Part shown: piece after piece, positions 1-55,976 of the stretch
Layout: the number at the start of each line of letters is the position of its first letter
How positions within the stretch are numbered: the stretch's first letter is position 1
The notes under the pieces: model-generated
Seen by the model: only the letters and a program-made list of their open reading frames with translations
Told to the model about the DNA's origin: nothing
Database searches by the model: none
Assembly (NCBI GenBank): GCA_003176165.1
Contig: PSRQ01000023.1
Coordinates: forward strand, 1 to 55,976
Source: Candidatus Cerribacteria bacterium 'Amazon FNV 2010 28 9'
Lineage (GTDB): Bacteria > Patescibacteriota > Microgenomatia > UBA1400 > UBA12028
Length of the DNA stretch: 55,976 bases
Direction: 5' to 3'
Translations under genes and position numbers: made by a program

Positions 1-897
1 GTCGGAGTAGGGAAAACCCACCTCATGCAAGCAGTGGGCCAAAATATCTTAAAAGATAATCCACAGTTCAACATTATTTACTGCGCAGGTGAAGAGTTTA
101 CCAACGAAATCGTTGCTGCCATCCAGACAAAAAAGACGATGCAGTTCAAGGAAAAATATCGCAAGGTCAACGTGCTTCTCATTGACGATATCCAATTTTT
201 GGCGGGGAAAACAACCGTGCAGGAAGAATTTTTCCACACATTTAATGCTGTCTCTCAATCTGGTGGACAGATTATCATGACGTCAGATCGTCCACCACAT
301 GAAATTACACTGCTAGAAGATCGGATTCGTTCGCGCTTCGAAGCAGGTCTCATTATCGACATCCAACAACCCACCTTTGAACTGCGCAGCGCCATCGTTT
401 TAATCAAAGCAGAAGCAAAAGGGATTGAGCTCTCTATGGAGATGGCACAACAAATTGCCTCGATGGTGGATAACGCACGTCGGATTGAAGGGGTGATTTC
501 CCAGCTACATAGCCAACACAACCTCATGCATAAGCCGATTACCTTAGACTTAGTCAAGTCCATCTTGGCAAAAGAAGAATCACCTACACTCACAAATACC
601 CACAATGTCAAACCGAAAGATATCGTGAAAACGGTTGCGGCACACTTCAAAGTAACGACAGCACAACTGACCGGACCAAAACGCTCACGACCTCTGGTCG
701 ATTACCGGCATATTGCCATGTTTCTCTTACATAAGGATTTAAAAATGCCTCTGGTACAGGTGGGAATGGAGTTTGGCGGACGTGACCACACCAGTATTAT
801 GCATGCTGTTGAAAAGGTGGAAGATCAACTGTCTTTTTCCGCTGAGCTACAAACAAGTGTGTCAGCAATTCGCGCAAGCCTCATGGGAAAAGGATAG
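1..897 (+). CDS. dnaA: Chromosomal replication initiator DnaA (5'-truncated by window edge)
   Basis: Frame 1 is open from base 1 (VGVGKTHLMQAVG = AAA+ Walker A). Walker B LLIDDIQF is present. The C-terminal DNA-binding signature reads IAMFLLHKDLKMPLVQVGMEFGGRDHTSIMHAVEKV. dnaN lies downstream. Confidence 0.95.
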   Translation, partial: VGVGKTHLMQAVGQNILKDNPQFNIIYCAGEEFTNEIVAAIQTKKTMQFKEKYRKVNVLLIDDIQFLAGKTTVQEEFFHTFNAVSQSGGQIIMTSDRPPHEITLLEDRIRSRFEAGLIIDIQQPTFELRSAIVLIKAEAKGIELSMEMAQQIASMVDNARRIEGVISQLHSQHNLMHKPITLDLVKSILAKEESPTLTNTHNVKPKDIVKTVAAHFKVTTAQLTGPKRSRPLVDYRHIAMFLLHKDLKMPLVQVGMEFGGRDHTSIMHAVEKVEDQLSFSAELQTSVSAIRASLMGKG

Positions 898-1300
898 AAA
901 GAGATGGAAAGTAGGGACGGTATCTAGAAAAAAGATTACTTTTCCACGGAACAAATACACAGCAAAATAAAGTGTATTTAGTCTGGAAAATTAAAACTTT
1001 TACACAGTGTGAATAAAAATGTGGAAAAATAACCGTGGAAAAGTATGAGTCAAGCGTGGGAAAAGAATGGGTAGAACTGAGGAAAGAGAGAGAAAAGTTT
1101 CGTTTGTGGAAACTTTCTCACATTGTTTTCAACAGATGAGATAGGGGGCTTCCACACGAATATTCATCGAATTTGTCGAAGAAGCGAAGAAAGAAAGTCA
1201 CATACACCACAGTACTACTACTATTGCTACTATTGTATAGAATAAGAAAAACGAACAAAGTACACATACCAATAGAAAAAATTATTCATTCCATCGACAT
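898..1300. promoter_or_regulatory. Candidate oriC: cluster of DnaA-box-like 9-mers plus an AT-rich stretch in the dnaA-dnaN spacer
   Basis: TGTGGAAAA-type motifs (reverse complement TTTTCCACA, one mismatch from TTATCCACA) at 1020-1028, 1034-1042, 1055-1064 (cgtgggaaaa) and 1105-1113 (tgtggaaac). Opposite-orientation copies at 940-948 (ttttccacg) and 1149-1157 (cttccacac). Weaker copies at 903-911 and 982-990. An AT-rich tract with actact/ctatt iterations spans about 1205-1300. Confidence 0.6.
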
Positions 1301-2407
1301 ATGTACATTACTATTCTCCAAGAAAATTTCCTCAAAAGTATCCAAGACGCAGGACGATTTACTGCACACAAAACACAACTTCCATCCTTAACAGGAATTT
1401 ATTGTCAAGCGAAAAACGGAATCATTACACTTCGTTCCACTGATCTTCACATAGGGTATCAGACAACGGTAGGAGCGAAAGTAATTGAAGAAGGTGAGTG
1501 TGTTCTTCCCTCGAAGATTGTTCAGGAGTTTATCTCATCACTCTTGGCTGGACCACTTGAGCTCAAAACAGATAAAGACTCTCTTACCCTCATTCAGGGA
1601 AAAAAAACATCGAAGATTCCTCTTTTTTCTGTGAATGATTTTCCTCCCTTTCCTGAATTTAATGGAGAAAAAATTGTATTTGATGCGCAGAATCTCACTC
1701 GTGCATTGGAGTCATGTCTCTATGCTGCGAGTTTGGATGAAACTCGTCCCGTACTAGCCTCTATCCTTTGGGACATGACAAGTGAAGGAATGACGTTTGT
1801 CTGTACGGATGGGTATCGACTTAGCTGTGTGAGGGAAACGGTGTCTATTGAACTTTCAAAGCCGCAGAAACTACTGTTACCCGCAAAAGGGGTGGGTGAG
1901 ATTACAAGCATCATCAATCGGCAAAAAAGTAAAAAAGTCAGTTTTGGGGTAAGTAATGAGCTCTCACAATCATTTTTTTTTGTAGATGACTCTATTATTC
2001 TGTTACGACTCGTTGATGGTGAGTTTCCACCGTATGAACAAGTGATTCCTCGCTCCTTCACCTTTGAAACGGGCTTGGACCGTGAAGAATGGATGATGGC
2101 CCTAAAAACTGCCCTTGTGTTTGCGAAAGAAAGTTCTTCGATTATTTCGTTATTGTTTGAAGATAAAGAGTGTATTGTTCGCTCGGCGAGCGCAAATTTA
2201 GGTGAGCAGGAGACGAGGATAAGTTCTAGCACCGCACCCAGTGAACAAAAGAAAATTTCATTTAACGGAAGGTTTTTATTGGATGTGCTCACACACTTGG
2301 AGACTCCTCAAGTCATATTTAAAATGACAGATGAGTTGAAGCCTGGAGTCATCCTTGCCGAGGGAAGTGAGTATCCAGTCAATGTAGTGATGCCGTTTAA
2401 GAGGTAA
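1301..2407 (+). CDS. dnaN: DNA polymerase III beta subunit (sliding clamp)
   Basis: 368-aa ORF directly after dnaA/oriC. Clamp-like N-terminus MYITILQENFLKSIQDAGRF...ITLRSTDLHIGY. The length fits three domains. C-terminus is PVNVVMPFKR. Confidence 0.93.
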   Translation: MYITILQENFLKSIQDAGRFTAHKTQLPSLTGIYCQAKNGIITLRSTDLHIGYQTTVGAKVIEEGECVLPSKIVQEFISSLLAGPLELKTDKDSLTLIQGKKTSKIPLFSVNDFPPFPEFNGEKIVFDAQNLTRALESCLYAASLDETRPVLASILWDMTSEGMTFVCTDGYRLSCVRETVSIELSKPQKLLLPAKGVGEITSIINRQKSKKVSFGVSNELSQSFFFVDDSIILLRLVDGEFPPYEQVIPRSFTFETGLDREEWMMALKTALVFAKESSSIISLLFEDKECIVRSASANLGEQETRISSSTAPSEQKKISFNGRFLLDVLTHLETPQVIFKMTDELKPGVILAEGSEYPVNVVMPFKR

Positions 2408-2411
2408 CACT

Positions 2412-2741
2412 TTACTTTAAATCACTGAGAAGATTTTCTACTGTTTTTTGTATTGCATCTTGGATTTCTTTTTCTATATCTTTTGTTCCGTGTTCTCGTA
2501 AGAAGCCAATATGTGTAATGTCTGAGGGATTTTCATGAAAACGGATGATGAATGACTCATGTTTTTCTTGTGGAAGTCTTTCGAGCATATACATAAGCAT
2601 GTGTGTATGGATGATTTCTTCAATATGATCAAGGATGATGGCTTTTTCTTCGACCGTCGCATCAATCCCATTCAACGTCACCTGTACTTTTTCCCAAGGA
2701 ATGAGGTGGTCATAAAATAGTGTTGACATATATATTTTCAT
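2412..2741 (-). CDS. Hypothetical small acidic protein (last gene of the T4SS-like operon)
   Basis: ORF trimmed to the ATG at 2741 (MKIYMSTLF...) to avoid overlapping the upstream gene. No recognisable motif. Confidence 0.45.
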   Translation of the reverse strand: MKIYMSTLFYDHLIPWEKVQVTLNGIDATVEEKAIILDHIEEIIHTHMLMYMLERLPQEKHESFIIRFHENPSDITHIGFLREHGTKDIEKEIQDAIQKTVENLLSDLK

Positions 2742-2772
2742 TCCAAATATCAAATACCAACTTTCAAGAACG

Positions 2773-3666
2773 TCATTTCTTTGCGATGTATCTCGGTTGT
2801 GCCTGTTCAACTGGTCCAAGAGCAATTTTCTGATTGCTCTCATCAATAAACAACATGACGACGGGACCCTTTTGTTTTCCATCTTTCATATTCAAGTATT
2901 GCATTAGCTCAGGCGATCCTCCAAAACTTTTTCCTGTCCATCCGGCAGGGCCAGCATCTGCAATATCGGCAATAATTGATTTCCCATTTTTCGGATTGAT
3001 AACCAGCATTTTACGGAACTTATAAAAGGAGACAATCTTTTTTACATTTCCTGACCAATTTGGTAAGTACATGATCGGAACTGCGACGTAGTATTTTTCT
3101 TCCAAATATGCTTCCTCCGTCATCTCTGACTTGCTTGGTGCAAAGTAGCCAAATCCTCCCAAGCCGGCTGTGATGCCTTCTTTTTGAAGTGCGTCGTGTT
3201 GGCTAACAGTATCGCCGGGATAGCGGGGAAGATGCTGTTCTTGGCCGATATATCCATACGTGGTAATCAAATGATTCCCATCCAAGTTTGCAGTAACGTT
3301 GATTCCCAATGTTTGATTGACGAGATCACTGATCCGATCTTCCGTCGGAGGAGAAAGTGGACCAATTTTTTGAGGAAGGATATTAGAAAGCTCTGTTTTC
3401 ATGATATCAGTCAACTGGTCAGTAGAAAGTTTTTCTTGTATCTGTGTGGGATGAACAACGTGCTGAATGATTGGTGCTGTTGCGAGCACCCCTCCGGCAA
3501 TGGCCGCTGCCGAAAGAATATTGGCACTGTGTCGACGTAGATCTTTAAGTGAGAATCCAAGTTCTTGAAGTTTTTTATGCGCATTCGGAAAACGCGATTG
3601 GAGTTGTTGGTTGGCTTGTTGCGCTTGGGAAGAAAGCCGAGTATGAAGATCTGTGGGGGTAGGCAT
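2773..3666 (-). CDS. Membrane-anchored protein with possible RlpA-like double-psi beta-barrel C-terminal domain
   Basis: One N-proximal TM segment (ILSAAAIAGGVLATAPII). The C-terminal pattern MLVINPKNGKSIIADIADAGPAGWTGKSFGGSPELMQYL resembles the V.N..NGKS..V.V.D.GP...DLS core of RlpA/DPBB domains. Judged by eye only. Confidence 0.55.
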   Translation of the reverse strand: MPTPTDLHTRLSSQAQQANQQLQSRFPNAHKKLQELGFSLKDLRRHSANILSAAAIAGGVLATAPIIQHVVHPTQIQEKLSTDQLTDIMKTELSNILPQKIGPLSPPTEDRISDLVNQTLGINVTANLDGNHLITTYGYIGQEQHLPRYPGDTVSQHDALQKEGITAGLGGFGYFAPSKSEMTEEAYLEEKYYVAVPIMYLPNWSGNVKKIVSFYKFRKMLVINPKNGKSIIADIADAGPAGWTGKSFGGSPELMQYLNMKDGKQKGPVVMLFIDESNQKIALGPVEQAQPRYIAKK

Positions 3667-3760
3667 AGTCGGTATTTCTATCCACTATACAAGCTCTATG
3701 CAAAAACTCAACAACTCTTTTGAGTGATTCGGAGAATGTGCGTTAAAAATGCGGAAATAG

Positions 3761-4165
3761 TTATTTTATTTCCATTGCAAGAATATCTTGTGGCCAATGA
3801 ATTTTTGAAGAAGGTGGGGATCCAAACCTATTTTTCTTTGATTGTCCTTGGGCGAAAAGCAGATAAAGAACAAACAATAAGTTGATATAGGGAACCAATT
3901 GCAGAAGGATAAACCATCCTGATTTTCCGAGATCATGCCAACGGCGAATGAAGAGAGAGAGGTTGATTGTAAGACCACAGATAGAAACAACGAGCCAGAT
4001 GAGGAAGAAGATGATAGTTGAGAATGAAGACTCGAAGGATCCTGAACTTGGAAAAAAGAAACTCATAAGTAAAAGAGGTATCATCATGCACAAAAAAACG
4101 GTAAGTATTCCCAATATGAAAGTACGCCGATTGATCCGTCCTTGGAAAAGTTTGCCGATGTCCAT
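3761..4165 (-). CDS. DUF805-family inner membrane protein
   Basis: GRINRRTF at the N-terminus, several TM helices, then IRRWHDLGKSGWFILLQLVPYINLLFVLYLLF...NRFG, the classic DUF805 pattern. Confidence 0.85.
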   Translation of the reverse strand: MDIGKLFQGRINRRTFILGILTVFLCMMIPLLLMSFFFPSSGSFESSFSTIIFFLIWLVVSICGLTINLSLFIRRWHDLGKSGWFILLQLVPYINLLFVLYLLFAQGQSKKNRFGSPPSSKIHWPQDILAMEIK

Positions 4166-4175
4166 ACAAAGTTCC

Positions 4176-6047
4176 TTATTGTTGTATCGTCGTCATTTGC
4201 TCTGGAGTGAGTTGTTGTTGCGCTTGTGCTGTCTGTTGTCTTCTTAAAATTTCTTCAGGATTGGTAGTGATGAGCGAGTACTCGACATCACTGGCGATGA
4301 CACGGATGGCGACGTGATTTTGACCTGCGAAAAAGAGACCCTCTCCGACATCTGCTGAAAGCAATAATCGTTTTTCTCCTTCAGACAAAAAGAACGTTTC
4401 TCCAAGTCGAGGGATAGCAACTGATGATTGTTTCATGAGCAATTGAATAGAGGAGTTGGAGACAATTGGTTTTCCCCATTCGCTATTCAAGAAATCTTCG
4501 ACATCTTGTGTAATGGTGGTGATTCCGAGAAAATATTTACGAGCCCGCTTAGCCATTGAGTGTAAAAATGACGCTGTATCTTTGTACTTCATAAAGTACC
4601 AGGCTTCATCGACGACTAAAATGCGTTTTTTCAAGTTGCGCTTCACTCTCGTCCAGACGAAATCAAGAATCATGAACATCGCGATTGGGCGCAACTCTTC
4701 TTCCAGCTCTTTGACAGAAAACACTGTGAATTTGTTGGTCAGGTCGAAGTTTGATTTTTGATCGAAAATTCCACGGAAACTTCCTTTTACAAATTTTTCT
4801 AACCGTGCGGCAAGATTGGCAGATTCTTGTGTTTCCATCCCGATGAGCACTTTGTAGAGATCTTCAAGCAATGGTGGTTCATTTGATTGAGTGGCAGGAT
4901 CGTGTGTAATACCTTTGGTTTTGTAGGCTGCGACGATGGCACGGTCAATGATGGCGTCTTCTGTGGGACTCATCTCGCCCATCATGACGCGCAAAAGTGA
5001 GTGAAGTGTGATGATCTTGGTTCCCAACTCATTTTGTCCTTCTTCATACACAGTCGAAAGATCGAAAGGATTGATTTTGACCGGAGAATCAAAGTTGAAG
5101 TTCACATACTCACCACCAACAGCTGTACACATATCTTCGTACTCATGTTCTGGATCGAGAATAATCATCTCTGTATCAAACATGAGATAGCGATATGCTT
5201 CCAACTTCACGGCGAATGATTTCCCTGCACCCGACTTGGCAAAGACGACCATGTTGGCATTTTCCATCGAGAAACGGTCAAATATAACAAGAGAATCATT
5301 ATGCTCGTTGATACCATACACAATTCCCGTCTCACTGGTTAACTCAGAAGAAGTGAATGGAAAAGTCGTCGCGAGGGAAGTTGTATCCATGTTGCGTGAG
5401 TACTGCAAGCGGTCAATTCCAGCAGGGAGAGTCGTTTTAAACCCTTCTTCCATCTGTAAGGTAGCGTTTTTGCTCACGATCAACAAACTTCCAAGTGTGC
5501 TCTGAATTTGTTTCGTAATTTTATTAAGTTCTTCGATGGTTGGCGATGAGATGGTGATATACAAACCAAACTGGAAGAAACGCTCTGCTCCTTTGGCAAG
5601 CTGTTCCTGGATGACGCGCGCATCTGCTAATTTGATTTCAGTATCAATATTGCTAATTTTTCCCTGCTTAATATCGGAAGAGAGCTCTGCCTCCATCTCT
5701 GTAATTTTGCGTCGCAAGTCATTTAAAATCTTGGCACTATCGACGGGGTAGATGTACATCGAAATGTCCATGGATTGGGGAAAGTTGATGAGGGGAGAAA
5801 GCCAGTTGGCGGGTACAGAACGAGGATAGCCAGAAATGAAGAGTGTACGTGTATACACAGAATTAATTCGCTGATAATTGAAATCAACTTCAATTGCCTC
5901 AGGTGCAATGATATCAAGAACGCTCACCAATCCAGACGAAAATTTTTCAAGATCTGACGACAAATCTTGTTGCTCTTTGGTTTGTGGTGTGGTTGTTACT
6001 CCCGTTTTAGTGGGAGGTTTGAGTAATGTAAATAAATTAACGGGCAT
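4176..6047 (-). CDS. virB4: VirB4/TrbE/PrgJ-family type IV secretion ATPase
   Basis: 623 aa. Walker A VFAKSGAGKSF, Walker B ILVVDEAWYF, then ARKYFLGITTITQDVEDF. The N-terminal domain has the IAPEAIEVDFNYQRINSVYTRTLFISGYPRSV pattern typical of Gram-positive VirB4 homologues. Confidence 0.9.
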   Translation of the reverse strand: MPVNLFTLLKPPTKTGVTTTPQTKEQQDLSSDLEKFSSGLVSVLDIIAPEAIEVDFNYQRINSVYTRTLFISGYPRSVPANWLSPLINFPQSMDISMYIYPVDSAKILNDLRRKITEMEAELSSDIKQGKISNIDTEIKLADARVIQEQLAKGAERFFQFGLYITISSPTIEELNKITKQIQSTLGSLLIVSKNATLQMEEGFKTTLPAGIDRLQYSRNMDTTSLATTFPFTSSELTSETGIVYGINEHNDSLVIFDRFSMENANMVVFAKSGAGKSFAVKLEAYRYLMFDTEMIILDPEHEYEDMCTAVGGEYVNFNFDSPVKINPFDLSTVYEEGQNELGTKIITLHSLLRVMMGEMSPTEDAIIDRAIVAAYKTKGITHDPATQSNEPPLLEDLYKVLIGMETQESANLAARLEKFVKGSFRGIFDQKSNFDLTNKFTVFSVKELEEELRPIAMFMILDFVWTRVKRNLKKRILVVDEAWYFMKYKDTASFLHSMAKRARKYFLGITTITQDVEDFLNSEWGKPIVSNSSIQLLMKQSSVAIPRLGETFFLSEGEKRLLLSADVGEGLFFAGQNHVAIRVIASDVEYSLITTNPEEILRRQQTAQAQQQLTPEQMTTIQQ

Positions 6048-6097
6048 ACAATATTAGATTATAGATAGTAGTTGGTAGTTTGTAGAGATATTATGCC

Positions 6098-7282
6098 CTA
6101 TAAACTGCTAACTGGCGGTGTTGGTGGCTTTAAATCACTATTAAACACAGGTTCTTCCTTCAAACTTACATTAGGTGCGATTGATGGTTGTAAGGGTGGG
6201 GTAACAGGTTGAACAAACACTGTCTGCGGTTGCATGTTCTGTGCAGTTGATTCTTGAATATTGATACTGGATATTTCCACCGAAGGTGGTGTCGGTGGTT
6301 TTAAATCCAACGGCGTTGATTGTAACGCGGATGGTGTCATGTGAAGGGTTGGTGTTTCACTGACCATTGGAGATTGTATGATTGGTTTAGGTTGTTCAAC
6401 CGTTTGTTGTGATGGCAGAGTTGCGGGATTCACCGACTGAGAAGGTTGGCTTGATGTAACTGGTGCAGCTTGAGCTGGAGACGAAGCGACAGGATTGGCA
6501 GCTACTGGAATTTGTGGTGCTGCGGGTTGAGTAGAAGGTTGTGCTTGCTCGTCTGGATGCTGGGGAAGTTGGGCTTGATCTTCACTGACACGCAAGTTTG
6601 CTTGGACGAGAGGCGTGGTGTATGCCGATGAATCACTCACTTTTAGTCCTTTTGCAGATTCTGGATTATAGATTGTATAAAAGAGCTGGATAAGCTCTTG
6701 CGTTTTGAGTTGTTGGGCGTACAAGCCGATACGGGCGCATTGATGAATTAAGTGATCCCGGCGTGGGCCTAGAATGGTGGCAGCTTTTTCCAACACGGCA
6801 TATTTGTCAAAGACAGGAACCGTTTTGGTTGTTTTCGGAAGCCCTGGGACGACCGACGCACTTCCAGGAACACCGAGTTCAATTGGTGATGCTGTAATGA
6901 TAATGTAAAACTTTTTTTCCAAGACATTGCGCTCTTGGACGAGTTGCTCAATAAACATGCGATAATCGCGAATTTGTTTTTTCTGAAGCGGATTATATGC
7001 GTGGACCTCTTGGTTCTTTAACAACTCCAGATAGCCCGAGACATCTTTTTGTTGTGAGCGAATAACAATTTCGATAGGAAAGGAAAGTGAATTGAGAAGG
7101 GCGGCATATGCATAGATCGTCGCATCCTGCTCTTCTTCGGAAAACAAATCGAAATTGATCGCGCTCGTGTTGAGCACCAAAGAACAAGATCCATCTTGGA
7201 GCAAGATGAGGTCATTGGTAATATCACTAATTTCGAGATATTTTTGTGTCGTCGACTGGATGGCGTTGGATTGCGTAACCAT
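6098..7282 (-). CDS. T4SS-associated protein: VirB4-N-domain-like region without ATPase, plus a Pro/Gln-rich tail
   Basis: The N-terminal ~220 aa (YLEISDITNDLILLQDGSCSLVLNTSAINFDLFSEEEQDATIYAYAALLNSLSFPIEIVIRSQ) parallels the non-ATPase N-domain of VirB4-like proteins. The C-terminal ~160 aa is low-complexity P/Q/S/T-rich with DLKPPTPP occurring twice. Confidence 0.7.
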   Translation of the reverse strand: MVTQSNAIQSTTQKYLEISDITNDLILLQDGSCSLVLNTSAINFDLFSEEEQDATIYAYAALLNSLSFPIEIVIRSQQKDVSGYLELLKNQEVHAYNPLQKKQIRDYRMFIEQLVQERNVLEKKFYIIITASPIELGVPGSASVVPGLPKTTKTVPVFDKYAVLEKAATILGPRRDHLIHQCARIGLYAQQLKTQELIQLFYTIYNPESAKGLKVSDSSAYTTPLVQANLRVSEDQAQLPQHPDEQAQPSTQPAAPQIPVAANPVASSPAQAAPVTSSQPSQSVNPATLPSQQTVEQPKPIIQSPMVSETPTLHMTPSALQSTPLDLKPPTPPSVEISSINIQESTAQNMQPQTVFVQPVTPPLQPSIAPNVSLKEEPVFNSDLKPPTPPVSSL

Positions 7283-7425
7283 TGTTTGATATTCTCTTTA
7301 TCTATTGTAGCGCATGCGTTTTTTGATTTTGTAGTTAGATTCCTTTGATCTAGGAAATTAGAAATATGATATATGAAATAAGAAAAGAAAAATCATATAT
7401 CTTATTTCCTATCTCTAATCTCTTT

Positions 7426-8484
7426 TTACGTTGCTTGAATAAGGATAGGTTGCAAGATCGTGTCATTGACGACAAGCAATGTCTTCTCAAACGTTAATCC
7501 ATTTTTCTCGACAGCAATTTCGTACTCACCTTTGGCAAGTGGCGTGACGATAGCAAACTGTCCCAGCGCATTGGTTTTGAGAGCTCTGGCTGGTGTGCCA
7601 TCGCTGCGGCGAACAATCTCCACGATCGCATTATCGACAATTTTTTGATCCGGAGTAAGCACCATCCCCACAACCATATTTGGTTTGCTGGGTGGTGCAG
7701 GAAAGGGAAGTGCTGTGCTCATGCGTACGGGTTGAAGTGATTCATCTGTTTTTTGCGTATGTTCGCTGCTCCCAATTTCTTGAGGAGCAATTGCTGCAAG
7801 GGGTTTGGATTCTGGTAGGGGAACAGTAGCGGTTTTTTTGACTTCGACTGGTTTTGCTGGTTCAAGCGGAGCGTTAACTGATGCCACGAATACCTCTTTT
7901 TCTGGTGCGGTTGTTTTAGCAGGAGATGATTGAATAGATGTGTCTGGTTGATTGGCATGAATAGTGGGGGTTGTAAACGTTGGTTCGATCAAAGGAGCTG
8001 AAAAGAGCTTCATGATACCATCGATGGCACCTTTTTCATCACTCCACATATCTGCTTCTTGTCCCTCTGGTGCAGAAACTGTCTGTAGAAAGTCATTGAC
8101 GCGTTGGGAACGTAAATGTGTAAGGTCAACATCTTGGACTGTAGTCGTAACCACCAGTGTGGTGGGTGCTGTATAGTCAAAAACTTCTGGGCGAGGATTG
8201 GTTTTTTTCCAGTAAAAAAGTGTGGGCTTGTAGATGGAAGCGAGGAAGGCAAAAAACCATCGATCCAGTGGGCGGCCTTCGTACGGGACAAACGCAAGCG
8301 CTGCTCCTCCCAAGACAAAGGTAATCATCAGTGGCCATTTAAACAGCGCGGGTGTACCAACCGCGTTGACGATGACAGCTCCAAGCACTCCACCTCCGAG
8401 CAAAAAAAATTGCTTGAGTGTCATTTGTCCAATCAAGTGGAACTCATAGCCGGTGACGTTTTGTGGAACTGGATGTTCTTGCAT
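7426..8484 (-). CDS. PrgI-family (VirB3-like) membrane protein fused to a carboxypeptidase-regulatory-like beta-sandwich
   Basis: N-terminus VPQNVTGYEFHLIGQMTLKQFFLLGGGVLGAVIV followed by a second TM matches the PrgI family pattern. The C-terminus MVVGMVLTPDQKIVDNAIVEIVRRSDGTPARALKTNALGQFAIVTPLAKGEYEIAVEKNG resembles a CarboxypepD_reg domain. Confidence 0.75.
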   Translation of the reverse strand: MQEHPVPQNVTGYEFHLIGQMTLKQFFLLGGGVLGAVIVNAVGTPALFKWPLMITFVLGGAALAFVPYEGRPLDRWFFAFLASIYKPTLFYWKKTNPRPEVFDYTAPTTLVVTTTVQDVDLTHLRSQRVNDFLQTVSAPEGQEADMWSDEKGAIDGIMKLFSAPLIEPTFTTPTIHANQPDTSIQSSPAKTTAPEKEVFVASVNAPLEPAKPVEVKKTATVPLPESKPLAAIAPQEIGSSEHTQKTDESLQPVRMSTALPFPAPPSKPNMVVGMVLTPDQKIVDNAIVEIVRRSDGTPARALKTNALGQFAIVTPLAKGEYEIAVEKNGLTFEKTLLVVNDTILQPILIQAT

Positions 8485-8548
8485 ACACGTGGCCCAACGT
8501 ATTCCTTATTATTGCACATCGTATCGTGTATACGAAATGGAATGGATT

Positions 8549-9547
8549 TTATTTTGAGAAGTTAATTGCAGGTGTGATCGCATTAACAGGAACAGAATTT
8601 CCGTCGACGGTTGCTGTTGCGGTGATGTGTATAAAGGGAATAAGCAGGTTTTGGTCTACATCAAATCGATATTCTATCTCCATCGTATCGATAGAAAGAG
8701 TTGAAATTTCTGAAGAAGATAATCTCTGCTGTGTGGCATCAGTCACACTGATGAGCCCCTTTTGAATATTTTGTTTAATTTGATCTGCTGTAAATGGGGT
8801 GATGACTTGATTGGTCTGCGTGACCGATATATACGGAGGAATAATGGCTTTCACGATTCCTTTTGTGCTGATGATGAATTGTAGTTGCGAAGGAACCGCA
8901 TTACCGATCCCTACTCCTGTCCCATTAAAACTCAATGTATAGATAAACATCCCTTGTGACGTTGGTATTTCACTGACTCCTGCATCTTCATCACCATTTT
9001 GGTAATAAATAACTTGCGGCGAATCAAGGTTGATCTCGGACTGAGGATATCCAATTTTTTGCAAAAATTGTTGAATATGTGTCACTGCAGTTTCCTTTGT
9101 GATCACACCATTACTTGCATTGGTATCTGACAGTGAATTGTTTGTATTCACGTATTGGATGGTTCCGTCATTCCCAAGGGGAGAGATAATAATACTTCCA
9201 TCACTACTCTGATACGCGTTTTGCACTTTCGTATTTTGCTCAAATTGAAACGCCTGTGTGGTACTGGGAAGAAAAGCTTGCGGTTGATATTGATTGACTT
9301 GCAAAACAGGAACTGGAGAAGTTGAAATGCTACTAGACGGTGAAATTGTCACTTGCTGGACTTGGATAGCATTTTTAGTGAAAAAAGTAGGCGTTTGGAT
9401 TTGAACTGCTGTTTTTTTCTGATTTGGAGTAAGAAGAACGAGAATCATTCCAATCAAAACGAAGCAACAGAGAACAACTCCTAAGGTAAGAAAAGGGTGT
9501 TTACGAATTACTTGAGCGAGTTGTTTTAAAAACTGCATGATCTTCAT
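8549..9547 (-). CDS. Single-pass membrane protein, positional candidate for a VirB8/PrgL/TcpC-like component
   Basis: Start set at the ATG at 9547, one nt after the upstream TAA stop; the track uses a GTG at 9583. There is an N-terminal TM (FLTLGVVLCCFVLIGMILVLL) and a ~300-aa extracytoplasmic part. The functional assignment is positional only. Confidence 0.65.
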   Translation of the reverse strand: MKIMQFLKQLAQVIRKHPFLTLGVVLCCFVLIGMILVLLTPNQKKTAVQIQTPTFFTKNAIQVQQVTISPSSSISTSPVPVLQVNQYQPQAFLPSTTQAFQFEQNTKVQNAYQSSDGSIIISPLGNDGTIQYVNTNNSLSDTNASNGVITKETAVTHIQQFLQKIGYPQSEINLDSPQVIYYQNGDEDAGVSEIPTSQGMFIYTLSFNGTGVGIGNAVPSQLQFIISTKGIVKAIIPPYISVTQTNQVITPFTADQIKQNIQKGLISVTDATQQRLSSSEISTLSIDTMEIEYRFDVDQNLLIPFIHITATATVDGNSVPVNAITPAINFSK

Positions 9548-9548
9548 A

Positions 9549-12500
9549 TTAGAACGGAACTCCACTGTTTGCACCTGGCTCACGGCAGATTCCGCTGTTT
9601 GGATTACTTGGATCTCCTTTACTCATATCACAAAATTCTGATTGGCATTGTGTATTATCAGAACAACTGCTTTCGTCTGGTAATTTGGTGCCAGAACTAC
9701 AAGAAGCATCATCTAGCCCAAGCGGAGGTGGTCCAAATGAGTAGATTTCAGAATCTTTTCCGGTACTATCAAGATATCCCATTGTTCCATCGGCTTTTTG
9801 TGTATAGGTAAATGTACGAGTCGTGGTCGTATTATTGGCTTCGCAGATGGTCATCGTTTTTGCTGTAGCATTGGTATCGCACACGATAGCAACGTGTGAC
9901 CAAGGATTACTCGATGAGTTAAAGAAAACTGCTGATCCAAGGACTAATTGATCTGGAGAAGCCGTGGGATCAGAAGCGAGGACAGTTTTTCTCGTAGTAT
10001 TTTGTTCCCAATCTTCTTGCATCTTTTCAACACCGCCGTCATTGATTTTCCACCCAGCAACGTTGGCGGAATATATGGTGTTGACCAAATTGGTACACCA
10101 AGCCATATCTTCATACTTCACATCGTTGTTACATGAATCAAAGTTATATTGGCCTTTACCAAGTGGAGCAATACAAGCATTCCCATTTTGTTGGGGACGT
10201 GGATTACTGGCATCACCTTTTTCATACAAGGATTGATTCCAAAATTGACTGCGGATGGATGGGTCTGTCGGTTGGTCATAATCATCACAGAAGCCTGGAA
10301 CGAGTTGGGCAATATATTTTTTAGCTGCAGTGACGAGTCGATTGCACCCGCTTACCTTATATGACTGTGGTTGGGTGAGCGGAGGGTTATTGTATTTTGC
10401 AAAATTCGCAGCGGAAGCTTGGCAGTCGCTGTTATTTTCGCTCGGGGGATGGGACATGTCTAATTGGCAGCCGCTGTGGGAAACAGTGTCTTTAATTTGT
10501 ACACTATTGGGAATAATAGTGTCTTTTGCGATATTAATAGGTGTGGTATGTGTGGTGTCATTGGGATTATTGACACGAATTGCTTCGTAGTGAAGGTGAG
10601 GACCAGTCGCATTACCTGTTGCTCCCATTTGCCCTAAAAATTGGTTTGCACTAACTTGAAATGGCTGGTTGATGGGGATTCCAGTAGCGAACGCTGATAA
10701 GTGGCCATACACTTGAACAAAATCTCCTCGTTGTGGATCGCTCACGTAGATCCAAATCGAGTTTCCATATGGCGTTTTGTAACAAATCCCATGATCATCA
10801 TCGGGTGCAGGTTTGAAAAAATAACGACAGGTTGCTTTTGTGGTCCCTTCTGGATCTGTTTGTTGATCTTCTTCTGCCACAGCCGTGCCGCTATATGGAG
10901 CAAATACATTGGTTCCTTGTTTGTTGGTGATATCAACCGCTGCCCACCATCCATTTTGTAAGGCGGTGTTGGCTTCTGTGGAATTTGTTGGAACAATAAA
11001 CGTATGTCCATTCATTGGGAGGGCGCTATATTCGGGTGCTTTTCCTTCATACACAGAGTGAAATGATCCATCTGGATAGTATTGAGTTGAGGAGATTTTT
11101 CCATCCGTTGGCCAAGCTCCGGGAGAACAAGAGCCGGATGCAGAGCCTGGGCCTCCAACAGTAGGGACCAAGTATTGGCTCAGCATCGTTGGGACGACGA
11201 CAGTCGCAGTGATGATGCCGACTGCAGCGATGGGACCCACGACGACACCAGCAGCTCCTAGTGCTGATGAAAACGCTGGTGTCAAATGAGAGAGTGATGC
11301 TAAAAAGTTGCTTGCGGTTGCGACGGAACTGGCTCCTGCAGTAGCTGTATATCCTGCTGCTTGGGAGGCGAGAGCTCCTGCTGTAGGTGCGGCCGTTGCG
11401 GCTCCAGCAGCTGCTCCTTGAGCGGCAGCACCTGCCACTGTGGGAAGTTGTGAGGCTCCCCATTTCCCGGCAGTCGCGAGATTAAGCTCCGCATTTCCAA
11501 TTCCTTGAGCGAGGGATCCTCCACCAACGGTAATTTGCGTCGATGCATATCCAGCGCCGAACCCACCAAGAAGAGCTCCAGCTCCTGCTCCAAACACTCC
11601 ACCGATAAGCGTTCCTGCTCCGGGAACAATACTTCCAATTGCAGCTCCTACCTGTGCTCCCGCCCAACCTCCAGCGATGGCACCACCGACACCCACGGTA
11701 GCTGCCCCAGCTCCACCTGCAAGCCCTTGTGTGATCGCACCATAAATAAATGCCCCACCGACCCCGGCAGCGCCACCAATAGCTCCGGCGAGGAGTGGGT
11801 TTTTCGCGATGGTACTTCCTTGATCGACGGCTTTGGTGAAGTTTTGGAGATTGTTTTGTGATTTAAAGAGATCAGCGATCGATGAATTTGACGCATCACT
11901 TTGTTGATACCACTCATCGAAGGATGGCTCTTCTCCTTCTGCTGGCGCATAGCCGGTATCTGCATACAACTGATTCAATTGATCTTGATTGTCTTGCGCA
12001 TCCGTAAACATTTGACGCAAGATTGATTTGCGCATTTCCTCAGCGAGCAAGACATCGCGATCCACTTTTTGACCAGCATCTTGGGCTTCTTGGATTTCTG
12101 CACGCAGTTCACTTCCTGAAGTAGCAAAAACTTTTTCTGCAAAATCTTCGCGCGTGCGATAGTAGATTTGCATGCGCTTGCTGATCGTGTTGAGTTGATC
12201 GGTGATATGCAGTGCTTGAGCCGTGTCATTTCCTACGTCGACCGGTTCTTGAAGAGATAGGGAATCGCGTTTACTTTGGGTTAACTCTTGGACATACGAG
12301 CGTGCCAGCTCGTAAATTTGATTTGATTGTTCAAGTTTTGTATGAAGACGAGGTTGGTTAAGGGCTAGTTTGGTAAAGAAATCGCTATCGTTCGTTTTAA
12401 TGAGTGCTTGATAAAAAGCTGCGCGTTTCAGGACGTTTTCATCCAGCGCGTCGAAGTAACGAAGAGCTTTTGGATCAATGCCGTGGTCGATACAGTACTG

Positions 12501-13232
12501 GAGAAAAGAACTGCGCAAAAAGATATTGGCATTGCGGCGCATATCATTGCGCTTTTGCTCACGCTGATCTGCTGTTTGTTCTTCATGTGGTTTCGATGAT
12601 TGAAGACTTTGGAAGTGTGATCCTACTGTGTGAGATTGTTTTTGTTCAGGCTCAGGAACAGTTTCTCCTTTTTTTGCAGCTTCTTCCTCTCGTTGTGCTC
12701 TGTCGAGTTCTCCCTCTAGTTCGTGCAATTTATCATTTATATAGAAGACGAAAATTTGCAAGAAAATGATAAATCGGCCAGTCCAGTGAAAGGTCTCTGC
12801 AAACTCCTCAGGAGGAAGAGGGTTTTGCTTCAGTTCTTCACCGATGTTTTTTTCTTTGTTCCAGTCTCTCTCGATCTCTTGCATCCATTTGGGGTGGTTA
12901 CTGAGGACCGAGGGTATTTGAGGCAGTTTTTCGCTGTACTCTGTCCAAATGGGTCCGACGGGAATACCGAGCAGGGAATCTGTGATCCACTGTGAAAGTA
13001 AGGTCCGACCACCGAGATCTTTGATGATTTTAGAGGGAAGTTGCTTGCTCACGTTATCATCTGGAAGGGCACTGATTTCATCGAGCGTAAGCGATTGTAG
13101 TTCGTTCGTAATGGAGTTGGGGTTGGAGAGCAGTTGTCCAAAATACTGCCCCGAGAGGTAAATGTTGGCTTGGTCGCGCACGGAGAGGATGACGCGAATC
13201 TGATCAGAAATCTCTTTTGAGCTCATGCCCAT
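9549..13232 (-). CDS. PrgK/VirB1-like giant cell-wall hydrolase: coiled-coil N-region, Gly/Ala-rich membrane region, M23 peptidase, CHAP domain
   Basis: 1227 aa. Residues ~478-700 are a GxxxG-rich hydrophobic tract. M23 core: VDITNKQGTNVFAPYSGTAV ... VYGHLSAF ... GQMGATGNATGPHLHYEAIRV. CHAP: AWCTNLVNTIY (Cys), WSHVAIVCD (His), ICEANN. The C-terminal tail is Cys-rich. Confidence 0.85.
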   Translation of the reverse strand: MGMSSKEISDQIRVILSVRDQANIYLSGQYFGQLLSNPNSITNELQSLTLDEISALPDDNVSKQLPSKIIKDLGGRTLLSQWITDSLLGIPVGPIWTEYSEKLPQIPSVLSNHPKWMQEIERDWNKEKNIGEELKQNPLPPEEFAETFHWTGRFIIFLQIFVFYINDKLHELEGELDRAQREEEAAKKGETVPEPEQKQSHTVGSHFQSLQSSKPHEEQTADQREQKRNDMRRNANIFLRSSFLQYCIDHGIDPKALRYFDALDENVLKRAAFYQALIKTNDSDFFTKLALNQPRLHTKLEQSNQIYELARSYVQELTQSKRDSLSLQEPVDVGNDTAQALHITDQLNTISKRMQIYYRTREDFAEKVFATSGSELRAEIQEAQDAGQKVDRDVLLAEEMRKSILRQMFTDAQDNQDQLNQLYADTGYAPAEGEEPSFDEWYQQSDASNSSIADLFKSQNNLQNFTKAVDQGSTIAKNPLLAGAIGGAAGVGGAFIYGAITQGLAGGAGAATVGVGGAIAGGWAGAQVGAAIGSIVPGAGTLIGGVFGAGAGALLGGFGAGYASTQITVGGGSLAQGIGNAELNLATAGKWGASQLPTVAGAAAQGAAAGAATAAPTAGALASQAAGYTATAGASSVATASNFLASLSHLTPAFSSALGAAGVVVGPIAAVGIITATVVVPTMLSQYLVPTVGGPGSASGSCSPGAWPTDGKISSTQYYPDGSFHSVYEGKAPEYSALPMNGHTFIVPTNSTEANTALQNGWWAAVDITNKQGTNVFAPYSGTAVAEEDQQTDPEGTTKATCRYFFKPAPDDDHGICYKTPYGNSIWIYVSDPQRGDFVQVYGHLSAFATGIPINQPFQVSANQFLGQMGATGNATGPHLHYEAIRVNNPNDTTHTTPINIAKDTIIPNSVQIKDTVSHSGCQLDMSHPPSENNSDCQASAANFAKYNNPPLTQPQSYKVSGCNRLVTAAKKYIAQLVPGFCDDYDQPTDPSIRSQFWNQSLYEKGDASNPRPQQNGNACIAPLGKGQYNFDSCNNDVKYEDMAWCTNLVNTIYSANVAGWKINDGGVEKMQEDWEQNTTRKTVLASDPTASPDQLVLGSAVFFNSSSNPWSHVAIVCDTNATAKTMTICEANNTTTTRTFTYTQKADGTMGYLDSTGKDSEIYSFGPPPLGLDDASCSSGTKLPDESSCSDNTQCQSEFCDMSKGDPSNPNSGICREPGANSGVPF

Positions 13233-13270
13233 CTATTATATCTCGAAAGTGCGTGGCTGTGCTGATGGTA

Positions 13271-13299
13271 TAAAAAAGGCGCTGTTTTATACAGCGCCT
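13271..13299 (-). terminator. Rho-independent terminator after the 13316-13717 gene
   Basis: Perfect hairpin ggcgctg / cagcgcc with an A-run on the plus strand, which is a T-run on the minus strand. Confidence 0.6.
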
Positions 13300-13315
13300 C
13301 AGAATAAAAGGTCAG

Positions 13316-13717
13316 CTAGAAGGTACTCCACCATGAGTGAAGTGCTTCTATCGCTGCTTTTCCAATCTTCAGGATTAGCCATCCTCCTCCGTAAAGGATA
13401 GGGATGCCCAGAAATCCTGCGAGAACAGCTTGTGATATCGGTTGACCAATCGCAAGTGAATAAAAAAATGCCCCTCCGTATGAAACAGGAAGAAGTAAAA
13501 TTTTTACTCCTAAATGAACTGATCCGTACATCGCGGCCATAATTAACATTCTTCCTAGGAAAGTAAGAATGAGAGCGATAGGGGCTGCAAAAATGCCGAT
13601 ACAAACTTGATTGAGCGTGTCACCGGCAGGATATGCAAGTTTTAGCATGACCACAAGTATGATCCATACGGAAATGATCATAACACACCAGAGTGCCAAC
13701 CGAGTTATCTTACTCAA
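13316..13717 (-). CDS. Small polytopic membrane protein (about 4 TM)
   Basis: 133-aa hydrophobic ORF with an apparent TTG start. No recognisable motif. Confidence 0.6.
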   Translation of the reverse strand: MSKITRLALWCVMIISVWIILVVMLKLAYPAGDTLNQVCIGIFAAPIALILTFLGRMLIMAAMYGSVHLGVKILLLPVSYGGAFFYSLAIGQPISQAVLAGFLGIPILYGGGWLILKIGKAAIEALHSWWSTF

Positions 13718-13877
13718 GATATTGTCCTCTTTACTTTTTAAATGAGCGATTTGAATATTATAAGCCTATAAATACAAAAAAGGAATAGAGAGGTTATTCA
13801 AAGAGAAAAGAGAAGGTTGAGTAGTAAAAGGCACCTTCTCATATGAAAAAGATTTGGGTAGTGGTTCGGAAGAAGAG

Positions 13878-14195
13878 TTACCCTTCTTTAACCGGCCGTT
13901 TGAAAAACATGATAGAGATTACCTCTCCATGTTCTCTCTGTGTTGCGTCTGGATTTGCGTGTCCATCAACAACAGAAACCGGTTCCCAACCTTCTTGCTT
14001 GATTTTTTCCATCAAGATAGGAACGGAAACTCCGCTGCAGGGAATAGTGTCGTCATTAAAATCATATGCCGTACTATTTGCGCGGGAAGCGACTTGACCC
14101 CAAGGGCCTTCGTGGTCGCCTTCTTCATCTCGTGCAAATCTTGGTGTTTTCGTATTCCACCAGACATGAATTTCCAACGTATCCCACTTTTGCAT
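13878..14195 (-). CDS. DUF4177-like small protein (paralogue 1 of 3)
   Basis: C-terminal ILMEKIKQEGWEPVSVVDG...ISIMFFKRPV matches the GWEL-VSV...KR pattern of DUF4177. Chosen over the overlapping plus-strand ORFs because the motif is shared with its neighbours. Confidence 0.6.
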   Translation of the reverse strand: MQKWDTLEIHVWWNTKTPRFARDEEGDHEGPWGQVASRANSTAYDFNDDTIPCSGVSVPILMEKIKQEGWEPVSVVDGHANPDATQREHGEVISIMFFKRPVKEG

Positions 14196-14316
14196 TGTAG
14201 AATCTCCAACTTTTACAGAATGGAAAACTACTCAATTGAGCCTATAGCTATTTTATCTGCTTTTGTGTAGAAGTCAATAAAAAGGGGCGTCTTTAGGGCG
14301 CGCCCGTTCCCATCTG

Positions 14317-14541
14317 TTAATCTTTTCGGAACCACATTTCCTTGTCGTGGAATTCGCTTGTAGCGGATACGACAGAAACGAGTTTCCAGCCTTGCTGTTC
14401 AAGTCGTTCAGCATATTGTTCATCGCTAATATCTGACGATCCTACTTGATTAAGCCAGGCGACTGTATCTCTATCAAGATAGGCTTTCAACACGAGCCCA
14501 TCCTTTACGTTTACCTTTTTAACCACTTCATCTCTCCTCAT
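14317..14541 (-). CDS. DUF4177-like small protein (paralogue 2 of 3)
   Basis: AERLEQQGWKLVSVVSATSEFHDKEMWFRKD. A GC hairpin followed by a T-run on the minus strand sits at about 14281-14306, downstream of the gene. Confidence 0.6.
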   Translation of the reverse strand: MRRDEVVKKVNVKDGLVLKAYLDRDTVAWLNQVGSSDISDEQYAERLEQQGWKLVSVVSATSEFHDKEMWFRKD

Positions 14542-14557
14542 GATAATTGGAGTTTAT

Positions 14558-14977
14558 CTACAGGGTAACACGACGGAAAAGGCGATGTTGATACCATATT
14601 CCGTCGGTACACAATTCTTCTATTTCCCACCCCTCCCTTTTGAGATGCTCTACAAATGTTCGTAGAGCATCTTGGGCATGTTTATTGGATTCGATAGGTG
14701 AGCTTAAAGAACCCGTTGTAAAAACGTCCGACCGAATAGAAATTTCCCGCTGCCATAGGGTAAAGCATTGGCGAATAGGTGTATCACCTGGTGCTGAAAC
14801 AATGCTTGGACGAATGACGCAGTATTCAATCTGGCGTTGGCAGCAGTACGGACAATAGTTGTTCGTCTCCAGAACCGTTTTCCCACACTGAAAACAGATC
14901 ACGTTATCCTCAAAAACTACTTGGACAGATGCTCTAGACACAGTTATATGTGCCCAGAGAACTAGCAAAGTAACCAA
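14558..14977 (-). CDS. Zinc-ribbon plus DUF4177-like small protein (paralogue 3 of 3; start uncertain)
   Basis: CFQCGKTVLETNNYCPYCC zinc ribbon, then a C-terminal FVEHLKREGWEIEELCTDGIWYQHRLFRRV. A GTG at 14902 preceded by GAGGA is an alternative, shorter start. Confidence 0.5.
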   Translation of the reverse strand: MVTLLVLWAHITVSRASVQVVFEDNVICFQCGKTVLETNNYCPYCCQRQIEYCVIRPSIVSAPGDTPIRQCFTLWQREISIRSDVFTTGSLSSPIESNKHAQDALRTFVEHLKREGWEIEELCTDGIWYQHRLFRRVTL

Positions 14978-14991
14978 GTGCCTCTCTATAT

Positions 14992-15026
14992 AAAAAAGCA
15001 GGCCGTTTTTAAAGACCTGCTTTTTT
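14992..15026 (-). terminator. Bidirectional-looking hairpin terminator
   Basis: aaaaaaGCAGGcc...gaCCTGCtttttt lies downstream of the 15096-15338 minus-strand gene. Confidence 0.5.
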
Positions 15027-15095
15027 CGTAATTTACAATCGTTTTTCCTCAGGAACTGAGGAGTAACGAGCTGTAAATTGTTACACTCTTTTCTC

Positions 15096-15338
15096 TTACC
15101 GAAAGAGGCTCGCGATGCCTACGTATGCTGCGTAGATCATTAAGCCAACAACAAAGAGGAGGGGGGAAGTAAGAATGATGAAACCTAACGGGGTCATCCA
15201 GCAGGATAACGCAAATAATATCCATCCACTACTTGAGGTCATGAGGGAGCTACCAGGGAAAAAGACCATAAAAGGTAGTAGTCCCCCGAAAATCCAGGTA
15301 AGCAAGTAGAGGATCCCCCACTTTAGCCATTTTTTCAC
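15096..15338 (-). CDS. Small membrane protein (3 TM)
   Basis: 80-aa, strongly hydrophobic (MKKWLKWGILYLLTWIFGGLLPFMVFF...). Confidence 0.6.
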   Translation of the reverse strand: MKKWLKWGILYLLTWIFGGLLPFMVFFPGSSLMTSSSGWILFALSCWMTPLGFIILTSPLLFVVGLMIYAAYVGIASLFR

Positions 15339-15499
15339 TTTTCACCTCTTAGCCGAATCTGTTATAGAGCGATATGGTTATTATAACCCTATAGTAATAT
15401 TTTGCAAGCTGTTCGGTGTGAGGAATTGTAAACGATTCTTTGCTTCTTTCCCCTGAAATACATGATGAAATCTCTAAAATAAAGGAGTAAAATAGTCGT

Positions 15500-18400
15500 A
15501 TGCCAGAGTCTGAATCTTCATTGAAGCCACAACACATTCTCAATGAGAATAAAAATCTTTCGGATCCCCAAAAAGGGGTAGAAGGGTTTGAAAAAACATC
15601 AAGTAGAATAAAAATTGGTGGAGGCGAAAGAGAAAAACAATACTACTCTATTGCTGAAAAAATCTACGGCATAGTAGGGAAAATGAATGGATCTGATAAA
15701 ACGTATAAATTGAGTGAATCAGATAAAGGAACTTTACATGATATCAAGGACTCAATCCCAGACCTTATAGCAGCTGAAGATTCAGCTAGAGATGAAGATC
15801 TTAAAAGTGTTGATCCATCAAATACTACGGAAATGGATAGAATTCGCAGGCAAGCTGAAGTAAATAAAAATAAACACAAAGCTTTGGGAAGATATATTGA
15901 TAAGATTTTTGAAGAAAATTCAAAGAGAGAAACAGGACAAGGAAGCAATCTCCCTTCTGTAGAGTCAGCAAAAGTGGAAACTCCAACTCCGGAAAAAGTA
16001 AAATTGATTGAATTTAATGCAAATAATTTTGAAGATGAATTGGTATCTCGCCATGGGATGACTGAATTGGCTGATCTTAAGAAAAAGACCACTCAATTTA
16101 CCCAAGACTTAGCTGTTTTGCGTCCTGATTATTTTCCTGAAAGTGATTTAAATCGTCAAATTCCTGACACTAGTATGTTGCGGGATGTTAATTCGGCGAT
16201 TGATACAATCACGACTGTTGATCTACAAAATATTCAAAAACTTCGAGCGAAGTTAAATGATCCAGCCGTATTGGCTCTAGTTGTCATGGGTCTAGATCAG
16301 GGACAGCAAAGAGATAGAGAAAATTACATGAGGCATATACTTCCACGTCGCTTAGATGCTCTTCAAAAAACATTAGAAGATAAACGTCAGAAATTTCAAG
16401 AGAAGCGAGACTCGTTACTCACGAAGGATATAAGACATTCCGAACGGCCTGAAGTGTCTCAATTGAAGAAATTGATCGATACGGATTTCTCGACATTTAA
16501 TTTTACTGCTCTTAGTAATCTTCGGCAAAACATTGAAGCGGCACGTGCAAAAATAAATATTGCTCAAATCCAATCCGAATTGGAATCTCGAGGAATGTCT
16601 CCTTCTGCAGTAAAGCAAGAAATCGATCGAATTAAAGCAACTTACTTAGATAAAGTAGATGCTCATCTGCGAAGTATTGATGATCGTATGTTTGATGTAT
16701 GGAAGAATGAGTTTCTCAAGGATCCTTCCAGGGCGAAAGAATTTGTTGATCTCGAGAAAGCTCTGGAAGAAGTTCACACGTCGTCTCGTACGAAGTCTGC
16801 TGAAACAATGTCTCTCTACGATCGTCTTTTGGAAGCCCGTAAAGGAGTAGATGTTCAAAAGGTTGCTTGGATAAATATTTTACCTTCTTCAGAAAAGCAG
16901 ACAGAGGGGAATCGTTATATTTCTACCATTATTCAATCTGTAGAATCGAGCAAAGATGCCTTAATAAGAGAAGCAGAAGGATTGCTTCCTTCCGAGTTAT
17001 CTCAAGAACCTGAATATAAAAAGGTAGAGGATGCTATTGCAAAAGCGAAGCCTTTTGGAAATGTTTCAAAGGATAGTGATAAAAAGGGACTTGGTGACGT
17101 TTCGCTAGAAGAACAAAAGCGTTTAATTGATCAGGCATTACTTCAGTTTAATGAGACTGCAATAAAAGCGCGCTACCATAGTGAGTTACGATCATTGGTT
17201 CAATCAAAATTAGGTGAGGAAAAAGATAAAGCAGAAAAAGAGAAGCAATCTCTTATAGATGAAGAAAATAGGCGAATTAATACTGAAAGAGCTGTTGTTG
17301 CGGCCGGTTTGAGAAAAGCCGTTTCAGATGTTATTCATCTGGATGAAAAACAAGCTCTATCTCCGACGTATACATTGCAGCAATTAGAAAATTTACTTAC
17401 AGAGCTTGAAAAGACCGAACGAGAAGCTCGTGCAAATGGGATTGATATTCGTGATCCACAATATGGAGATCAAGGCTTTAATGATGCGAAAGAAAAAATA
17501 CAGAAGTTAATTCAAGAGAAAAAAGATATTAGTCGCGAAGGAATAGAAGCGTTGCTTAATGCACTAGAAGGAACTCAGAAAACATTTGATGAACAAGAAA
17601 AACTTTGGAACGAATTGACAAACGATCGTTTACCTAGAGTTAAAGAAAATGATCCAGCCTTATATGCGGAGCTATCAACAGAAGTAGAAGCTCGTAGAAA
17701 TTTACAAGCAACAGCTTCCATGGTAGAAAGAGCTTTTGGTTCTGGAAAGTTTATTAAAGAATTGAAACCTAGTGGTGTTGATCTTCGTTCTGAAGATATG
17801 GCGTATATCTTTAAGATGAAAGGTGTGGGGGATGCATGGAGAATTTTTGATGATGTGTGGCAAAACACAATCAAGATTGGTGGTGTTCAGATATCTGCTG
17901 CTAACTTTGAGCAGAATAAGTCCAAACTTATTGAGTATGTAGCAAGCCAGACAAATCCAACAGCTGCTCGAATGGCATATAGATTGCAAACATGTTTTAT
18001 GCGTCCGTCCGAGTTTGATCGCGAGCAAGCATGGACTGGAAAAGATGAGGTTCGTCAGGTGATGCATATTACCAAATACAGACGTAAATATGCTGATAAA
18101 CGTCGTGAATCAGGCCCAGAAATTACAATAAATGGATTCTTCAACGAAAAATCAAACTTTGACACTTCGGGAGCAAAGCCAGATAAAGAATCGTTCGCTC
18201 CCGTTGTTGTACTTCCTGATACGAGAAAACCATATGATGCAGGGTGGGATTTGTATCCTGGGTTTTTGCACTTCGCTTATATTGGAGACGTAGAGGCAGG
18301 TCCAGAAGGAAGATATGCAAAAACACCTCGCTTCAGAGATGCCGATGGAAAAATAGTAGATTTCAATAGTGATAAATATAGACGAGCAGATGGGAAGTTA

Positions 18401-18934
18401 GACGTAGAGCATATGCCTTGGGATCAATTAGAGACGGATGTACTCAAAACGTACATAGGACAAATGCAAACCGTTGGATATGAAATACATAACTGGATTC
18501 TTGAGCCAGAGCACGATGCGAAAAAAATGGCAAAAATGGATTATTTTCCATCCATTATGGCGAAATGGCAGTATTTGGAACCTTATATTTATAGAATTCG
18601 CGATTATACCTCAGCCTCAGCAGACAAAAAAGCTATCGATCCTAAAACTGGAAGGCCATATTGGGAAGTAGCGCGAGAAGCTACGGAAGCGTTTCGTCGT
18701 CAGTGGTTGCTTGGAATTATGGACAATAACTTTAATCAACAGTTTGAAGGATCTGGAAATTGGGATGACAATAACTTAAGAGACGTTTTAAATGCTGCCG
18801 TAGCAACTCATTTTATTACTCCTGAATCGAGAGAAATTATCATGAAAAATGCTGAAAAACTGAAGAGATCTATTGGTAGAATAGCTGCAAAAACAGCTCA
18901 GAAACTTCAAGATACGGTTATCGAGTCAGAGTAA
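15500..18934 (+). CDS. Large (1144 aa) hydrophilic coiled-coil-rich orphan protein with a ~400-aa globular C-terminal region
   Basis: Uninterrupted 3.4-kb ORF with AAGGAG 8 nt upstream of the ATG. K/E/D/Q-rich heptad-like sequence runs to about residue 730. The C-terminal part is aromatic-rich (PWDQLETDVLKTYIGQMQTVGYEIHNWILEP). No signal peptide, TM or NTPase motif seen. Confidence 0.85.
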   Translation: MPESESSLKPQHILNENKNLSDPQKGVEGFEKTSSRIKIGGGEREKQYYSIAEKIYGIVGKMNGSDKTYKLSESDKGTLHDIKDSIPDLIAAEDSARDEDLKSVDPSNTTEMDRIRRQAEVNKNKHKALGRYIDKIFEENSKRETGQGSNLPSVESAKVETPTPEKVKLIEFNANNFEDELVSRHGMTELADLKKKTTQFTQDLAVLRPDYFPESDLNRQIPDTSMLRDVNSAIDTITTVDLQNIQKLRAKLNDPAVLALVVMGLDQGQQRDRENYMRHILPRRLDALQKTLEDKRQKFQEKRDSLLTKDIRHSERPEVSQLKKLIDTDFSTFNFTALSNLRQNIEAARAKINIAQIQSELESRGMSPSAVKQEIDRIKATYLDKVDAHLRSIDDRMFDVWKNEFLKDPSRAKEFVDLEKALEEVHTSSRTKSAETMSLYDRLLEARKGVDVQKVAWINILPSSEKQTEGNRYISTIIQSVESSKDALIREAEGLLPSELSQEPEYKKVEDAIAKAKPFGNVSKDSDKKGLGDVSLEEQKRLIDQALLQFNETAIKARYHSELRSLVQSKLGEEKDKAEKEKQSLIDEENRRINTERAVVAAGLRKAVSDVIHLDEKQALSPTYTLQQLENLLTELEKTEREARANGIDIRDPQYGDQGFNDAKEKIQKLIQEKKDISREGIEALLNALEGTQKTFDEQEKLWNELTNDRLPRVKENDPALYAELSTEVEARRNLQATASMVERAFGSGKFIKELKPSGVDLRSEDMAYIFKMKGVGDAWRIFDDVWQNTIKIGGVQISAANFEQNKSKLIEYVASQTNPTAARMAYRLQTCFMRPSEFDREQAWTGKDEVRQVMHITKYRRKYADKRRESGPEITINGFFNEKSNFDTSGAKPDKESFAPVVVLPDTRKPYDAGWDLYPGFLHFAYIGDVEAGPEGRYAKTPRFRDADGKIVDFNSDKYRRADGKLDVEHMPWDQLETDVLKTYIGQMQTVGYEIHNWILEPEHDAKKMAKMDYFPSIMAKWQYLEPYIYRIRDYTSASADKKAIDPKTGRPYWEVAREATEAFRRQWLLGIMDNNFNQQFEGSGNWDDNNLRDVLNAAVATHFITPESREIIMKNAEKLKRSIGRIAAKTAQKLQDTVIESE

Positions 18935-19031
18935 GATTAAAACATTTTGTTGGAAATTTTCTCTTGTGTTTGCGGTGAACAACAGAGCTTTCTCCTGACC
19001 AGAGAAAGAATCTCTGATTTAAAGAGCACAA

Positions 19032-20870
19032 CTATTCAATAGGGGGAGTTGGGTTGTGAACTTTTCTTCCGGCTGTTGGGTTTGACGCAGATGGAGGAGT
19101 TGGGCGTGGTCGTTTAGAAGGATCAAATCGGTCCAAAGCATTTTGTATCTCTTCTCCTGCAACCACATTAATAACCGCTCCAGTTGTTTGTCTACCGACT
19201 GTTTTAGCTAACTTCCATGCTTCACCACTCGAAACGAAGCCTCCACCAACTGCTCCAGCTGCTGTTCCTACTGCAGTATTACGAACAAGCCGGCCGGCTC
19301 TTTCTTTGAGTGTCCCTGGTTCTTTGATTGCGCTGTTAAGTCCAAGTAGGGCTCCTCCAGCGAACCCAACGCCAGCTCCTCCAAGAGTTCCTCCGACCAA
19401 AGTTGCTGGCTTAATGCCTTTTTCAAAATTCTTTCTCAGATCTTCAACTCCTACTCCCAATTCGCCCTTCATAAGTCCCTTCGTTACTTTTAATACTTCT
19501 GGCATAGCTAAAATGGCACCCAGAGCTAATAATCCTTGATATGCTCCCACACCGTTTGTTCCTTGATTGCTCCCAAGCTGAGGAGCAGAGAATCCCGTGT
19601 CGCTGCTTGTAGTATTGATGCCAAGTGTAAAGAAATAAGCGATAAAGATGAGCAAAATGAGGGCAGGGAATACTAAGAGATTTTCAAAGAGTCCCTTGAT
19701 CCATTTCCCAAACGTGTTTTGTCCAGGGAGGGCACCAAAAAGAAGTTGGATAGGCGCAAAAATAACGGAAAAGAAAACGGCAATGTACGCGTTTACTAGA
19801 GCAAAAAATGTGCGAAAGAGGGAAACGAGAATGACAATGGTAAGCACGAGAACCATGATGACATTTGTCACGCCCCCGACAAGTTTTCCTGCAAAATCCG
19901 CAATTCCTGTCCCTCCCAATCCCGCGTTGGTTAAGCTAGCTACAATATCACCTATATTTTGAGAAATGCCACCGACTAGATTGCCGATGATACCGAATCC
20001 ATTGGAAAAGATGTTTTGTACAAATGCAATATCTTGAAGTCTCAAGGTAGTTAGTTTTCCTCCTGAAGCAGAAGAGAAAATACCAATCATGAGGTAGATG
20101 ATCAGATACATGATGTCGATCATCAGTCCAGCGATGGCGTAAGAGAACGTAACCAAGATGAGTGAGACGACAAGCTTGGGAAGCATTTGCTGTGCAGTCA
20201 CGGCTGCTTGAGAACCAATTTTACTGCGAATCATGATGAGAAAGCCAACAACTACAAAGATGACGACAAAGAAGAAATACGCGACATCACGAAATACTTT
20301 CCATAACCCTAACACGGGGCTTAAGGATGAAAACCCAATACCTTGTGCATACGCAGATTGAACAAATGGATGTTGCATGTTTTGCATCACGTCCGCCACA
20401 TATTCACGAGAACTCACTGGTGGGTTTGCCAGTGCAATACCTGTCATATTGAGTGTGGTTCCAATCGCTCCAGGATAGTAGAGAGCTGTTTGATGTCCAG
20501 ATCCCGAGTTAGCTTGGCTAGAACCGCTTGGAGTGGTCCCTGCCATTAACACGATGAGGCCTTTAAGGATAGAACACAAGGCACCATCTCCAGAAACTTT
20601 TTGCGTGGTCGTATCTGTAAATCCACAGTCAGCGACTGTTGTTGTTAGGTTTGGAGCGCCTGTTGTGAGGCCCGCTCCGATAGAGTCAAGGTAACTTGAA
20701 ACAGCATCTGATGAAGGACCACCTTGTGCGGGGGAAGGTAAATTGGGACCCGCTGCAGCTTGCACGCGCGCAATTCCTGCAAACACAAATGCCATAAAGA
20801 CAAAAACGGCGAGAACAATCGATGGAAGTTTTTTGAGTATGCGGCGCATCGGACCTCTCTTATCTGGCAC
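19032..20870 (-). CDS. VirB6/TrbL-like polytopic membrane protein
   Basis: 612 aa. Signal-anchor (LAVFVFMAFVFAGIARVQAAA), a ~150-aa exposed region, at least 6 TM helices, and a Gly-rich C-terminal tail ending Pro/basic. It sits in a T4SS context next to the hydrolase and pilin genes. Assignment rests on architecture, not a motif. Confidence 0.7.
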   Translation of the reverse strand: MPDKRGPMRRILKKLPSIVLAVFVFMAFVFAGIARVQAAAGPNLPSPAQGGPSSDAVSSYLDSIGAGLTTGAPNLTTTVADCGFTDTTTQKVSGDGALCSILKGLIVLMAGTTPSGSSQANSGSGHQTALYYPGAIGTTLNMTGIALANPPVSSREYVADVMQNMQHPFVQSAYAQGIGFSSLSPVLGLWKVFRDVAYFFFVVIFVVVGFLIMIRSKIGSQAAVTAQQMLPKLVVSLILVTFSYAIAGLMIDIMYLIIYLMIGIFSSASGGKLTTLRLQDIAFVQNIFSNGFGIIGNLVGGISQNIGDIVASLTNAGLGGTGIADFAGKLVGGVTNVIMVLVLTIVILVSLFRTFFALVNAYIAVFFSVIFAPIQLLFGALPGQNTFGKWIKGLFENLLVFPALILLIFIAYFFTLGINTTSSDTGFSAPQLGSNQGTNGVGAYQGLLALGAILAMPEVLKVTKGLMKGELGVGVEDLRKNFEKGIKPATLVGGTLGGAGVGFAGGALLGLNSAIKEPGTLKERAGRLVRNTAVGTAAGAVGGGFVSSGEAWKLAKTVGRQTTGAVINVVAGEEIQNALDRFDPSKRPRPTPPSASNPTAGRKVHNPTPPIE

Positions 20871-20972
20871 CCTAAGAGGGAACCCGCCAGATGTTCTCTC
20901 CTTTTAAAGGAGAGAAAGATATTTATATTGTATTCTCGATGTGGTGTTCATGCAAGAAAGAAACAAATGTTG

Positions 20973-23900
20973 TTAATGACAACTGGTCATTTGTGTTGGG
21001 TAGGCGGGCAGATCACAGTGTCCTTGGGTGACGACACTCATGTTGCTCATCGTTTTTGCTGCGTATGCAGAAGCTCCGCTGGTGATCGTGCAACTGCTGT
21101 CAAATTCCCCATAGTGATATGCCTGACTGTAGTTGTCCCATGAGCACCCGTTTTGGAAACATTGACTAAATGTGGGTGGATAGGCATAGGGAAGATTTAA
21201 GAATGAGCTCAATTGGGCTTGGAAACCAACGACACTGGAGCTGTTGATACCAAAGTCTTGAACTCCTGGGAATCTGGCATAGTTACTCGCTCCACTTTCT
21301 TGTGCCCATATTGTCAATGTATAGATAGGGTTGACTCCTGCCGCAAGTGATTGGTCCACGACATCATTGAAGCATTTGTCAATTTGGTTGCCCGATGAGG
21401 TAGGATCACTGATCGACACAACTTGGTTGACCATATAATGAACTCCTTGTTTGAGTTGGAGCCATGAAGCGTCTGGTGCTGGAGCATTGGCGTTACATCC
21501 TACATTATTTGCAGCAATTGGAATGCGTTTTGGTCCAGGGCAGGCAATCGTTTGACTCGTGTCACCACTTCCGCCAGGATTGGTATTTCCACCGGGAGCA
21601 GGTGAACATGATGAAGAGGGGCTTCCAGCCTTGATACCCATACTCACAGCGACTGCAAATGGATAGTGGGCTTGTTGCACATTTGGATCAGTAGGATTGG
21701 GGAAGACTTGAGTCATCGTCCCATCAGTATTGGCCTTACACAGTTGTGTCACACTGTCACCATCAAGCATGACAAAATGCCCATCATCAATACCCAAATC
21801 CGCCATAGCTTGTTTTACCCCAGCCGGATTGGCTGCCAGCGTGCGAATGTAGAGCATGTTGTTTTTCAAACCAATAGCCGTGCGGAAGAGTGGCCCATCA
21901 TATGGAGGTTGGAAGTTGTCATAGTATACTCCAGTGACGATAAACTGTGCTTGCGTTAAATCTGGGGTACCTTTGATATCTGCTCGGTTTCCGCTGCGTC
22001 CGTCCCAGTCATACACATGCGCTGTCCCATTTTTATCAATCATGAGTGACATTGGATTGGTACCTGGTTTCGGAGGAACATTGGTGATGTTGCCATCGAA
22101 TCCAAATGGCCCGATGGGGTCATGTGCGCTATTTCCAAAGTTTGCATTGAGTGCAAATGCCAATCCTTTTCCACTTGCCCAGTCGCACGATTTTTGACCA
22201 TATTCTGATGGAAGAGAAGTGATGAGTGTACTTGCGTCAGCAGGGGCAGTGACCTCGTAGCCATTGCCAACCTGACTGATGGTTGCAGCACTTCCTTGAC
22301 CTGGTTGACATTGTGGAGCCGGAGCGGTGGTGTAGCACGCACTACTTCCTTGTTGTAAGATTTTTTCAAATCCAGCGTAGGGAACGGTTTGCTTCGTCGG
22401 ATCGGGATTAAGCACGTGACACACGATTTCCCACAGCGCACGTGTCAGTCGTCCTCCGGGGACGGTGGGGTTGATGTCAAACGTATCAATTTTTTCACCG
22501 TTGATGCTCCCAATGAGGCTGACAGCTGAATGAGCTATCCGATCAAATCCAACGATGGTGCTAGGTTGTTGTGGTGAGGACATGTGGACGGTCAACCCAC
22601 CGTTTGCTTTAGGAGCGGTATCGGACAGTTGTAAATATTTGTATGACTTTCCATCTCCAGGAACATCCGTATCTTTAGATGTCGTTCCTGCAGGGAAGAC
22701 ACCTCCCGCATACTGGGGATCAAGCCAGGTGTGTGCGAGGACATCGCCATAGTCAGCGATGTTGCGATACTCCTCGGGAAGGAGCATAAAGGTGCGCGTC
22801 GAGAGATTGTGATCGTTCGGCTCTTGTCCACGAAGATCTGCTTTTACCCCTACCGCAACTTCGTGCACAGGATCAGGATTGCCATCGGGGTTAATTTTTG
22901 TTTTGATCGTTTGCGCTTTTTCTCCCACGAGGTCACTAGACATGCAGGTAGAGTCATCTTCGTTCGGCGCATGCGGACGATCAATTTCAGCATTGATACG
23001 CTTGACGATCGTCGTTAAAAATTGGTCGGAATTGCATTCCGGACAGTCGACATGCTTTTCTCCAATGGGATCAGGGTCAATGGCAAGTGGTTCACTGCGA
23101 CTAATTTGCATCACTTGTGAAACTTGCGCTTTGCGATCGTCGGCGATGCGGTTTTGTGTTTCCAAGGAAGTCTGTGAGAGCATCGTGTTCATAAAGCCGC
23201 TATTGAAGCCAGTTCCTGGAACAGTCGTAAACGCAGATTCATCATCAGATGTACTCGCGACGTTGGCAGGGACGTAGACTTTGGTGACTTTGACGCGATT
23301 TTTGGCTTTGTCCAAGTTACTTCCTCCATCAGGAGCAAACCAACTGGCAAGGCGATCAATGTGTGTGTTGTTTTGGTAGGGATAATCAGTGTAGTGGATG
23401 ATGTATGCAGGTTTAAAGGCTTTGGGTGTGGTGGTCTCAACTTGACTTAAAAGTTGGGCATAGGCTTGTGAAGCTTGACTCGCATTGATGTTAAAGCACG
23501 AAAAATCTGGAGGGGCACTACTCAGCACATCCAAATATGATTTGCCCGCTCCAGGAACATCCAGATCTAAGGGACAACGCTGTGAAGCATTCGTCGTGGT
23601 TGGTGGTGTGATTTGGTCCGGTGTATTATTGATGAGTGTCGTGCTCTTTGGTTGGTTATCACACAGTGTCTTGATGGCATGCAGGAAACTCAACGTGTTG
23701 GAGCAACGTGGTGCGAGCGCGAGTGATTTACTGTCGTTTCCCGACGCGACAAAATTGTTGATCGAATCTTGGGCTGACGAGACATCTTTGTTGGGAAGCG
23801 AAGCGTTTGAAAAGAAACTTTCTAGATCGTTTAACCGTGACGTATCGGGAGCGCTCGCATTTTGAAACCGGAAGAGTGGAATGGTGGTTTGTTCGTGGTT

Positions 23901-25895
23901 AATAAAGGCAGTGCCACTCGCCCCACCCACAAAACATGCACCCTTGGCACAGCTAAAGAGAGTTGGGATGAAGTTTGGATCACTTGTATTGCCCACTTTG
24001 TCCAAATTTTTGATATCAGCCACATATCCAAATCGAGGCGCGCAGGTGATCATGTAATGAGAAGCCATTGATAATTGATCTTCTGGTGTGTTCTGATCTT
24101 CAATGCCGGGATAGATGTAGAGGCTACTTCCGAGCCCTTGTGTTTTACTACATGTATCTGGATCAATTTGGTTTCCGTCTGCATCAAAAATTTTCCCTTG
24201 GATAAAGTAAAACCAACTATTTGTTTGGTTACCGTGTTGTCCATTACAGTTGTTGACAATGAGTGTGGCTGCGCTGTTGATCCCGGAAGGAAGTTGTGTG
24301 GTTAATAACCAATTCAGTTGTTGTCGTAGCGAAAGATCTGGTTGCGAGCCCCAACCGTTAAAGTGGATGACGGGTTTGCCTGCGATTTGTTGAATAGCTA
24401 AATAGGTAGCGAGATTGCGATTGTGATTGGGAATCTGATTGACCATGTCAGAAGTAATGAGGGAGTCAAGATCGGAAGCAGGGGGTACATCAAACACGCT
24501 TTGTGCTAACCCATCGACCATGTCGTACACTCCAGCACTTTTCAGTGTCGTTGCAAATACATACGCACTGTATTCATTATTGTTTGGATCAAGTGAAGTA
24601 GGAGCGAGTACGTATTTTTGTCCTGGTCCATGATGGAGTTCCGCAGCAAATGCTTTGAATGTACTCGCATAATCAAGGGCTGCTTGACGAACGACAGAAG
24701 TATTTCCTTTATTATGGCTATAGCAGTACTCTTTTTCGAGGTTGTTCAGTTCATTTCCAAAGATGACGAGAGTTCCTGGTGGGAAAGCAGATGAATTATT
24801 GAGTTTGTCTGCAAACGCACGTGCTGCATCAGGCGTAGTATATTGAGCACCGGGATCATTACATCCCGCTGTCGTATCAACGATCGAGCCGTGGATACCA
24901 TAGACGCGCAAAAAGACATGCGCTCCTGGAGATGGATTATATGGAGAAGTCGGATCCTCAATACTATTTAATACTTGGACTGTTCCGCTGAAGCTATTTG
25001 GCTGGATCACTTTATCATTGACCCCTTGTTGTCCTTTTTGGTCGGCAAATGCAAGTTCAGGTCCTATTTTATCTCCATTTACTCCTGGACCACTACTTGG
25101 GATTGTTGCAGACCCACCTGAAGATAAGCCTCCAGATCCATTTTGTGAGGAACCTCCTGAAGAGCTTGAACCGCCATTACTCGTTCCACCACTTGAATTT
25201 CCCGCTCCCGTGACAGCAGCAGTAATGGCATCGGACAAAGCTGCTCGGCCTTGAGCGCTTAAGTGGACTCCATCGGAAGGTTTGCCCAAACAGGTTGAAA
25301 CTTCACATGTACTTTCCAAATCTGCACTTCCGAATCCAGAAATATTAATGACGGAAATATTTTTAATCGACTGAATTTGAGAATTCAGTGCCGACTCCGG
25401 AGTGCTGTCTAACATTGGCCAAATGAGCTTCGCGTAGGGAGGGTAATTGTGGGGAGTGTAGTAGTTAACGACAAATATGGTAGCAGTTGGATTCTTGGTT
25501 TGGATATCGCTCACAATTTGTTGGATCCCTGAAATAGTTGGTCCGGGAGTTTTGTTTTTTCCCATGTCGTTCACCCACGGTCCGACAACAAAATTCTGGC
25601 ATCCGCTATTTAGGAATGATTGATATGTTGAAGAATTGAGATACGTACTCAATGTGTCGGCCGGAACTGCAAAGTTTTTCCCCCCGGTCACTAAACTGGC
25701 GATAGTTTGGCCGCTGAATACCGGGGGATAATCTCTATAATTGCCTGCGTCGTAAGTGATGTTACCAGCTTCGACCGAATCTCCCGCAATCGCGACACAA
25801 CTATCTGCGTGTGCGGGTTTTGCAAACATAAAAAACCAAAGTGAAAGAGTGAACAAGAGGGAAGTAATCGATAATAAAAAGCGGCGCGCACGCAT
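20973..25895 (-). CDS. Giant secreted multi-domain enzyme: SGNH/GDSL hydrolase, Gly/Ser linker, TIM-barrel glycosidase-like region, phosphodiester-glycosidase (DUF2233)-like domain, lysozyme-like C-terminus
   Basis: Signal peptide ending AHA at residue 30. SGNH block I is AIAGDSVEAGN and block V is DGVHLSAQG. GS-rich linker at residues ~229-262. LVIFGNELNN is a GH-type NE motif. FRTAIGLKNNMLYIRTLAANPAGVKQAMADLGIDDGHFVMLDGDSV (from residue 1338) has the DUF2233 pattern. IWAQESGASNY lies near the C-terminus. Confidence 0.85.
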   Translation of the reverse strand: MRARRFLLSITSLLFTLSLWFFMFAKPAHADSCVAIAGDSVEAGNITYDAGNYRDYPPVFSGQTIASLVTGGKNFAVPADTLSTYLNSSTYQSFLNSGCQNFVVGPWVNDMGKNKTPGPTISGIQQIVSDIQTKNPTATIFVVNYYTPHNYPPYAKLIWPMLDSTPESALNSQIQSIKNISVINISGFGSADLESTCEVSTCLGKPSDGVHLSAQGRAALSDAITAAVTGAGNSSGGTSNGGSSSSGGSSQNGSGGLSSGGSATIPSSGPGVNGDKIGPELAFADQKGQQGVNDKVIQPNSFSGTVQVLNSIEDPTSPYNPSPGAHVFLRVYGIHGSIVDTTAGCNDPGAQYTTPDAARAFADKLNNSSAFPPGTLVIFGNELNNLEKEYCYSHNKGNTSVVRQAALDYASTFKAFAAELHHGPGQKYVLAPTSLDPNNNEYSAYVFATTLKSAGVYDMVDGLAQSVFDVPPASDLDSLITSDMVNQIPNHNRNLATYLAIQQIAGKPVIHFNGWGSQPDLSLRQQLNWLLTTQLPSGINSAATLIVNNCNGQHGNQTNSWFYFIQGKIFDADGNQIDPDTCSKTQGLGSSLYIYPGIEDQNTPEDQLSMASHYMITCAPRFGYVADIKNLDKVGNTSDPNFIPTLFSCAKGACFVGGASGTAFINHEQTTIPLFRFQNASAPDTSRLNDLESFFSNASLPNKDVSSAQDSINNFVASGNDSKSLALAPRCSNTLSFLHAIKTLCDNQPKSTTLINNTPDQITPPTTTNASQRCPLDLDVPGAGKSYLDVLSSAPPDFSCFNINASQASQAYAQLLSQVETTTPKAFKPAYIIHYTDYPYQNNTHIDRLASWFAPDGGSNLDKAKNRVKVTKVYVPANVASTSDDESAFTTVPGTGFNSGFMNTMLSQTSLETQNRIADDRKAQVSQVMQISRSEPLAIDPDPIGEKHVDCPECNSDQFLTTIVKRINAEIDRPHAPNEDDSTCMSSDLVGEKAQTIKTKINPDGNPDPVHEVAVGVKADLRGQEPNDHNLSTRTFMLLPEEYRNIADYGDVLAHTWLDPQYAGGVFPAGTTSKDTDVPGDGKSYKYLQLSDTAPKANGGLTVHMSSPQQPSTIVGFDRIAHSAVSLIGSINGEKIDTFDINPTVPGGRLTRALWEIVCHVLNPDPTKQTVPYAGFEKILQQGSSACYTTAPAPQCQPGQGSAATISQVGNGYEVTAPADASTLITSLPSEYGQKSCDWASGKGLAFALNANFGNSAHDPIGPFGFDGNITNVPPKPGTNPMSLMIDKNGTAHVYDWDGRSGNRADIKGTPDLTQAQFIVTGVYYDNFQPPYDGPLFRTAIGLKNNMLYIRTLAANPAGVKQAMADLGIDDGHFVMLDGDSVTQLCKANTDGTMTQVFPNPTDPNVQQAHYPFAVAVSMGIKAGSPSSSCSPAPGGNTNPGGSGDTSQTIACPGPKRIPIAANNVGCNANAPAPDASWLQLKQGVHYMVNQVVSISDPTSSGNQIDKCFNDVVDQSLAAGVNPIYTLTIWAQESGASNYARFPGVQDFGINSSSVVGFQAQLSSFLNLPYAYPPTFSQCFQNGCSWDNYSQAYHYGEFDSSCTITSGASAYAAKTMSNMSVVTQGHCDLPAYPTQMTSCH

Positions 25896-26200
25896 ACTGC
25901 TATTATAGCCTATTTGTGTGGCTTGTTCTTGCGTTTGTCATTCCCTACAGGTGGGAATTGCTCCCTCTCTGTCATCTCCACGAGCCAGAGGCTCTCTGAG
26001 CCGTGGACCTGAAAGCCGAATCCAACGCTATCCTCATCCGGGATCTTTTGCAAGAGAAACTTAAAGATTTCATCCGTACTTGGATACATCTCTCTTTTGC
26101 CGGTTCAATGTTATACGTTGAACCGAAACAGTTTCGGCAAATGTAGAAGAAGCGTTTATACTTCATGCCTTTTTACAATAACCCCATCATTCTACCGTTA

Positions 26201-26251
26201 AAGGATCCCGGCTACTTGACTGCACCGAAGGCGCGTCACGGCCGGGATGAC
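26201..26251 (+). repeat. Family-1 repeat, right-hand (A) hairpin module; possibly the end of a longer divergent copy starting at 25971
   Basis: aaggatcccggctacttgactgcaccgaaggcgcgtcacggccgggatgac is near-identical to 33416-33465. 25971-26050 begins gtcatctcc and ends catccgggatctttt, like the B module. Confidence 0.7.
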
Positions 26252-26307
26252 GAGAGAGAGGATAAGGAAAGAAAAACGGAAGATTTTTATCAGGGATGAC
26301 AACACTC

Positions 26308-26784
26308 TTACGGTTGCGGTGTTGGTAATTGTGTATGGAAGTTGAGGAATGTCGAGACACCCGTGAGTTGTGAGAGAATACGTAAAATCAAAATGGACGT
26401 GAGTGCGACGACGATGCCGATGATTGCAAAGGTAATAGCCTTTTGCGCTTCTTCCACACCTTTGCTATTGTTGCCAGCTGTTAAATATTTAAATCCACCG
26501 ATCAAAAACATAATGAAAGCGACAAAACCAATGAACGTGATAGCGGTGGCAAGCACGTTGGAAACGAGGCATTCGACACCTTGGATGGTAGCAACCTGAG
26601 TAATATCAGAATTCGGAACCGTTGGTTTGTCCACAAATTGGTTTGTTTTTGAGTTGTAATATCTTCCACATTGAGCACTCCAGTCTGCTGTTTGCGCTGA
26701 AGCGGGTGAAAGCGGAGCTAATGATAAAAATAAAAAGAAAATCGGTAAAAAGATCCTTTTTATCTTTGAAAGAAGTTTTTTCAT
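26308..26784 (-). CDS. VirB2/TrbC-like T4SS pilin paralogue P1 (with Sec signal peptide)
   Basis: Signal peptide ending PASAQ. Core FLIGGFKYLTAGNNSKGVEEAQKAITFAIIGIVVAL forms a two-TM hairpin with a basic loop. Two Cys in the N-terminal mature part. Confidence 0.8.
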   Translation of the reverse strand: MKKLLSKIKRIFLPIFFLFLSLAPLSPASAQTADWSAQCGRYYNSKTNQFVDKPTVPNSDITQVATIQGVECLVSNVLATAITFIGFVAFIMFLIGGFKYLTAGNNSKGVEEAQKAITFAIIGIVVALTSILILRILSQLTGVSTFLNFHTQLPTPQP

Positions 26785-26814
26785 CGCAATATTAATTGTA
26801 TCATTCTTCTCATA

Positions 26815-26843
26815 AAGAAAAAGCCACCCTTGTGAGGTGGCTT
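26815..26843 (-). terminator. Rho-independent terminator after the TolB-like gene
   Basis: agccacc cttgtga ggtggct hairpin with a T-run on the minus strand. Confidence 0.6.
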
Positions 26844-26864
26844 AAAATATCAAAACTTTGATAC

Positions 26865-27818
26865 CTATTTATTACTGACCATGATAAGACCATTTTTTGT
26901 GCTTGGGTCATAGTCAACATAGGCGATTTGAGTTCCATCGGAGGACCAGCTAATCCACTCTACAACAGCATTTCCACCTTCATGAACGTGAATGTCTTTT
27001 AACCATTGGGTGGTTTTTGAACTGACATCATATTCTTTCAAGGAATCACCGTCCAGAAAAATCATTGTTTTTCCGTTCGGAGAAAGTGAACCAGTGGGAA
27101 CATCATTTCCTCCACGAATGGATGTCCCATCTGTTTTCATGATTGAACCGCCCCTAAAAATAACCCCTTGCGCCGTCCATGTTTGAATGTCTCCAAAACT
27201 GTAGTTCGAAAGCATTGTGCTTTTGCCTGTTTCAGTATCTAAGACACAAGTATGGACGAAGGTGCTATCATCTTTGGCTCCACATAAATAAGCAATTTGT
27301 TTCCCGTTAGGAGACCAAGCAAGTGTTGGATATGGAAATAATCCATCATCCGCATAACCTATGACCTCTAGTGGGAAATTTCCAGAATCGGTCGTGTCGA
27401 GGAAGCACGAGTGTTCAAGTGTGGTAATTACGACAATGCATACCCCGTACGATTCCTTGCTTCCATATCCGGGTGCATATGCAATCCTTGTTCCGTCTGG
27501 AGCCCATTTTGGACTTGTCCCTAGAACGATTTTATTGGGAACAGAATTACCATTTGAATCAGTTATGAAGATATTGTCATTCATAACATAAGCAATTCTA
27601 TTGTCCAAAGGAGACCAATCTGGTTGGCCGATTGAATCCCACTGAGAAGTTGTGGTAGCCACAGTATGAGTGGGGTAAAAGATGTTTCCCAAGGTGTATT
27701 TAGCCAAGTTAAACATCCAGAAACACAGTGCCAGTACAATGATTGACGGGATTAGTAATACTATTCCACATCCTGGTCCACTTTCAAGTGGGACGAGCAC
27801 AATCGCAAACCTACGCAT
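26865..27818 (-). CDS. Membrane-anchored TolB-like (PD40/WD40-like) beta-propeller protein
   Basis: N-terminal TM, then repeated PD40-type motifs SPKWAPDGTRIAY, AWSPNGKQIAYL, SLSPNGKTMIF, WSSDGTQIAYV. Start set to the ATG at 27818; the track uses a TTG at 27854. Confidence 0.8.
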   Translation of the reverse strand: MRRFAIVLVPLESGPGCGIVLLIPSIIVLALCFWMFNLAKYTLGNIFYPTHTVATTTSQWDSIGQPDWSPLDNRIAYVMNDNIFITDSNGNSVPNKIVLGTSPKWAPDGTRIAYAPGYGSKESYGVCIVVITTLEHSCFLDTTDSGNFPLEVIGYADDGLFPYPTLAWSPNGKQIAYLCGAKDDSTFVHTCVLDTETGKSTMLSNYSFGDIQTWTAQGVIFRGGSIMKTDGTSIRGGNDVPTGSLSPNGKTMIFLDGDSLKEYDVSSKTTQWLKDIHVHEGGNAVVEWISWSSDGTQIAYVDYDPSTKNGLIMVSNK

Positions 27819-28030
27819 TTGGTATATCCATCCTTTTTCTCTGGGTAGAGACAAGTTGTCTCATAAAATCCCAGATAGGGAAATGCACACTGTGAGCACT
27901 TTCCAATCTGGGAAACCAGAAAAAATCTTCTTCACATGTTATAGAGCAAAATACTCTCATCCGTTGGATGAACAGTGAGTATTGTGGTGTGAATTATAGC
28001 ACGAATTATGGGGTGGCCCTCTCTTACCTC

Positions 28031-28175
28031 GTCATCCCTGACGCGACGCGAAGCCGTCGAGTATCAGGGATCTTTAAACAGGTTACGATTGAATTATTTT
28101 GAGCATGTAGTACGAATTGCAGAAAGATCCCGGCTACTTGGCTCCCGCAGATGGCGGGGCCATGGCCAGGATGAC
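28031..28175 (+). repeat. Family-1 composite MITE-like element (B hairpin - spacer - A hairpin), copy 1
   Basis: Starts gtcatccctgacgcg and ends ggccaggatgac, giving terminal inverted repeats GTCATCCC/GGGATGAC. Homologous to 33301-33465 and, inverted, to 35650-35800. Confidence 0.8.
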
Positions 28176-28212
28176 GAGAAAAATTGTAGGGACTTGGAGC
28201 AAGGGAATATCC

Positions 28213-28238
28213 AAAAACCCCCGCTTGAAACGGGGGTT
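28213..28238 (-). terminator. Rho-independent terminator downstream of pilin P2, followed by a second hairpin at about 28257-28277
   Basis: acccccg cttgaaa cgggggt with a T-run on the minus strand. A second stem cctctcc/ggagagg follows. Confidence 0.65.
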
Positions 28239-28320
28239 CTTATTTCTCTTTGTTTTCCTCTCCATTTTTTGGAGAGGAACTCTGGCAGGTTCCCGTACAC
28301 GGGTGCCAGAGAGGTGCGGC

Positions 28321-28698
28321 TTAGTAAGGTTGTGGCAAACTAATACTTGAGCCGACACGAATACCAAAGAAGGTACTCAAGACTTGTGAGATGGCGAAGG
28401 CTGCTGCGACGATGGCCAAACCAATGATGGCGTTGGTCAATTTTTGACGAGCACTCTCGGTCTTACTCTTGTCACCACCAGCGGTGATCCACTCGACACC
28501 ACCCCAAACGAGGTAGATGAAGACGAGCAAACCAACGATACCAAGGGTAACGGTCAACAATGAGTTAATCAATTTTCCAAGATCACTAATTTTGAAACCA
28601 GCGTTGGATGGGTCAACATTGATGGTTTGTGCGTACGCTGTACTAGCGAGTAAGAGACCACTCACAGCGGTACTTGCTTGTACGATCTTTTTTAACAT
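28321..28698 (-). CDS. VirB2/TrbC-like T4SS pilin paralogue P2 (candidate major pilin, Sec signal peptide)
   Basis: Signal peptide MLKKIVQASTAVSGLLLASTAYAQ. Core LVWGGVEWITAGGDKSKTESARQKLTNAIIGLAIVA. It has its own promoter-like and terminator signals. Confidence 0.85.
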   Translation of the reverse strand: MLKKIVQASTAVSGLLLASTAYAQTINVDPSNAGFKISDLGKLINSLLTVTLGIVGLLVFIYLVWGGVEWITAGGDKSKTESARQKLTNAIIGLAIVAAAFAISQVLSTFFGIRVGSSISLPQPY

Positions 28699-28750
28699 AC
28701 ATTCTCCTCTTTTTTCTTTGGACGATTACGATGTGATGTCCAGAGTATAG

Positions 28751-28778
28751 TATATACCACTCTCATTTACTTTTGCAA
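28751..28778 (-). promoter_or_regulatory. Sigma70-like promoter for pilin P2
   Basis: The minus strand reads TTGCAA - 16 nt - TATATA. AGGAG sits just upstream of the ATG at 28698. Confidence 0.45.
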
Positions 28779-28804
28779 ATTTTTTACATCAATGCAAAGA
28801 ATCA

Positions 28805-29278
28805 TTATTGCAATGAACAAGGAATGAGTCCGGGTGAACAATGGTCGTACGGGGGGCAGATCTTTGCAACTTGATGACCTCCTTTAGCTGTACAATCTGA
28901 AGGTGCTGTGCACCAAGGACTACATTGTGCACTCGAAGAACCACCTCCATTACCACTCAATGTAATATCGGTAATACCAAAGAATTTGAGCAAGATGCCG
29001 TAGAGCGCGAACACTGCTGCAAAGATTGCAAGGCCGATGATAGCTTGTGTGATCATTTCGCGTGCATGTTCTACTTTTCCTTTGTCGCCACCAGCAGTGA
29101 TCCAGTTGAATCCACCGAGTAACAAGTAGAGCAGGACAGCCAGCGCTGCGACGACGAGAATTGCTCCTGCGCCCATCTCAACGAGATGACCCAAATCTGT
29201 TACTTTTGAAATATTGCCAGAAACAGCTTGAGATTGAATATCTAATACATTTTGAGCGATGAGAGTAGATAGAATCAT
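28805..29278 (-). CDS. T4SS pilin paralogue P3 with a Cys-rich C-terminal extension
   Basis: Core LLLGGFNWITAGGDKGKVEHAREMITQAIIGLAIFA. The tail GGGSSSAQCSPWCTAPSDCTAKGGHQVAKICPPYDHCSPGLIPCSLQ has 6 Cys. ATG at 29278 lies 1 nt after the upstream stop. Confidence 0.8.
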   Translation of the reverse strand: MILSTLIAQNVLDIQSQAVSGNISKVTDLGHLVEMGAGAILVVAALAVLLYLLLGGFNWITAGGDKGKVEHAREMITQAIIGLAIFAAVFALYGILLKFFGITDITLSGNGGGSSSAQCSPWCTAPSDCTAKGGHQVAKICPPYDHCSPGLIPCSLQ

Positions 29279-29279
29279 A

Positions 29280-29693
29280 TTAATTAGCACAAGGCTTTCC
29301 TGGTACGCAAGGAGCAGGTGCAGTACCTCCTACTGGTGTAATAGTAACGTTATTTTCGAAAGACGGTTTTAAGAGGGGAATGCCAAGGCGATCACCAATA
29401 AAACCTGTAATAGCTACTGTTCCTACGAGTACAAGCATCCCAATAATCGATTGAGTAATTCTCTCACGAGCCTGTTCGATTTTACCTTTTTCGCCACCGG
29501 CTGTGATCCATTCAAAAGCTCCAATGACAAGCATGATAAGAAGAGCGAGGCCTCCGAGAGTAATGGCAGTCCTCCATACGGTAACAATGATATTTGTGAG
29601 TGCTAGTGCTGGAGCCACTCCACCTTGACCACCAAACGTACCAGTCACCACAGGGTTTGTAATTTCTTCGGATTGTGCAATGAGTGCAAACAT
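29280..29693 (-). CDS. T4SS pilin paralogue P4
   Basis: Core LVIGAFEWITAGGEKGKIEQARERITQSIIGMLVLV. Short C-terminal tail with 2 Cys. Confidence 0.8.
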   Translation of the reverse strand: MFALIAQSEEITNPVVTGTFGGQGGVAPALALTNIIVTVWRTAITLGGLALLIMLVIGAFEWITAGGEKGKIEQARERITQSIIGMLVLVGTVAITGFIGDRLGIPLLKPSFENNVTITPVGGTAPAPCVPGKPCAN

Positions 29694-29697
29694 AAGT

Positions 29698-30087
29698 TTA
29701 TGGTTTTAATGATTGTAATATTCGAGCAGGACTTAAGATGTCAATACCTAGAACACCACCAATGATTCCGGCAATTCCATACGCTGCAATAACGATGATG
29801 AGACCAAGCGCAGCATTCACCATTTGTTGCCTTGCATGCTCAATTTTACCTTTTTCTCCACCTGCAGTAATCCACTCTAGAGCTGCAAAAATGAAGTAAA
29901 TCAAAAACATGAGACCAGCTAGCGTGGTGAGAAAACCTAAGAAAGAAGAGAGGAAATGACTCAATTGATCTCCCGCAGCATTACCAGCACCGACAAGATT
30001 GGTTTCCCCCGCAACTGGAGCAAAGGCAGAAGAGGCGGGTTTTAATTGGCCGAGTGGAATGTTGTTGAGTTGTGCAATCAGTGACAT
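29698..30087 (-). CDS. T4SS pilin paralogue P5
   Basis: Core FIFAALEWITAGGEKGKIEHARQQMVNAALGLIIVI. Confidence 0.8.
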   Translation of the reverse strand: MSLIAQLNNIPLGQLKPASSAFAPVAGETNLVGAGNAAGDQLSHFLSSFLGFLTTLAGLMFLIYFIFAALEWITAGGEKGKIEHARQQMVNAALGLIIVIAAYGIAGIIGGVLGIDILSPARILQSLKP

Positions 30088-30088
30088 A

Positions 30089-30463
30089 CTATGGTCCTAA
30101 TTTTCCGACACCTTGAATGTGTGGGTTTAAGATGAATGTTGCATCTCCAAAGAGCAGGAAACTAACGATCGCTGTAATTGTGAAGGATCCGACGATAATA
30201 ATTAGACCAATTAAGCTGTAGAGAAGTTTATTGTTTGCTTCTTCAGCTGCTTTGGGATTGCCACTTGAACCGAGCCAAGTAAAACCTGCGGAAATGATAT
30301 TAAATGCTCCGAAAAGTCCGGCGACAACTGTAATAACCTTGAGCATGGTATTGATAAAGGGAACAAGTCCTAATCCTGTACCACCACTGAACGCTTGAAG
30401 AGGAGAGGGCTCTGGAAGTTGTCCAAAAATCGAATCAGCGATGAGATGCGGTGGCACAATCAT
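30089..30463 (-). CDS. T4SS pilin paralogue P6 (SSGNPK subtype)
   Basis: Core NIISAGFTWLGSSGNPKAAEEANNKLLYSLIGLIIIV. Confidence 0.75.
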   Translation of the reverse strand: MIVPPHLIADSIFGQLPEPSPLQAFSGGTGLGLVPFINTMLKVITVVAGLFGAFNIISAGFTWLGSSGNPKAAEEANNKLLYSLIGLIIIVGSFTITAIVSFLLFGDATFILNPHIQGVGKLGP

Positions 30464-30472
30464 ACGATTATT

Positions 30473-30826
30473 TTACAACGTTGAGCTAAAAATTGGTACT
30501 CCTGTAATCAGTTCAACCAATCGGACTAACCAGTACGCAACAAAGATAACGACAAAACCAAGAATAGCGCCTGTGATAGCTTGTGTTCCTTTTTCGGTAG
30601 CTTTAGGATTTCCAGCTGAGGAAATGATCATAACTCCACCAAACACAAGATAGAGGAGAAGGATAAAGCCAGCCAGCACAAAAGCGTTTGGGAGGATTAG
30701 CTGAAGAAAATCTTTTACTTGGTTGTATTTCCCCACATCACCTCCAACAGTAGTACCTGTGTTGGGATTTAGAATTAAACTTTTTCCTAAATCAAAGCCC
30801 CCTGAAGACGATTGTGCGAGTAACAT
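30473..30826 (-). CDS. T4SS pilin paralogue P7 (SSGNPK subtype)
   Basis: Core LVFGGVMIISSAGNPKATEKGTQAITGAILGFVVIF. Confidence 0.75.
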   Translation of the reverse strand: MLLAQSSSGGFDLGKSLILNPNTGTTVGGDVGKYNQVKDFLQLILPNAFVLAGFILLLYLVFGGVMIISSAGNPKATEKGTQAITGAILGFVVIFVAYWLVRLVELITGVPIFSSTL

Positions 30827-30856
30827 ATTTTCTATTATTATAATGTTTCTCTAAAA

Positions 30857-32095
30857 TTATTCATTAGGAAAATCAATTTGCCAATCTTCTTGACCAGCTT
30901 CGTTGCCTGTGTCTATTACGACAGAATTTCCTGTTGAATCCCAAATAGCATTCCAAATGTACCATTGACCATTGATTTGTATATTTCTTTGGCCATCTGG
31001 TTGAACAATAGATATGAAGTAAAAAGCATCAATATCTGATCGATACGTTTCGTAAATAATCCACTTTCCACTAGGAGCCCAGACAGCATGGTGACCCGTC
31101 GCTATTGTGCGGACATAATTTCCATTTACGTCTAGAATTATAATGTCATGATCGTGATGTGATGTTGCAATTCCGTAGTCAGAGAGAACAATAAATTTCC
31201 CATCAGGAGACCAAGAAGCAAAACTGTATGGTTTTTCCCAATTATAGCTTTTTAAAACCTTTAAATTAGCTCCATTAATATCCGAAACTATGATCTTACT
31301 TTCTTTAGCATCTTGGTCATATGAAGTTGTAACCAATTTGTTTCCATCAGGGGAAAAAGAAACAAACCCTGAATTTTGGAAGGATCCAACAATTCTGCCT
31401 GAAGGATCTTTAATTATGAGATTCCCATCACCGTCTAATGTAGCAACTTTAGTGGAATCTGAGGATGTTGCAGGGTTGTCCATGTAGTTGGGCCTAGGGT
31501 AGGACGATTTCCCTGAAAGCTTAGTAATCACGGGATTATCAATTTTTACCGGAACTTTAGTATGAATTTCTGTAGGGATTTCGGTTGGAGTAAGAGTATG
31601 TGTTGGTGAGGGTGTACTTGTGGGTACTGCAGCACTCGCTTGTCCGTTTTTGGATTCTGCAATTAGCCCAATACCTACTGCAAGAGCAAGTACAGCCCCA
31701 CCAAAAAGTGCAACAGCCTTGGTATTTATTGGTTGTTGTTTTTGTTCCTCCTCTTGGAGACTAACTGAAATGTTAATAAAATGGGTTGGTCGTCCCTCTA
31801 TCTCTACGCGAATCGTCTCTTCTACTGTTTCTCCTAGTTGGCCTGCAATAGTGGTGTCAACTGTAAAGGAAAAACGAAGAGGGAAGAGTCCATACGCATT
31901 TTTGGGAAGCATCACTTTTGTGGCCCAGGCGGGTTGATCCACCCACCCAAAACTTCCTAACTCTGCCATACTGCTTCCATGTAAATCGAATAAAACGGTT
32001 ACCGTTTCTTTTCTTCCTCTTTGAAAAGGACCAAGCTCTACAAAACGGTTTATTTCATCTGGCTCTTCGTGGTGTCTTTTGTATTCTTTCCCCAT
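30857..32095 (-). CDS. Membrane protein: ~150-aa cytoplasmic domain, TM, Thr/Pro linker, TolB-like beta-propeller
   Basis: PD40-type motifs FSPDGNKLVTT, SWSPDGKFIVLS, VWAPSGKWIIYE. TM is AVALFGGAVLALAVGIGLIA. Start set to the ATG at 32095 so it does not overlap the divergent sigma gene. Confidence 0.75.
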   Translation of the reverse strand: MGKEYKRHHEEPDEINRFVELGPFQRGRKETVTVLFDLHGSSMAELGSFGWVDQPAWATKVMLPKNAYGLFPLRFSFTVDTTIAGQLGETVEETIRVEIEGRPTHFINISVSLQEEEQKQQPINTKAVALFGGAVLALAVGIGLIAESKNGQASAAVPTSTPSPTHTLTPTEIPTEIHTKVPVKIDNPVITKLSGKSSYPRPNYMDNPATSSDSTKVATLDGDGNLIIKDPSGRIVGSFQNSGFVSFSPDGNKLVTTSYDQDAKESKIIVSDINGANLKVLKSYNWEKPYSFASWSPDGKFIVLSDYGIATSHHDHDIIILDVNGNYVRTIATGHHAVWAPSGKWIIYETYRSDIDAFYFISIVQPDGQRNIQINGQWYIWNAIWDSTGNSVVIDTGNEAGQEDWQIDFPNE

Positions 32096-32183
32096 ATATG
32101 ACCTTATATAATAAATCAAGGCGTGATTATAGGTATGTCTCGATGTGAAGTCAAGAGAAGAGAGAAAAGTGTACAATAGGTAC

Positions 32184-32732
32184 ATGTTTGGTACTGATAC
32201 TCCGTCGTTTATCAATGCAATGAAGAAAGGTGAGCAGCGGGCTATCCGAGCATGGTACACCACATATGCTCCCAAGCTTGCTTCTTTTTTTTCATCGCGC
32301 ACTCGTGTGGCGAGTGATGTCGATGAGCTTGTCCATGATACATTTCTTTCGTGCCTTTCCTCACTTCCGCTTTTCCGTGCGGAAAGTGGCTTGTGGTCGT
32401 GGATGATGGGGATTGCGAGACATGAATTGTCGGATTATTACCGCAAGTTGTATGCAAAACGAGTCATCCATGCGTTACCACTTGGAGACACGCTTTTGGA
32501 AGCAGCAGAAAAACAAACATCAGGAAAGCATGAGGATACACTCGCGACACTGGCACGTTTGCCCAAGACAGTGGCAGAGCTTTTGCGCCTCAAGTATATC
32601 GATAAACAACCTGTGGAGCAGATCGCACAAGCGTTGTCGATCGAGCCGCACGCAGTGCAGGGGAGGTTGTACCGGGCGCGAAAAGCATTTAAAAAACTCT
32701 ACGATGAAATAGCAGAAGCAGAAAACACATGA
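32184..32732 (+). CDS. ECF-type sigma-70 family RNA polymerase sigma factor
   Basis: Region 2: DELVHDTFLSCLSSLPLFRAESGLWSWMMGIARHELSDYYRK. Region 4 HTH: LPKTVAELLRLKYIDKQPVEQIAQALSIEPHAVQGRLYRARKAFKKL. Confidence 0.85.
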   Translation: MFGTDTPSFINAMKKGEQRAIRAWYTTYAPKLASFFSSRTRVASDVDELVHDTFLSCLSSLPLFRAESGLWSWMMGIARHELSDYYRKLYAKRVIHALPLGDTLLEAAEKQTSGKHEDTLATLARLPKTVAELLRLKYIDKQPVEQIAQALSIEPHAVQGRLYRARKAFKKLYDEIAEAENT

Positions 32733-32968
32733 AATCACGTGATCCTTTTTTACAAGAACTTGAACTGCGAGCCAAAGAGCAGGCCCGTATTGCGCAGTCT
32801 TCTCGATTACCACAAGTTGTGCGTCCTTTCGCAGCCTTGTTTGGTGAGAGGTCTTGGCAGATGCTCCTGGGCATATCTTTTATACTCGCTGGCGTACTTG
32901 CGACTTGGTCATTTCGCTTTCTGTATATGATGTATGAGAAAGGAGTGTTGCAATGGCTCGTACGGTAG
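32729..32968 (+). CDS. Small single-TM protein, positional candidate anti-sigma factor
   Basis: ATGA overlap with the sigma-gene stop. 79 aa with one TM (MLLGISFILAGVLATWSFRFL). No ZAS motif. Confidence 0.5.
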   Translation: MKSRDPFLQELELRAKEQARIAQSSRLPQVVRPFAALFGERSWQMLLGISFILAGVLATWSFRFLYMMYEKGVLQWLVR

Positions 32969-33291
32969 TCAAGCGTGCAACAGAGGTCGTGGTTCCCGAA
33001 GTGGTGCTCAGCTACCACATCGGGGTAGTGGCAGTGGGGTTACTGCGTCATCCCTATAAAACGGTACAAGATGTTGTGCGTTCCAAAATTCCGGGAATTA
33101 TTATTCTTTTTCCCATATTTGTGTGGATGGTAGCGAGTATTATCCTTCGTGTTTTTGACGATCTTTTCTTTGCATTTATCCCGTTTATTGGTTTCTGGTG
33201 GTTCTTTTTTGTATGGGTGAGTGTGTTTACACTTTTGTGGCAAATTCTTCTTCTGTACCTGTATTTTCGTTTTTCAAGTGTGATGAAGTAA
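32953..33291 (+). CDS. Small polytopic membrane protein
   Basis: 112 aa with 3 hydrophobic helices. Overlaps the preceding ORF by 16 nt, consistent with an operon. Confidence 0.5.
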   Translation: MARTVVKRATEVVVPEVVLSYHIGVVAVGLLRHPYKTVQDVVRSKIPGIIILFPIFVWMVASIILRVFDDLFFAFIPFIGFWWFFFVWVSVFTLLWQILLLYLYFRFSSVMK

Positions 33292-33300
33292 GCTGTTCTC

Positions 33301-33465
33301 GTCATCCCTGACGCGAATGAACATAAGTTTACGAATGTTCTTTTCGAGTATCAGGGATCTTTTAACACGTAACTATACTGTTATTTTTTTTTACTTATTT
33401 TGCACGAATTGCATAAAGATCCCGGCTACTTGACTGCACCGAAGGTGCGTCACGGCCGGGATGAC
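33301..33465 (+). repeat. Family-1 composite MITE-like element, copy 2
   Basis: gtcatccctgacgcg...cgagtatcagggatcttttaac - spacer - aaagatcccggctacttgactgcaccgaaggtgcgtcacggccgggatgac. Confidence 0.8.
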
Positions 33466-33546
33466 AAAACGACAGGACAGATTGTTGGGCGAGTGATTTG
33501 ATATCTTCTTTGCGACTTCACCTGTATCTGTAGAAAAAGGAGGCGT

Positions 33547-33750
33547 ATGGGTGTCGAACAACATGTAGCGCAGAATTGGCGAAATCAGCGTGAACGTTAT
33601 AATTTGTTGGCAAGAAATTGTCTAGGTTGTGGTGAAACAATATTGGCGGGACGGCAAGTATGCTCCAAGTGTTCAACAGCTGAGAGTAAACAAACAACAC
33701 TACCCTTTGAACCAATCCCTATTCCTTTTATTGAAAAGGCAGCTCGATAG
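33547..33750 (+). CDS. Small zinc-ribbon protein (resembles the N-terminal Zn-ribbon of DUF35 proteins)
   Basis: AAGGAGG 6 nt upstream of the ATG. RYNLLARNCLGCGETILAGRQVCSKCS is a CxxC...CxxC ribbon. No OB-fold part follows. Confidence 0.55.
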   Translation: MGVEQHVAQNWRNQRERYNLLARNCLGCGETILAGRQVCSKCSTAESKQTTLPFEPIPIPFIEKAAR

Positions 33751-33761
33751 AAAGGAAATAT

Positions 33762-33932
33762 ATGGCAATACAAGAACAACTCACTGAAGTAGGACAAGAA
33801 TTTGACAAAAAAACATATGAAGAAGTAATGCAGCAGCTACGTTTGCAAGTTATGGCTATGATTGAGCATGTCTCTGTTCATGAACCGATCAGGCCTGAAG
33901 ATCAACCAACTGATGAGAACGAAATCATGTAG
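33762..33932 (+). CDS. Possible 56-aa acidic protein (below the ORF-track cutoff)
   Basis: ATG at 33762 preceded by aaagga. Translates MAIQEQLTEVGQEFDKKTYEEVMQQLRLQVMAMIEHV... and stops 3 nt before the next gene. Confidence 0.3.
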   Translation: MAIQEQLTEVGQEFDKKTYEEVMQQLRLQVMAMIEHVSVHEPIRPEDQPTDENEIM

Positions 33933-33935
33933 CCT

Positions 33936-34760
33936 ATGTCTTCCTCTCTTGTCTTCCTAAAACTGGGTGGTGCGGTGATTACCAACAAAGATATCCCTGA
34001 ATCTGTGCGGGAAGGAGTGTTATCACGGTTGATCGGTGAGATTGCTCGTGCACGCAAAGAAAAAGATATGACGTTGGTACTTGGGAATGGTGCAGGAAGT
34101 TTCGCGCATGTACCGGCAGCGCGGTATAAAACGATGGATGGATTTATCCACCCGGAAAGTCGGATGGGCATGGCGATCACGCAAGACGCTGCGGCACGAT
34201 TAAATCGTATTGTCGTGAACGAGTGCTTGAAGCATGAAATTCCCGCGCTCACACTTGCTCCCTCCAATACTCTGGTTACCTCAAAAAAAGAAATGCACGA
34301 TTGGTGTGGTGCATGTTTGGAAACATATCTAGAGCAGGGAATGGTTCCAGTAACATATGGAGATGTTCTCGCGGATACACAACAAGGTTGCACTATTTGG
34401 TCAACGGACAAAGTATTTGCTTTCTTGGCTCGCCAATGTATGAAAAAGGGAATGACTGTCTCTACCATAATCCATGTGACGGAAGCAGAAGGGGTATGGA
34501 AATCAGGGGTTGGCGATCAGAGGTTGGGGGATAGAAAACCAATTTACCCAATTATTACGTCTGCGATGCAAGAAGAAGTGAAAGCCGCAATGGTTGATAC
34601 CAAAGGATTTGATGTGACTGGTGGCATGTGGCACAAAATTGAAGAGTCTCTCTTGTTGGCAAATGAAGGTATCCAGACACGTATCATTTCTGGATTGGTG
34701 AAAGACAATGTATATAAAGTACTGATGGGTGATGAGAAAATTGGAACGACAATTCGGTGA
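33936..34760 (+). CDS. Isopentenyl phosphate kinase (amino-acid-kinase fold)
   Basis: FLKLGGAVITNK, VLGNGAGSFAHVPA, GDVLAD, FDVTGGMWHKIEE and a C-terminal VYKVLMGDEKIGTTI parallel the archaeal IPK signature blocks (KLGGS.IT.K / GGGSFGH / DVTGGM). Confidence 0.8.
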   Translation: MSSSLVFLKLGGAVITNKDIPESVREGVLSRLIGEIARARKEKDMTLVLGNGAGSFAHVPAARYKTMDGFIHPESRMGMAITQDAAARLNRIVVNECLKHEIPALTLAPSNTLVTSKKEMHDWCGACLETYLEQGMVPVTYGDVLADTQQGCTIWSTDKVFAFLARQCMKKGMTVSTIIHVTEAEGVWKSGVGDQRLGDRKPIYPIITSAMQEEVKAAMVDTKGFDVTGGMWHKIEESLLLANEGIQTRIISGLVKDNVYKVLMGDEKIGTTIR

Positions 34761-34764
34761 CTTT

Positions 34765-34865
34765 GTCATCCCGTACGGCATGGCGAAGCCAGGCGGATAC
34801 GGGATCCAGGCAGAAAGAATATTTAAATTGCTAAGGAGATGGATTCCTGCTTTCGCAGGAATGAC
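34765..34865 (+). repeat. Family-2 composite hairpin repeat, copy 1
   Basis: gtcatcccgtacgg...ggatacgggatccagg - spacer - ggattcctgctttcgcaggaatgac. Its translation (WIPAFAGMT) falsely extends the uppS ORF in the track. Confidence 0.75.
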
Positions 34866-34893
34866 AAGAAAAAAATCATTTATAATACCTCCT

Positions 34894-35616
34894 ATGACTT
34901 CAAGCACAACAATTCCTCATCATGTAGCCATCATCATGGATGGTAATCGCCGGTGGGCGCGCTCCCATGGGTGGCAGGCGATCAAAGGGCATGAGTATGT
35001 CGTGGATCACATCCTTGAGCCGCTCGTGGATCGCTGTATTGAACTTGGAATTGAGTATCTTACGCTCTGGGCATTTAGTACAGAAAATTGGCAGCGGGAT
35101 CGTCTGGAACTGGAAGGAATGATGCAACTTTTTCGTCGTGCCTTTACACACAAAATTGAAGAGCTCAATGCCAAAGGCGTGCGATTTCGCATCATTGGGA
35201 ATATTGATAAGTTCCCCAAAGATATTGCTATTCAAGCAAAAGATTGGGTAGAAAAAAGTGCACACAATACAAAAATCACAGTAAATTTTGCACTTAATTA
35301 TGGTGGCAGGGAAGAAATACTTGGTGCTGTTAATGCGATTCTAAAAGAGAGAGAAGAAGAGAAGAAGAGAGGGAGAGAAAACGATGAATTAGTTGGTTCA
35401 CAGGAGTTTGAATCACATCTTTCAACCGCGGGGATTCCTGATCCGGACCTCATCATTCGTCCCGGCGGACAATTGCGACTTTCTGGCTTTTTACCTTGGC
35501 AATCTGTCTATTCAGAGCTTTACTTTACTGATGTGTTGATGCCAGAGTTTACGGTTGAAGAATTGGATAAAGCGTTGGAAGATTACGCGAACAGGCAACG
35601 AAGGTTTGGAAAATAA
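34894..35616 (+). CDS. uppS: Undecaprenyl (isoprenyl) diphosphate synthase, cis-prenyltransferase
   Basis: HVAIIMDGNRRWA, LTLWAFSTENWQR, ALNYGGREEI, IRPGGQLRLSGFLPWQSVYSELYF. Start moved to the ATG at 34894, downstream of the repeat. Confidence 0.92.
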   Translation: MTSSTTIPHHVAIIMDGNRRWARSHGWQAIKGHEYVVDHILEPLVDRCIELGIEYLTLWAFSTENWQRDRLELEGMMQLFRRAFTHKIEELNAKGVRFRIIGNIDKFPKDIAIQAKDWVEKSAHNTKITVNFALNYGGREEILGAVNAILKEREEEKKRGRENDELVGSQEFESHLSTAGIPDPDLIIRPGGQLRLSGFLPWQSVYSELYFTDVLMPEFTVEELDKALEDYANRQRRFGK

Positions 35617-35649
35617 TCTACTTAGTGGTTTTTCAAGTTTCTTTTTTTA

Positions 35650-35800
35650 GTCATCCCGGCCATGGCTCTGCGACGCAGAAGCCAAGTAGCCGGGATCTTT
35701 TTGGAATTCGCGCTCTACAATTCAATCCTCACTTGTTAAAAGATCCCTGATACTCGGAATGATCCATCGTAAACTCAGGATCATCCGCGTCAGGGATGAC
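35650..35800 (-). repeat. Family-1 composite MITE-like element, copy 3 (inverted orientation)
   Basis: Its reverse complement aligns module-for-module with 33301-33465 and 28031-28175, ending gcgtcagggatgac. Confidence 0.8.
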
Positions 35801-35845
35801 GAAGTACAAGAATAGTAAGAAAAATAAAAATGCGGAGAAGTAAAA

Positions 35846-36205
35846 CTATCCAACGATACTCACTCCGAGAATGAGCTCGACGATACGCGCGAGCCAGTAG
35901 GCGCAGAAGATAATAAGAAACCCAACCAAAGCAGTGGTGATACGTTGTCTGCCTGCTTCTTGTTGTTTGGGATTGGTGGCTCCGGTGAGCATTTCAAATC
36001 CTCCCCACACAATCATGACAAAGAGAATGAGACCTGCGGCTGTAAACAAGTAGGGCATAAGGGAAGTGATGATGCCACGAGGAGTGACTTGATCGGGAGG
36101 CACGGCGTTTTTATCCGAGAGCGCTTTCCCGCCAGTGCCAAAAATTGCATTGTTCACGTTGGTGAACAAATCTTTGGTGCTGAGTGATGAATCTGCAAGC
36201 AACAT
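35846..36205 (-). CDS. T4SS pilin paralogue P8 (SSGNPK subtype)
   Basis: Core IVWGGFEMLTGATNPKQQEAGRQRITTALVGFLIIF. Confidence 0.75.
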   Translation of the reverse strand: MLLADSSLSTKDLFTNVNNAIFGTGGKALSDKNAVPPDQVTPRGIITSLMPYLFTAAGLILFVMIVWGGFEMLTGATNPKQQEAGRQRITTALVGFLIIFCAYWLARIVELILGVSIVG

Positions 36206-36214
36206 ATATTTCCT

Positions 36215-37288
36215 TTAGACTCCAAATCCTGGGATATGGAGAAGTGTGACACCGATAAAGTGTAAGATGATAGCCGAGAAAATCACGAACAAAAGTCCGA
36301 TGATCGCGGCACTAATCATTTGTTGGGCTTCTTCGACTTGTTTGGGATTGCCGCTGCTGGTGGCGAGCATAAATGAGCCAGCAAGGATCGCCAATACGAC
36401 AATTCCGCCCGATAATCCTAACCCTATTTGAACAATCGACGTAACTATTCCTGAAAGATTGGTAGGAACACAACCAAAAGCGGTCCACAAAGAGTTTGGT
36501 TGACCTTTATCTCCCGTTGTTCCTGTCATATCTGCACTATTTGCTCCATAGCATTTTTCACATGCTAATTTGTCTTCTGCTGAGCCTGCTTGATTACACA
36601 GGGAAAAGTATGCCGGAGTGGTAGTCGTAGACGAACCCCCGCCATTTTTTATCTTGCTGTATGAATCTTGTGATTTAAAGAAACAAAAATTTTGATGGTC
36701 GGCTAGTTCTGCTACACACTCACAATCTTGAGCTTGAACTCCAGCATCAGAGGGGCTATTGAAGCATAATTTATATGTATTTCCATGCGTTCCATGATCA
36801 CAAGAACTATCACTGTATGAATAACAATCAGAAGTAGGAGCAATTTGTGAAACCTTCAATAATTGAGAATTACCACAAACGATAGGGTTCGGGAGGGCAA
36901 CAATATTGACGTAGTACTGGTATGTACCCGCATTGGGTTCATTTTTTATAAAAGAAACATTGCAACCAGTGTCTGTGTTTGAAAAAGTAAGATCTTTTGT
37001 TGGGACCACATAATCAGAAGCGTGATTAGAACCACAGCTATTGTCACTGGTGTTGCAAAAACTAATAGAGATGTTGTTATTTGTAGAACTACAATTGCCA
37101 CCAGTAATGCTACTTGGAAGAGTAAAGCTAACATTGGTAGTGCTTCCTGGCTGAATTTCAGAAGGTGAAATTGAAGAAGAAACGGAAGAGCATGCAGAAT
37201 CTGCCCAAGCTTTTTTTGGTTGCGCGAACACAAGGGTAAAAAGAGAAAAGAACAAAAACAGAGCGATCAATGTCGTGACGCGCTTCAT
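36215..37288 (-). CDS. Cys-rich secreted domain fused to a C-terminal T4SS pilin module (P9)
   Basis: Signal peptide MKRVTTLIALFLFFSLFTLVFAQP. A ~280-aa Ser/Thr/Asn/Cys-rich region follows, then ILAGSFMLATSSGNPKQVEEAQQMISAAIIGLLFVI. Confidence 0.75.
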   Translation of the reverse strand: MKRVTTLIALFLFFSLFTLVFAQPKKAWADSACSSVSSSISPSEIQPGSTTNVSFTLPSSITGGNCSSTNNNISISFCNTSDNSCGSNHASDYVVPTKDLTFSNTDTGCNVSFIKNEPNAGTYQYYVNIVALPNPIVCGNSQLLKVSQIAPTSDCYSYSDSSCDHGTHGNTYKLCFNSPSDAGVQAQDCECVAELADHQNFCFFKSQDSYSKIKNGGGSSTTTTPAYFSLCNQAGSAEDKLACEKCYGANSADMTGTTGDKGQPNSLWTAFGCVPTNLSGIVTSIVQIGLGLSGGIVVLAILAGSFMLATSSGNPKQVEEAQQMISAAIIGLLFVIFSAIILHFIGVTLLHIPGFGV

Positions 37289-37392
37289 ACCCAGTAATTC
37301 TACCACTCTAAGGCGTAAGAAAAAAGTAAGACTTGATCTACTTCTTTCTTCGTTGGTCGACGTTTGGTGCAAATCCTGCTAGGATAGAACAC

Positions 37393-39156
37393 ATGCGCCG
37401 CCGCTGGCTTCTCCGGTGTTTGTTCCTCTGTTGTACACTCCTGCAAATCTGGGGGTCTTTCTTGATAACTGCGAACCTAGCGTACGCCGATGATATCGGT
37501 GATTGTAATGCCGGAAATGATCAAGCCTGTGCTCGTGCAATTGCTCAAGTTACTTCTACAATGAATGGCATAGCTTCTGCAAATAATACAAATAAAACGC
37601 AGTTTGCAGCGCTAGAACAACAGATTTCTTCAATTCAATCAGGGATAAATAAAGCTAAATTGCAATCCGACGCACTGGGTGTTTCGATCCAGCAACGAGA
37701 GGCTACCCTTGGTGTGACCTACGGCCAATTTAGCGAACGAGTGGTGAGTTCCTACAAACAACAACGCCAGGATGTTCCGTTGCTTCTGTTGAGTAGTGGC
37801 CATGACATGAGCGATGTGCTTTCGAGCCTCGAATATCTCCAGATGGTTCGTTCGAGAGATCAACAGACGTTGGATCAACTGTCTTCTGATATCACTCAGT
37901 TTGAAACAGATAAGGCCAATTTGGAACTCACTCAACAACATTTGACCTCACTGCAAACTTCGTTAAATGCAACAGCTGCAAAATTGAAGGGCTCAATTGA
38001 TGAAGCAAACGCTGCCATTACGAAGTTGTCCAGTCAAATCGCTGCACTGTCAGCGCAGCAACAATCTATTATCGCTGAACGTACGGGCACAGCATCCACG
38101 ACGGTGGGTGATGTGCCTCTTGCAGACGATCCAAATGCGAGTCCCACCTTTAACCCTGGATTTTCGCCAGCATTTGCTGCCTTTTCGTTTGGTGCTCCTC
38201 ACTTTAAAGGAATGAGTCAGTATGGTGCCTTTGGTCGCGCGAAAGCAGGGCAGAGTGCCGATGATATTTTGCACGCGTACTACGGTGGGGGAATCCAGAT
38301 CAACAAAAGTTATTCAACCAGTATTACGATTCGTGTAGATGGGTATGGAAGTTACAACATCGAAGATTACGTGAAGCGTATCTATGAAATGCCCACTTCT
38401 TGGGCAGACCAAGGTGGATTTGAAGCACTCAAGGCTCAAGCTGTTGCAGCACGTTCCTATGCCCTAGCGAGCACCAATAACGGAGCAAGTTCAATTTGCG
38501 CTACCGAAAGCTGCCAAGTATTTAAACCGCAAGATAAAGGGGGTCAGTGGGATGCAGCCGTGGATGCCACGCGCGGGTGGGTGCTCGAAGCCAATGGCCA
38601 ACCATTTAGTGCCTGGTATGCGAGTACCTCGGGAGGATATCAACAACCGTATACGTACAATGGCTATACCACTCCCGGATTTTGGGACACAACAAGCGAT
38701 TGGACACATTGGGCAGATGGCGCGTATGAGGCAAAGGCGGGAAGCCCGTGGTTTTACAAAGGGTGGTACAAGAGCAGGTCAGGAGATAGCTGTGGACGTT
38801 CACATCCTTGGCTCACTCAAGATGAGTTTGCTGATATTTTAAATGCGTGGATTGTGCGATATCAAGGCAACAGCGATGAGGTTTCGCATATTCAACCGCT
38901 GGGTCCTTGCTGGGGGAGTGGCGGATATAGCATCGATGATATGCGTAACCATGCCAACGCGTATGGTGGAGCCTTTACTTCTGTGTCTTCGGTGCGTGTG
39001 GAACACGGAAACAATGGATATACCAAAAACATCATCGTCGATACCAACAAAGGAACCGTGACCATCCCTGCAGATCAATTCAAAACTGTTTTCAACCTCC
39101 GAGCTCCAGGAAGACTTTCTATCAAAGGGAATTTGTTTGGAATAGAGAAGAAATAA
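37393..39156 (+). CDS. SpoIID/LytB-domain protein with an N-terminal coiled coil
   Basis: Signal-like N-terminus. Long Q/L/S-rich coiled coil. Then FEALKAQAVAARSYALASTNNGASSICATESCQVFKP, the SpoIID signature. Confidence 0.8.
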   Translation: MRRRWLLRCLFLCCTLLQIWGSFLITANLAYADDIGDCNAGNDQACARAIAQVTSTMNGIASANNTNKTQFAALEQQISSIQSGINKAKLQSDALGVSIQQREATLGVTYGQFSERVVSSYKQQRQDVPLLLLSSGHDMSDVLSSLEYLQMVRSRDQQTLDQLSSDITQFETDKANLELTQQHLTSLQTSLNATAAKLKGSIDEANAAITKLSSQIAALSAQQQSIIAERTGTASTTVGDVPLADDPNASPTFNPGFSPAFAAFSFGAPHFKGMSQYGAFGRAKAGQSADDILHAYYGGGIQINKSYSTSITIRVDGYGSYNIEDYVKRIYEMPTSWADQGGFEALKAQAVAARSYALASTNNGASSICATESCQVFKPQDKGGQWDAAVDATRGWVLEANGQPFSAWYASTSGGYQQPYTYNGYTTPGFWDTTSDWTHWADGAYEAKAGSPWFYKGWYKSRSGDSCGRSHPWLTQDEFADILNAWIVRYQGNSDEVSHIQPLGPCWGSGGYSIDDMRNHANAYGGAFTSVSSVRVEHGNNGYTKNIIVDTNKGTVTIPADQFKTVFNLRAPGRLSIKGNLFGIEKK

Positions 39157-39172
39157 AGCTTTAATTGTGTCT

Positions 39173-39255
39173 ATCATCCCGTTGAAAAACGGGATCCAGG
39201 CAAATAGAATGTTGGAATTGCTGATGAACTGGATTCCTGCTTTCGCAGGAATGAC
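39173..39255 (+). repeat. Family-2 composite hairpin repeat, copy 2
   Basis: atcatcccgttgaaaaacgggatccagg - spacer - ggattcctgctttcgcaggaatgac. Confidence 0.75.
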
Positions 39256-39264
39256 AAAGGATTG

Positions 39265-39543
39265 TTATGCCATGAAGGCGATCACCCAAATGAGAATGGC
39301 CGCAGCCAAGTGTACTAAGCCAAGAATTTTCACAAACCATTCCAATGACGTGTGGATTGTACGCGACATGAGAGAAATTTGACGAACGATCACAAGAGCG
39401 TAGATGATGTAGAGCGCGAAAGTGATTAAAAATAGTCCTTTGAATACAAAGAGAACAACAGGGATTGAGATAAGAATAGGACTGGTAGGATCAAGGAGTG
39501 GTGAGGGAAGAGGGAATGGATTCATAATATATTTAAGTTCCAA
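39265..39543 (-). CDS. Small membrane protein (2-3 TM)
   Basis: 92-aa hydrophobic ORF. Start could instead be the internal MNPFPLP. Confidence 0.5.
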   Translation of the reverse strand: MELKYIMNPFPLPSPLLDPTSPILISIPVVLFVFKGLFLITFALYIIYALVIVRQISLMSRTIHTSLEWFVKILGLVHLAAAILIWVIAFMA

Positions 39544-39648
39544 ATATTAAGGATTAAATATCAAGCAAATGTTAAATACAAAAGAAACATATATCCATAC
39601 CTTTTTCTTTTATATTTTGCTTGATAATTGATATTTAACTTTTGATTT

Positions 39649-40281
39649 TTATTTTGTTCCTGTGTGTTCAATGTCTTCCTTATCGATGAGCTCACTGATG
39701 AGTTTTGTTACTTCATCAGGACGAGGAACATGTTCAAACTCAATTTCAGGGATTTCAGCGGCGGTTTGGATGCGGACATTCCCATAGTCAAATAACGATT
39801 GGACGACGCCACCACTCGAAGCAGTGATGTCTTCAACGTGATCAAGTTTTGCTTCACTGACTCGCTTAAATAAAAGGGAGTAAAAATCCATATCAATGAC
39901 GCGTTCTGTGGTAATGATGTAGATGTTAAAAAACCACATGACAAACTGTTCGAGCGCGTAGCCAAACGTAATCAGATACCACGTTAAAATTAATGTCGTT
40001 TGATACGTGGGAGGCAGCAGGAAAAAAGAAGGAAAAACACTGAAAATAAGAAAAGGAAGGAATAAAAAGATGATTGTCAGCAGAACCCAACCAACATTGA
40101 CAATTGGATCTTGGCGCAACAGAAGCAAAATCGACTCATCTTCGTGTTGGACATCAAACGTGGCGTTGGAGGGAAGGATGCAGTACGCGGCCACTGGGTT
40201 TTTTGTTACGTGTGCATCACGTAGAACACTACTTTTTTTGAGAGCGGCTTTCAGCGATGGGGAAGATGATTGGTCTGCCAT
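39649..40281 (-). CDS. Membrane protein with bacterial PH-like (YdbS/YdbT-type) domain
   Basis: Two TM helices are followed by ITTERVIDMDFYSLLFKRVSEAKLDHVEDI...GNVRIQTA. Start trimmed to the ATG at 40281 (MADQSS). Confidence 0.65.
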   Translation of the reverse strand: MADQSSSPSLKAALKKSSVLRDAHVTKNPVAAYCILPSNATFDVQHEDESILLLLRQDPIVNVGWVLLTIIFLFLPFLIFSVFPSFFLLPPTYQTTLILTWYLITFGYALEQFVMWFFNIYIITTERVIDMDFYSLLFKRVSEAKLDHVEDITASSGGVVQSLFDYGNVRIQTAAEIPEIEFEHVPRPDEVTKLISELIDKEDIEHTGTK

Positions 40282-40356
40282 GCATGTAGTATAGCAGAGC
40301 GAGAAAGGGAAGTACTGTTCATTCTCTTTTGCTATTTGAATTTTGTTGTTTGAAAT

Positions 40357-40869
40357 TTGTATGATCAGCGTATGCCCCTTGAACATAACTTTACGCATGC
40401 GCGCTGGTACATGTTTATGACCCCGCAAGAGCGCACGCTTGCTGATTTGTCATCAGAATTGTTTGATCGAGAAGAGCGACTGCATTCCTCCTACGCAGAT
40501 TATTCTTTTGTCGTATTTCCATTGTCCAAAGCATATGAAGGGTTTTTGAAAGAGTTTCTCTTTCACTTGAAGTTGATCGATGCGACAGAATATGCGCATC
40601 GTGAGTTCCGTATCGGTCGATCGCTCAATCCCGACATTCCTGTACGACATCAAGATGAGTACTGGTTGTATGGAAAATTGGTCGCTACTTGTGGGGAAGA
40701 GCTCTCGCGTAAACTCTGGAATATATGGTTGGAAGCTCGCAATCACTTATTTCATTACTTTCCCGATGCACAACATAACATCTCCCTGGCGCAAGCAAAG
40801 GAGTTACTTCTCAAGTTATCTACCACCATGGAAGAAGCGTGTGCCTGTTTGAAGGACCATGTACAATAA
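40357..40869 (+). CDS. Hypothetical helical protein with a HEPN-like RNxxxH motif
   Basis: WLEARNHLFHYF contains Rx4H, comparable to RNxxxH in HEPN/DUF86. The sequence is predicted helical by composition. Start uncertain. Confidence 0.55.
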   Translation: MYDQRMPLEHNFTHARWYMFMTPQERTLADLSSELFDREERLHSSYADYSFVVFPLSKAYEGFLKEFLFHLKLIDATEYAHREFRIGRSLNPDIPVRHQDEYWLYGKLVATCGEELSRKLWNIWLEARNHLFHYFPDAQHNISLAQAKELLLKLSTTMEEACACLKDHVQ

Positions 40870-40897
40870 GAACACTCTATTCGTTAGAAAGGGTCGT

Positions 40898-41506
40898 ATG
40901 GTATATAAAAACATTACGATTTCAGGACTTCCCGGATGTGGATCTACCACATTGCTCAAATTACTCAAAGACCGATTAGGGATGGAAGGGTGGCGGGGAT
41001 TTTCCGGTGGCGAGTTTATGCGCGCCTATGCTCTGGAGAAAGGAGTGTTCAAAGAACACGAAGGACTCCATCATAGTGCTGCCGATTACGAAGATGCATT
41101 TGATCGTCAAATTGATTATGGAATGCGAGAGAAGCTTTCGACAGAAGAGAAGTGGATCTTGGAAGCCTGGCTTTCTGGCTTTTTGGCTCAAGGAGTGGAG
41201 GGAACGCTGAAAGTTCTTCTCTTGTGCAGCGATGATGCAGTGCGCATTGATCGCATTGTCAATCGAGACAATGTGAGTATCGAAGAAGCCAAGGAGCACA
41301 TCAGTAAGCGCAAGGAAACCAATGTGACAAAGTGGACGCGCATGTATTCCAAAGAATGGAAAGAGTGGGTGGTTGACCGGGGGTTGGCTACAGCAGATGA
41401 GCAAATTGATTTCTGGAAGCCAACTCTGTACGATGTAGTGATAGACACGTTTTCCACCAGTAAAGACGAAACGTTGCGATTGGTGTTAGAAAAATTGGGA
41501 ATGTAA
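40898..41506 (+). CDS. Archaeal-type cytidylate-kinase-like P-loop kinase
   Basis: ITISGLPGCGSTTLLKLL P-loop, GGEFMRAYA, VLLLCSDDAVRIDRIVNRD. Architecture resembles the Cytidylate_kin2 family. Confidence 0.65.
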   Translation: MVYKNITISGLPGCGSTTLLKLLKDRLGMEGWRGFSGGEFMRAYALEKGVFKEHEGLHHSAADYEDAFDRQIDYGMREKLSTEEKWILEAWLSGFLAQGVEGTLKVLLLCSDDAVRIDRIVNRDNVSIEEAKEHISKRKETNVTKWTRMYSKEWKEWVVDRGLATADEQIDFWKPTLYDVVIDTFSTSKDETLRLVLEKLGM

Positions 41507-41508
41507 CG

Positions 41509-41596
41509 TTCTCCCCTCCGTTGAGGGGAGAATACAAGAGGGGTGGAAGGGTTTCGTCTTTCACATCCCCCTACCCCTCCTCCAAGAGGAGGGGAA
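41509..41596 (+). repeat. Family-4 double-hairpin repeat, copy 1
   Basis: ttctcccctccgttgaggggagaatacaagagggg...cccctacccctcctccaagaggaggggaa. The reverse complement is found at 55589-55681. Confidence 0.75.
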
Positions 41597-41599
41597 TTT

Positions 41600-42286
41600 A
41601 TGAAAAAAAAGTCTCTGCCAAAACGATCATCGTCAGTTGCGCTGACTCATTCCCAAATGAGCTTTTTCTGGGTTCTTCTCATCTTGAGTTTCTTAGCACT
41701 TTTATTATATCGAGTATTGTTTACGTTTCCTGTGTGGGTCGATGAGGTTATCATGAAGCTCTTTGTGTTTGGCTTACCATTCATCCTCTTTGCGCGTAGT
41801 GTGAAAAAATCTCCTGAGTTTTTTGGATTGGGATTGCGCCGGTTTTGGCCAGGAGCATTTTATGGGTTAGCGATGGGAGGAATCTTTGGGTTTGTGGCAC
41901 TCATCACGAGTGCAGTGCAGCGAGGCCATGCGTTTATTCCCTATGTGTTTGCAAGTACTTCATTTTGGTATCAATTTGGTTTAGCGTTTGTAACAGCGTG
42001 GTGGGAGTCACTCTTCTTTTACGGTCTCATCATGAGTGTGCTGTATGTCTATTACAAAAAAGATGAGATGAAAGCGTCGCTTATGACGACAGGACTTTTC
42101 CTGCTATTTCATGCACCTATCCTTTTTATTCGAGTTGGTTTCTTGGCGTCGTTATTTCCGCTCGCGCTATTGGCTTTTTTTGCGTTTGGACAAGCAGTCA
42201 TGTATTTACGGTGTAAAGCACTTACTTCTGTCGTCGTTTCCCACGCGTTTTGGGGAATGGCACTTCTTGTATACACGATGCGCTGA
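41600..42286 (+). CDS. CPBP-family (CAAX/Abi) intramembrane protease-like protein
   Basis: Polytopic. WWESLFFYGLI is an EExxxR-like position, and LLFHAP and SHAFWGM are also present. Start moved to the ATG at 41600, downstream of the repeat. Confidence 0.6.
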   Translation: MKKKSLPKRSSSVALTHSQMSFFWVLLILSFLALLLYRVLFTFPVWVDEVIMKLFVFGLPFILFARSVKKSPEFFGLGLRRFWPGAFYGLAMGGIFGFVALITSAVQRGHAFIPYVFASTSFWYQFGLAFVTAWWESLFFYGLIMSVLYVYYKKDEMKASLMTTGLFLLFHAPILFIRVGFLASLFPLALLAFFAFGQAVMYLRCKALTSVVVSHAFWGMALLVYTMR

Positions 42287-42405
42287 TGTTCGTCTTTTCT
42301 TCCTCTGTTGATTGGTGAGCGAGAAGACCATACTGAAGTTCCTTCGAGATTGGTTTTTAGTTGCACTTGTGGACAAGTCGAGGTACACTCTGGGTTCCAT
42401 TTATT

Positions 42406-42963
42406 ATGATTAAACTTCAACATCTTGTCATTGCGGCTGGTATGTTTCTGCTTGCTCTGTTTATTCTCGCTGTTTCATTTTGGAAACTGACATATGTTTC
42501 TCCACTTCCCGTGGATGAAGCAAATACTCTTTCGCATGTGTCGGTTCAGACGCGTTTACAACAAATATTTACTCCTCCATATCTGCCCGATAGCCCGTTG
42601 TTTTTGAGCGTTGTGCTTTCAGACCGAATCCGGCTTGCACTTGCTTCGCCAAATCAAAAGGTGAGTGAAGAGCTGCGTCTTGGAAATGATCGGTTGTGGG
42701 CTGCTCAACAGCTGGTGGCGCGTGGACGCAAAACGTTGGCCCTTACCACGCTTTCAAAAGCAGAGAAATATGTCATGTTGGCTTCTGGAGACAATGCCCA
42801 TATTTTAAATTCCTCTCACGAGCAGTTGCATACGCAAGTGTTGAACACGATTTCCAATCATATTGATCAAATGATTGCGATGAAGCCGTACTTTAATAGT
42901 GCGCAGGCATCAACCATTGACGCGCTCATCACTCAAATGAAAGGGTTGGAGACGACACGTTAA
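42406..42963 (+). CDS. Membrane-anchored hypothetical protein
   Basis: N-terminal TM (LVIAAGMFLLALFILAVSFW) and a helical ectodomain. Confidence 0.55.
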   Translation: MIKLQHLVIAAGMFLLALFILAVSFWKLTYVSPLPVDEANTLSHVSVQTRLQQIFTPPYLPDSPLFLSVVLSDRIRLALASPNQKVSEELRLGNDRLWAAQQLVARGRKTLALTTLSKAEKYVMLASGDNAHILNSSHEQLHTQVLNTISNHIDQMIAMKPYFNSAQASTIDALITQMKGLETTR

Positions 42964-43041
42964 TATTTTTTCACTTCAAAAAGTGCTGGGAATACACTGA
43001 ATCTGGGTCTTCAAACTGATCTACAATGATCTATTGACCTT

Positions 43042-43087
43042 CACTGTCTATAGTGGTTGACTCAACTTCTGACCGCTATATATAGTG
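43042..43087. promoter_or_regulatory. Tandem NrdR-box-like palindromes upstream of nrdR
   Basis: cactgtctatagtg (43042-43055) and cgctatatatagtg (43074-43087). Centres are about 32 bp apart. Both resemble the CACwATATATwGTG NrdR operator. Confidence 0.55.
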
Positions 43088-43175
43088 TTTAGAGCATAGC
43101 CGGTAGCAAGTAGGAATCTCTCATATTTTTGCAGCAGCCTACTTACTCCTTGCTCATATCTATCAACTAATCTGT

Positions 43176-43652
43176 ATGAAGTGCCCATACTGTCATCACA
43201 CGAGCTCGAGTGTCTTGGAATCTCGACTAGGGGAAGATCGAACCTCAATTCGGCGGCGCAGACAGTGTGAGCGATGTCATAAGCGGTTCACCACCTATGA
43301 GCGAACAGAGGGTATTGATCTGACGGTGATAAAAAAAGATGGACGCAAAGAATGCTTTAGCAGAGAAAAACTGAAACGAGGGATATTGAAGGCCACATGG
43401 AAGCGTCCGGTGTCGCTCTCGGATATCGAAGGGTTGATCGATGAAGTGGAAGAAAAACTACGGCAACGGGGGACGACACAGATGAAAAGTTGGGAAATAG
43501 GGAAGTTGGTCGTCAATAGGCTACGCAAACTTGATCCACTCTCGTATTTACTGTACGCAAGTGTGTACAGAGATTTTCGGACATTGGAAGATTTTGAAAA
43601 AGAATTGGCAGAGTTGAAGACGAATGGAGAAGAAAAAAGTTTAGATGGATAG
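43176..43652 (+). CDS. nrdR: Transcriptional repressor NrdR
   Basis: MKCPYCHHTSSSVLESR...RRRRQCERCHKRFTTYE zinc ribbon plus an ATP-cone. Confidence 0.93.
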   Translation: MKCPYCHHTSSSVLESRLGEDRTSIRRRRQCERCHKRFTTYERTEGIDLTVIKKDGRKECFSREKLKRGILKATWKRPVSLSDIEGLIDEVEEKLRQRGTTQMKSWEIGKLVVNRLRKLDPLSYLLYASVYRDFRTLEDFEKELAELKTNGEEKSLDG

Positions 43653-43752
43653 AATAAGGAAGATCCCAGATGCAGGCGCATCCCGTTTCACGTGATTGCC
43701 TCCTCGAGGATGACAAAGAAGAAAAAATCGTATATAGAAAAGGAAGGGATCT

Positions 43753-46005
43753 ATGGCAGAAGCACCATCTGCGGTATCAAAAAAGAAACGAATGAGTCGT
43801 GTGGTGGAACAGAACATCGAAGCGAAACCACGCTCTATTCACATGAAGAAGCAGATGAAGTTTGAAGTGCGCAAACTGACTCCTGGTATGGGTGAAGCAG
43901 TGGCCAAACGGACGATCCTGCGTCCCAAAGAAGATGGAACGCTTGAGACATGGGGTGATGTAGCCAAACGCGTGGCACTTGGAAATGTGGGTTTACTTCC
44001 TGAGAAGTTTTCCAAAGAGCGCGCAAAAGAATTTGATATCCTTTACAAACACATCGCCAATGGCTCAATGCTTATGAGTGGTCGTCACTTGCAGCATGGC
44101 GATGAGACGCAAAACACGCGCAACATGGAAGTGTTTACCAACTGTTCGACGAGCTCTTCTTCGTTCATTTTATTTTATTTACTATTGAATGGTTCTGGAG
44201 TGGGGCGTTCCTACGATGATGACATGTGTGTCGTGAATTGGGACAACATGCCCATTGTCCATTGTGTCATCGATGAATCTCATCCAGATTTTGTGTGGGG
44301 ATTTGATGAGAGTGTAAAGGACGCACGGCACAAATACAAAGATGCGATTTGGTACGAAGTTCCAGATTCACGTGAAGGATGGGCGAGTGCGGTTGAAAAA
44401 ATGGAAACTTTGGCATTTGAAAAAAAGTGGGCAGACAAAACGCTCATCTTGGATTTTTCCAAAGTGCGTGCCAAAGGAGCTCCCATCGGTGGAATGCAAA
44501 ATCGTCCCGCTTCCGGACCAAAGCCGCTCATGAATGCCATTTCGCGAGTAGCCACGGTTAAAGATGCTGGTATGAGTGCGTGGAAGCAAGCCATGTTTAT
44601 CGATCATTACCTCGCTGAGTGTGTGTTGGTGGGTGGAGCGCGCCGCGCGGCGCGTATTGCCACCAAAGTGTGGACAGATAGTGAGATTTTTGACTTCATC
44701 GAGATCAAGCGCGGGGGATTCTTGTGGAGTGCGAATAATTCTGTGGCTGTCGACGAAAAATTTTGGAAGCAAAAAACAAAACACAGTCAAAAAGTGTTGG
44801 AAGCAGTCATGAAGGCCAGTTATTTTGATGGGACGGGAGAACCGGGTTTTGTAAACCAACACCGCTTGGTCCAAAATGATGATCACTACGATGGGTACTT
44901 GAATGGCAAATATGCCCAAAGTGCAAAGTACAAGCCGCTCAAAGATACAGAAAAAATGTTGTCGCTTATCGCACGCCACGCAGGTGCAAAGTACTATGCC
45001 CAGATCCCCAATCCATGCGGAGAGATCAGTTTGAATATGCTGGGAGGGTACTGTGTCATCGGTGATGTGGTTCCATACTTTGCGCCAACTGATGACGACG
45101 CAGAAGAAGCATTTCGCGCGACGGCTCGTGCCCTCATCAGAGTCAACCTCATGGATAGTTTGTACAACAAAGAAGTGAAGCGTACCAACCGTATCGGTGT
45201 CTCGATGACAGGATTGCATGAATATGCATGGAATCGCTTTGGATATGGATTCCGCGACCTCATCAACGAGAAAAAGAGTAAAGACTTTTGGATGATGCTC
45301 TCGCGCTTTAAACGTGCGGTCGTTGAGGAATCAGCTGCGTACAGTGCGCACCTTGGCGTTGTGGTTCCTCATACGAATACAACGATCAAGCCCGCCGGGA
45401 CAACCTCCAAGTTATTCGGTTTGACTGAAGGCGCGCACTTGCCCAGTATGCGCGAGTACATCCGGTGGGTGCAGTTCCGCAACGACGATCCGTTAGTCAA
45501 AAAGTACAAACGGATGAAGTATCCGATCAAAGAGCTCAAAAGTTACAGCGGAACCACGGTGGTTGGATTCCCAACTCAGCCTGAGATTTGCAAACTGGGC
45601 ATGGATGGAGCATTAGTGACTGCCGGTGAAGCCACACCAGAAGAACAGTACAAATGGTTGATGCTCTTGGAAAAATATTGGATTCAAGGTGTCGATGAGA
45701 GTGGAAAAGCCCTTGAAGACACGGGGAATCAAGTGAGTTACACACTCAAGTATGATCCACAAAAAGTGAACTACAAACAATTTGCCAAGATGCTGAAAAA
45801 ATATCAATCGCAAATCAAGTGTTGTTCTGTCATGCCACAAGTGGATTCGACAGCCTACGAGTATCAACCCGAGCAGGCCGTGACCATCAGTGAGTTTATG
45901 AAAGTGGTTAATGAAATTGAGACGGACGAGGAGTTAAAAGATAAAGTAGAAGAAGATATCGATATGGAAACGCTCAAGTGTGCATCAGGAGCGTGCCCAA
46001 TTTAA
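43753..46005 (+). CDS. Class II (adenosylcobalamin-dependent) ribonucleotide reductase, monomeric RTPR-like
   Basis: 750 aa. IPNPCGEISL active-site motif. C-terminal redox pair in LKCASGACPI. The size and tail resemble Lactobacillus-type RTPR. AAGGAAGGG lies upstream of the ATG. Confidence 0.8.
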   Translation: MAEAPSAVSKKKRMSRVVEQNIEAKPRSIHMKKQMKFEVRKLTPGMGEAVAKRTILRPKEDGTLETWGDVAKRVALGNVGLLPEKFSKERAKEFDILYKHIANGSMLMSGRHLQHGDETQNTRNMEVFTNCSTSSSSFILFYLLLNGSGVGRSYDDDMCVVNWDNMPIVHCVIDESHPDFVWGFDESVKDARHKYKDAIWYEVPDSREGWASAVEKMETLAFEKKWADKTLILDFSKVRAKGAPIGGMQNRPASGPKPLMNAISRVATVKDAGMSAWKQAMFIDHYLAECVLVGGARRAARIATKVWTDSEIFDFIEIKRGGFLWSANNSVAVDEKFWKQKTKHSQKVLEAVMKASYFDGTGEPGFVNQHRLVQNDDHYDGYLNGKYAQSAKYKPLKDTEKMLSLIARHAGAKYYAQIPNPCGEISLNMLGGYCVIGDVVPYFAPTDDDAEEAFRATARALIRVNLMDSLYNKEVKRTNRIGVSMTGLHEYAWNRFGYGFRDLINEKKSKDFWMMLSRFKRAVVEESAAYSAHLGVVVPHTNTTIKPAGTTSKLFGLTEGAHLPSMREYIRWVQFRNDDPLVKKYKRMKYPIKELKSYSGTTVVGFPTQPEICKLGMDGALVTAGEATPEEQYKWLMLLEKYWIQGVDESGKALEDTGNQVSYTLKYDPQKVNYKQFAKMLKKYQSQIKCCSVMPQVDSTAYEYQPEQAVTISEFMKVVNEIETDEELKDKVEEDIDMETLKCASGACPI

Positions 46006-46012
46006 CCTCTTT

Positions 46013-46061
46013 GTCATCCCGTACGCTCAAGCGCGAAGCGCGTGAGGGATACGGGATCCAG
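46013..46061 (+). repeat. Family-2 repeat, solo left hairpin
   Basis: gtcatcccgtacgctcaagcgcgaagcgcgtgagggatacgggatccag. Confidence 0.7.
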
Positions 46062-46113
46062 AAATGAGATTTTCACAAGCAGTACAAGATATAAAAGGTG
46101 AAAAGAGAAAAAT

Positions 46114-46335
46114 ATGACAGAACAAGAACATGGAGAAGAAGCGTCTGTTCGTATTGGGGATAAAGATTATCCGAAATCAGTTGTGGAGACAGCGCAGAGG
46201 ATAGCTCAAAAAACTCACAGTTCCTTAGAAGAGGCGATCCGTGCTGTAATCGTGTTCGAGCAAGCAGAACGCAATGCCAAACCAGCTGATCCCAACGAGC
46301 CAATACGTGTAATTTTCAGGCCAAGAAGAAAATAA
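46114..46335 (+). CDS. Small protein, NPNEP-motif paralogue A
   Basis: VIVFEQAERNAKPADPNEPIRVIFRPRRK. Shares a C-terminal motif with the next ORF. Confidence 0.55.
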   Translation: MTEQEHGEEASVRIGDKDYPKSVVETAQRIAQKTHSSLEEAIRAVIVFEQAERNAKPADPNEPIRVIFRPRRK

Positions 46336-46349
46336 AAAGGAACACGCCT

Positions 46350-46598
46350 ATGCCAAAAGAACTGATTAAACGACCAGAACTATCTACTGATCCTGACGTT
46401 GCACAGTTGCAACAGACGAGGTTCATTGTAAAACGTGTTGAAGAAATTCTAAAAAGATTTGGAGGAAACGCGAATAACATTGTTGGTTCCGTTGCCATGT
46501 TTGAGGAAGCATATCGCAATAGAAAACATGCGAATCCCAATGAACCAGGTCGTGCGGTGACGGGATCAATGAGTATTATTCCTCGACCAAAAGAATGA
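46350..46598 (+). CDS. Small protein, NPNEP-motif paralogue B
   Basis: VAMFEEAYRNRKHANPNEPGRAVTGSMSIIPRPKE. Confidence 0.55.
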   Translation: MPKELIKRPELSTDPDVAQLQQTRFIVKRVEEILKRFGGNANNIVGSVAMFEEAYRNRKHANPNEPGRAVTGSMSIIPRPKE

Positions 46599-46622
46599 CA
46601 CTTGGGAAGCCACAATAGCGAA

Positions 46623-46650
46623 AAGAGGTCTCACTTGAGGCCTCTTTTTG
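46623..46650 (+). terminator. Rho-independent terminator
   Basis: aagaggtctc actt gaggcctctt (one mismatch) followed by tttgtttgtttt. Confidence 0.65.
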
Positions 46651-46666
46651 TTTGTTTTCTTTTCTT

Positions 46667-46787
46667 GTCATTCCGACCGAAGTGGACGAATCTGTTAAAA
46701 ACCTCTGACATGCAGGTTCTATTTGGCTACAGATCTCTCCACTGTCTGGTCCGCCGATAAGGGGGAACCAGACACGGTCGAGATGAC
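46667..46787 (+). repeat. Family-3 composite hairpin repeat, copy 1; further fragments extend to about 46865
   Basis: gtcattccgaccgaagtggacgaatctg ... agatctctccactgtctggt..accagacacggtcgagatgac. Fragments gtgctcgaaatgac (46800-46813) and atcattccgagg (46844 onward) follow. Confidence 0.75.
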
Positions 46788-46870
46788 AAAATAAAAAACG
46801 TGCTCGAAATGACAGGAAGAAAAGAAGTTACTGACTCGTTTTTATCATTCCGAGGCGGATAGCCAGCAGA

Positions 46871-47599
46871 TCATTTCCCATGCGCCAGCACGATGCCATA
46901 AATCTTGCACCGCACGTGTTTTTTGATCGCCTTGGCGCATTCGTTCAACGTGGAGCGTGTGGTGGTCACATCATCGATGAGCAAAATTCTTAATTGGTGA
47001 CCGCGTTGCTGTGCCAACGCTCGCAAAATATCAGGATTGACCAACTCAAACGCCCCGTCCAGATTTTTCAGTCGTTCCTCTCGTTTCAGGTTCATTTGGG
47101 CGTGGGTATACCGTGTACGTTTCAACACCTTCGATGCGGTTGGGATATCAAGTTCTTTTCCAAGGGCTTTGGCAAGAATCTCACTTTGATTAAACCCACG
47201 TTCCCGTTGGCGTTTGGGATGAAGTGGCACGGGGATGATGACATCAGCAGTTTTTAATTCTGTAGGCAAATGTTGCGCCAGAATGGTTGTACCTTCCTGC
47301 AACATTGCAAAGCGATCTTGATACTTTGCTTTATGAATAAGTGTTTTGATGGCTCCGTCATGATGTGCAAGTGCAAAGAGACCATTTAAGCTGGTTGAGC
47401 GTTGGCAATGTGGGTGAGTACCAACTGGAGAAATGGCATATCCGCAAGCAGGGCAGAGTGGAAACTCAAAAAAACGGATGGTTTTTTCACAATCTTTGCA
47501 GATATATTTTCCCATCCTTCTACACTGTACGCAGGATGAAGGGAAGAATAATTGACCCAATAGTTCAATGACATCCATTGAATCATTATGCGCGCTCAT
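46871..47599 (-). CDS. comF: ComF-family phosphoribosyltransferase-like protein
   Basis: N-terminal Cys clusters CVQCRRMGKYICKDCEK...CPACG. PRTase motif ILLIDDVTTTRSTL. Start trimmed to the ATG at 47599. Confidence 0.85.
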   Translation of the reverse strand: MSAHNDSMDVIELLGQLFFPSSCVQCRRMGKYICKDCEKTIRFFEFPLCPACGYAISPVGTHPHCQRSTSLNGLFALAHHDGAIKTLIHKAKYQDRFAMLQEGTTILAQHLPTELKTADVIIPVPLHPKRQRERGFNQSEILAKALGKELDIPTASKVLKRTRYTHAQMNLKREERLKNLDGAFELVNPDILRALAQQRGHQLRILLIDDVTTTRSTLNECAKAIKKHVRCKIYGIVLAHGK

Positions 47600-47767
47600 C
47601 CGTGACCAAAAAAGAGTTTCATCACCACCCAAAGAAGAATGAGCCCACCGACTGGAACACCTAAAATCCAGAGGATTGCATATTTCATATGTCCTCCTTT
47701 CCTCTTTACCAAAAGTAGAATTGTAGCGTTGAAATGGAATAGTAGAGGTGTAAGAAAAACACAAGAG

Positions 47768-49294
47768 TTAGCTTCGTGTGTATTTCAAGTTTCGTTTCGA
47801 AAAAGTGGGAGAGGGTTCGTTCGTTTCATAATAATCTTGTCCACCGATTTGATTTTTGATGTCAACGTTGGCCCAGATGGGATAATTATTTTCAAACAGT
47901 GGATCCTGGCTTCCGTCATAGTTAGAGGTGTTCTGTGGAAGCAGAGCTTGATTGGTTCCACCATATGAGAAGAGAATGCCAACCTTTTTCCCACGTTTAC
48001 GGATTGCTTCAAATTGTGCAATAAGTGAGTTGAAATGGTCTGTGAGAAAATTCACACAGCCATGAGACCAATATGGATCGAGAGGAATATCAGGATACTC
48101 CTTCAAAGCAGTGCGTCGACCATTGTAACTTGGATTATCGAATACGGGTGGAACTTGATGAAAGGTAAAGTTTGAACCTTGGGAAGATTTACCATCTTTC
48201 GTGTGAACAAAAATTTCTGCCACGTCCGTCGTGGTTTGTAGACCACCAAATCCATAAATGAAGTTGTGACCTCCATAATCGGCGACGAGCGGTGGTGTAA
48301 ATGTGTGGCGAGGAACATCTTCTTGGTTGTATAAAACACCGTGTGTTCCATCGTAGTGATACGTAGAGCCATACATCGACTTTGCTAAACTTTGCTCGAG
48401 TGCTGGTACGCGGGGCAAGCGAGCACCGACCAACGATGGATAGGTGTGTGAGAGTGTTGGCTGATGATGCGTGTCGAATGTATAGACACTTGCGGTCCCG
48501 TCAAAAATATTGACAGTGAGTACGGCTTCATATGTGTCATCTTCTATAAATGGGGCATAGGATGGAGTGATATTTCCCGTATGTTCAATTTCTCGTAGCC
48601 CTGGATGTTCATAGATCCAGTGATCTTCGTCGATGGCTTTTTGGATAGCGGGTGGTTTAGGAAGGTCGTGGGTCGAGTAATATTCCCGCGCCAAGCGAAG
48701 TGGTGTTGAAAAGAACTCATCAATATTGATATACGGATTGGGAATAAGTACTGCAGGTAAAGAAGACAAATCAGAAAAAAGAGAAAATACTTCCGGAGCA
48801 ACTTCCACATTACCGACAGCAGTATTGGTTAGCTGCGTTGCAGATTCCTGTTGCGTAAGTGTGAGTTGTGGACTTGTTGAAGAAGGGAAGACAAACGGAT
48901 AACTTGTGTTTGTGTTGTCAGTACCCTTTTGAAGAGATCCCTTAAAAAAAGGTGTGAGTATGGATGACGTTCGTAGCCGATTGTAGAGACTAGCGAGTCC
49001 AATTGGGAATTGATGCGATGCGGTCCACACGCCATGTGTTTGTGCCACAAGGACTCCCACCAACTGTTCATAGAGCAGAATGAGAACGTGTTGTTGCGCA
49101 GGAAATTCAAGACGAGCTTGTTGGAGAACGAGGGCAAGATCTGTTGGTGAAAGAGGAGGGAAATTGGGATCAAAAGTGCCAAGCTCTATTGTTTCTGCTG
49201 TTACCTCGAGCAAAGGAAGGACGTCATGTAATGCATACATCATCCCTACATTTCTTATGAACTTGAGAAAATCTCTGCGAGAAAGCTCAGCCAT
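47768..49294 (-). CDS. Secreted protein with a Tat-like signal and a possible L,D-transpeptidase (YkuD)-like C-terminal motif
   Basis: MAELSRRDFLKFIRNVG resembles a twin-arginine leader. WSHGCVNF resembles the S-x-GC-[IV]-[RN] catalytic motif of YkuD domains. Confidence 0.6.
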   Translation of the reverse strand: MAELSRRDFLKFIRNVGMMYALHDVLPLLEVTAETIELGTFDPNFPPLSPTDLALVLQQARLEFPAQQHVLILLYEQLVGVLVAQTHGVWTASHQFPIGLASLYNRLRTSSILTPFFKGSLQKGTDNTNTSYPFVFPSSTSPQLTLTQQESATQLTNTAVGNVEVAPEVFSLFSDLSSLPAVLIPNPYINIDEFFSTPLRLAREYYSTHDLPKPPAIQKAIDEDHWIYEHPGLREIEHTGNITPSYAPFIEDDTYEAVLTVNIFDGTASVYTFDTHHQPTLSHTYPSLVGARLPRVPALEQSLAKSMYGSTYHYDGTHGVLYNQEDVPRHTFTPPLVADYGGHNFIYGFGGLQTTTDVAEIFVHTKDGKSSQGSNFTFHQVPPVFDNPSYNGRRTALKEYPDIPLDPYWSHGCVNFLTDHFNSLIAQFEAIRKRGKKVGILFSYGGTNQALLPQNTSNYDGSQDPLFENNYPIWANVDIKNQIGGQDYYETNEPSPTFSKRNLKYTRS

Positions 49295-49331
49295 ACGAGA
49301 AAGGATTGTATCACTTTGGTAAGATATAGGT

Positions 49332-49730
49332 ATGTCACAAGAACATCATCAATACGGAAATAACTTCTACATGTTGTTTGAAGCGAAAAAAGTCGCCTTA
49401 ACAGATCCTCAGCGCATGATGAGTGATACGTATCTTAAAAAGGCAGAGCAATTGTATGCTCTGCAATGGGATGCATTTTTAAATGAGAATGCAGTACTGA
49501 TAGAGGAGATTTTTAGTGCACTTGAGGGAGTAGCGGAGTACGTTGCTCTTCGGAAGAGATATAAAGAGTTGTTAAAAACTGGAGAGTTGGAACAAGCGGA
49601 TCGTTTTGATGAGGATACGAATTTTGAATTGGTCGGTGTAGAAGCTTGGAATGTGTTAAATCCTCTTTTGAAAGAAGCAGGAAGAAGAATGGCAGAATAT
49701 GGAATAGAACAGCAGGTTTTCTTTGGGTAA
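49332..49730 (+). CDS. Hypothetical helical protein
   Basis: 132-aa ORF with no recognisable motif. Confidence 0.5.
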   Translation: MSQEHHQYGNNFYMLFEAKKVALTDPQRMMSDTYLKKAEQLYALQWDAFLNENAVLIEEIFSALEGVAEYVALRKRYKELLKTGELEQADRFDEDTNFELVGVEAWNVLNPLLKEAGRRMAEYGIEQQVFFG

Positions 49731-49900
49731 ACGTACATTCTTCGTTTGAGATTCTGAAATTGTGAGCTAAGCCAGCGGAGAGAGAGGTCCCTACGGGATT
49801 AGGCGGGCACGTTGTGCTCGCCGTCAGATTCTGGCTAAAGCCACATAACCTCTTTCATCAACAGACTAAAAAACCGCGTCATACTCGGTTTCTCAGTCTG

Positions 49901-49987
49901 CGGAGAGAGAGGGATTCGAACCCTCGTGGGGCTTACGCCCCCAACCGCTTTCCAAGCGGTGGCACTCGGCCTCTATGCGATCTCTCC
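49901..49987 (-). tRNA. tRNA-Ser (anticodon GGA), class II with long variable arm; CCA not encoded
   Basis: The reverse complement folds as GGAGAGA/TCTCTCC acceptor, ACCGC-TTGGAAA-GCGGT anticodon arm, GGGGC-GTAA-GCCCC variable arm and GAGGG-TTCGAAT-CCCTC T arm, with discriminator G. Confidence 0.9.
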
Positions 49988-50067
49988 ACGTTAGAAAGAT
50001 AGTATACCAGAGAAAAAGAGCTTTTCCTCCTTGATTCCTCACTCTTCCTGGGATAATCTTGGCGCAT

Positions 50068-50511
50068 ATGGTATACCTTGGCTCTGATCATGGGGGATTT
50101 GAACTCAAACAAAAAGCGAAAGAGTGGATTAAAGAATTAGGCTTTGATGTTGAGGATTTGGGTGACAATGCTCCTATAGATCAAACCGACGACTATCCCT
50201 TGTTTGCACAAGCTGTATCAAAAGCCGTCCGTCAGAGTCCCATCAATCGTGGAATCTTGTTTTGTAAATCAGGTGGAGGGATGACGATCGCCGCCAACAA
50301 AGAGAACGGTATTCGCGCGGTAAATGTGATCGATGAGGCAACCGCGCGCCAAGCAAGGGAGCATTTGGATGCCAACATTATTGCTATTGGTTCCCGATGG
50401 GTGAGTGAAGACAACGCGCGCAAAGCGATTGCAACCTTTTTGACCACGATGTTTTCGGAAGAAGAACGTCACAAGCGCCGGATCGAAGAAATGAAAAATG
50501 AAGAAAAATGA
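50068..50511 (+). CDS. rpiB: Ribose-5-phosphate isomerase B
   Basis: MVYLGSDHGGFELKQ..., GILFCKSGGGMTIAANK. The track start at 50059 is a TTG; the ATG at 50068 is preferred. Confidence 0.9.
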   Translation: MVYLGSDHGGFELKQKAKEWIKELGFDVEDLGDNAPIDQTDDYPLFAQAVSKAVRQSPINRGILFCKSGGGMTIAANKENGIRAVNVIDEATARQAREHLDANIIAIGSRWVSEDNARKAIATFLTTMFSEEERHKRRIEEMKNEEK

Positions 50512-50911
50512 ACCCATGCACAAACAGCTGGCACAACTCAAAGAATTTCACGATAAGACCGATCATGAATGGAGAACTGATCCCACGATTGATATCCCTG
50601 ACAATATTAAAGATAGACGAGTGCGTATCATGCTGGAAGAATTTAATGAACTGATCGCTGCGATTTACCGCAATGAACCGATTGAGGATCTGGCTAAAGA
50701 ACTGGCTGATGTTGTGTACACGACATTTGGGACAGTAGGGGCGTTTGGATTGGCCGACAAGTTCGACGCTGTATTTGATGCCGTACATAAGAGCAATATG
50801 AGCAAGATCCCAGTGGATGGTGTGATCAAGTTCAATGAACATGGCAAAGTCATCAAGCCACCAGGATATAAAAAGCCAGATATTAAGAAGATCCTCGAAA
50901 GTAACTCCTAG
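50498..50911 (+). CDS. MazG-like nucleotide pyrophosphohydrolase family protein
   Basis: RIMLEEFNELIAA...LAKELADVVYTTFG...FDAVHKSNMSK is the all-alpha NTP-PPase pattern. The alternative ATG at 50516 avoids overlap with rpiB. Confidence 0.65.
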   Translation: MKKNEPMHKQLAQLKEFHDKTDHEWRTDPTIDIPDNIKDRRVRIMLEEFNELIAAIYRNEPIEDLAKELADVVYTTFGTVGAFGLADKFDAVFDAVHKSNMSKIPVDGVIKFNEHGKVIKPPGYKKPDIKKILESNS

Positions 50912-50950
50912 CGTTTTTCTTGATGTTGCCCTTGGTATAATGTATCCACT

Positions 50951-51610
50951 ATGACCATCATTCCTGCAATCCTTTCTGATTCAACTGAAACAATCCAATC
51001 ACAACTCGACCGTGTGCAAAATGAAACGGAGCTTACACGAGTGCAGGTTGATATTGTTGACGCAGAGTTTAGTGATGAGACGACTGTTTCTCCGATCGAT
51101 TTACTGCAGTTTCACAATGAAACGATTGATATCGATATTCACTTGATGACCAATGATCCGATCAATGATGTGGTGGAATGTTCCCAAGTTCCACATATCC
51201 GTGGCATCATCGCGCAGATCGAACACATGAGCTCGCAGCACGCATTTGTCGAGCACGTGAAGAGTTATAACTTGCGTGTGGGGCTTTCGATCGATTTAAC
51301 GACGCCAATTGAAGAACTCGATCCGCAGGTGTTGGGTTCGTTAGATATGATTCAAGTCATGGATATTCAAGCGGGGGCGCAGGGGCGACCATTTGGAGGA
51401 GAAAAAGCACTCAAGCATATTCGCGAAATCAAACAGGTGTTGGAAGAAAAAGGACTCGAACATATTGAAGTGTTGGCTGATGGGGGAATTAACACACGCA
51501 CAGAAATTGATGTGATTGATTCTGGAGCCGATGCGCTTGTTGTTGGAAGTGCTCTGTGGAATGCAACAGACCTTCAAGAGGCGATTGAGAAACTGCAGCG
51601 CACGGCATAA
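50951..51610 (+). CDS. rpe: Ribulose-phosphate 3-epimerase family protein
   Basis: IIPAILS, VQVDIVDAEF, IDIHLM, VMDIQAGAQGRPF, VLADGGIN, ALVVGSALW. Confidence 0.8.
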   Translation: MTIIPAILSDSTETIQSQLDRVQNETELTRVQVDIVDAEFSDETTVSPIDLLQFHNETIDIDIHLMTNDPINDVVECSQVPHIRGIIAQIEHMSSQHAFVEHVKSYNLRVGLSIDLTTPIEELDPQVLGSLDMIQVMDIQAGAQGRPFGGEKALKHIREIKQVLEEKGLEHIEVLADGGINTRTEIDVIDSGADALVVGSALWNATDLQEAIEKLQRTA

Positions 51611-51622
51611 GATGAATAGTAT

Positions 51623-51711
51623 GTCATTTCGAGCGAAGTCGAGAAATCTGTGGTCAGAAGGCAAAAAGATCTCTCCACTGTCTGGTTAAAACCAGACACG
51701 GTCGAGATGAC
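51623..51711 (+). repeat. Family-3 composite hairpin repeat, copy 2
   Basis: gtcatttcgagcgaagtcgagaaatctg ... agatctctccactgtctggttaaaaccagacacggtcgagatgac. Confidence 0.75.
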
Positions 51712-51753
51712 AAAAACATGTTTCTCTAAGCTATATTCTCTATTGCTCTATCT

Positions 51754-52392
51754 ATGCAAGTTCAAGCCAATGTCCCAGCTGCGAAATACTCTCCCTACAT
51801 CAAACGAGTAGCGATCTTTGGATCTGCTGATATCAAACCTGACAGTGAGTTGTATAAAGATGCATTTGAGGCGGCAAAACTTTTGGCGCAGGAGGGGAAA
51901 CTCATCGTGGATGGTGGTGGTCCGGGCGTGATGCAAGCAGCGACACTGGGGGCAAAATCCGTGGGAGGTCAGACGCTTGCAGTCACGTTTAACCCTGTAG
52001 ATGCCACATACTACGAAGGTCGATTTCAGGGGAACGTCGTCGACAAAGAAATCAAAACGAAAAACTATATCGAGCGCATGTTCACGCTCATGGACAACGC
52101 CGATGCGTTTGTCATTTTCCGTGGTGGAACTGGCACTCTTTCAGAATGGGCGACTACCTGGCTGCTCGCACATCTCTACTACGGCCATCACAAGCCATTT
52201 GTTCTCTACGGTGGGTGGTGGCAGGATGTGGTGGATGTGATCACTAAGCACTTTTTGATTGAAGGGCCAGAGATGAAAGTATTTAAGATTGCCAATACAG
52301 CCCAAGAAATGCTCTATATTTTTGATGAGTTTGAAGAAGAGATGAAGCAGCGGACAACTCAATATCCTCCATTTAAAACAAGGCAACTGTAA
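51754..52392 (+). CDS. LOG-family (TIGR00730-type) Rossmann-fold protein
   Basis: VAIFGSA, IVDGGGPGVMQAA, RGGTGTLSEW. Confidence 0.8.
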   Translation: MQVQANVPAAKYSPYIKRVAIFGSADIKPDSELYKDAFEAAKLLAQEGKLIVDGGGPGVMQAATLGAKSVGGQTLAVTFNPVDATYYEGRFQGNVVDKEIKTKNYIERMFTLMDNADAFVIFRGGTGTLSEWATTWLLAHLYYGHHKPFVLYGGWWQDVVDVITKHFLIEGPEMKVFKIANTAQEMLYIFDEFEEEMKQRTTQYPPFKTRQL

Positions 52393-52432
52393 GTTGCTGA
52401 GAAAAAGCTTTGAAGCATTGTATACTATAGAT

Positions 52433-53479
52433 ATGGATACAACCCCATCTGCCCAACCTGAAATTTCTCCTGAAATTCAATCTCCAGTTCTCGAACCACA
52501 TCCTTCAAATCGAGTTCCTGTTGTGATTGGGGGACTTATCGCAGCAATTGCCTTGGGTGCTGTTGCATTTTTCGCGTATCAAAATATGCAGCTGAAAAAA
52601 CAGTTGGCGCAGGTTACTTCAACGTCGATGCCAGCTTCAACCTCTACTCCGACTCCAACCGTTGATCCGACAGCGAATTGGAAGACATACACAAATAGTG
52701 ACATCAATTTTTCGATAAAAGTCCCTCCAGAATTAACAGCAAAAATGAGTTCGAAAGTAAAAGAATTGGATCTTCTCAATAACCAAGGTCATTATGTCAT
52801 TTCTCTTAGTCAGTTTTCAGATGCTGTGCAGGAGAATTATGATCTCAATTGCTCACATCTACAAAAACCTGATAGTTCTCAAAACATGAATCTAACTACG
52901 CCAACGAGTACGATGGCTCCGTTTGTTGGAGAGGTGGTTGGTTACAAGCGATCCCCGACTCAAGCATGTTGGATGGTTGGAAGCCAATTTTATTTTGACG
53001 TGCGCAACAGTGATTCATCAAATGGGGGTCAACCAACAGTTTCTGACCAAGAATTTGACCAAATTCTTTCGACTCTCCAATTTATAAATTCCCAAGTAGA
53101 TACTTCGAATTGGAAGACATATGTAGATACCAATAATACGCTTTCCCTACAGTATCCTCCCACCTGGACAGCGTATCCTAATACGGGGAACTTACTTTTT
53201 TCCGATCGAGGAAAAATGTACACAATGAATATTAATAGCGGTGGAGGAGATGGCCCTGCCGCTGATAGTTTAGTAGACGAAACAGTTGTATATGGAGGGA
53301 AAACCTTTACTCTTCGAAAATGGATAAAAAATGGTTCTCCTTTTTTTATGTCTCTTATAAATGAAGAACCATCGGGAGTTCCTTTTAACAGTATTACGAT
53401 AAGTGTCCCTCAAGATAATGTGAAAAGCACTATAGATATATTTACAACAATCCTTTCGACACTTCGCTTTACTAGGTAA
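52433..53479 (+). CDS. Membrane-anchored extracytoplasmic protein with an internally duplicated domain
   Basis: TM VVIGGLIAAIALGAVAFFAY and an S/T/P linker. The motifs ANWKTYTNSDINFSIKVPPE and SNWKTYVDTNNTLSLQYPPTW mark two repeats. Confidence 0.65.
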   Translation: MDTTPSAQPEISPEIQSPVLEPHPSNRVPVVIGGLIAAIALGAVAFFAYQNMQLKKQLAQVTSTSMPASTSTPTPTVDPTANWKTYTNSDINFSIKVPPELTAKMSSKVKELDLLNNQGHYVISLSQFSDAVQENYDLNCSHLQKPDSSQNMNLTTPTSTMAPFVGEVVGYKRSPTQACWMVGSQFYFDVRNSDSSNGGQPTVSDQEFDQILSTLQFINSQVDTSNWKTYVDTNNTLSLQYPPTWTAYPNTGNLLFSDRGKMYTMNINSGGGDGPAADSLVDETVVYGGKTFTLRKWIKNGSPFFMSLINEEPSGVPFNSITISVPQDNVKSTIDIFTTILSTLRFTR

Positions 53480-53521
53480 CATTCTCTTGACCCTTCTTCC
53501 TAAACCCTTTACCCTGAATGT

Positions 53522-54427
53522 ATGAGCTTTGATGTTGTTTCGATTGGGAGTGGGGTATTGGATGTGCTGCTGCGCTCGAGTCAATTTACGATCACACCCG
53601 TGCATGAAGAGCTGATGCTCTGCGAGATGTATGGTGGCAAACAAAACGTGGAAGATGCCGTGCTTGCTTCTGGGGGGGCAGGGACAAATACTGCTGTCTC
53701 GTTTGCACGCCAGGGCTTGAAGACCGCATGTATTGTCGAACTTGGCATTGATGTGCCAGCGCAAATCATCGTGGACGATCTTATCAAAGAAAAAGTAGAT
53801 CGTTCACTGCTCGTTCATCGCGAAGGGGAGCGAACAGGGATTTCTGCAGTGCTTGTTGCCAACGATGGTTCACGTACTGCCCTCACGTTTCGGGGGGCCG
53901 CACATCATTTGACCAAAGAAAATATTCCCTTTGACACACTCAAAGGAGTGAAGGCGATTCATCTGTCTTCCATTGGGAATACGCAAGTGATCCTTGCCAT
54001 CATGCAGTTTTGTAAGTTGAATACTATTTTCCTGTCTTGGAATCCATCGAAAATGGAAGCAGAGGATGTGTTTTTACGCGCACCCAATAAACAGGAGCTC
54101 TTTACCGACGTTCTCTTTGTGAATGATAGTGAATGGAAAGGTATTGCATCGCAAGAAACGCTTGTGCGCCAAGTAGCCAAGACTATCGTCATTACGAAAG
54201 GCAAAGATGGAGGACAAACTTTGTCAACCTCTGGAGATTCGAGCTACCAAGCAGAAAAACTGGAAAATGTAGTTGATGAAACTGGGGCGGGAGATGCATT
54301 TGCCGCTGGCTACACAGGCTCAATACTGCGGGGCAAATCGCATGAAGAAGCTCTGTCGTTTGCGATTGATAATGCCACTGGTGTGGTCATGCAGATGGGC
54401 GCAAAGGCAGGGTTACTTCAACTATAA
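53522..54427 (+). CDS. PfkB-family carbohydrate/nucleoside kinase
   Basis: GGAGTNTAVSFARQG and VDETGAGDAFAAGY signatures. Confidence 0.85.
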   Translation: MSFDVVSIGSGVLDVLLRSSQFTITPVHEELMLCEMYGGKQNVEDAVLASGGAGTNTAVSFARQGLKTACIVELGIDVPAQIIVDDLIKEKVDRSLLVHREGERTGISAVLVANDGSRTALTFRGAAHHLTKENIPFDTLKGVKAIHLSSIGNTQVILAIMQFCKLNTIFLSWNPSKMEAEDVFLRAPNKQELFTDVLFVNDSEWKGIASQETLVRQVAKTIVITKGKDGGQTLSTSGDSSYQAEKLENVVDETGAGDAFAAGYTGSILRGKSHEEALSFAIDNATGVVMQMGAKAGLLQL

Positions 54428-54826
54428 CTATTGTCTCAAAGGGAATATTTCTTCGTACGTTTGTTCCAAGGCATCCGTTGTGTGGGGAAGGCGATGCAGT
54501 TGGATAAGTTCATTATCAATCACGGCGATGTGCAATCGATCTTGGCGAGATGGATTGAAAAACAGACCTTTTTCATTGAGCTTGGCAAAGAGCAGGGTAT
54601 AGATACGCAGGTCTTGGATGAATGTGGTAGCGTCAAAGTAGCCGTTCTCCCCGCAGTATGAAAGAAGAATGGACGGAGGAAGGAAGCGTGTTTTTACCTC
54701 ACTTGGTCGCAACCGGCAAATTGTCCTGGCAAGACTATTCATCGATTCTTGATGGATAGGATGAAGTTCGTTTTTGTTCATGCGCTCTACTATAGCATTT
54801 TCTTGCAACTTTCTTTCAGATTTCAT
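54428..54826 (-). CDS. Hypothetical protein
   Basis: 132-aa ORF abutting the PfkB stop. No motif recognised. Start uncertain. Confidence 0.4.
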   Translation of the reverse strand: MKSERKLQENAIVERMNKNELHPIHQESMNSLARTICRLRPSEVKTRFLPPSILLSYCGENGYFDATTFIQDLRIYTLLFAKLNEKGLFFNPSRQDRLHIAVIDNELIQLHRLPHTTDALEQTYEEIFPLRQ

Positions 54827-54884
54827 TCATACTTTTCCCAGATGGTCAATTTTGATAGGATACAGTGTTGGGGTACTAAGAACT

Positions 54885-55583
54885 ATGACTAACGGAGTTT
54901 TTCAAATTGCGATCGATGGTCCGGTCGCCGCAGGGAAAGGGACAGTGAGTCGTCTGATCGCACAGCGTCTCCAGTTTCTCTATGTTGATACGGGAGCGAT
55001 GTATCGAGCTTCGGCGCTCATCGCTTTGCGCGCCAACATTCCGTTTGCAGAGGAAGCAAAGATTGTCGAAGAAGTGAAAAAGCATACGATTGGGATGCAT
55101 GCACCAACTGTTGAAGAACAAGACGGAAGATTGACGACCGTGTTGCTCGATGGCGAGGATGTGTCATGGAAGATTCGCACAGAACAAGTGAGCCAAGGAT
55201 CTTCTATCGTCGCCGCGCACAAAAACTTGCGTGCAGAACTAGTCCGCCAACAACAAGAGATTGCGAAGACGCAAAGTGTGGTCATGGAAGGACGCGATAT
55301 TACGTTTCGTGTGTTGCCTGATGCACAATTAAAAATATTTTTGACTGCCACAGATACCGAGCGGGCGCGACGAAGACATATTGAACTACTTGAAAAAGGC
55401 CAGGATGTGACGTTTGAACAGATTCATACGGATTTACTCGAGCGCGATAAGCGTGATATGGAGCGTGATGTCGATCCCTTACACATCGTCCCTGATGCGT
55501 GGGTGATTGATACGAGTACGCTTTCGATCGAACAGGTCGTGGATCTCATTGTTGAAAAGGTACATACGGTAGAAGGAAGTTAG
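54885..55583 (+). CDS. cmk: Cytidylate kinase
   Basis: IAIDGPVAAGKGTVSRLIAQRL..YVDTGAMYRA and GRDITFRV. Start trimmed to the ATG at 54885. Confidence 0.9.
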   Translation: MTNGVFQIAIDGPVAAGKGTVSRLIAQRLQFLYVDTGAMYRASALIALRANIPFAEEAKIVEEVKKHTIGMHAPTVEEQDGRLTTVLLDGEDVSWKIRTEQVSQGSSIVAAHKNLRAELVRQQQEIAKTQSVVMEGRDITFRVLPDAQLKIFLTATDTERARRRHIELLEKGQDVTFEQIHTDLLERDKRDMERDVDPLHIVPDAWVIDTSTLSIEQVVDLIVEKVHTVEGS

Positions 55584-55588
55584 TGTCT

Positions 55589-55681
55589 ACTTCCCCTCCT
55601 TTCGAAGGAGGGGGTAGGGGTGGTTGGTATTCATTAAAAGCACCAACCCCTCTTGTATTCTCCCCTTCGAAAGGGGAGAAA
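55589..55681 (-). repeat. Family-4 double-hairpin repeat, copy 2 (inverted relative to copy 1)
   Basis: The reverse complement reads tctcccctttcgaaggggagaatacaagagggg...cccctaccccctccttcgaaaggaggggaa. Confidence 0.75.
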
Positions 55682-55692
55682 GGGAGTTGTAT

Positions 55693-55887
55693 ATGCCCAA
55701 ATCAAAAAAAGACGACGAGAAGAAGAAAAAGAAACGCACTCTCAGTTCAAGCGAACACAAACCGCGCCATTCTACCGCTTCAAGGAAAGAAGAGAAGGAC
55801 AAAGACCCATTTCGTTGGGTGATTTTATTTGTCTTCTTACTGATCCTGTTTATCTCCTATGCCTTTTGGGCGGTCGGACAGAAGTAA
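55693..55887 (+). CDS. Small basic protein with a C-terminal TM
   Basis: MPKSKKDDEKKKKKRTLSS...WVILFVFLLILFISYAFWAV. Start moved downstream of the repeat. Confidence 0.45.
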   Translation: MPKSKKDDEKKKKKRTLSSSEHKPRHSTASRKEEKDKDPFRWVILFVFLLILFISYAFWAVGQK

Positions 55888-55976
55888 GAGCAATTTACAA
55901 TTTTCAATTTACGAATTTTCAAGCCATTTTGGATCACTTGCTTCAATTGGTTCACTTGTCAAAAGAAGAACGGCTT

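What the first reader, a model, noticed from the sequence alone, without database searches (positions are those of the whole stretch)
2412..37372. Origin-proximal ~35-kb Gram-positive-style T4SS/pilus-like island with no visible DNA-transfer machinery
Starting right after dnaN, a mainly minus-strand block encodes several T4SS-type parts. These are a PrgI/VirB3-like protein (7426-8484), a VirB4 ATPase (4176-6047) and a VirB4-N-domain-like protein (6098-7282). A positional VirB8/PrgL candidate sits at 8549-9547, an M23+CHAP PrgK-like hydrolase at 9549-13232, and a VirB6/TrbL-like protein at 19032-20870. Nine VirB2-like pilins are also present. I see no relaxase, VirD4-type coupling ATPase, VirB11, integrase or oriT-like element in the window. 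The block is wired to a giant secreted enzyme, TolB-like propellers and an ECF sigma factor. That content fits a chromosomal pilus or contact/secretion apparatus better than a conjugative element. VirB4/VirB6/pilin sets are known to occur in CPR-type genomes, but the accessory parts here have no assigned roles. The accessory parts are DUF805, a DPBB-like protein, three DUF4177-like proteins, the propellers, the 1640-aa enzyme and the 1144-aa orphan.
Basis: partly seen in the sequence, partly recalled or inferred. Interest (0 to 1): 0.8.

Follow-up and report, generated by a model that had tools for sequence, protein, structure and literature searches.

The report
Patescibacterial chromosomal type IV secretion locus
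This is the non-conjugative type IV secretion and pilus gene cluster that most ultrasmall Patescibacteria (CPR) carry beside their replication genes; the kind was published in 2023-2025, so this is a well-preserved further example rather than a new system.

Summary
The window is a whole 55,976-bp contig of a Candidatus Cerribacteria genome assembled from a metagenome (Microgenomates group, Patescibacteria). Directly after dnaA-dnaN it encodes:
- a VirB4 ATPase of the Gram-positive CD1110 type
- a TrsD-like protein that is a split-off VirB4 N-domain
- a PrgI/VirB3-like protein
- an M23+CHAP hydrolase
- nine mutually related VirB2-like pilins
- a 612-aa membrane protein with no HMM hit, whose predicted fold best matches R388 TrwI/VirB6

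No relaxase, coupling ATPase, VirB11 or integrase was found in the window, nor by the precomputed gene calls in four relative loci.

The order PrgI-TrsD-VirB4 followed by dnaN-dnaA recurs in most of 80 related genomes, so the cluster is inherited core chromosome and not an ICE.

Three labels are unsupported: DUF4177-like, DPBB-like and VirB8-like. The PD40 propellers, DUF805 and the small ORFs are lineage-specific.

- a divergent VirB6 family
- a conserved bitopic partner family (the 344-aa protein)
- seven pilin paralogues with one-to-one orthologues in fixed order
- a position next to VirB6 that is always occupied by a large protein of hypervariable sequence

The parts
25..897 (+). dnaA, C-terminal part (cut by the contig start)
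   Evidence: 86% identical to the gene annotated Bac_DnaA in L084; found in 57 of 80 loci near VirB4
1301..2407 (+). dnaN, convergent with the T4SS block
   Evidence: 54% identical to the DNA_pol3_beta gene of L084; found in 55 of 80 loci
2412..2720 (-). Small protein of about 102 aa, unknown function. Only this C-terminal part of ORF 2412-2882 is conserved.
   Evidence: 41% identity over residues 55-153 to a 102-aa gene at the same position in L084; no family hit
2773..3666 (-). 297-aa protein with one N-terminal TM anchor, unknown function. The 'DPBB-like' label is not supported.
   Evidence: 58% identical to the 300-aa gene between VirB4 and dnaN in L084 only; no Pfam, NCBIfam, PHROG or PDB hit; TM at 48-68
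3761..4165 (-). DUF805 membrane protein, a lineage-specific neighbour
   Evidence: Pfam DUF805 5.1e-23; absent from all 84 related loci
4176..6047 (-). VirB4 ATPase (MPF_FATA/CD1110 type) lacking the canonical N-terminal ~165 residues
   Evidence: NCBIfam conju_CD1110 1.1e-118, residues 24-582 on profile positions 168-735 of 752; Pfam P-loop_TraG 3.3e-31; the 120 best of thousands of mostly Patescibacterial homologues are 69-85% identical. Walker A (GAGKS) and a Walker B-like VVDEAW are read directly from the translation.
6098..7282 (-). TrsD-like protein: a split-off VirB4 N-domain followed by a Pro/Gln/Ser-rich tail
   Evidence: Residues 13-131 match CD1110 profile positions 2-121; VirB4_plasma 1.1e-7; TrsD 5.9e-4. 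Present next to VirB4 in 76 of 80 loci.
7426..8484 (-). PrgI/VirB3-like protein with two TM helices and a C-terminal beta-sandwich-like domain
   Evidence: Pfam PrgI 4.7e-11 and CarboxypepD_reg 3.7e-5; TM at 21-39 and 46-66; present in 69-70 of 80 loci
8549..9547 (-). 332-aa bitopic membrane protein of a fast-evolving family that travels with the T4SS. A VirB8/PrgL role is possible but untested.
   Evidence: Only itself found in the indexed search. Iterated search finds the family in 23 loci, either just upstream of PrgI or between VirB4 and dnaN. 26% identical to the orthologues in L082 and L084. No PDB profile hit. The model is too poor to use: pLDDT 48.
9549..13232 (-). 1227-aa cell-wall hydrolase (M23 + CHAP), the PrgK/VirB1 functional equivalent. 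Its stop overlaps the start of the next gene.
   Evidence: Pfam M23 7.6e-12, CHAP 1.3e-5; large M23 proteins at the same position in L082, L083/L084 and L004; a terminator-like hairpin at 13300-13276 lies just upstream
13316..15338 (-). Five small ORFs: two membrane proteins and three soluble ones that share a short GWE/GWK-containing motif. Lineage-specific. The 'DUF4177-like' label is not supported.
   Evidence: No family hits; only the 80-aa ORF has a match, in L082; weak mutual motif similarity
15500..18934 (+). 1144-aa soluble, highly charged protein, convergent with VirB6. It occupies a position that is conserved while the sequence there is hypervariable.
   Evidence: No Pfam, NCBIfam, PHROG or PDB hit. 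Only 5 related 50%-identity clusters among 1.84 billion proteins. 35% identical to the same-position gene of L082. Ten other loci carry unrelated large soluble proteins in this position.
19032..20870 (-). VirB6-like polytopic membrane protein: a divergent family with a Gly-rich C-terminal extension
   Evidence: 248 homologues, and none of the 120 listed has a Pfam domain. AlphaFold core pLDDT about 90. Top 5 PDB fold matches are all R388 TrwI/VirB6. Present upstream of PrgI in 18-19 loci.
20973..25895 (-). 1640-aa secreted multidomain protein: signal peptide, a weak SGNH/GDSL-like N-domain, a conserved central region, and an extra C-terminal part
   Evidence: Pfam Lipase_GDSL_2 0.0048, below cut-off. 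Its residues 275-1207 align with the proteins directly upstream of VirB6: 579-1207 and 584-1188 at 35-37% identity in L083 and L082, and 275-1207 at 28% in L081. The L083 orthologue carries GDSL hits. An N-terminal hydrophobic segment lies at 5-25.
26308..26784 (-). VirB2-like pilin, the last of the seven-gene array
   Evidence: T4SS_pilin 5.2e-7; reciprocal best hit to the last pilin of the arrays in L083 and L081
26865..27854 (-). PD40 beta-propeller protein inserted in the pilin array (lineage-specific)
   Evidence: Pfam PD40 6.7e-11; absent from L081-L084 and from the 80 loci
28321..30826 (-). Six tandem VirB2-like pilins: 28321-28698, 28805-29290, 29280-29693, 29698-30087, 30089-30463 and 30473-30826
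   Evidence: T4SS_pilin 2.9e-11 to 4.5e-4; two TM helices each; one-to-one reciprocal best hits in the same order in L083 (58-81%) and L081 (42-69%)
30857..32302 (-). PD40 propeller protein with a cytoplasmic N-region and one TM helix (lineage-specific). The true start is probably near 32095.
   Evidence: Pfam PD40 1.7e-5; TM at 192-217; absent from relatives; a sigma-70-like promoter match of 11/12 at 32154-32126
32145..33291 (+). ECF sigma factor (32145-32732), a 79-aa single-TM candidate anti-sigma factor (32729-32968) and a 4-TM protein (32953-33291), divergent from the pilin operon
   Evidence: Sigma70_r2 8.5e-10, r4_2 4.9e-9. The same three-gene unit lies next to the pilin array in L081 and L083; the ECF gene is 43-65% identical.
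35846..37372 (-). Second pilin locus: a 119-aa pilin and a 385-aa protein with a Cys-rich N-terminal domain fused to a VirB2-like C-terminus
   Evidence: T4SS_pilin 2.2e-9 and 4.6e-4. Both are related to the other pilins. The same pair lies beside a SpoIID-like gene in L025, and large pilins head the arrays of L038 and L060.
37333..39156 (+). SpoIID-like cell-wall enzyme with a coiled-coil N-region, divergent from the second pilin pair
   Evidence: Pfam SpoIID 1e-14; the adjacency to the pilin pair recurs in L025

Best explanation
This is the chromosomal, vertically inherited type IV secretion system characteristic of Patescibacteria, here in Candidatus Cerribacteria (Microgenomates group). 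It descends from the Gram-positive (MPF_FATA) conjugation machinery and has lost, or never kept, the DNA-processing module.

Shown here:
- One gene run encodes the M23+CHAP hydrolase, a bitopic partner protein, PrgI/VirB3, TrsD (the detached VirB4 N-domain) and the VirB4 ATPase. Its genes are closely spaced or overlapping and a terminator-like hairpin lies just upstream; that it is a single operon is inferred.
- A second run encodes seven distinct VirB2-like pilins, a large secreted protein and a divergent VirB6-like channel protein.
- An ECF sigma / anti-sigma-like unit sits next to the second run.
- A further pilin pair lies beside a SpoIID-like enzyme.

Inferred mechanism. The hydrolase opens the cell wall. 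VirB6, VirB3, TrsD and VirB4 form the membrane translocon. VirB4 powers assembly of a VirB2-type pilus from a fixed set of major and minor pilins. The apparatus mediates contact with, and probably protein transfer to or from, a host cell, as required for epibiotic growth in the one tested relative (Southlakia). It does not conjugate DNA.
For: Identity of the organism and of VirB4:
- Source organism and Patescibacterial lineage.
- VirB4 passes the CD1110 equivalog cut-off. The 120 best of thousands of mostly Patescibacterial homologues are 69-85% identical to it.

Other parts:
- TrsD-like, PrgI, M23+CHAP and nine pilins have profile hits.
- The VirB6 fold match is to R388 TrwI.

Conserved position:
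- Conserved order in 80 loci: TrsD in 76, PrgI in about 70, dnaA and dnaN in 57 and 55.
- Full-length synteny holds in the closest relative, which has an 85% identical VirB4, with housekeeping flanks.
- No relaxase, T4CP, VirB11 or integrase was found in the window or in the four relative loci with gene calls (precomputed Pfam).

Published support:
- Tn-seq shows the homologous cluster and its pilin array are essential for epibiotic growth, and that cluster also lacks a recognisable relaxase and coupling protein.
- The survey of 3,035 genomes describes the same composition, the dnaA/dnaN proximity and the pilin arrays.
- A review makes the same points.
Against: - No function has been measured in any member of the Microgenomates group. 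The substrate is unknown even in Southlakia.
- The VirB6 assignment rests on a fold match with modest scores (TM 0.33-0.43, E about 0.01) and on position only.
- No VirB8-like subunit could be demonstrated.
- A T4CP or an unconventional relaxase could sit on another of the 65 contigs of this genome assembly.
- A pilus has never been seen on these cells.
Confidence: 0.85

Rival explanations
1. It is an ordinary integrative conjugative element whose relaxase, coupling protein and integrase lie outside the contig.
For: The window is a single contig of an incomplete genome assembly. VirB4 belongs to a conjugative family, CD1110. T4CP homologues are frequent elsewhere in Patescibacteria genomes.
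Against: The cluster occupies the same site beside dnaN-dnaA in 55-57 of 80 genomes from several candidate phyla. In four relative loci with gene calls both flanks are core genes: rpmH, rnpA and yidC on one side, and NUDIX, the amino-acid-kinase gene and UppS on the other. No integrase or att-like flanking repeat was found. Relaxases lie near virB4 in only 15 cases among 3,035 genomes.
Confidence: 0.03
2. It is a DNA- or nucleotide-uptake machine (ComB/Ced-like) that feeds an organism unable to make nucleotides.
For: VirB4 shows weak similarity to the archaeal DNA importer CedB (4.8e-13, far below cut-off). Patescibacteria lack nucleotide synthesis. No export substrate is known.
Against: In Southlakia, competence depends on ComEC and type IV pili. 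Deleting comEC does not affect viability, whereas the T4SS is essential. No DNA-binding or ComB-specific component was detected in the window.
Confidence: 0.07
3. The 35-kb 'block' is not one system. A compact conserved T4SS core happens to be surrounded by unrelated neighbours, and the accessory genes have no role in it.
For: The PD40 genes, DUF805 and the small ORFs are absent from all related loci. Housekeeping genes interrupt the block here, and FtsH and others do so in L081.
Against: Some accessories are conserved in position: the hydrolase plus 344-aa family pair; the central region of the 1640-aa protein; the ECF unit; and the occupied position next to VirB6.
Confidence: 0.5

Closest known systems
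Patescibacteria-clade T4SS (Southlakia epibionticum SEML1_0006-0019, Wang et al. 2023; survey by Quiñonero-Coronel et al. 2025)
   Same: Gram-positive-type VirB4 with TrsD, PrgI/VirB3, VirB6, M23-type hydrolases and an array of divergent VirB2-like pilins. No relaxase or T4CP in the cluster. Chromosomal location beside dnaA/dnaN.
   Different: Here the VirB6 is too divergent for any HMM. The survey reports VirB6 as scarce in Microgenomatia. There are nine pilins in two loci. A close subgroup adds an ECF sigma unit and a giant secreted protein with a weak GDSL-like N-domain. The PD40 propellers and DUF805 are private to this lineage.
Enterococcus pCF10 Prg/Pcf and other MPF_FATA conjugative T4SSs (pGO1 Trs, CTn2 CD1110)
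   Same: Homologous VirB4 (CD1110 equivalog), PrgI, TrsD, a PrgK-like multidomain hydrolase and a PrgH/VirB6-type channel protein.
   Different: No relaxase, T4CP, oriT or adhesins of the PrgB type. It has VirB2-like pilins, which Gram-positive systems lack. The gene order differs. It is chromosomal and vertically inherited.
R388 Trw / Agrobacterium VirB (MPF_T) systems
   Same: VirB2-type pilins (weak TrbC/VirB2 hit) and a VirB6-like fold.
   Different: No VirB5, VirB7, VirB9, VirB10 or VirB11, and no outer-membrane complex. The cell envelope is monoderm.

Membership tests
Patescibacteria-clade T4SS (MPF_FATA-derived) | VirB4 of the MPF_FATA lineage that clusters with Patescibacterial homologues | tested here: met
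   conju_CD1110 equivalog at 397.6 bits against a cut-off of 325. The 120 best of thousands of mostly Patescibacterial proteins are 69-85% identical. No tree was built here.
Patescibacteria-clade T4SS (MPF_FATA-derived) | TrsD-like and PrgI/VirB3-like genes adjacent to virB4 | tested here: met
   The adjacency holds in 76 and about 70 of 80 loci respectively.
Patescibacteria-clade T4SS (MPF_FATA-derived) | Array of sequence-divergent VirB2-like pilins near virB4 | tested here: met
   Nine T4SS_pilin proteins, 22-53% identical to one another
Patescibacteria-clade T4SS (MPF_FATA-derived) | No relaxase or coupling protein in the cluster | tested here: met
   None among about 50 scanned ORFs in the window, and none in the four relative loci with gene calls (precomputed Pfam). 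The rest of the genome was not available.
Patescibacteria-clade T4SS (MPF_FATA-derived) | Chromosomal position near dnaA/dnaN (Paceibacteria and Microgenomatia) | tested here: met
   The first gene of the block ends 5 bp after dnaN. The same holds in 55-57 of 80 loci.
Patescibacteria-clade T4SS (MPF_FATA-derived) | VirB6-type polytopic channel subunit | tested here: met
   Met at fold level only. The top 5 PDB matches are TrwI/VirB6, probability 0.96-1.0, TM 0.33-0.43. The HMMs fail.
Patescibacteria-clade T4SS (MPF_FATA-derived) | Requirement for epibiotic growth | not testable with these tools
   Shown only for Southlakia by Tn-seq
VirB8 / PrgL / TcpC (NTF2-like bitopic subunit), for the 344-aa protein | N-terminal TM helix plus an NTF2-like extracellular domain | tested here: inconclusive
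   The TM helix is present. There is no sequence or profile hit to solved VirB8-like structures. The single-sequence model has pLDDT 48 and its fold matches are meaningless.
Integrative conjugative element | Relaxase, T4CP, integrase and att sites; variable presence among relatives | tested here: not met
   None found. The locus is syntenic across genera.
DUF4177 (three small proteins) and DPBB (297-aa protein) | Match to the family profile | tested here: not met
   No hit to either family even at E<=10

The most novel reading that the evidence does not exclude
In Microgenomates-group genomes the position immediately next to the VirB6-like gene, on the opposite strand, is always occupied. The occupant is a large (540-1240 aa), soluble, highly charged protein without any known domain. 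Its sequence is unrelated from one lineage to the next, even between genomes whose VirB4 proteins are 80-85% identical.

This would fit a polymorphic cargo or effector position for the T4SS, which would give the long-sought substrate of the Patescibacterial T4SS.

Alongside this, the seven pilins form an old, fixed-order set of differentiated subunits rather than a recently amplified variable array. The 612-aa and 344-aa families would be the VirB6 and VirB8 equivalents reported as scarce or missing in this class.
Probability: 0.25. Interest if true: 0.6.

Novelty: new member of a known kind. Interest (0 to 1): 0.3.

Why it matters
The T4SS of Patescibacteria is one of the few machines known to be essential for the epibiotic life of this very large and mostly uncultivated group, and what it transports is unknown. 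This locus adds nothing categorically new. It is, however, a complete and well-ordered example from the Microgenomates group, and it helps define the parts list where HMMs fail: a divergent VirB6, a conserved bitopic partner, and a fixed set of seven pilins. It also points to a hypervariable large protein next to VirB6 as a candidate substrate worth testing.

Tried and rejected
- **HMM support for VirB6.** Pfam and NCBIfam on the 612-aa protein and on 58 homologues gave only one TrbL hit, at 0.008. A PDB profile search gave nothing. Only the fold search helped.
- **VirB8 test of the 344-aa protein.**
  - The indexed homologue search found only the protein itself.
  - A PDB search with a profile of 22 family members found nothing credible.
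  - The single-sequence model was poor and its fold search uninformative.
- **Domains in the 1640-aa and 1144-aa proteins.** Pfam, NCBIfam, PHROGs and PDB gave nothing beyond a weak GDSL hit. By eye, the C-terminal part of the 1640-aa protein has motifs reminiscent of phosphodiester glycosidase and lytic transglycosylase domains. No tool supported this, so it is not claimed.
- **DUF4177 and DPBB labels.** No hits even at E<=10.
- **Homology among the opposite-strand proteins next to VirB6.** phmmer, jackhmmer and a family profile found none beyond two pairs. Pfam found nothing in ten of them.
- **att-like flanking repeats.** Only short intergenic hairpin repeats turned up.
- **Promoter scan.** Counts were no higher than in shuffled sequence, so the sites are quoted only as positions.

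Full report
**Source and gene map**

The VirB4 protein of the window is identical to a GenBank protein of 'Candidatus Cerribacteria bacterium Amazon FNV 2010 28 9', found on a contig of 55,976 bp. The window is therefore that whole contig. The organism belongs to the Microgenomates group of the Patescibacteria. Its genome is a 1.06-Mb assembly from Amazon pasture soil, in 65 contigs and about 84% complete. The paper describing it does not mention a secretion system.

G+C content runs from 0.38 to 0.49 with no sharp break. GC skew on the + strand is positive over essentially the whole window, apart from two 2-kb windows at about zero. The only RNA gene is a tRNA-Ser at 49.9 kb.

**Observation check**

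Confirmed parts:
- 4176-6047 is a VirB4 ATPase. Pfam gives P-loop_TraG 3.3e-31. NCBIfam gives conju_CD1110 at 1.1e-118, above the curated cut-off.
- The VirB4 match covers profile positions 168-735. Positions 2-121 of the same profile are matched by the upstream 394-aa protein, which also touches TrsD.
- 7426-8484 is PrgI/VirB3-like with a C-terminal beta-sandwich-like domain.
- 9549-13232 carries M23 and CHAP domains. 3761-4165 is DUF805.
- Nine proteins hit the T4SS_pilin model. Six are above the gathering score, one is just below it and two are weak. Each has BLASTP matches to most of the others at 22-53% identity, and each has the two hydrophobic helices of VirB2.
- Two PD40 propeller proteins and an ECF sigma factor are present.
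- About 50 scanned ORFs across the whole window show no relaxase, VirD4/FtsK-type coupling protein, VirB11 or integrase.

Not confirmed:
- 'DUF4177-like' and 'DPBB-like' have no hit even at E<=10.
- The VirB8 guess could not be tested (see below).
- The block is not continuous. An amino-acid-kinase-fold gene (probably isopentenyl phosphate kinase) and UppS lie at 33936-35616, between the main cluster and the last two pilin genes.

**The VirB6 candidate**

The 612-aa protein has 248 homologues, and none of the 120 listed carries a Pfam domain. Of 58 members scanned one by one, a single one touches TrbL/VirB6, at E = 0.008. A profile search of PDB sequences found nothing.

An AlphaFold model built on a 58-sequence alignment is confident in the membrane core: residues about 170-470 have pLDDT about 90. 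Its five best PDB matches are all chains of TrwI/VirB6 from the R388 T4SS, with Foldseek probability 0.96-1.00, E 0.009-0.034, about 300 aligned columns and TM 0.33-0.43 normalised to the target. The next hits have probability 0.33 or less.

Together with the conserved position, I accept a VirB6-like role with moderate confidence. This fits the published remark that VirB6 is 'scarce' in Microgenomatia, 'suggesting extreme sequence divergence'.

**The 344-aa protein**

The indexed search found only the protein itself. An iterated search over the ORFs of 80 related loci shows it belongs to a fast-evolving family found in 23 loci. Members are bitopic, about 330-350 aa long, and share a C-terminal motif of the form EYRxD..LxPxYxFxG.

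The family always lies next to the T4SS core, in one of two places: just upstream of PrgI, as here, or between VirB4 and dnaN beside an M23 hydrolase. The orthologues in the two closest relatives are only 26% identical.

Whether its fold is NTF2-like (VirB8, TcpC, PrgL) remains open:
- no PDB profile hit
- single-sequence model pLDDT 48, with meaningless fold matches

**Comparative context**

A scan of one genome per species returned 80 loci with VirB4 47-82% identical, nearly all from the Microgenomates group. Within 10 kb of VirB4:
- TrsD is present in 76 loci
- PrgI in 69-70
- dnaA in 57 and dnaN in 55
- the VirB6-like gene and pilins in 18-19, a count limited by the 10-kb flanks

The usual order is pilins, VirB6, a variable stretch, PrgI, TrsD, VirB4, 2-6 kb of variable genes, then dnaN and dnaA convergent with VirB4.

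The closest relative has an 85% identical VirB4 and is covered by loci L083 and L084. It carries, in order:
- an ECF sigma unit
- seven pilins
- a 1486-aa GDSL protein
- VirB6
- a large opposite-strand gene
- an M23 hydrolase
- the 336-aa family member
- PrgI, TrsD and VirB4
- homologues of the 297-aa and 102-aa proteins
- dnaN and dnaA
- rpmH, rnpA and yidC

In the four relative loci with gene calls the flanks on both sides are core genes, and no relaxase, T4CP or integrase appears in their precomputed Pfam annotation. The cluster is therefore inherited chromosome and not a mobile island.

**Which accessories belong to the system**

Conserved with the system:
- the hydrolase plus 344-aa family pair
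- residues 275-1207 of the 1640-aa protein, which align with the protein directly upstream of VirB6 in L081, L082 and L083 (28-37% identity). Its GDSL-like N-domain is shared with L083 only, and its C-terminal 430 residues are extra.
- the ECF sigma factor, a 79-aa single-TM protein and a 4-TM protein, which lie as a unit divergent from the pilin array in L081 and L083
- the 297-aa and 102-aa proteins between VirB4 and dnaN, in L084 only

Not conserved anywhere examined: both PD40 genes, DUF805 and four of the five small ORFs at 13316-15338.

**Additions beyond the literature I read**

1. The seven pilins of the main array are reciprocal best hits, one to one and in the same order, with the arrays of L083 (58-81% identity) and L081 (42-69%). 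Paralogues within the window are only 22-53% identical. The array is therefore an old set of differentiated subunits and not a recent amplification.
2. In all eleven related loci where the flank of VirB6 could be read, as in the window, the gene next to VirB6 on the opposite strand encodes a large soluble protein without TM helices, 25-36% charged, 540-1240 aa long and with no Pfam domain.
   - Twelve such proteins fall into ten unrelated sequence classes.
   - A profile of the 1144-aa family detects none of the others.
   - That family has only five further 50%-identity clusters among 1.84 billion proteins.
   - A variable cargo or effector position is one reading and a rapidly replaced cytoplasmic partner is another. 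Neither was tested.

**Comparison with what is known**

- Wang et al. 2023 showed by Tn-seq that the homologous cluster of Southlakia (SEML1_0006-0019) is essential for epibiotic growth. It resembles Gram-positive conjugative systems, has essential pilins, and lacks a recognisable coupling protein and relaxase.
- Quiñonero-Coronel et al. 2025 found VirB4 in 2,417 of 3,035 Patescibacteria genomes, as a monophyletic clade nested within MPF_FATA. TrsD was the commonest partner. They also report PrgI/VirB3, rare VirB6 and VirB8 hits in Microgenomatia, M23-containing VirB1-like proteins, VirB2 arrays of 2-11 genes, almost no relaxases, and proximity to dnaA/dnaN in Paceibacteria and Microgenomatia.
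- A 2025 review repeats these points.

This locus is a further, well-preserved member of the kind.

**Verdict**

Novelty: a new member of a known kind. Interest is low to moderate.

Noticed in passing
window 15500-18934 (+); L081:12018-15638, L082:7001-10486, L083:12116-14752, and L013, L017, L021, L025, L039, L055, L074: The position next to the VirB6-like gene, on the opposite strand, is always filled by a large, soluble, highly charged protein with no known domain. Its sequence is unrelated between lineages: ten classes among twelve proteins. The window's version has only five related clusters in 1.84 billion proteins.
   Followed up: yes
window 26308-30826; L081:3001-6475; L083:1733-4772: The seven pilins of the main array have one-to-one orthologues in the same order in two relatives (42-81% identity), although paralogues are only 22-53% identical. 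The array is an old, fixed set.
   Followed up: yes
window 32145-33291 (+): An ECF sigma factor, an overlapping 79-aa single-TM ORF (candidate anti-sigma factor) and a 4-TM protein form a unit. The unit is conserved, divergent from the pilin array, in L081 and L083.
   Followed up: partly
window 26201-26251, 28057-28143, 33344-33465: A repeated intergenic element with a GC-rich hairpin (ATCCCGGC...GCCGGGAT). Its first two copies flank the pilin at 26308-26784 plus the inserted PD40 gene, and the third lies after the ECF unit. A 30-nt core occurs twice against 0 expected by chance.
   Followed up: partly
window 34799-34867 and 39189-39257; 46731-46791 and 51667-51715: Two further pairs of intergenic repeats: a 69-nt pair at 87% identity containing a CCTGC/GCAGG hairpin, and exact 20-nt and 26-nt matches 4.9 kb apart. 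They look like small REP- or MITE-like elements.
   Followed up: no
window 2412-32302 (- strand) relative to dnaA-dnaN (+): The T4SS genes are transcribed towards dnaN/dnaA, that is, head-on to the replication direction implied by the positive GC skew across the window. The same convergent orientation holds in most of the 80 related loci. oriC itself was not located.
   Followed up: partly
window 35846-39156; L025:19200-21803: The second pilin pair (a 119-aa pilin and a 385-aa pilin with a Cys-rich N-domain) sits divergently beside a SpoIID-like cell-wall enzyme. The same trio occurs next to dnaA in L025.
   Followed up: partly
window 46871-49294 (-): A 508-aa protein with no family hit follows a double-zinc-ribbon protein. 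It lies outside the T4SS region.
   Followed up: no

Follow-up and report, generated by a model that had tools for sequence, protein, structure and literature searches.

A putative membrane-anchored M23 and CHAP hydrolase with a conserved G/A-rich module heads a set of T4SS genes in Microgenomatia

Introduction

The window considered here, a stretch of 55,976 nucleotides (positions 1 to 55,976 of contig PSRQ01000023.1), contains a long gene for a protein with two candidate wall-cutting domains located next to T4SS genes. Two questions arise: whether the protein serves the T4SS, and whether its M23 site, which departs from the usual HxxxD pattern, is still functional. The first-pass annotation, made from the sequence alone, had described the product as a PrgK-like hydrolase with a glycine-zipper membrane region, and had suggested that zinc binding may be altered.

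Patescibacteria are known to encode VirB1-like proteins with added M23/LysM domains, and in Ca. Southlakia epibionticum essential peptidase/lysozyme genes adjoin virB4 (Quinonero-Coronel et al. 2025, PMC12102498; the VirB1 set in this study was defined by TrsG/CD419/VirB1 profiles). We find that the query is an unusual version of a T4SS-associated peptidoglycan hydrolase, a known kind of secretion helper.

Results

Gene and T4SS locus

The genome is about 1 Mb and belongs to Microgenomatia (CPR). The open reading frame of the hydrolase (Table 1) was confirmed as real; Met3 of the query (ATG at 13224-13226) aligns with Met1 of homologues. A perfect TATAAT follows the terminator-like hairpin of the upstream gene and is situated 3 nt 5' of the hydrolase ATG; therefore, the hydrolase gene appears to start a transcription unit. 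It comes first and is followed by the core T4SS genes in the order g8549, PrgI, VirB4-N-like and VirB4; g8549 overlaps its 3' end by 35 nt, and T4SS_pilin genes are also found among its neighbours. The genes dnaA and dnaN are located near this locus.

Of the 12 loci from relatives, seven have the order VirB4, g6098-like, PrgI, (g8549-like), large G/A-block protein, and in one more (L027) the G/A-block protein comes after VirB4; a relative of g8549 occupies the equivalent position in L023. The position of the hydrolase at the head of the T4SS operon is conserved in relatives.

Table 1. Features of the hydrolase gene, its product and the adjacent T4SS genes. Residues are numbered in the 1227-aa product.
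Feature	Residues	Position	Strand	Remarks
VirB4 ATPase gene		4176-6047	-	T4SS core
VirB4-N-like gene (g6098)		6098-7282	-	T4SS core
PrgI-family gene		7426-8484	-	T4SS core
T4SS core genes together		4176-8484	-	PrgI-family, VirB4-N-like, VirB4; orientation as hydrolase
g8549, downstream gene		8549-9583	-	bitopic membrane protein, one TM, ΔGapp -4.4
Hydrolase CDS	1-1227	9549-13232	-	stop TAA = 9549-9551
Cys-rich C-terminal tail	1176-1227	9552-9707	-	conserved in P0003 and P0004
CHAP cysteine peptidase/amidase-type domain	~955-1175	9708-10370	-	Pfam core 1040-1133
M23 metallopeptidase module	~705-895	10548-11120	-	clade motif AWPTDGKISS; two insertions
H879-L-H881	879-881	10590-10598	-	invariant HxH motif, M23 alignment
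H844 (YGHLS)	844	10701-10703	-	invariant catalytic His, ~35 residues before HxH
W763-A-A-V-D767	763-767	10932-10946	-	D767 invariant (zinc ligand); W763 at canonical His position
H725	725	11058-11060	-	inferred first zinc ligand; His conserved in the clade, H(x)nD with n = 41
G/A-rich block	478-695	11148-11801	-	
Last, most hydrophobic segment	651-690	11163-11282	-	motif GPL.A.G..T....P.L..FL.P
Uncharged A/S/T/Q/G-rich linker	563-650	11283-11546	-	motifs I.VG..S.AQ, L.GT..FL..L
Gly-rich core	478-562	11547-11801	-	conserved NP motif, then three helices
Compact alpha-helical domain	~260-480	11793-12455	-	confident model, pLDDT 70-88
N-terminal region	1-477	11802-13232	-	hydrophilic, all-helical; no signal peptide
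Terminator-like hairpin		13276-13300	-	end of upstream gene; 10-bp stem, 6 GC, T-run

The M23 and CHAP domains

Both members of the M23 and CHAP pair named in the first pass are matched by Pfam. The Peptidase_M23 profile scores 45.7 bits (cut-off 28.7) at residues 821-889, covering profile positions 32-92 only, and the module contains insertions at residues 726-766 and ~790-820. Nearly all of the best ~50 Foldseek matches in PDB are M23 peptidases (137-217 aligned columns), with TM of 0.55-0.64 to M23 catalytic domains; the core of the AF2 model has pLDDT 75-93. Thus, by fold and profile score the module belongs to the M23 family (MEROPS M23 / PF01551).

The sequence W-A-A-V-D at the HxxxD position and the intact HLH motif were read correctly, and in a 15-sequence alignment D767, H844, H879 and H881 are invariant, so that both the HxH motif and the catalytic His are present. 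Alignment to M23 members, recommended as a check of the first His, places W763 at its canonical position, while the family alignment has a conserved His column upstream, at H725 (H743 is not conserved); in the hhalign profile-profile comparison, the H725 column is paired with 'RxHP', a region of canonical M23 that supplies no ligand. Between His and Asp, the spacings run continuously through 3, 6, 7, 8, 9...41 residues, with the WP..G motif throughout (n = 41 in the query, n = 31 in P0003). The -4 His is absent in 17 of the 18 T4SS-linked CPR M23 modules, and an upstream His is present in all 17 of these. The M23 modules of Patescibacteria T4SS loci resemble that of the query in both respects, WP..G and a displaced His.

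Spacings of n = 3, 7, 12 and 13 are structurally established (PMC9662197, PMC9783410), and among the peptidases without HxxxD are phi29 gp13 (H-x7-D), LasA (H-x12-D) and beta-lytic protease (His22/Asp36/His123). The query would be similar to these three in combining H(x)nD and HxH with a loop between His and Asp, but its n = 41, where the ligand is assigned from conservation only, is far above that of the characterised enzymes. Judging by the conserved residues, the non-canonical site is probably not degenerate, the first His being displaced by a 41-residue loop, and the zinc site is probably complete, comprising H725 as the presumed ligand, D767 and H881, along with the catalytic H844 and H879. 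The supposed alteration of zinc binding is not favoured by these data, as T4SS-linked Patescibacteria M23 modules generally have their His displaced.

The CHAP profile (PF05257) is matched by the full-length protein with 26.1 bits at a cut-off of 26, and by the isolated domain with 31.1 bits (E=3.4e-7, profile positions 3-81 of 81); four of five family members match it as well. The Cys and His said to be intact, C1046 (CTNLV) and H1113 (SHVAIV), are indeed invariant, as are E1131 and N1133, and the domain qualifies as CHAP by both profile and catalytic residues. Its model has pLDDT 85-94. No CHAP structures are present among the listed Foldseek matches, a list dominated by M23, and a comparison of the CHAP domain with PDB sequences yielded no sequence-level match to any solved structure. 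Both M23 and CHAP are probably active, that is, the enzyme does not seem to be broken.

The N-terminal region and the G/A-rich module

The description of the N-terminal ~470 residues as hydrophilic holds, and they are predicted to be all-helical; the coiled coil also proposed for them was not shown, and a compact helical domain was modelled there. A Pfam/NCBIfam search of residues 1-477 gave no match, and the helical domain at ~260-480 had no structural match in PDB (all E>1). Residues 1-477 would be located in the cytoplasm.

The G/A-rich region, initially delimited as ~478-700, corresponds to a block of 218 residues with 49 G, 56 A and two charged residues, its core having 30 G and 21 A per 85 residues and zero charge. 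Four alternative-frame ORFs (11047-11463, 11300-11638, 11505-11861 and 11648-11965) overlap it, in line with the earlier remark on spurious ORFs. Local alignments to homologous blocks score z = 8-21 above composition-preserving shuffles; hence the block is a conserved sequence module of ~220 aa, more than expected by chance, and goes far beyond a simple anchor, as had been supposed. The length of the block is kept across enzyme heads and genera. AF2 pLDDT across the whole block is 25-40.

In homologues, there is a basic stretch ahead of the first hydrophobic helix, followed by ANP at the place of the NP motif. The three Gly-rich helices (19-23 residues) are separated by conserved TQG and VPGxGT turns and are marginally hydrophobic, with ΔGapp from +3.2 to +5.3. 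The best 19-mer of the last segment (662-680) has ΔGapp of +1.9, with values from -0.1 to +1.8 in homologues, and this segment is the likeliest candidate for a true TM helix. If the three Gly-rich helices and the last one were all spanning, the count would be even and the enzymes would therefore face the cytoplasm.

The GxxxG motif is iterated, as noted in the first pass, but its 12 occurrences in the core do not exceed the level in composition-matched shuffles (9.9 +/- 2.1, P=0.22), and a mild enrichment was seen for small-xxx-small alone (P about 0.01-0.03). Gly-zipper Pfam profiles (PF13488, PF13441 and related) have no match in the query at E<=1, and the sole relative with a PF13488 match (L024) is below the threshold, with 24.7 bits at a cut-off of 25. 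Thus, 'glycine zipper' is better regarded as a label of composition.

Family and known systems

The N-domain and the G/A block are common to about 16 protein clusters, forming a tiny, lineage-specific family; the relative P0003 has 35% identity to the query over residues 124-1198. The C-terminal heads are interchangeable (M23+CHAP, Ig-like+M23, Ig-like+HExxH or M23+HExxH): family members differ in the head and retain the N-domain, the G/A module and the locus position.

Like the query, PrgK of Enterococcus faecalis pCF10 is encoded beside PrgI and a VirB4-like ATPase and is followed by a gene for a bitopic membrane protein (prgL there, g8549 here). It consists of an intracellular N-domain, a membrane part and extracellular hydrolases including M23/LytM-fold and CHAP domains, a layout that the query would share. 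However, g8549 has no sequence similarity to PrgL, and BLASTP of the query against PrgK revealed no detectable similarity (best E=0.13); a tblastn search of 72,556 plasmids gave no enterococcal plasmid match. The PrgK LytM domain is degenerate and metal-free, with neither of the metal motifs, and the active domain of PrgK is a muramidase. In the query, the M23 site looks complete, Pfam, NCBIfam and PHROGs gave no match to an SLT, lysozyme or glycoside-hydrolase domain, and the N-domain is unrelated to that of PrgK and about twice its length. The membrane part of PrgK is one strongly hydrophobic TM helix (ΔGapp -3.3), in place of the ~220-aa G/A module; maximum G+A in PrgK is 0.23 per 200 aa, so the G/A region, as anticipated in the first pass, is no feature of PrgK. 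The epithet 'PrgK-like' therefore applies to layout and genomic position, not to sequence or the set of domains, and PrgK is an analogue in the former two respects only.

With the VirB1-like proteins of Patescibacteria, the query shares the phylum-level T4SS type and the location of an M23 enzyme gene near virB4, but neither a G/A-rich membrane module nor an N-terminal helical domain of the query type is described in PMC12102498. In other classes, many T4SS-linked M23 proteins contain one TM at most, as in L093 and most of the loci labelled Gottesmanbacteria or Levyibacteria. In phage T5 pb2, a coiled coil is followed by hydrophobic membrane-inserting segments and a muralytic metallopeptidase (PMC10038345); with a long helical region in first place, the order of parts in the query is the same. 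Still, outside M23 there is no significant similarity of sequence or fold, the query belongs to a secretion-system operon and not to a tail module, and its hydrophobic part is about five times longer. Tape-measure matches in PHROG are confined to the M23 part of the query, those of the G/A block being weak, and neither PHROG nor BFVD indicated phage tape-measure likeness of the helical and hydrophobic parts.

Discussion

We consider it fairly probable that the query is a membrane-anchored peptidoglycan hydrolase of a chromosomal relaxase-less Microgenomatia T4SS, functionally analogous to VirB1/PrgK. The ~470-aa helical N-domain, devoid of a signal peptide, would stay in the cytoplasm, where the inner-membrane machinery of VirB4/PrgI could be its docking site. 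The G/A-rich module would be located at the membrane or within it; the helix that comes last and is the most hydrophobic would take the chain outside, and the tightly packing small-residue helices of the module would probably mediate oligomerisation or packing on T4SS membrane subunits. Outside the membrane, the M23 endopeptidase and the CHAP peptidase/amidase would act on peptidoglycan cross-links or stems. The cell's own wall, and possibly that of the host bacterium, would thereby be opened locally to let the pilus or channel through.

The topology of the module and its target could be different. The G/A helices could insert post-translationally, as in T5 pb2 or glycine-zipper pore-forming effectors, if the protein or its processed fragment were a tape-measure-like device exported by the T4SS to form a conduit in the host membrane, with M23 and CHAP digesting the host wall. 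The pb2-like domain order (PMC10038345) agrees with this, the ΔGapp values of the three Gly-rich helices are typical of conditionally inserting segments and atypical of co-translational TM helices, and effectors and tail lysins typically have interchangeable heads; presumably, the organism lives as an epibiont and needs to breach the host envelope. Weak PHROG matches of the G/A blocks of the query and L024 (in L024, to tape-measure and tail-lysin families) and mostly tape-measure and minor-tail matches in the viral fold library point the same way, but these are non-significant or composition-driven, the best Foldseek (BFVD) match having E=5e-3, prob 0.51, TM about 0.1 and rmsd 46 A. Stable N-in anchoring, on the other hand, agrees with a basic stretch ahead of the first helix and with the greater strength of the last TM. 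As, in addition, the head position in a structural operon is conserved and there is no known secretion signal or cleavage site, we regard export as rather unlikely. Slightly less credence still is given to the N-domain and G/A module being a new lineage-specific T4SS part, an ejection- or tape-measure-like, oligomeric host-membrane conduit with a swappable wall-cutting head. Equally doubtful is that only the last segment (about 657-688) spans, the G/A stretch being a flexible cytoplasmic spacer or membrane-surface region. Such bitopic topology would be PrgK-like with the correct N-in/C-out parity, and is consistent with the marginal Gly-rich helices compared to the last segment (+1.9 to -0.1), the low pLDDT (25-40) and GxxxG at the composition level; yet the TQG/VPGxGT turns, helices of 19-23 residues and zero charges over 85 residues exceed the needs of a spacer, and the length of the block is kept across heads and genera.

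The remaining doubts concern the enzymes. With Trp in place of the canonical first His, the M23 domain could be catalytically dead and have a regulatory role as a dLytM, in the manner of PrgK-LytM, EnvC or DipM; CHAP alone, or neither domain, would then cleave. Indeed, hhalign pairs the W763 position with the canonical His, PrgK LytM is degenerate and metal-free, and the degenerate EnvC and DipM occur among the Foldseek matches. However, degenerate LytM domains lose both HxxxD and HxH, whereas D767, H844, H879 and H881 are invariant here; every member without the -4 His conserves the upstream one, and the spacing variants n = 7, 12 and 13 are active enzymes, making a dead M23 quite improbable. 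It is very improbable that the query is a housekeeping hydrolase for wall remodelling or division merely adjacent to T4SS genes: M23 and CHAP enzymes are commonly involved in growth and division, and dnaA/dnaN are close, but two canonical M23 genes (125 and 105 bits) are located separately in other parts of the genome, the PrgI/VirB4 adjacency is conserved across genera while the enzyme head changes, and the family is tiny and lineage-specific.

The family bears on how ultra-small Patescibacteria use a chromosomal relaxase-less T4SS, given that in most of them no canonical VirB1 or VirB8 was found (PMC12102498). For Microgenomatia, it provides a candidate wall-opening component that is conserved in position, with a modular enzyme head and two kept parts, a previously undescribed helical domain and the G/A-rich membrane module. 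The T4SS-linked M23 domains of the phylum would make up a clade in which the first zinc ligand is displaced, and annotation pipelines and readers could mistake them for degenerate LytM. The H-x41-D loop would be situated at loop 1 of the M23 substrate groove, and therefore may set specificity, for example, for the own or the host wall. If the ejection-like reading were true, the N-domain and G/A protein would be a tool by which these epibionts breach the envelope.

Glycine/alanine-rich module and N-terminal region

The hydrolase, a product of 1227 aa, is encoded by the minus-strand ORF 9549..13232. Its Gly/Ala-rich region (the G/A block) lies where the first-pass annotation had placed it, and in the core of the block (residues 478-562) Gly makes up 35% of the residues and there is no charge at all. 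Because the underlying DNA is GGN/GCN-rich, the local G+C is raised (0.49 vs about 0.42) and four overlapping alternative-frame ORFs arise over the block, as had been suspected. The block had also been described as a glycine zipper with iterated GxxxG. This reading is not upheld, since the count of GxxxG is only what the composition gives (12 vs 9.9 +/- 2.1 in composition-matched shuffles, P=0.22) and the query has no Pfam Gly-zipper match. Local alignment of the block with homologous blocks yields z=8-21 over composition-preserving shuffles. AlphaFold2 (AF2) places helices at 479-486, 494-504, 513-533, 540-558, 620-649 and 657-688, with pLDDT of only 25-40.

The N-terminal region, which had been called coiled-coil-like, is indeed predicted to be helical, and AF2 models a compact domain with confidence at about 260-480; the prediction stops short of a coiled coil. 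A fold search of the N-terminal model against PDB gave no significant match.

Features of the hydrolase and its locus (motifs are listed in module order)
Feature	Residues	Nucleotides	Strand	Description
Terminator-like hairpin		13300-13276	-	upstream of the hydrolase gene
G/A block	478-695	11148-11801	-	49 Gly and 56 Ala in 218 residues, two charged
G/A module motif 1				basic stretch, then ANP; conserved in the homologue alignment
G/A module motif 2				YG..TQG.AGG.GA
G/A module motif 3				AIGS.VP.IGT.IGG
G/A module motif 4				I.VG..S.AQ
G/A module motif 5				uncharged A/S/T/Q linker with L.GT..FL..L
G/A module motif 6				final segment, GPL.A.G..T....P.L..FL.P
Cys-rich C-terminal tail	1176-1227	9552-9707	-	52 aa; conserved in homologues P0003 and P0004
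g8549		8549-9583	-	bitopic membrane protein, one strong N-terminal TM; 35-nt overlap with the hydrolase gene
g6098, VirB4-N-like		6098-7282	-	N-terminal ~130 residues match the VirB4-type ATPase N-domain
Probable VirB6-like protein, 612 aa		19032-20870	-	about 7 strongly hydrophobic TM helices

The M23 and CHAP domains

Pfam finds both members of the proposed M23+CHAP pair. Peptidase_M23 (residues 821-889, 45.7 bits) is matched over profile positions 32-92 only, hence the usual HxxxD-bearing part is unaligned. The motifs W763-AAV-D767, H879-L-H881, C1046 and H1113 read as described by the first-pass annotation, which had suggested altered zinc binding. The alignment of 15 sequences argues against the latter: D767, H844, H879 and H881 are invariant, and the column of H725, located upstream, contains His in nearly all members. 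H743 was rejected as a ligand for want of conservation in its column. The query group and members with the canonical HxxxD (L024, P0073, P0151) have the upstream motif (C/A)WP..G.I(S/T)Q...(S)H in common.

The spacing of His and Asp, in intervening residues, runs through a continuous series (3, 6, 7, 8, 9, 10, 11, 12, 14, 22, 31, 41). In M23 modules from VirB4-linked and related loci, the -4 His is missing in 17 of 18, all 17 having an upstream His, and the modal form is [ST]H-x6-D[IF]. Variable spacing is also seen in characterized enzymes: the motif has been defined as H(x)nD, with n=7 in gp13 and n=12 in LasA (PMC9662197), and beta-lytic protease uses His22/Asp36/His123 (PMC9783410). In the query the presumed His-Asp loop, in the groove loop 1 position, would be exceptionally long (n=41). 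The M23 core is good in the AF2 model of residues 696-1227 (pLDDT 75-93), and the top Foldseek matches of this model are exclusively M23 peptidases. The zinc site is probably complete, subject to the ambiguity of the profile-profile alignment given below.

The CHAP domain (residues 1040-1133) scores 26.1 bits, or 31.1 bits (E=3.4e-7) for the domain alone. Its Cys and His are intact, as noted earlier; the Cys/His/Glu/Asn positions are invariant, and four of five members have a Pfam CHAP match. Among PDB sequences no solved structure was matched by this region, the fibronectin type II (E=0.14) and Chd1 (E=0.024) matches being dismissed as chance. An insertion just before the catalytic Cys (residues 1014-1051, nt ~10080-10193, minus strand) reads QQNGNACIAPLGKGQYNFDSCNNDVKYEDMAWC; its weak, non-significant likeness to fibronectin type II is probably fortuitous. 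The C-terminal tail follows the pattern C-x11-C-x5-C-x4-C-x14-C, ending in G.PF, matches no family, and is possibly a small binding module with a disulfide knot.

A family with exchangeable heads

Word-indexed searches returned essentially the query alone, while an exhaustive HMMER search of 1.84 billion representatives yielded 325 matches at E<=1e-3, mostly generic M23 domains or unrelated Gly-rich proteins, with about 16 clusters of true relatives. As a bait for related loci the hydrolase itself found nothing, and T4SS loci were collected with VirB4. P0003 has 35% identity over residues 124-1198. The M23+CHAP head is common to P0003, P0004, P0005 and P0008; other members keep the N-domain and the G/A block and carry Ig-like+M23, Ig-like+HExxH zincin or M23+HExxH heads, or a lysozyme/SLT-like end. 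Between the last TM and the head, most relatives (proteins of L016, L018, L019, L022, L024, L038 and L046) have an extra beta-rich domain with a 'YTITLTPK' motif, which by eye resembles Ig-like or DUF11-like domains; it is absent from the query and its M23+CHAP subgroup.

Near VirB4, a G/A block is usual in the closest lineages and patchy elsewhere; most loci labelled Gottesmanbacteria or Levyibacteria have a weak block or none. Many MAG records among L028-L101 clearly carry Patescibacteria T4SS loci under titles such as 'uncultured Pseudomonadales', 'Gammaproteobacteria', 'Bathyarchaeia archaeon' or 'Clostridia bacterium'; these labels are evidently wrong. Two groups of matches were rejected: Rhodobacteraceae plasmid M23 proteins, which resembled conjugative-plasmid relatives but are located in a metal-homeostasis island, and G/A-rich Saccharibacteria ORFs near VirB4 (L104, L106), which are VirB6-like polytopic proteins. 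Directly 3' of VirB4, L093 (7790-9472) and L096 (12123-13826) encode T4SS-linked 560-aa proteins with one TM, an acidic G/A/E-rich low-complexity stretch (70% G+A), a lysozyme-like middle and then M23 with H-x11-D; here another CPR lineage has solved the same task in a different way.

Genomic context

The genome that contains the locus is 1.06 Mb (95% complete). Among named VirB4 loci the closest are those of Ca. Woesebacteria and of the Microgenomates group, which places it in Patescibacteria, class Microgenomatia. After the terminator hairpin, a perfect TATAAT lies only 3 nt before ATG-1 of the hydrolase, and the first Met of homologues aligns with Met3 (ATG 13224-13226, minus strand); therefore, the true start may be Met3, on an mRNA with a very short leader or none.

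Downstream of g8549, whose start the hydrolase gene overlaps, are, on the same strand, genes of a PrgI-family protein, a VirB4-N-like protein and VirB4. The VirB4-N-like g6098 matches NCBIfam VirB4_plasma (E=1.1e-7) and TrsD/TraD (5.9e-4) by its N-domain and has no ATPase domain; a similar gene adjoins VirB4 in nearly all relatives' loci that include VirB4. The order VirB4 - g6098-like - PrgI - (g8549-like) - large G/A-block protein is repeated in relatives of the same family and order, and the place of g8549 is taken in L023 by a relative (E=5e-14). The 612-aa protein, which has no Pfam or NCBIfam match, is probably a VirB6-like channel subunit, with relatives in L020, L022 and L024. Its gene, one for an enzyme-studded protein of 1640 aa, and arrays of T4SS pilins are found further along the locus.

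Comparison with known systems and alternative explanations

PrgK of Enterococcus faecalis pCF10 has its N-domain inside the cell and a single TM; its other parts are a LytM that is degenerate and metal-free, a muramidase that is active, and CHAP. It binds PrgL, a VirB8-like protein whose gene comes directly after prgK (PMC11323569; pCF10 map). The likeness to PrgK claimed by the first-pass annotation holds for layout and gene neighbourhood, but not for sequence (E=0.13), for the glycosidase, which the query lacks, or for the membrane part, which in PrgK is one TM (ΔGapp -3.3; maximal G+A 0.23 per 200 aa). The membrane region is thus unusual, as had been claimed; overall, the initial observation is confirmed and its interpretation partly supported. 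The position of g8549 resembles that of prgL after prgK, but its product has no sequence similarity to PrgL (E=11). This protein is a candidate VirB8, a component so far not found in Patescibacteria.

The three Gly-rich helices are marginal on the Hessa translocon scale (+3.2 to +5.3 kcal/mol), and the last segment is at +1.9 in the query and -0.1 to +1.8 in homologues, compared to mostly -1 to -4.6 for the usual TM helices in T4SS proteins encoded nearby. With no signal peptide, and with the enzymes having to lie outside, the chain has to cross the membrane an odd number of times; all three Gly helices together with the last segment would give an even number. A variant of our preferred explanation, in which the block is a cytoplasmic-face spacer and only a single TM is present, seems unlikely. 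Foremost among the rivals, and itself improbable, is a tape-measure-like device inserting into the host membrane: the order of parts is similar to that in pb2 of phage T5 (PMC10038345), but the tape-measure similarities, including the only BFVD matches of the N-terminal model, are non-significant.

Still less probable is a dead M23. In the linear profile-profile alignment (hhalign) the H725 column is set against the RxHP region of canonical M23, which supplies no ligand, and a lost His and an inserted loop are not separable there; conservation of the presumed ligand columns would point to a working site. VirB1-like proteins with added M23 domains, as well as essential peptidase and lysozyme genes beside virB4 in Ca. 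Southlakia, have been reported in a survey of Patescibacteria T4SS, where neither the N-domain nor the G/A module is described (PMC12102498). We favour, with reasonable though far from full confidence, a peptidoglycan peptidase anchored in the membrane, probably with both enzymes active, that would serve the CPR T4SS and in which a conserved N-domain and G/A membrane module carry swappable heads.

Follow-up and report, generated by a model that had tools for sequence, protein, structure and literature searches.

An exported 1640-residue protein with a Cys-rich core and putative wall-active modules in a Patescibacteria T4SS gene cluster

A considerable part of bacterial diversity belongs to the Patescibacteria, whose members seem to live on other bacterial cells. 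A T4SS together with its pilin array is essential for the epibiotic growth of one cultivated Saccharibacterium (PMC10633639, PMC12857230), the one species tested genetically (PMC10633639). In the window, that is, the whole stretch of 55,976 nucleotides analysed here, a very large gene lies between a pilin array and a gene for a VirB6-like protein, raising the question of what its product does at the secretion machine and on whose envelope it acts. A conserved, exported, enzyme-bearing protein whose gene separates the pilins from the channel gene is a candidate for the wall-breaching or host-recognition step. No description of it was found in the literature searched. The gene, its predicted parts and its neighbours are as follows.

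19032..20870 (-), downstream gene for a polytopic VirB6-like protein of 612 aa with five hydrophobic regions
20973..25895 (-), complete gene with its stop codon, encoding 1640 aa
20976..21470 (-), all-alpha C-terminal module, aa 1476-1640, probably lysozyme-like, with E1533-S1534 and D1547-F-G
21621..22310 (-), predicted NAGPA/DUF2233-type phosphodiester-glycosidase fold, aa 1196-1425, with D1378-G-D-S-V and R1338-T1339
22311..24125 (-), family-defining Cys-rich core, aa 591-1195
24126..25070 (-), predicted GH-A-like (β/α)8 barrel, aa 276-590, with E382 and N513/G514
25071..25199 (-), Gly/Ser-rich linker, aa 233-275, evident in the sequence itself
25200..25805 (-), SGNH/GDSL esterase-like module, aa 31-232, with S40, N109, D208 and H211
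25806..25895 (-), Sec-type signal peptide, aa 1-30, with an RARR n-region and a hydrophobic core
26308..30826 (-), seven VirB2-like T4SS pilin genes (PF18895), interrupted by a PD40 β-propeller gene at 26865-27854

A real gene with a fixed place in the T4SS cluster

The ORF listing contains a single ORF with an ATG start spanning 20973..25895 on the minus strand. An exhaustive HMMER search identified 78 relatives, counted as clusters, at E ≤ 1e-3, and AlphaFold2 models of two segments, which together cover the barrel and core and the NAGPA and C-terminal regions, have mean pLDDT values of 87.6 and 82.8. Because of these relatives and the confidence of the models, the ORF is a real gene, and a pseudogene or a chance ORF is rejected. 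Word-indexed homologue searches returned only two relatives, P0002 and P0003, and a 37-sequence profile added no others; a first genome scan found no homologues, and an alignment of 40 sequences diverged too strongly for patterns to be designed from it. With the whole protein as query, Pfam, NCBIfam and PDB sequence searches gave almost no matches, neither SLT nor CHAP was detected in it by Pfam/NCBIfam-type HMM searches, and promoter and terminator scans around the gene remained at or below the shuffle expectation.

The protein contains 32 Cys residues and only one hydrophobic stretch, at the N-terminus (aa 5-25), with no second transmembrane-like segment over its whole length. The stretch ends with AHA followed by DS, and we infer that signal peptidase cleavage occurs between the two. 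The initial annotation had described a 1640-aa exported protein, and both the ORF and the N-terminal signal are found. Translocation of the protein as an effector through the T4SS was also considered and is less likely because a classical Sec signal peptide is present.

Besides the PF18895 pilins, the cluster includes genes for VirB4, PrgI, a TraC-like protein and an M23+CHAP hydrolase (9549-13232), a gene set that matches the published Patescibacteria T4SS (PMC12102498). The adjoining upstream gene (26308-26784, minus strand) encodes a T4SS pilin (PF18895, E 5e-7), and the order of the pilin paralogues is conserved in seven other loci. The VirB6-like gene has no Pfam VirB6 match, and its product has homologues with 26-49% identity at the same position in all related loci. 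The initially noted location between the VirB6-like gene and a pilin gene recurs well beyond the window: the order of pilin array, giant-protein gene and VirB6-like gene recurs in 8/8 fully flanked loci, and a distant member of the family, P0042, also comes after a pilin array. In L006, called genes overlap the start of the VirB6-like gene. Judged by this gene order, the gene is a standing accessory component of the Microgenomatia/Woesebacteria-type Patescibacteria T4SS cluster.

The giant-protein gene is the most divergent of the cluster. Across loci, its product has 31-37% identity, as against 47-70% for the pilins and 45-49% for the VirB6-like protein, and VirB4 reaches 62-64% in the two loci L001 and L003.

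A Cys-rich core with exchangeable modules

At the sequence level, a Cys-rich core of about 600 aa without a known relative defines the family. It is common to 20 relatives (E 1e-62 to 1e-184), its AlphaFold2 model is confident, and its signatures CPEC (C951/C954), RINAE, LLPEEYRN and VPGGxLAR are invariant. The core has no match in the PDB profile search, in PHROGs or in Pfam across 37 full-length relatives, nor among the top 50 Foldseek PDB rows, a list filled by TIM barrels that could hide a weak match. The core of about 600 aa in P0002 and P0003 was compared with that of the window as well; hhalign gave a probability of <1% both with the single sequence and with a 21-sequence profile, and homology is not claimed, a co-linear Cys/IPL/VPN pattern being the only feature common to the two. 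The initial annotation had missed the core, as well as the fixed place in the T4SS cluster and the swappable enzyme modules.

Around the same core, the flanking enzyme modules are swapped among relatives, the set comprising GH5, SGNH, NAGPA, M23 and lysozyme-like modules. Many relatives carry canonical GH5, GDSL or NAGPA domains above the Pfam cut-offs: P0006 and P0009 have bona fide GH5/Glyco_hydro_cc domains, and P0013 has a strong GDSL match (E 1.6e-11). The lysozyme-like module is missing altogether in several relatives. PHROGs gave no match for any module.

In the window, the signal peptide is followed by a module that is plausibly an SGNH esterase. All of its catalytic blocks are intact, with the codons of S40, N109, D208 and H211 checked, and they contain the motifs GDSVEAGN (aa 38-45), WVNDMG (aa 107-112) and DGVHLS (aa 208-213). 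Block I (AIAGDS40VEAG), with the nucleophile Ser, is invariant across three homologues; block III (GPWVN109D), with the oxyanion Asn, and block V (D208GVH211), with the Asp-His of the triad, are invariant as well, and both align with their counterparts in the SGNH enzyme 4ppy. P0002 and P0034 are among the homologues that keep all three blocks. The Ser-Asp-His triad, named in the initial annotation as a point to check, is conserved, whereas the HMM score stays short of the threshold: Lipase_GDSL_2 (PF13472) is matched with 17.8-20.5 bits against a cut-off of 32.9 (best E 7.6e-4). Every one of the best PDB profile matches is an SGNH enzyme, though the E values are 0.19-1.2. The Gly/Ser linker said to follow the esterase is present at aa ~233-275.

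The next region (aa 276-590), initially noted for an NE motif of glycosidase type, is predicted to form a (β/α)8 barrel. The AlphaFold2 model has eight alternating strands and helices with pLDDT values mostly above 90. Its likeness to clan GH-A glycosidases is weak: Foldseek places the GH53 enzyme 6gp5 first among PDB structures (E 2.1e-4), ahead of GH51, GH5, GH30 and GH10 structures, with a TM-score of at most 0.43 and 10-16% identity to GH-A structures. The motif FGNELNN occupies aa 379-385, so that the presumed acid/base Glu, E382 of the N-E motif after β4, lies three residues past the strand formed by aa 375-379; this Glu is kept in 47/47 modules. The β7 nucleophile Glu is absent in the window, where the sequence reads HF-N513-G514-WG. 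A Glu is present at either of two β7 columns in 34/47 modules and absent in 13/47, and there are relatives with a canonical T-E-(Y/F)-G at β7. The glycosidase reading therefore holds in part, for the barrel and for E382, but not for the nucleophile or for a GH family, since no GH HMM matches the window barrel in Pfam. None of 21 barrel modules has a Pfam match, and the PDB profile search with the barrel gave none. A homology link to the Pfam-verified GH5 modules of relatives was dropped because the hhalign probability is ~1%, and therefore the GH-A assignment is drawn from fold and motifs only. We take the barrel, lacking the nucleophile, as a glycan-binding or non-canonical module.

On the other side of the core, the model of aa 1196-1425 supports a NAGPA/DUF2233-type fold. 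The top 13 Foldseek PDB matches are all NAGPA, DUF2233 or Slr0280 structures (E 2e-8 to 5e-6, TM 0.46-0.56, probability 1.0), led by 6pku, 6u11 and 3ohg at E ~2e-8, and the fold search against BFVD returned phage phosphodiester glycosidases at E ~1e-9. In agreement with this, PF09992 is found in 11/13 homologous modules (best E 8.6e-11), among them that of the closest relative, P0004 (E 1e-7, above the cut-off), and a profile of the module matches 3ohg (E 8.8e-6). The initial call of a DUF2233/phosphodiester-glycosidase-like domain is thereby supported, although the window copy by itself gives no PF09992 match at E ≤ 1. NAGPA enzymes have a DGGGS loop with an essential Asp (D286 in the human enzyme), and the residue roles have been described (PMC13474241). 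The window copy, in which FRTAIGL and MLDGDSV occupy aa 1337-1343 and 1376-1382, keeps the essential Asp as D1378 and the conserved R-T motif as R1338-T1339, but its loop reads D-G-D-S-V instead of DGGGS. This D(G/S)D(S/T) variant is common to five T4SS-linked homologues.

The C-terminal module is common to 15 relatives, in which D and G of the D1547-F-G motif are invariant and E-S is nearly so. E1533-S1534, within IWAQESGASNY (aa 1529-1539), ends a predicted helix (aa 1523-1534), and across 16 modules each of the two residues is conserved to 90% or more. Of the 16 members compared with Pfam, three match Glucosaminidase (best E 0.011) and two match SLT (best E 0.074); the window copy matches neither. 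Foldseek gave weak PDB matches to Auto, T4 lysozyme and LtgA (E 0.5-1.6) and a weak BFVD match to LT_GEWL (probability 0.63), the E values overall lying between 0.2 and 1.6, and the PDB profile search gave no match. These hints are weak but consistent, and the module is probably, if weakly, lysozyme-like as first suggested.

All motifs quoted in the initial annotation were located at the positions given there by sequence and codon check, and segment-wise structure prediction yields both the NAGPA fold and the (β/α)8 barrel. Of the multi-enzyme interpretation as a whole, the NAGPA/DUF2233 part holds, the SGNH part is plausible, the glycosidase region holds by half and the lysozyme-like C-terminus has weak hints. 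The Pfam annotation is uneven, with the SGNH module below the cut-off and the window's NAGPA copy and barrel unmatched, whereas the NAGPA modules of relatives do match.

Possible action on the host wall

We consider it reasonably probable that the protein is a Sec-exported, T4SS-associated scaffold for wall-glycan processing that acts on the host envelope more likely than on the bacterium's own wall. In such a scheme, the core, taken to be disulfide-rich, would dock the protein at the T4SS pilus or at the VirB6-like channel, an association that we infer from gene order only, and the modules carried at both ends of the core, namely the SGNH esterase, the NAGPA-type phosphodiester glycosidase and the probable lysozyme-like strand cleaver, would locally strip and cut a peptidoglycan-type wall, letting the pilus or channel through. 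This may involve removing O-acetyl groups, releasing polymers that are joined to the wall by GlcNAc-1-phosphate, and cleaving glycan strands. NAGPA chemistry leaves the phosphate on the acceptor sugar, and such a step would detach the polymer without by itself freeing MurNAc C6. The proposal made initially, in which the protein attacks an acylated or phosphodiester-linked glycopolymer in the envelope of a partner cell or in its own, would be compatible with the findings. The host wall is the more likely target because the enzyme set is swapped among relatives while the machine is conserved; the set varies in a host-like manner. Against the scheme as a whole, catalytic positions are altered in two of its four modules (N513/G514 and DGDSV), the lysozyme-like call is weak (E >0.2), and the M23+CHAP hydrolase of the cluster could itself do the wall opening. 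Rapid divergence and the swapping of modules agree with adaptation to hosts, but relaxed constraint could also produce them.

There is a lesser possibility that the protein remodels the bacterium's own wall as a functional analogue of VirB1, opening its own peptidoglycan and S-layer region for assembly of the pilus or channel. The gene lies inside the T4SS cluster, its product, like VirB1, would be exported by Sec and carry a lysozyme-like module, and most pilin-bearing CPR genomes have no recognisable VirB1 (PMC12102498). An invariant self wall, however, would not predict rapid exchange of modules between close relatives, nor that this gene should be the most divergent of the cluster; moreover, the cluster already encodes an M23+CHAP hydrolase, and relatives without the lysozyme-like module exist. 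Nutrient scavenging, in which a secreted glycan-degrading enzyme would free sugars such as GlcNAc and muropeptides for an auxotrophic cell from polymers of the host or the environment and the T4SS location would reflect co-regulation only, is improbable. The protein is indeed exported, NAGPA-type cleavage releases GlcNAc (PMC13474241), and CPR bacteria are short of many biosynthetic pathways (PMC12102498), but a free digestive enzyme needs no large conserved non-enzymatic core, and all fully flanked loci show strict adjacency to the VirB6-like gene, some of them with overlap.

It is also unlikely, though less so than scavenging, that the protein is an adhesin at the pilus tip, whose mostly inactive enzyme-like modules would serve as lectins on host glycans for attachment and host recognition; it would then correspond to VirB5 in position or stand in for a missing PrgB-type adhesin. 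Classical operons have virB5 preceding virB6, and the present gene stands likewise between the pilins and the VirB6-like gene; the barrel nucleophile is lost in 13/47 members, and the loop deviates from DGGGS. PrgB-like adhesins were not detected in Patescibacteria (PMC12102498). On the other hand, conservation extends to the SGNH triad, the Asp of the NAGPA loop, the acid/base Glu of the barrel and the C-terminal E-S pair, many relatives have canonical enzyme domains as described above, and the likeness to VirB5/TraC is one of gene position only, since neither Pfam nor the Foldseek PDB list shows any resemblance in sequence or fold to VirB5 or to PrgB. A distal, host-contacting pilus subunit that retains its enzymes is a doubtful extension of wall processing at the host: the core would cap or dock on a multi-pilin filament, and its swappable set of enzymes would break down wall decorations specific to the host. 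Conceivable, but again doubtful, targets would be O-acetyl groups, GlcNAc-1-phosphate-linked polymers (teichoic acids or arabinogalactan-type linkers, for example) and glycan strands. If this were true, the module set would decide which hosts an ultrasmall epibiont taps.

Relation to known wall-active systems

The preferred reading, a wall-processing scaffold directed at the host, has its nearest counterparts in T4SS hydrolases such as VirB1, PrgK of pCF10, TraG of pIP501 and CD419/TrsG, which are likewise exported, multi-module wall hydrolases encoded in T4SS clusters. These include a lysozyme/SLT-like part and are thought to open the wall for the machine (PMC12102498). The giant protein differs from them in being three to six times larger, in having the 600-aa core and in lacking an SLT or CHAP HMM match; it carries SGNH, TIM-barrel and NAGPA modules, which are not described for VirB1-type proteins, and its cluster has a separate M23+CHAP protein. 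With clan GH-A (GH53, GH5, GH51 and GH30), it shares the barrel and the Glu after β4 but not, in the window copy, the nucleophile Glu. Such catalytic-site variants, nucleophile loss and the DGDSV loop alike, call for caution in naming enzymes, and standard HMMs miss the NAGPA-type and GH-like modules of this protein. The core defines a domain family of 600 aa without a known relative.

Phage virion-associated hydrolases and modular endolysins set interchangeable wall-degrading modules on a structural scaffold, by which a nanomachine crosses a foreign wall. The giant protein resembles them in its interchangeable wall modules, but it is not phage-encoded and its scaffold is the T4SS-linked core. 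NAGPA, the DUF2233 protein 3ohg and Orf92 of Lactobacillus phage LP65 share the fold predicted for aa 1196-1425, and the phage domain is likewise fused to wall-lytic modules; the giant protein differs in its loop, in falling below Pfam detection and in having the domain as one module of a far larger protein. The phage proteins with this fold in BFVD are often named endolysins, CHAP-domain proteins, autolysins or muramidases.

Modular architecture and the shared core

The giant gene (20973..25895, - strand) is a single ORF with an ATG start encoding 1640 residues, and every motif quoted for it in the initial annotation lies at its assigned residue, with the codons checked. As read from the sequence, the protein contains 32 Cys residues and one hydrophobic stretch, which is N-terminal and ends AHA/DS; there are no further TM-like segments in the whole sequence. 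The sole Pfam match of the whole protein is Lipase_GDSL_2 (17.8 bits), below the cut-off of 32.9, and there is no match to NCBIfam or to PDB sequences. Scanning six segments separately added no GH, DUF2233 or SLT match.

Word-indexed searches found two partial relatives only, P0002, sharing the SGNH module and aa 1175-1476, and P0003, sharing the C-terminal module. An exhaustive phmmer search of 1.84 billion representatives with aa 275-1474 as the query found 78 proteins at E<=1e-3, including 31 at E<=1e-30. Mapping of these relatives back onto the full-length protein resolved it into blocks.

Blocks of the giant protein and their occurrence among relatives
SGNH block: in the relatives P0002 and P0034
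aa ~265-600, GH-like block (barrel): in 46 relatives
aa ~590-1200, core block: in 20 relatives, E 1e-62 to 1e-184
aa ~1200-1430, NAGPA/DUF2233 block: in 12 relatives
aa ~1480-1640, C-terminal block: in 15 relatives

The most frequent build among relatives is a signal peptide, the barrel, the core and a variable C-terminus, and the window protein is a maximal version. Other enzymes surround the same core in relatives, namely GH5/Glyco_hydro_cc (P0006, P0009), a strong GDSL (P0013), NAGPA (P0004) and, in two relatives, an M23 domain. The AlphaFold2 model of the core is confident, with mixed alpha/beta structure, and the invariant motifs include CPEC, RINAE, LLPEEYRN and VPGGxLAR. The core is novel, with no relative in Pfam, PDB profiles, PHROGs or the best 50 Foldseek PDB matches. 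This core, the swapping of modules and the strict synteny described below are the main structural and genomic facts, and all are absent from the initial annotation.

The slot N-terminal to the core, aa 276-590 in the window protein, holds at least three TIM-barrel types across relatives (P0006, P0009, P0013, P0019, P0023): a family-specific GNELNN...FTEYG type, bona fide GH5/Glyco_hydro_cc, and an ELANEPHC...IGE type.

Folds of the enzyme-like modules

The NAGPA fold, as modelled, is the one securely identified fold of the giant protein. The module model (pLDDT 82.8) matches NAGPA and DUF2233 structures with E ~2e-8 and prob 1.0 (Foldseek PDB), and its profile matches the DUF2233 structure 3ohg (E 8.8e-6). 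PF09992 matches 11 of 13 homologous modules (best E 8.6e-11), with no match to the window copy. Many phage 'phosphodiester glycosidase' proteins in BFVD match the model too, and several of them bear the name of an endolysin, a CHAP-domain protein or a muramidase. In human NAGPA, the essential D286 sits in a DGGGS loop, which binds GlcNAc and phosphate through its backbone amides (PMC13474241). The Asp is kept in the window (D1378), but the equivalent loop reads DGDSV instead of DGGGS. Since D(G/S)D(S/T) is kept in all five homologues of the same architecture, and DGGGS or DGGSS in more distant ones, the loop appears to be a variant that has been kept, not a decayed one.

The barrel is a confidently predicted fold with a partial GH-A signature. 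The AlphaFold2 model of barrel and core, built from a 40-sequence alignment (mean pLDDT 87.6, pTM 0.73), shows eight strand/helix repeats in the first ~320 residues. The best Foldseek PDB match is the GH53 enzyme 6gp5 (E 2.1e-4), followed by GH51, GH5, GH30 and GH10 of clan GH-A, with TM-scores to clan GH-A enzymes <=0.43; Pfam and PDB sequence searches gave no match. E382, just past beta4, is invariant in all 47 modules compared. At the beta7 position, 20 of these modules have the canonical F-T-E-(Y/F)-G and 14 have H-F-E-G-W-G, while the other 13, including the window copy (HFNGWG), lack the Glu. By hhalign, the barrel is linked to the N-terminal module (GNE...ITEFG) of the group of P0004, the closest relative (prob 99%), with no link to Pfam-verified GH5 modules of relatives.

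The sequence makes an SGNH esterase plausible. Blocks I (GDS40), III (N109-D) and V (D208-x-x-H211) are invariant across the three homologues, which keep S40, D208 and H211, the triad that the initial annotation proposed to check. The isolated segment reaches a Pfam E of 7.6e-4, and SGNH enzymes are the only matches in a PDB profile search (E 0.19-1.2), with blocks III and V aligned.

The C-terminal module is an all-alpha domain with E1533-S1534 at a helix end and D-x-G 14 residues on, both motifs being conserved in 16 modules. Pfam matches GH73 Glucosaminidase in 3 of 16 members (best E 0.011) and SLT in 2 of 16 (best E 0.074). Fold matches are Auto, T4 lysozyme and LtgA in the PDB (E 0.5-1.6) and LT_GEWL (prob 0.63) and SLT (prob 0.33-0.41) in BFVD; a PDB profile search returned nothing. 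These hints agree with one another and are consistent with, but weak evidence for, a lysozyme-like fold.

The domain guesses of the initial annotation were largely right, from a secure NAGPA fold and a plausible SGNH module to a weakly supported lysozyme-like one. The Pfam annotation it proposed gave only GDSL_2 below cut-off, with no GH, DUF2233 or SLT match; structure prediction in segments recovered the barrel and NAGPA/DUF2233 folds, the lysozyme-like matches being weak.

Conservation in the T4SS cluster and possible role

Genes of the T4SS cluster in the window
4176-6047, VirB4
7426-8484, PrgI
9549-13232 (-), M23+CHAP protein, 1227 aa
19032-20870 (-), polytopic, VirB6-like, downstream neighbour of the giant gene, homologous to the same-place gene in related clusters
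26308-26784 (-), PF18895 T4SS pilin, upstream neighbour of the giant gene
28321-30826, six further PF18895 pilin genes

The gene order of 7-8 pilin paralogues, giant gene and VirB6-like gene is identical in the window and seven other fully flanked loci (8/8). A distant family member also comes after a pilin array, and two of the three GTDB loci carry the label Candidatus Woesebacteria. The VirB6-like product has no match in Pfam. The giant gene is the most divergent of the cluster, with 31-37% identity versus 47-70% for the pilins and 45-49% for the VirB6-like gene in the same loci; VirB4 identity is 62-64% in loci L001 and L003.

The T4SS of Patescibacteria, a relative of monoderm conjugation systems, has arrays of 2-11 pilin genes, notably in Microgenomatia and Saccharimonadia; a relaxase is usually absent, a PrgB-like adhesin was not detected and VirB1 is mostly not recognisable (PMC12102498). 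The T4SS and pilins are essential to epibiotic growth of Southlakia epibionticum (PMC10633639; PMC12857230). None of these three papers describes the large post-pilin protein reported here.

The giant protein is modular, fixed in the T4SS cluster and, judging from its signal sequence, exported. Its core may dock at the T4SS, with the modules processing wall glycopolymers. The target would be the host wall, because the variability of modules and sequence points there. Rival readings are that it remodels the cell's own wall in a VirB1-like manner, serves as a lectin-type adhesin or at the pilus tip, or scavenges nutrients.

Other features of the cluster

The pilin paralogues (26308-30826 and 35846-37372) have the same rank order in the window and in L001, L003, L006, L008 and L010-L012, and every pilin in those loci best matches the same-position window pilin (47-70% identity in Woesebacteria loci). 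Since order and same-position best matches are kept in eight loci, the array is, on this comparison, a set of 7-8 different subunits fixed long ago, not recent tandem copies. Two PD40/WD40-like beta-propeller genes, 26865-27854 (-) and 30857-32302 (-), flank or interrupt the array; the former (329 aa) is placed between the last two pilin genes, with no homologue detected at the same place in relatives.

The M23+CHAP protein adds a second wall hydrolase of very large size to the cluster, and M23 proteins come after VirB4 in related loci. Just past the VirB6-like gene, an opposite-strand ORF of 1144 aa (15500-18934, +) has no Pfam match. The corresponding position in relatives is taken by ORFs of 814-1137 aa in matching orientation, but BLAST detects no similarity at 1e-4. 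With this ORF, the cluster may have a second large protein that evolves fast.

The spacer between the last pilin gene and the giant gene (25896-26307, 412 nt, non-coding) holds short ORFs only, such as a 64-aa ORF with a CxxC motif at 25972-26166 (-); it is <=50 nt in L003, L006 and L010. The giant gene and VirB6-like gene abut or overlap in other loci, whereas in the window a 102-nt gap separates giant-gene stop from VirB6-like start and contains the palindrome TTCTCTCCTTTTAAAGGAGAGAA (10-bp stem, 20894-20916).

L010 (CAZWPK010000003.1), titled 'uncultured Pseudomonadales bacterium' in GTDB, carries a complete CPR-type cluster of pilins, giant protein and VirB6-like protein; the probable explanation is that the MAG is chimeric or wrongly labelled. 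In L006, L008 and L014, a divergent ECF-type sigma-70 gene (Sigma70_r2/r4) lies directly upstream of the pilin array, possibly as a regulator dedicated to the operon of pilins and giant protein.

Follow-up and report, generated by a model that had tools for sequence, protein, structure and literature searches.

Nine paralogous genes (P1 to P9) on a contig of Candidatus Cerribacteria (assembly GCA_003176165.1; class Microgenomatia, Patescibacteria) are best explained, with a probability that we put at about 0.5, as pilin-like T4SS subunits that form an ancient ordered set, with P2 as the major subunit and the others as non-interchangeable partners. The phenomenon is already known, because a 2025 survey (Quinonero-Coronel et al., PMC12102498) describes 441 arrays with 2-11 genes apiece, found in greatest abundance in Microgenomatia, and lists this assembly in its dataset table, and because cultivated Southlakia epibionticum carries an essential six-gene array matching PF18895 (SEML1_0014-0019; Wang et al. 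2023, PMC10633639). The locus is thus a typical example of T4SS-pilin arrays, not an oddity. The original prediction had called a nine-member repertoire unusual, a view that the published range does not support, and neither does the count in 79 related loci, most commonly 9 pilin-like ORFs per 20 kb with 7 in the contiguous array. What we add is the ordered orthology in relatives, a seven-gene unit, and a Shine-Dalgarno motif and terminator that mark the P2-type gene.

We analyzed a stretch of 55,976 nucleotides, here called the window. All nine genes were found where predicted, as intact ORFs on its minus strand, each with two long hydrophobic segments and a short charged loop between them. 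Bit scores are for PF18895, and identities are to orthologues.

P1, 26308..26784, minus strand: 158 aa; signal peptide ending ASA|Q, N-terminal tail with two Cys, loop AGNNSKG; 30.1 bits; 47-53% identity.
P2, 28321..28698, minus strand: 125 aa; signal peptide ending AYA|Q, two hydrophobic helices, loop WITAGGDKSK; 43.7 bits, the top score of the nine; 62-75% identity, the most conserved paralogue across relatives.
P3, 28805..29278, minus strand: 157 aa from ATG 29278; N-terminus MILSTLIAQ, loop WITAGGDKGK, C-terminal tail of ~50 aa with 6 Cys; 20.7 bits; 50-64% identity.
P4, 29280..29693, minus strand: 137 aa; N-terminus MFALIAQ, loop WITAGGEKGK, C-terminal tail with 2 Cys; 27.5 bits; 59-65% identity.
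P5, 29698..30087, minus strand: 129 aa; N-terminus MSLIAQ, loop WITAGGEKGK; 33.5 bits; 36 orthologues at 49-70% identity (alignment A2), nearly all with a short N-terminus of the form M-x-L-[IL]-A-Q.
P6, 30089..30463, minus strand: 124 aa; loop SSGNPK, the most divergent paralogue; 25.9 bits; 57-63% identity.
P7, 30473..30826, minus strand: 117 aa; opens the tight run; starts MLLAQ, with loop SAGNPK; 31.9 bits; 50-63% identity.
P8, 35846..36205, minus strand: 119 aa; follows P9 in the P9-P8 pair; starts MLLAD, with loop GATNPK; 37.7 bits; nearest paralogue P7 (51%).
P9, 36215..37288, minus strand: 357 aa; signal peptide, Cys-rich ectodomain and linker, C-terminal pilin module; 20.8 bits.

PF18895 (T4SS_pilin) matches all nine genes, six of them above its curated cut-off of 26.6 bits and three (P3, P6 and P9) below it, as well as 130 of 132 relatives, in keeping with the predicted likeness to T4SS pilins. 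A search with an HMM built from the nine added no further copy within the window (the best remaining match had E = 0.83). The narrower description as VirB2/TrbC-like is weaker than originally assumed: the TrbC profile matches only P2, at 21.9 bits and below its cut-off of 27.9, and a profile-profile comparison by hhalign with an Agrobacterium VirB2 alignment was not significant (probability 0.3-0.4%). A PDB sequence search matched no solved pilin, and Foldseek gave no significant fold match to one (best, an archaeal conjugation pilin, E = 1.5). The helical hairpin is a generic fold, which counts against the main explanation. The clearest outside link of the nine genes is the Mycoplasma ICE "pilin-like conjugal transfer protein" family (NCBIfam NF045849, an 80-position profile with a curated cut-off of 40), matched over nearly its full length by all nine at 17-39 bits (P6, 39.4 bits) and by 86 of the 132 relatives; every other family in this comparison was matched by at most one.

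The paralogues are 23-53% identical to one another, and their N- and C-terminal tails differ in length and Cys content. The two proposed subtypes hold in part: P2-P5, which share the loop motif WITAGG[DE]K[GS]K, form a single clade in the tree, but the "NPK" genes P6-P9 do not, with P7, P8 and P9 grouping with P1 and P6 standing alone on a long branch. The loops of P6-P9 read xGNPK or TNPK, close to the predicted S/T-[SA]-G/T-N-P-K, but P8 (G-A-T-N-P-K) misfits at the first position; P1 has AGNNSKG. P1, P2 and P9 have signal peptides with leader ends of the form A-x-A|Q, and the other six (P3-P8) have none.

The following features of the window surround the nine genes.

4176..6047, minus strand: VirB4-type ATPase (Pfam P-loop_TraG 108.8 bits, AAA_10, CagE_TrbE_VirB).
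7426..8484, minus strand: PrgI family (VirB3-like) protein (Pfam PrgI 43.5 bits).
9549..13232, minus strand: 1227-aa cell-wall hydrolase (Pfam Peptidase_M23 45.7 bits, CHAP 26.1 bits), which by its domains would fill the VirB1/PrgK role.
19032..20870, minus strand: 612-aa protein, second gene downstream of the array, conserved (47-56% identical to its counterparts in the related loci L001, L002 and L004; no match in a Pfam search).
20973..25895, minus strand: secreted protein of 1640 aa that directly follows P1 and keeps conserved synteny with the array (over ~1000 aa, 31-45% identity with the post-P1 proteins of L001, L002 and L004; Pfam, only a weak GDSL-lipase match, E = 0.0048).
26865..27854, minus strand: PD40 beta-propeller gene between P2 and P1 (Pfam PD40/DPPIV_N).
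28208..28238, minus strand: intrinsic terminator directly 3' of P2, AACCCCCG-TTTCAA-CGGGGGTT then TTT.
P2 start, minus strand: GAGGAG Shine-Dalgarno motif and ATG, read directly in the sequence.
28749..28778, minus strand: promoter-like site upstream of P2, TTGCAA-18 nt-TATACT (consensus scan and sequence).
30884-30856: promoter-like site upstream of P7, TTGGCA-17-AATAAT (consensus scan).
30857..32302, minus strand: second PD40 beta-propeller gene (Pfam PD40), separating P7 from the divergent sigma-factor gene.
32145..32732, plus strand: ECF-type sigma-70 factor (Pfam Sigma70_r2/r4_2).

The VirB4/PrgI/M23-CHAP cluster adjoins dnaA/dnaN and lies ~20 kb from the pilin-like array rather than next to it, a distance that weighs against the main explanation. 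Because these genes share the window with nine genes that all match PF18895, as do 130 of the 132 relatives, we suggest that P1-P9 encode small subunits of a chromosomal monoderm-type (MPF-FATA-like) T4SS near oriC. The PD40 gene between P2 and P1 is missing at that position in L001, L002 and L004, where P1 orthologues adjoin P2 directly; it is therefore inserted rather than ancestral, and it alone splits P1 from the array. The sigma-factor gene lies next to P7 in L001, L002, L004 and L005 and in relatives abuts it with nothing in between, so the second PD40 gene is likewise an insertion here, and the divergent sigma factor, a conserved neighbour, is a possible regulator of the array.

P3 to P7 are as tightly spaced as predicted, with gaps of 1 nt (P4-P3), 4 nt (P5-P4), 1 nt (P6-P5) and 9 nt (P7-P6). 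These values take P3 from ATG 29278, which agrees with the N-termini of its orthologues; from the alternative start, GTG 29290, P4 and P3 overlap by 11 nt. P9 and P8 are 9 nt apart and P3 and P2 106 nt apart. No Shine-Dalgarno motif is visible upstream of P7, and the tight genes P7-P3 are mostly without this motif and all lack a signal peptide. The co-translation originally proposed is more aptly described, for P7-P3, as probable co-transcription with translational coupling. P2 appears to be expressed separately and more strongly. In 39 of 62 loci the P2-type gene has a Shine-Dalgarno-like motif in front of it, versus 41 of 269 tight upstream genes, and a hairpin with a T-run follows it in 40 of 62 related loci, compared with 2 of 62 in the preceding gap. 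The promoter-like site of P2 is weak evidence alone, because such sites occur in the region at chance level (23 versus 20.7 expected). Given this Shine-Dalgarno/terminator bracketing, its top conservation and its position closest to TrbC, P2 is a candidate major subunit, an assignment made from sequence signals only.

AlphaFold folds P5 into a hairpin whose two helices span residues 37-74 and 79-112 (pLDDT 71.5). In P9, which the original prediction treated like the others, the pilin module occupies only the last ~80 of 357 residues, ending PGFGV, with the PF18895 match at residues 279-345. Its Cys-rich ectodomain of ~200 aa had no detectable homologue in a collection of 5.8 billion proteins, where homologues cover only the C-terminal 25-53% and have in common the linker, Cys-rich with conserved Cys and a WTAxGC motif, and the pilin module. 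In the P9 model the N-domain has pLDDT <50, and the linker and hairpin are confident. The module also ends large proteins of 300-960 aa.

Such an arrangement resembles a membrane anchor, and it fits a different, on balance unlikely, explanation in which the proteins form no filament but are small membrane parts of a monoderm T4SS channel or assembly platform, some of them anchoring surface domains. Their counterparts would be the small transmembrane proteins of Mycoplasma ICEs or of the VirB3/PrgI type. In its favor, NF045849 is the most specific outside match, no solved pilin was significantly matched, most copies lack a signal peptide, and VirB2 pili are not known from the conjugation systems of monoderms (PMC12102498). 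Against it, nine distinct channel subunits of the same fold would be unprecedented, P2 with its signal peptide, Shine-Dalgarno motif and terminator resembles a high-copy structural subunit, and PF18895 and the weak TrbC similarity point to pilins. Further, cryo-electron tomography (cryo-ET) of another Patescibacterium revealed a tube to the host 8.6 nm wide and 61 nm long (PMC11880426), which is circumstantial support for a filament or conduit.

The same paralogues occur in the same order in 79 related genomes. The best matches in related contigs are positional orthologues, at 43-75% identity compared with 23-53% among in-genome paralogues, and in a neighbor-joining tree each paralogue groups with its own positional orthologues. 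Type order is perfectly collinear in 50 of 73 related loci, with a mean of 1.6 inversions observed versus 13.7 after shuffling. Of 84 loci, 42 have a contiguous array of seven genes, in which four tight gaps are followed by two of ~60-110 nt each, suggesting an ancestral unit of five tight genes (P7-P6-P5-P4-P3), a P2-type gene that has a signal peptide, a strong Shine-Dalgarno motif and a terminator of its own, and P1. Since orthologues are closer than paralogues, order is collinear and the layout recurs, the nine genes appear to be an old ordered set kept gene for gene across Microgenomatia and not a recent expansion. The lineage that carries these conserved paralogues has strongly reduced genomes.

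This conservation bears on a second alternative, put forward for Bartonella and Anaplasma with their VirB2 arrays and raised for Patescibacteria by the 2025 survey (PMC12102498), in which the paralogues are interchangeable pilins serving host-strain versatility or evasion of host defence. Low in-array identity (23-53% here; 25% on average in the survey), copy numbers of 6 to 11 per related locus and strongly varying exposed parts (the P9 ectodomain without a homologue, the differing tails) would suit it. Variation systems, however, use lineage-specific duplication, loss and gene conversion, whereas here we find 1:1 positional orthologues that resemble one another more than their paralogues, in an order fixed in 50 of 73 loci; tight coupling likewise implies joint, not alternative, expression. 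In Southlakia, each of SEML1_0014-0019 scored as growth-defect and then essential by Tn-seq (PMC10633639, Table S1), so that six of six array genes argue for non-redundancy, although the upstream genes could have scored as essential because of polar effects on the last one. We regard interchangeable pilins as improbable. That one copy is functional and the others are redundant or decaying duplicates, as the sub-cut-off Pfam scores of P3, P6 and P9 might hint, is scarcely credible: all nine ORFs are intact, each has positional orthologues, and dozens of species-level genomes from a reduced-genome lineage conserve the length, order and sequence of each copy, which contradicts decay.

The recurrent paralogue order, the seven-gene unit and the P2-type Shine-Dalgarno motif and terminator therefore favor one major subunit (P2) with conserved, non-redundant minor ones over interchangeable variants, although we infer this from sequence. 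Each protein would sit in the membrane as a hairpin of two helices, its basic loop facing the cytoplasm and its two ends outside. P2 would be the most abundant product and make up the main part of a filament or conduit that depends on the T4SS, and the other paralogues would be scarce, non-interchangeable subunits with priming, base, tip or adaptor roles. In line with the hairpin modelled for P5, and with P9 homology confined to the linker and pilin module, variable surface domains facing the host cell may be carried by P9 and by P3 and P4 in their Cys-rich tails, the separate P9-P8 pair adding a subunit with a hypervariable extracellular domain. The heteropolymer or minor-pilin reading offered originally is consistent with these data.

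Type II secretion and type IV pili combine an abundant subunit with a conserved operon of scarce, non-redundant paralogues of the same fold. Their (pseudo)pilins have a single N-terminal helix, are cleaved by prepilin peptidase after Gly and work with other ATPases. These sets of one major and fixed-role minor subunits are a functional analogy only; fold and biogenesis are unrelated to those of the present genes. VirB2/TrbC/TraA pilins (PF04956; T-pilus PDB 8cue, 8exh) are likewise small, with two hydrophobic helices and a short basic loop, and the VirB2 cleavage site AAA|Q resembles the leader ends of P1, P2 and P9. In contrast to P3-P8, however, VirB2/TraA/TrbC precursors carry a signal peptide, and they come from diderm hosts with one gene, whereas here a monoderm has many paralogues. 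The multi-copy virB2 genes of Bartonella and Anaplasma are also divergent VirB2-type tandem genes beside a T4SS, but that system is diderm and P-type and its copies are read as antigenic or host-range variants (PMC12102498), unlike the orthologues described here, which are ancient, 1:1 and fixed in their order throughout a class. The Mbov_0395/MMCAP2_0565 family (NF045849), matched by the nine genes though below cut-off, belongs to monoderm MPF-FATA-type conjugation, the class to which Patescibacteria VirB4 is related (PMC12102498).

Positional orthology, P2-type Shine-Dalgarno/terminator bracketing and leaderless N-termini are unmentioned in the available parts of PMC12102498 and PMC10633639. 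The arrays described there share PF18895, tandem order and low in-array identity with ours, as well as a chromosomal setting near dnaA and VirB4/PrgI in which no relaxase or coupling protein is obvious. The Southlakia genes, spaced 26, -4, 5, 20 and 83 nt apart (PMC10633639, Table S1), have the same layout of five tight genes, a gap of ~85 nt and a last gene. Nothing categorical sets the present array apart from these; its particularities are that two inserted PD40 genes split off P1 and the sigma factor and that virB4 is ~20 kb away.

The nine pilin-like genes (P1 to P9) lie on the minus strand between 26308 and 37288, and all nine are intact open reading frames (ORFs). They and the main features around them are as follows.

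Features of the secretion cluster and pilin array (strand given for the pilin-like genes)
4176-6047, VirB4-type ATPase
7426-8484, PrgI/VirB3-like protein
9549-13232, M23+CHAP wall hydrolase of 1227 aa
from 26308, minus strand, pilin-like gene P1
26865-27854, PD40 beta-propeller gene (Pfam PD40)
28321-28698, minus strand, pilin-like gene P2
28805-30826, minus strand, pilin-like genes P3 to P7
30857-32302, second PD40 beta-propeller gene (Pfam PD40)
32145-33291, ECF-type sigma-70 gene followed by two small ORFs of 79 aa and 112 aa, the latter hydrophobic
35846-36205, minus strand, pilin-like gene P8
36215-37288, minus strand, pilin-like gene P9, encoding a signal peptide, a Cys-rich ectodomain of ~200 aa, a Cys-rich linker and a pilin module ending in PGFG

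In each protein a short charged loop lies between two long hydrophobic segments. All nine match the Pfam T4SS_pilin profile (PF18895), six of them at or above its curated whole-protein gathering score of 26.6 bits (P1, 30.1; P2, 43.7; P4, 27.5; P5, 33.5; P7, 31.9; P8, 37.7). The three scoring lower (P3, 20.7; P6, 25.9; P9, 20.8 bits) do so at E <= 4.5e-4 and have clear orthologues. Membership in this family is solid. The genes are tightly spaced, with gaps of 9 nt (P7-P6), 1 nt (P6-P5), 4 nt (P5-P4) and, if P3 starts at the ATG at 29278, 1 nt (P4-P3); this P3 start fits the N termini of its orthologues. Wider spacing separates P3 from P2 (106 nt), and P9 and P8 are 9 nt apart. Stop codon recoding or a polyprotein was ruled out, since the intervening stops in the tandem run are TAA or TAG; the genes are also mostly in different frames. 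An HMM built from the nine found no tenth paralogue in the 56-kb window. The original prediction described nine VirB2/TrbC-like pilins with two loop motifs (WITAGG[DE]K[GS]K and NPK), and its coordinates, motifs and spacing are all borne out: the pilin array is real, accurately described and reasonably assigned to its family.

Arrays of this kind are already in the literature. Using PF18895 and other pilin profiles on 3,035 Patescibacteria genomes, Quinonero-Coronel et al. (2025) found, by their account, 441 VirB2 arrays of 2 to 11 pilin genes, in tandem or with one gene between, in 383 assemblies, most abundantly in Microgenomatia and Saccharimonadia (PMC12102498). An array is defined there as at least two genes matching pilin profiles, in tandem or with one non-pilin gene between them, in a genome with VirB4, and the reported within-array identity averages 25% with a maximum of 54% (PMC12102498). 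The window holds six genes in tandem (P7-P2), P1 after one PD40 gene, a second pair (P9-P8) and VirB4, and its paralogues share 23 to 53% pairwise identity. The Cerribacteria assembly itself, GCA_003176165.1, is in Table S1 of the survey as Microgenomatia with VirB4 "Yes" (PMC12102498). Both the phenomenon and the genome are thus covered by published work, and the array is not new. A nine-member repertoire, originally called unusual, is indeed so relative to canonical T4SSs, but not for Patescibacteria, given the 441 arrays that the survey reports (PMC12102498). Its authors suggest that arrays may aid adaptation to different hosts (PMC12102498).

With dnaA and dnaN at the window start and housekeeping genes in the remainder, the secretion cluster is the T4SS that has been described for Patescibacteria, of monoderm type and encoded on the chromosome near oriC. 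The two PD40 (WD40-like) genes are lineage-specific insertions, found in the array region of the window genome only, that separate the array from P1 on one side and from the sigma factor on the other; in relatives, P2 and P1 are adjacent, as are the sigma factor and P7, with no PD40 gene between them. The sigma-70 region is the conserved divergent neighbor of P7 in all close relatives, and the sigma gene and its small ORFs may form a sigma/anti-sigma system that regulates the array. In close relatives, P1 is always followed by counterparts of two proteins, one secreted and of 1640 aa, the other of 612 aa (19032-25895; 31 to 56% identity). The two may act with the system as cargo, as adhesins or in wall degradation. 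Three further sizeable ORFs lie within or beside the VirB4/PrgI cluster, encoding 394 aa (6098-7282), 344 aa (8549-9583) and 1144 aa (15500-18934). A Pfam search of all five proteins gave nothing above threshold, the sole match being a weak GDSL hydrolase hit of the 1640-aa protein; the 394-, 344- and 1144-aa products have no Pfam match even at E <= 1. Since VirB6 homologues are described as "scarce" in Microgenomatia in the survey (PMC12102498), one of these three could represent VirB6 or VirB8 in highly divergent form.

Placement in PF18895 is secure, but these analyses do not establish a link with the characterised VirB2/TrbC pilins. Only P2 matches the TrbC/VirB2 profile (PF04956), at 21.9 bits (E = 2.1e-4), below the gathering score of 27.9 bits. 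Of 132 relatives, 7 match TrbC, all with E >= 2e-4, and matches to unrelated membrane families fall in that range too. Profile-profile comparison (hhalign) of the 132-sequence family alignment (A3) with Agrobacterium VirB2, its sequence verified against PDB 8cue, gave a probability of 0.4% (E = 0.14). Against a 17-sequence VirB2 alignment the probability was 0.33% (E = 0.18), a weak negative given the narrowness of that alignment (59 to 73% identity). Searches of PDB sequences with A3 and with a P5 orthologue profile (A2) returned no pilin, only spurious membrane proteins at E >= 0.1. The predicted P5 model is a helical hairpin. Foldseek found no PDB match to it at E <= 0.001, the top match being the Aeropyrum pernix conjugation pilin 8dfu (E = 1.5; TM 0.31/0.44).

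The most specific outside similarity is instead to NCBIfam NF045849, the Mbov_0395 family of pilin-like conjugal transfer proteins from Mycoplasma ICEs. All nine proteins match it at 17.5 to 39.4 bits, below the curated cut-off of 40, as do 86 of the 132 relatives at E <= 1e-3, whereas any other family is matched by at most one. These scores indicate related proteins rather than equivalog members. As Mycoplasma ICEs are conjugative elements of the monoderm kind, the pilin module may have come with a monoderm T4SS (the MPF-FATA lineage) rather than a diderm system, two origins between which the survey does not choose (PMC12102498). A generic fold, and a closest outside match that is a monoderm conjugation protein, are also compatible with channel or platform subunits or membrane anchors, and such a non-filament role is a tenable alternative to a pilus.

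Comparison across related genomes points to a conserved, ordered set of paralogues. Contigs encoding P5 orthologues share gene content and order with the array region: a divergent ECF sigma factor, P7-P6-P5-P4-P3-P2-P1, a protein of 1200 to 1450 aa and one of ~600 aa, with the P9-P8 pair upstream, beside uppS and spoIID. Best BLAST matches are always the positional counterparts (43 to 75% identity, versus 23 to 53% among paralogues in the window), and in a neighbor-joining tree each paralogue falls together with its counterparts by position from three relatives. Of the two proposed subtypes, WITAGG is a real clade, (P2,P3) with (P4,P5), but NPK is one only loosely: (P7,P8) joins P9 and P1 in a second group, and P6 stands alone on a long branch. 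Scanning species-representative genomes yielded 79 loci, the named ones all from Microgenomatia (Woese-, Collier-, Pace- and Gottesmanbacteria). The copy number is typical of these relatives, nine being the commonest count of pilin-like ORFs per 20-kb locus in the 79 loci and the contiguous array having seven genes in 42 of 84 loci (a few duplicates counted). In 50 of 73 loci the order of gene types matches that in the window perfectly, and the mean number of inversions is 1.6, versus 13.7 after shuffling. Many public MAG records with this Microgenomatia-type array bear the title "uncultured Pseudomonadales" or "Gammaproteobacteria", and one that of "Spirochaetia" (L008, L010-L012 and others among the loci compared); the taxonomy in these titles looks wrong.

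If the paralogues were interchangeable host-range or antigenic variants, their low identity and variable exposed parts would be expected; the fixed order, one-to-one orthology and tight coupling would not, and this explanation fits poorly. Redundant copies in decay, or pseudogenes, are contradicted by nine intact ORFs whose counterparts are conserved across dozens of reduced genomes.

The N termini also differ among the paralogues. P1, P2 and P9 have signal peptides ending in A-x-A|Q. P3 to P8 begin M-x-(L)LIAQ or LLAD and cannot have a signal peptide, since a stop codon lies 3 to 8 codons 5' of each start. Almost every one of the 37 sequences in the P5 alignment has this short start, and A3 shows "AQ" as a majority consensus; leader statistics across the 79 loci are noisy, with start codons uncertain. 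All nine proteins have the two-helix core. Membrane insertion without a leader is possible for a two-helix hairpin whose ends both lie outside; ATP-synthase subunit c inserts in this way, via YidC. The conserved LIAQ start could be a processing or packing site. P3 and P4 carry Cys-rich C-terminal tails. In P9, the ectodomain is joined to the pilin module by a linker, F-x-L-C-x-Q ... C-x-x-C ... W-T-A-x-G-C, and both linker and module are conserved. In a search of a 5.8-billion-protein collection the ectodomain had no homologue and matches covered only the C-terminal 25 to 53% of P9, so the head domain appears effectively unique at the sequence level. The AlphaFold model is confident for the linker and hairpin only, with pLDDT below 50 over residues 87 to 222. 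In other genomes, proteins of 300 to 960 aa end in the same pilin module, and some of them are encoded directly after P1.

Expression signals single out the orthologues of P2 (P2-type genes). In the loci compared, genes overlap or lie a few bases apart at the first four junctions, and gaps of ~60 to 110 nt lie on either side of the P2-type gene. A Shine-Dalgarno-like motif precedes this gene in 39 of 62 loci, versus 41 of 269 tightly packed genes, and a GC-rich hairpin with a T-run follows it in 40 of 62, versus 2 of 62 for the gap preceding it. Both elements can be read directly in the window, as AAGAGGAG upstream of the P2 ATG (within 28699-28778) and as the intrinsic terminator AACCCCCG-TTTCAA-CGGGGGTTTTT past the P2 stop (28208-28238). 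A promoter scan returned as many sites as expected from shuffled sequence, that is, at chance level, so promoters have no evidential use beyond their position. P2 is also the most conserved paralogue (62 to 75%) and the sole one touching the TrbC profile. The six-gene array of Southlakia epibionticum (SEML1_0014-0019) has the same layout as the related loci, five tight genes, a gap of ~85 nt and a last gene: its published coordinates give gaps of 26, -4, 5, 20 and 83 nt, and it is the last gene that carries the annotation "pilin" and a TrbC match (PMC10633639). All six genes are listed there as growth-defect and then essential by Tn-seq (PMC10633639), an essentiality that polar effects could have inflated. 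Taken together, the gap layout, the Shine-Dalgarno and terminator signals of the P2-type gene, P2 conservation and the Southlakia layout and essentiality favor one probably abundant subunit plus a presumably co-expressed set of non-interchangeable minor subunits, rather than interchangeable variants.

Patescibacteria make up a large share of uncultivated bacterial diversity and live attached to host cells. In width, an 8.6-nm tube resembles a conjugative pilus. Cryo-ET of Mycosynbacter amalyticus shows an 8.6-nm-wide, 61-nm tube joining parasite and host (PMC11880426). Because the T4SS and pilin array are essential in the one Patescibacteria species tested, the multi-pilin array is a central open problem, one already recognised in the literature, and the window locus is a clean example of it. 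The comparative detail, namely class-wide positional orthology, a 5+1+1 architecture, a bracketed P2-type gene, leaderless N termini and a hypervariable P9 head, sharpens a testable model. Fixed gene order, one-to-one orthology and the bracketed P2-type gene narrow the hypotheses towards a multi-subunit structure of one major and several minor components. At its fullest, to which we assign a probability of roughly 0.3, the model holds that in Microgenomatia, and probably in Patescibacteria as a whole, the T4SS assembles a heteropolymeric VirB2-type filament or conduit from one major P2-type subunit, a fixed set of six to eight minor subunits with defined roles, and P9-type subunits whose host-facing domains are hypervariable. 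On the strength of the link to Mycoplasma ICE pilin-like proteins, this tentative model has the module inherited with a monoderm MPF-FATA system, not borrowed from diderms. If the heteropolymer reading is true, it would imply a division of labor among subunits that was previously unknown for T4SS pili and is comparable to that in the minor-pilin complexes of type II secretion systems and type IV pili.
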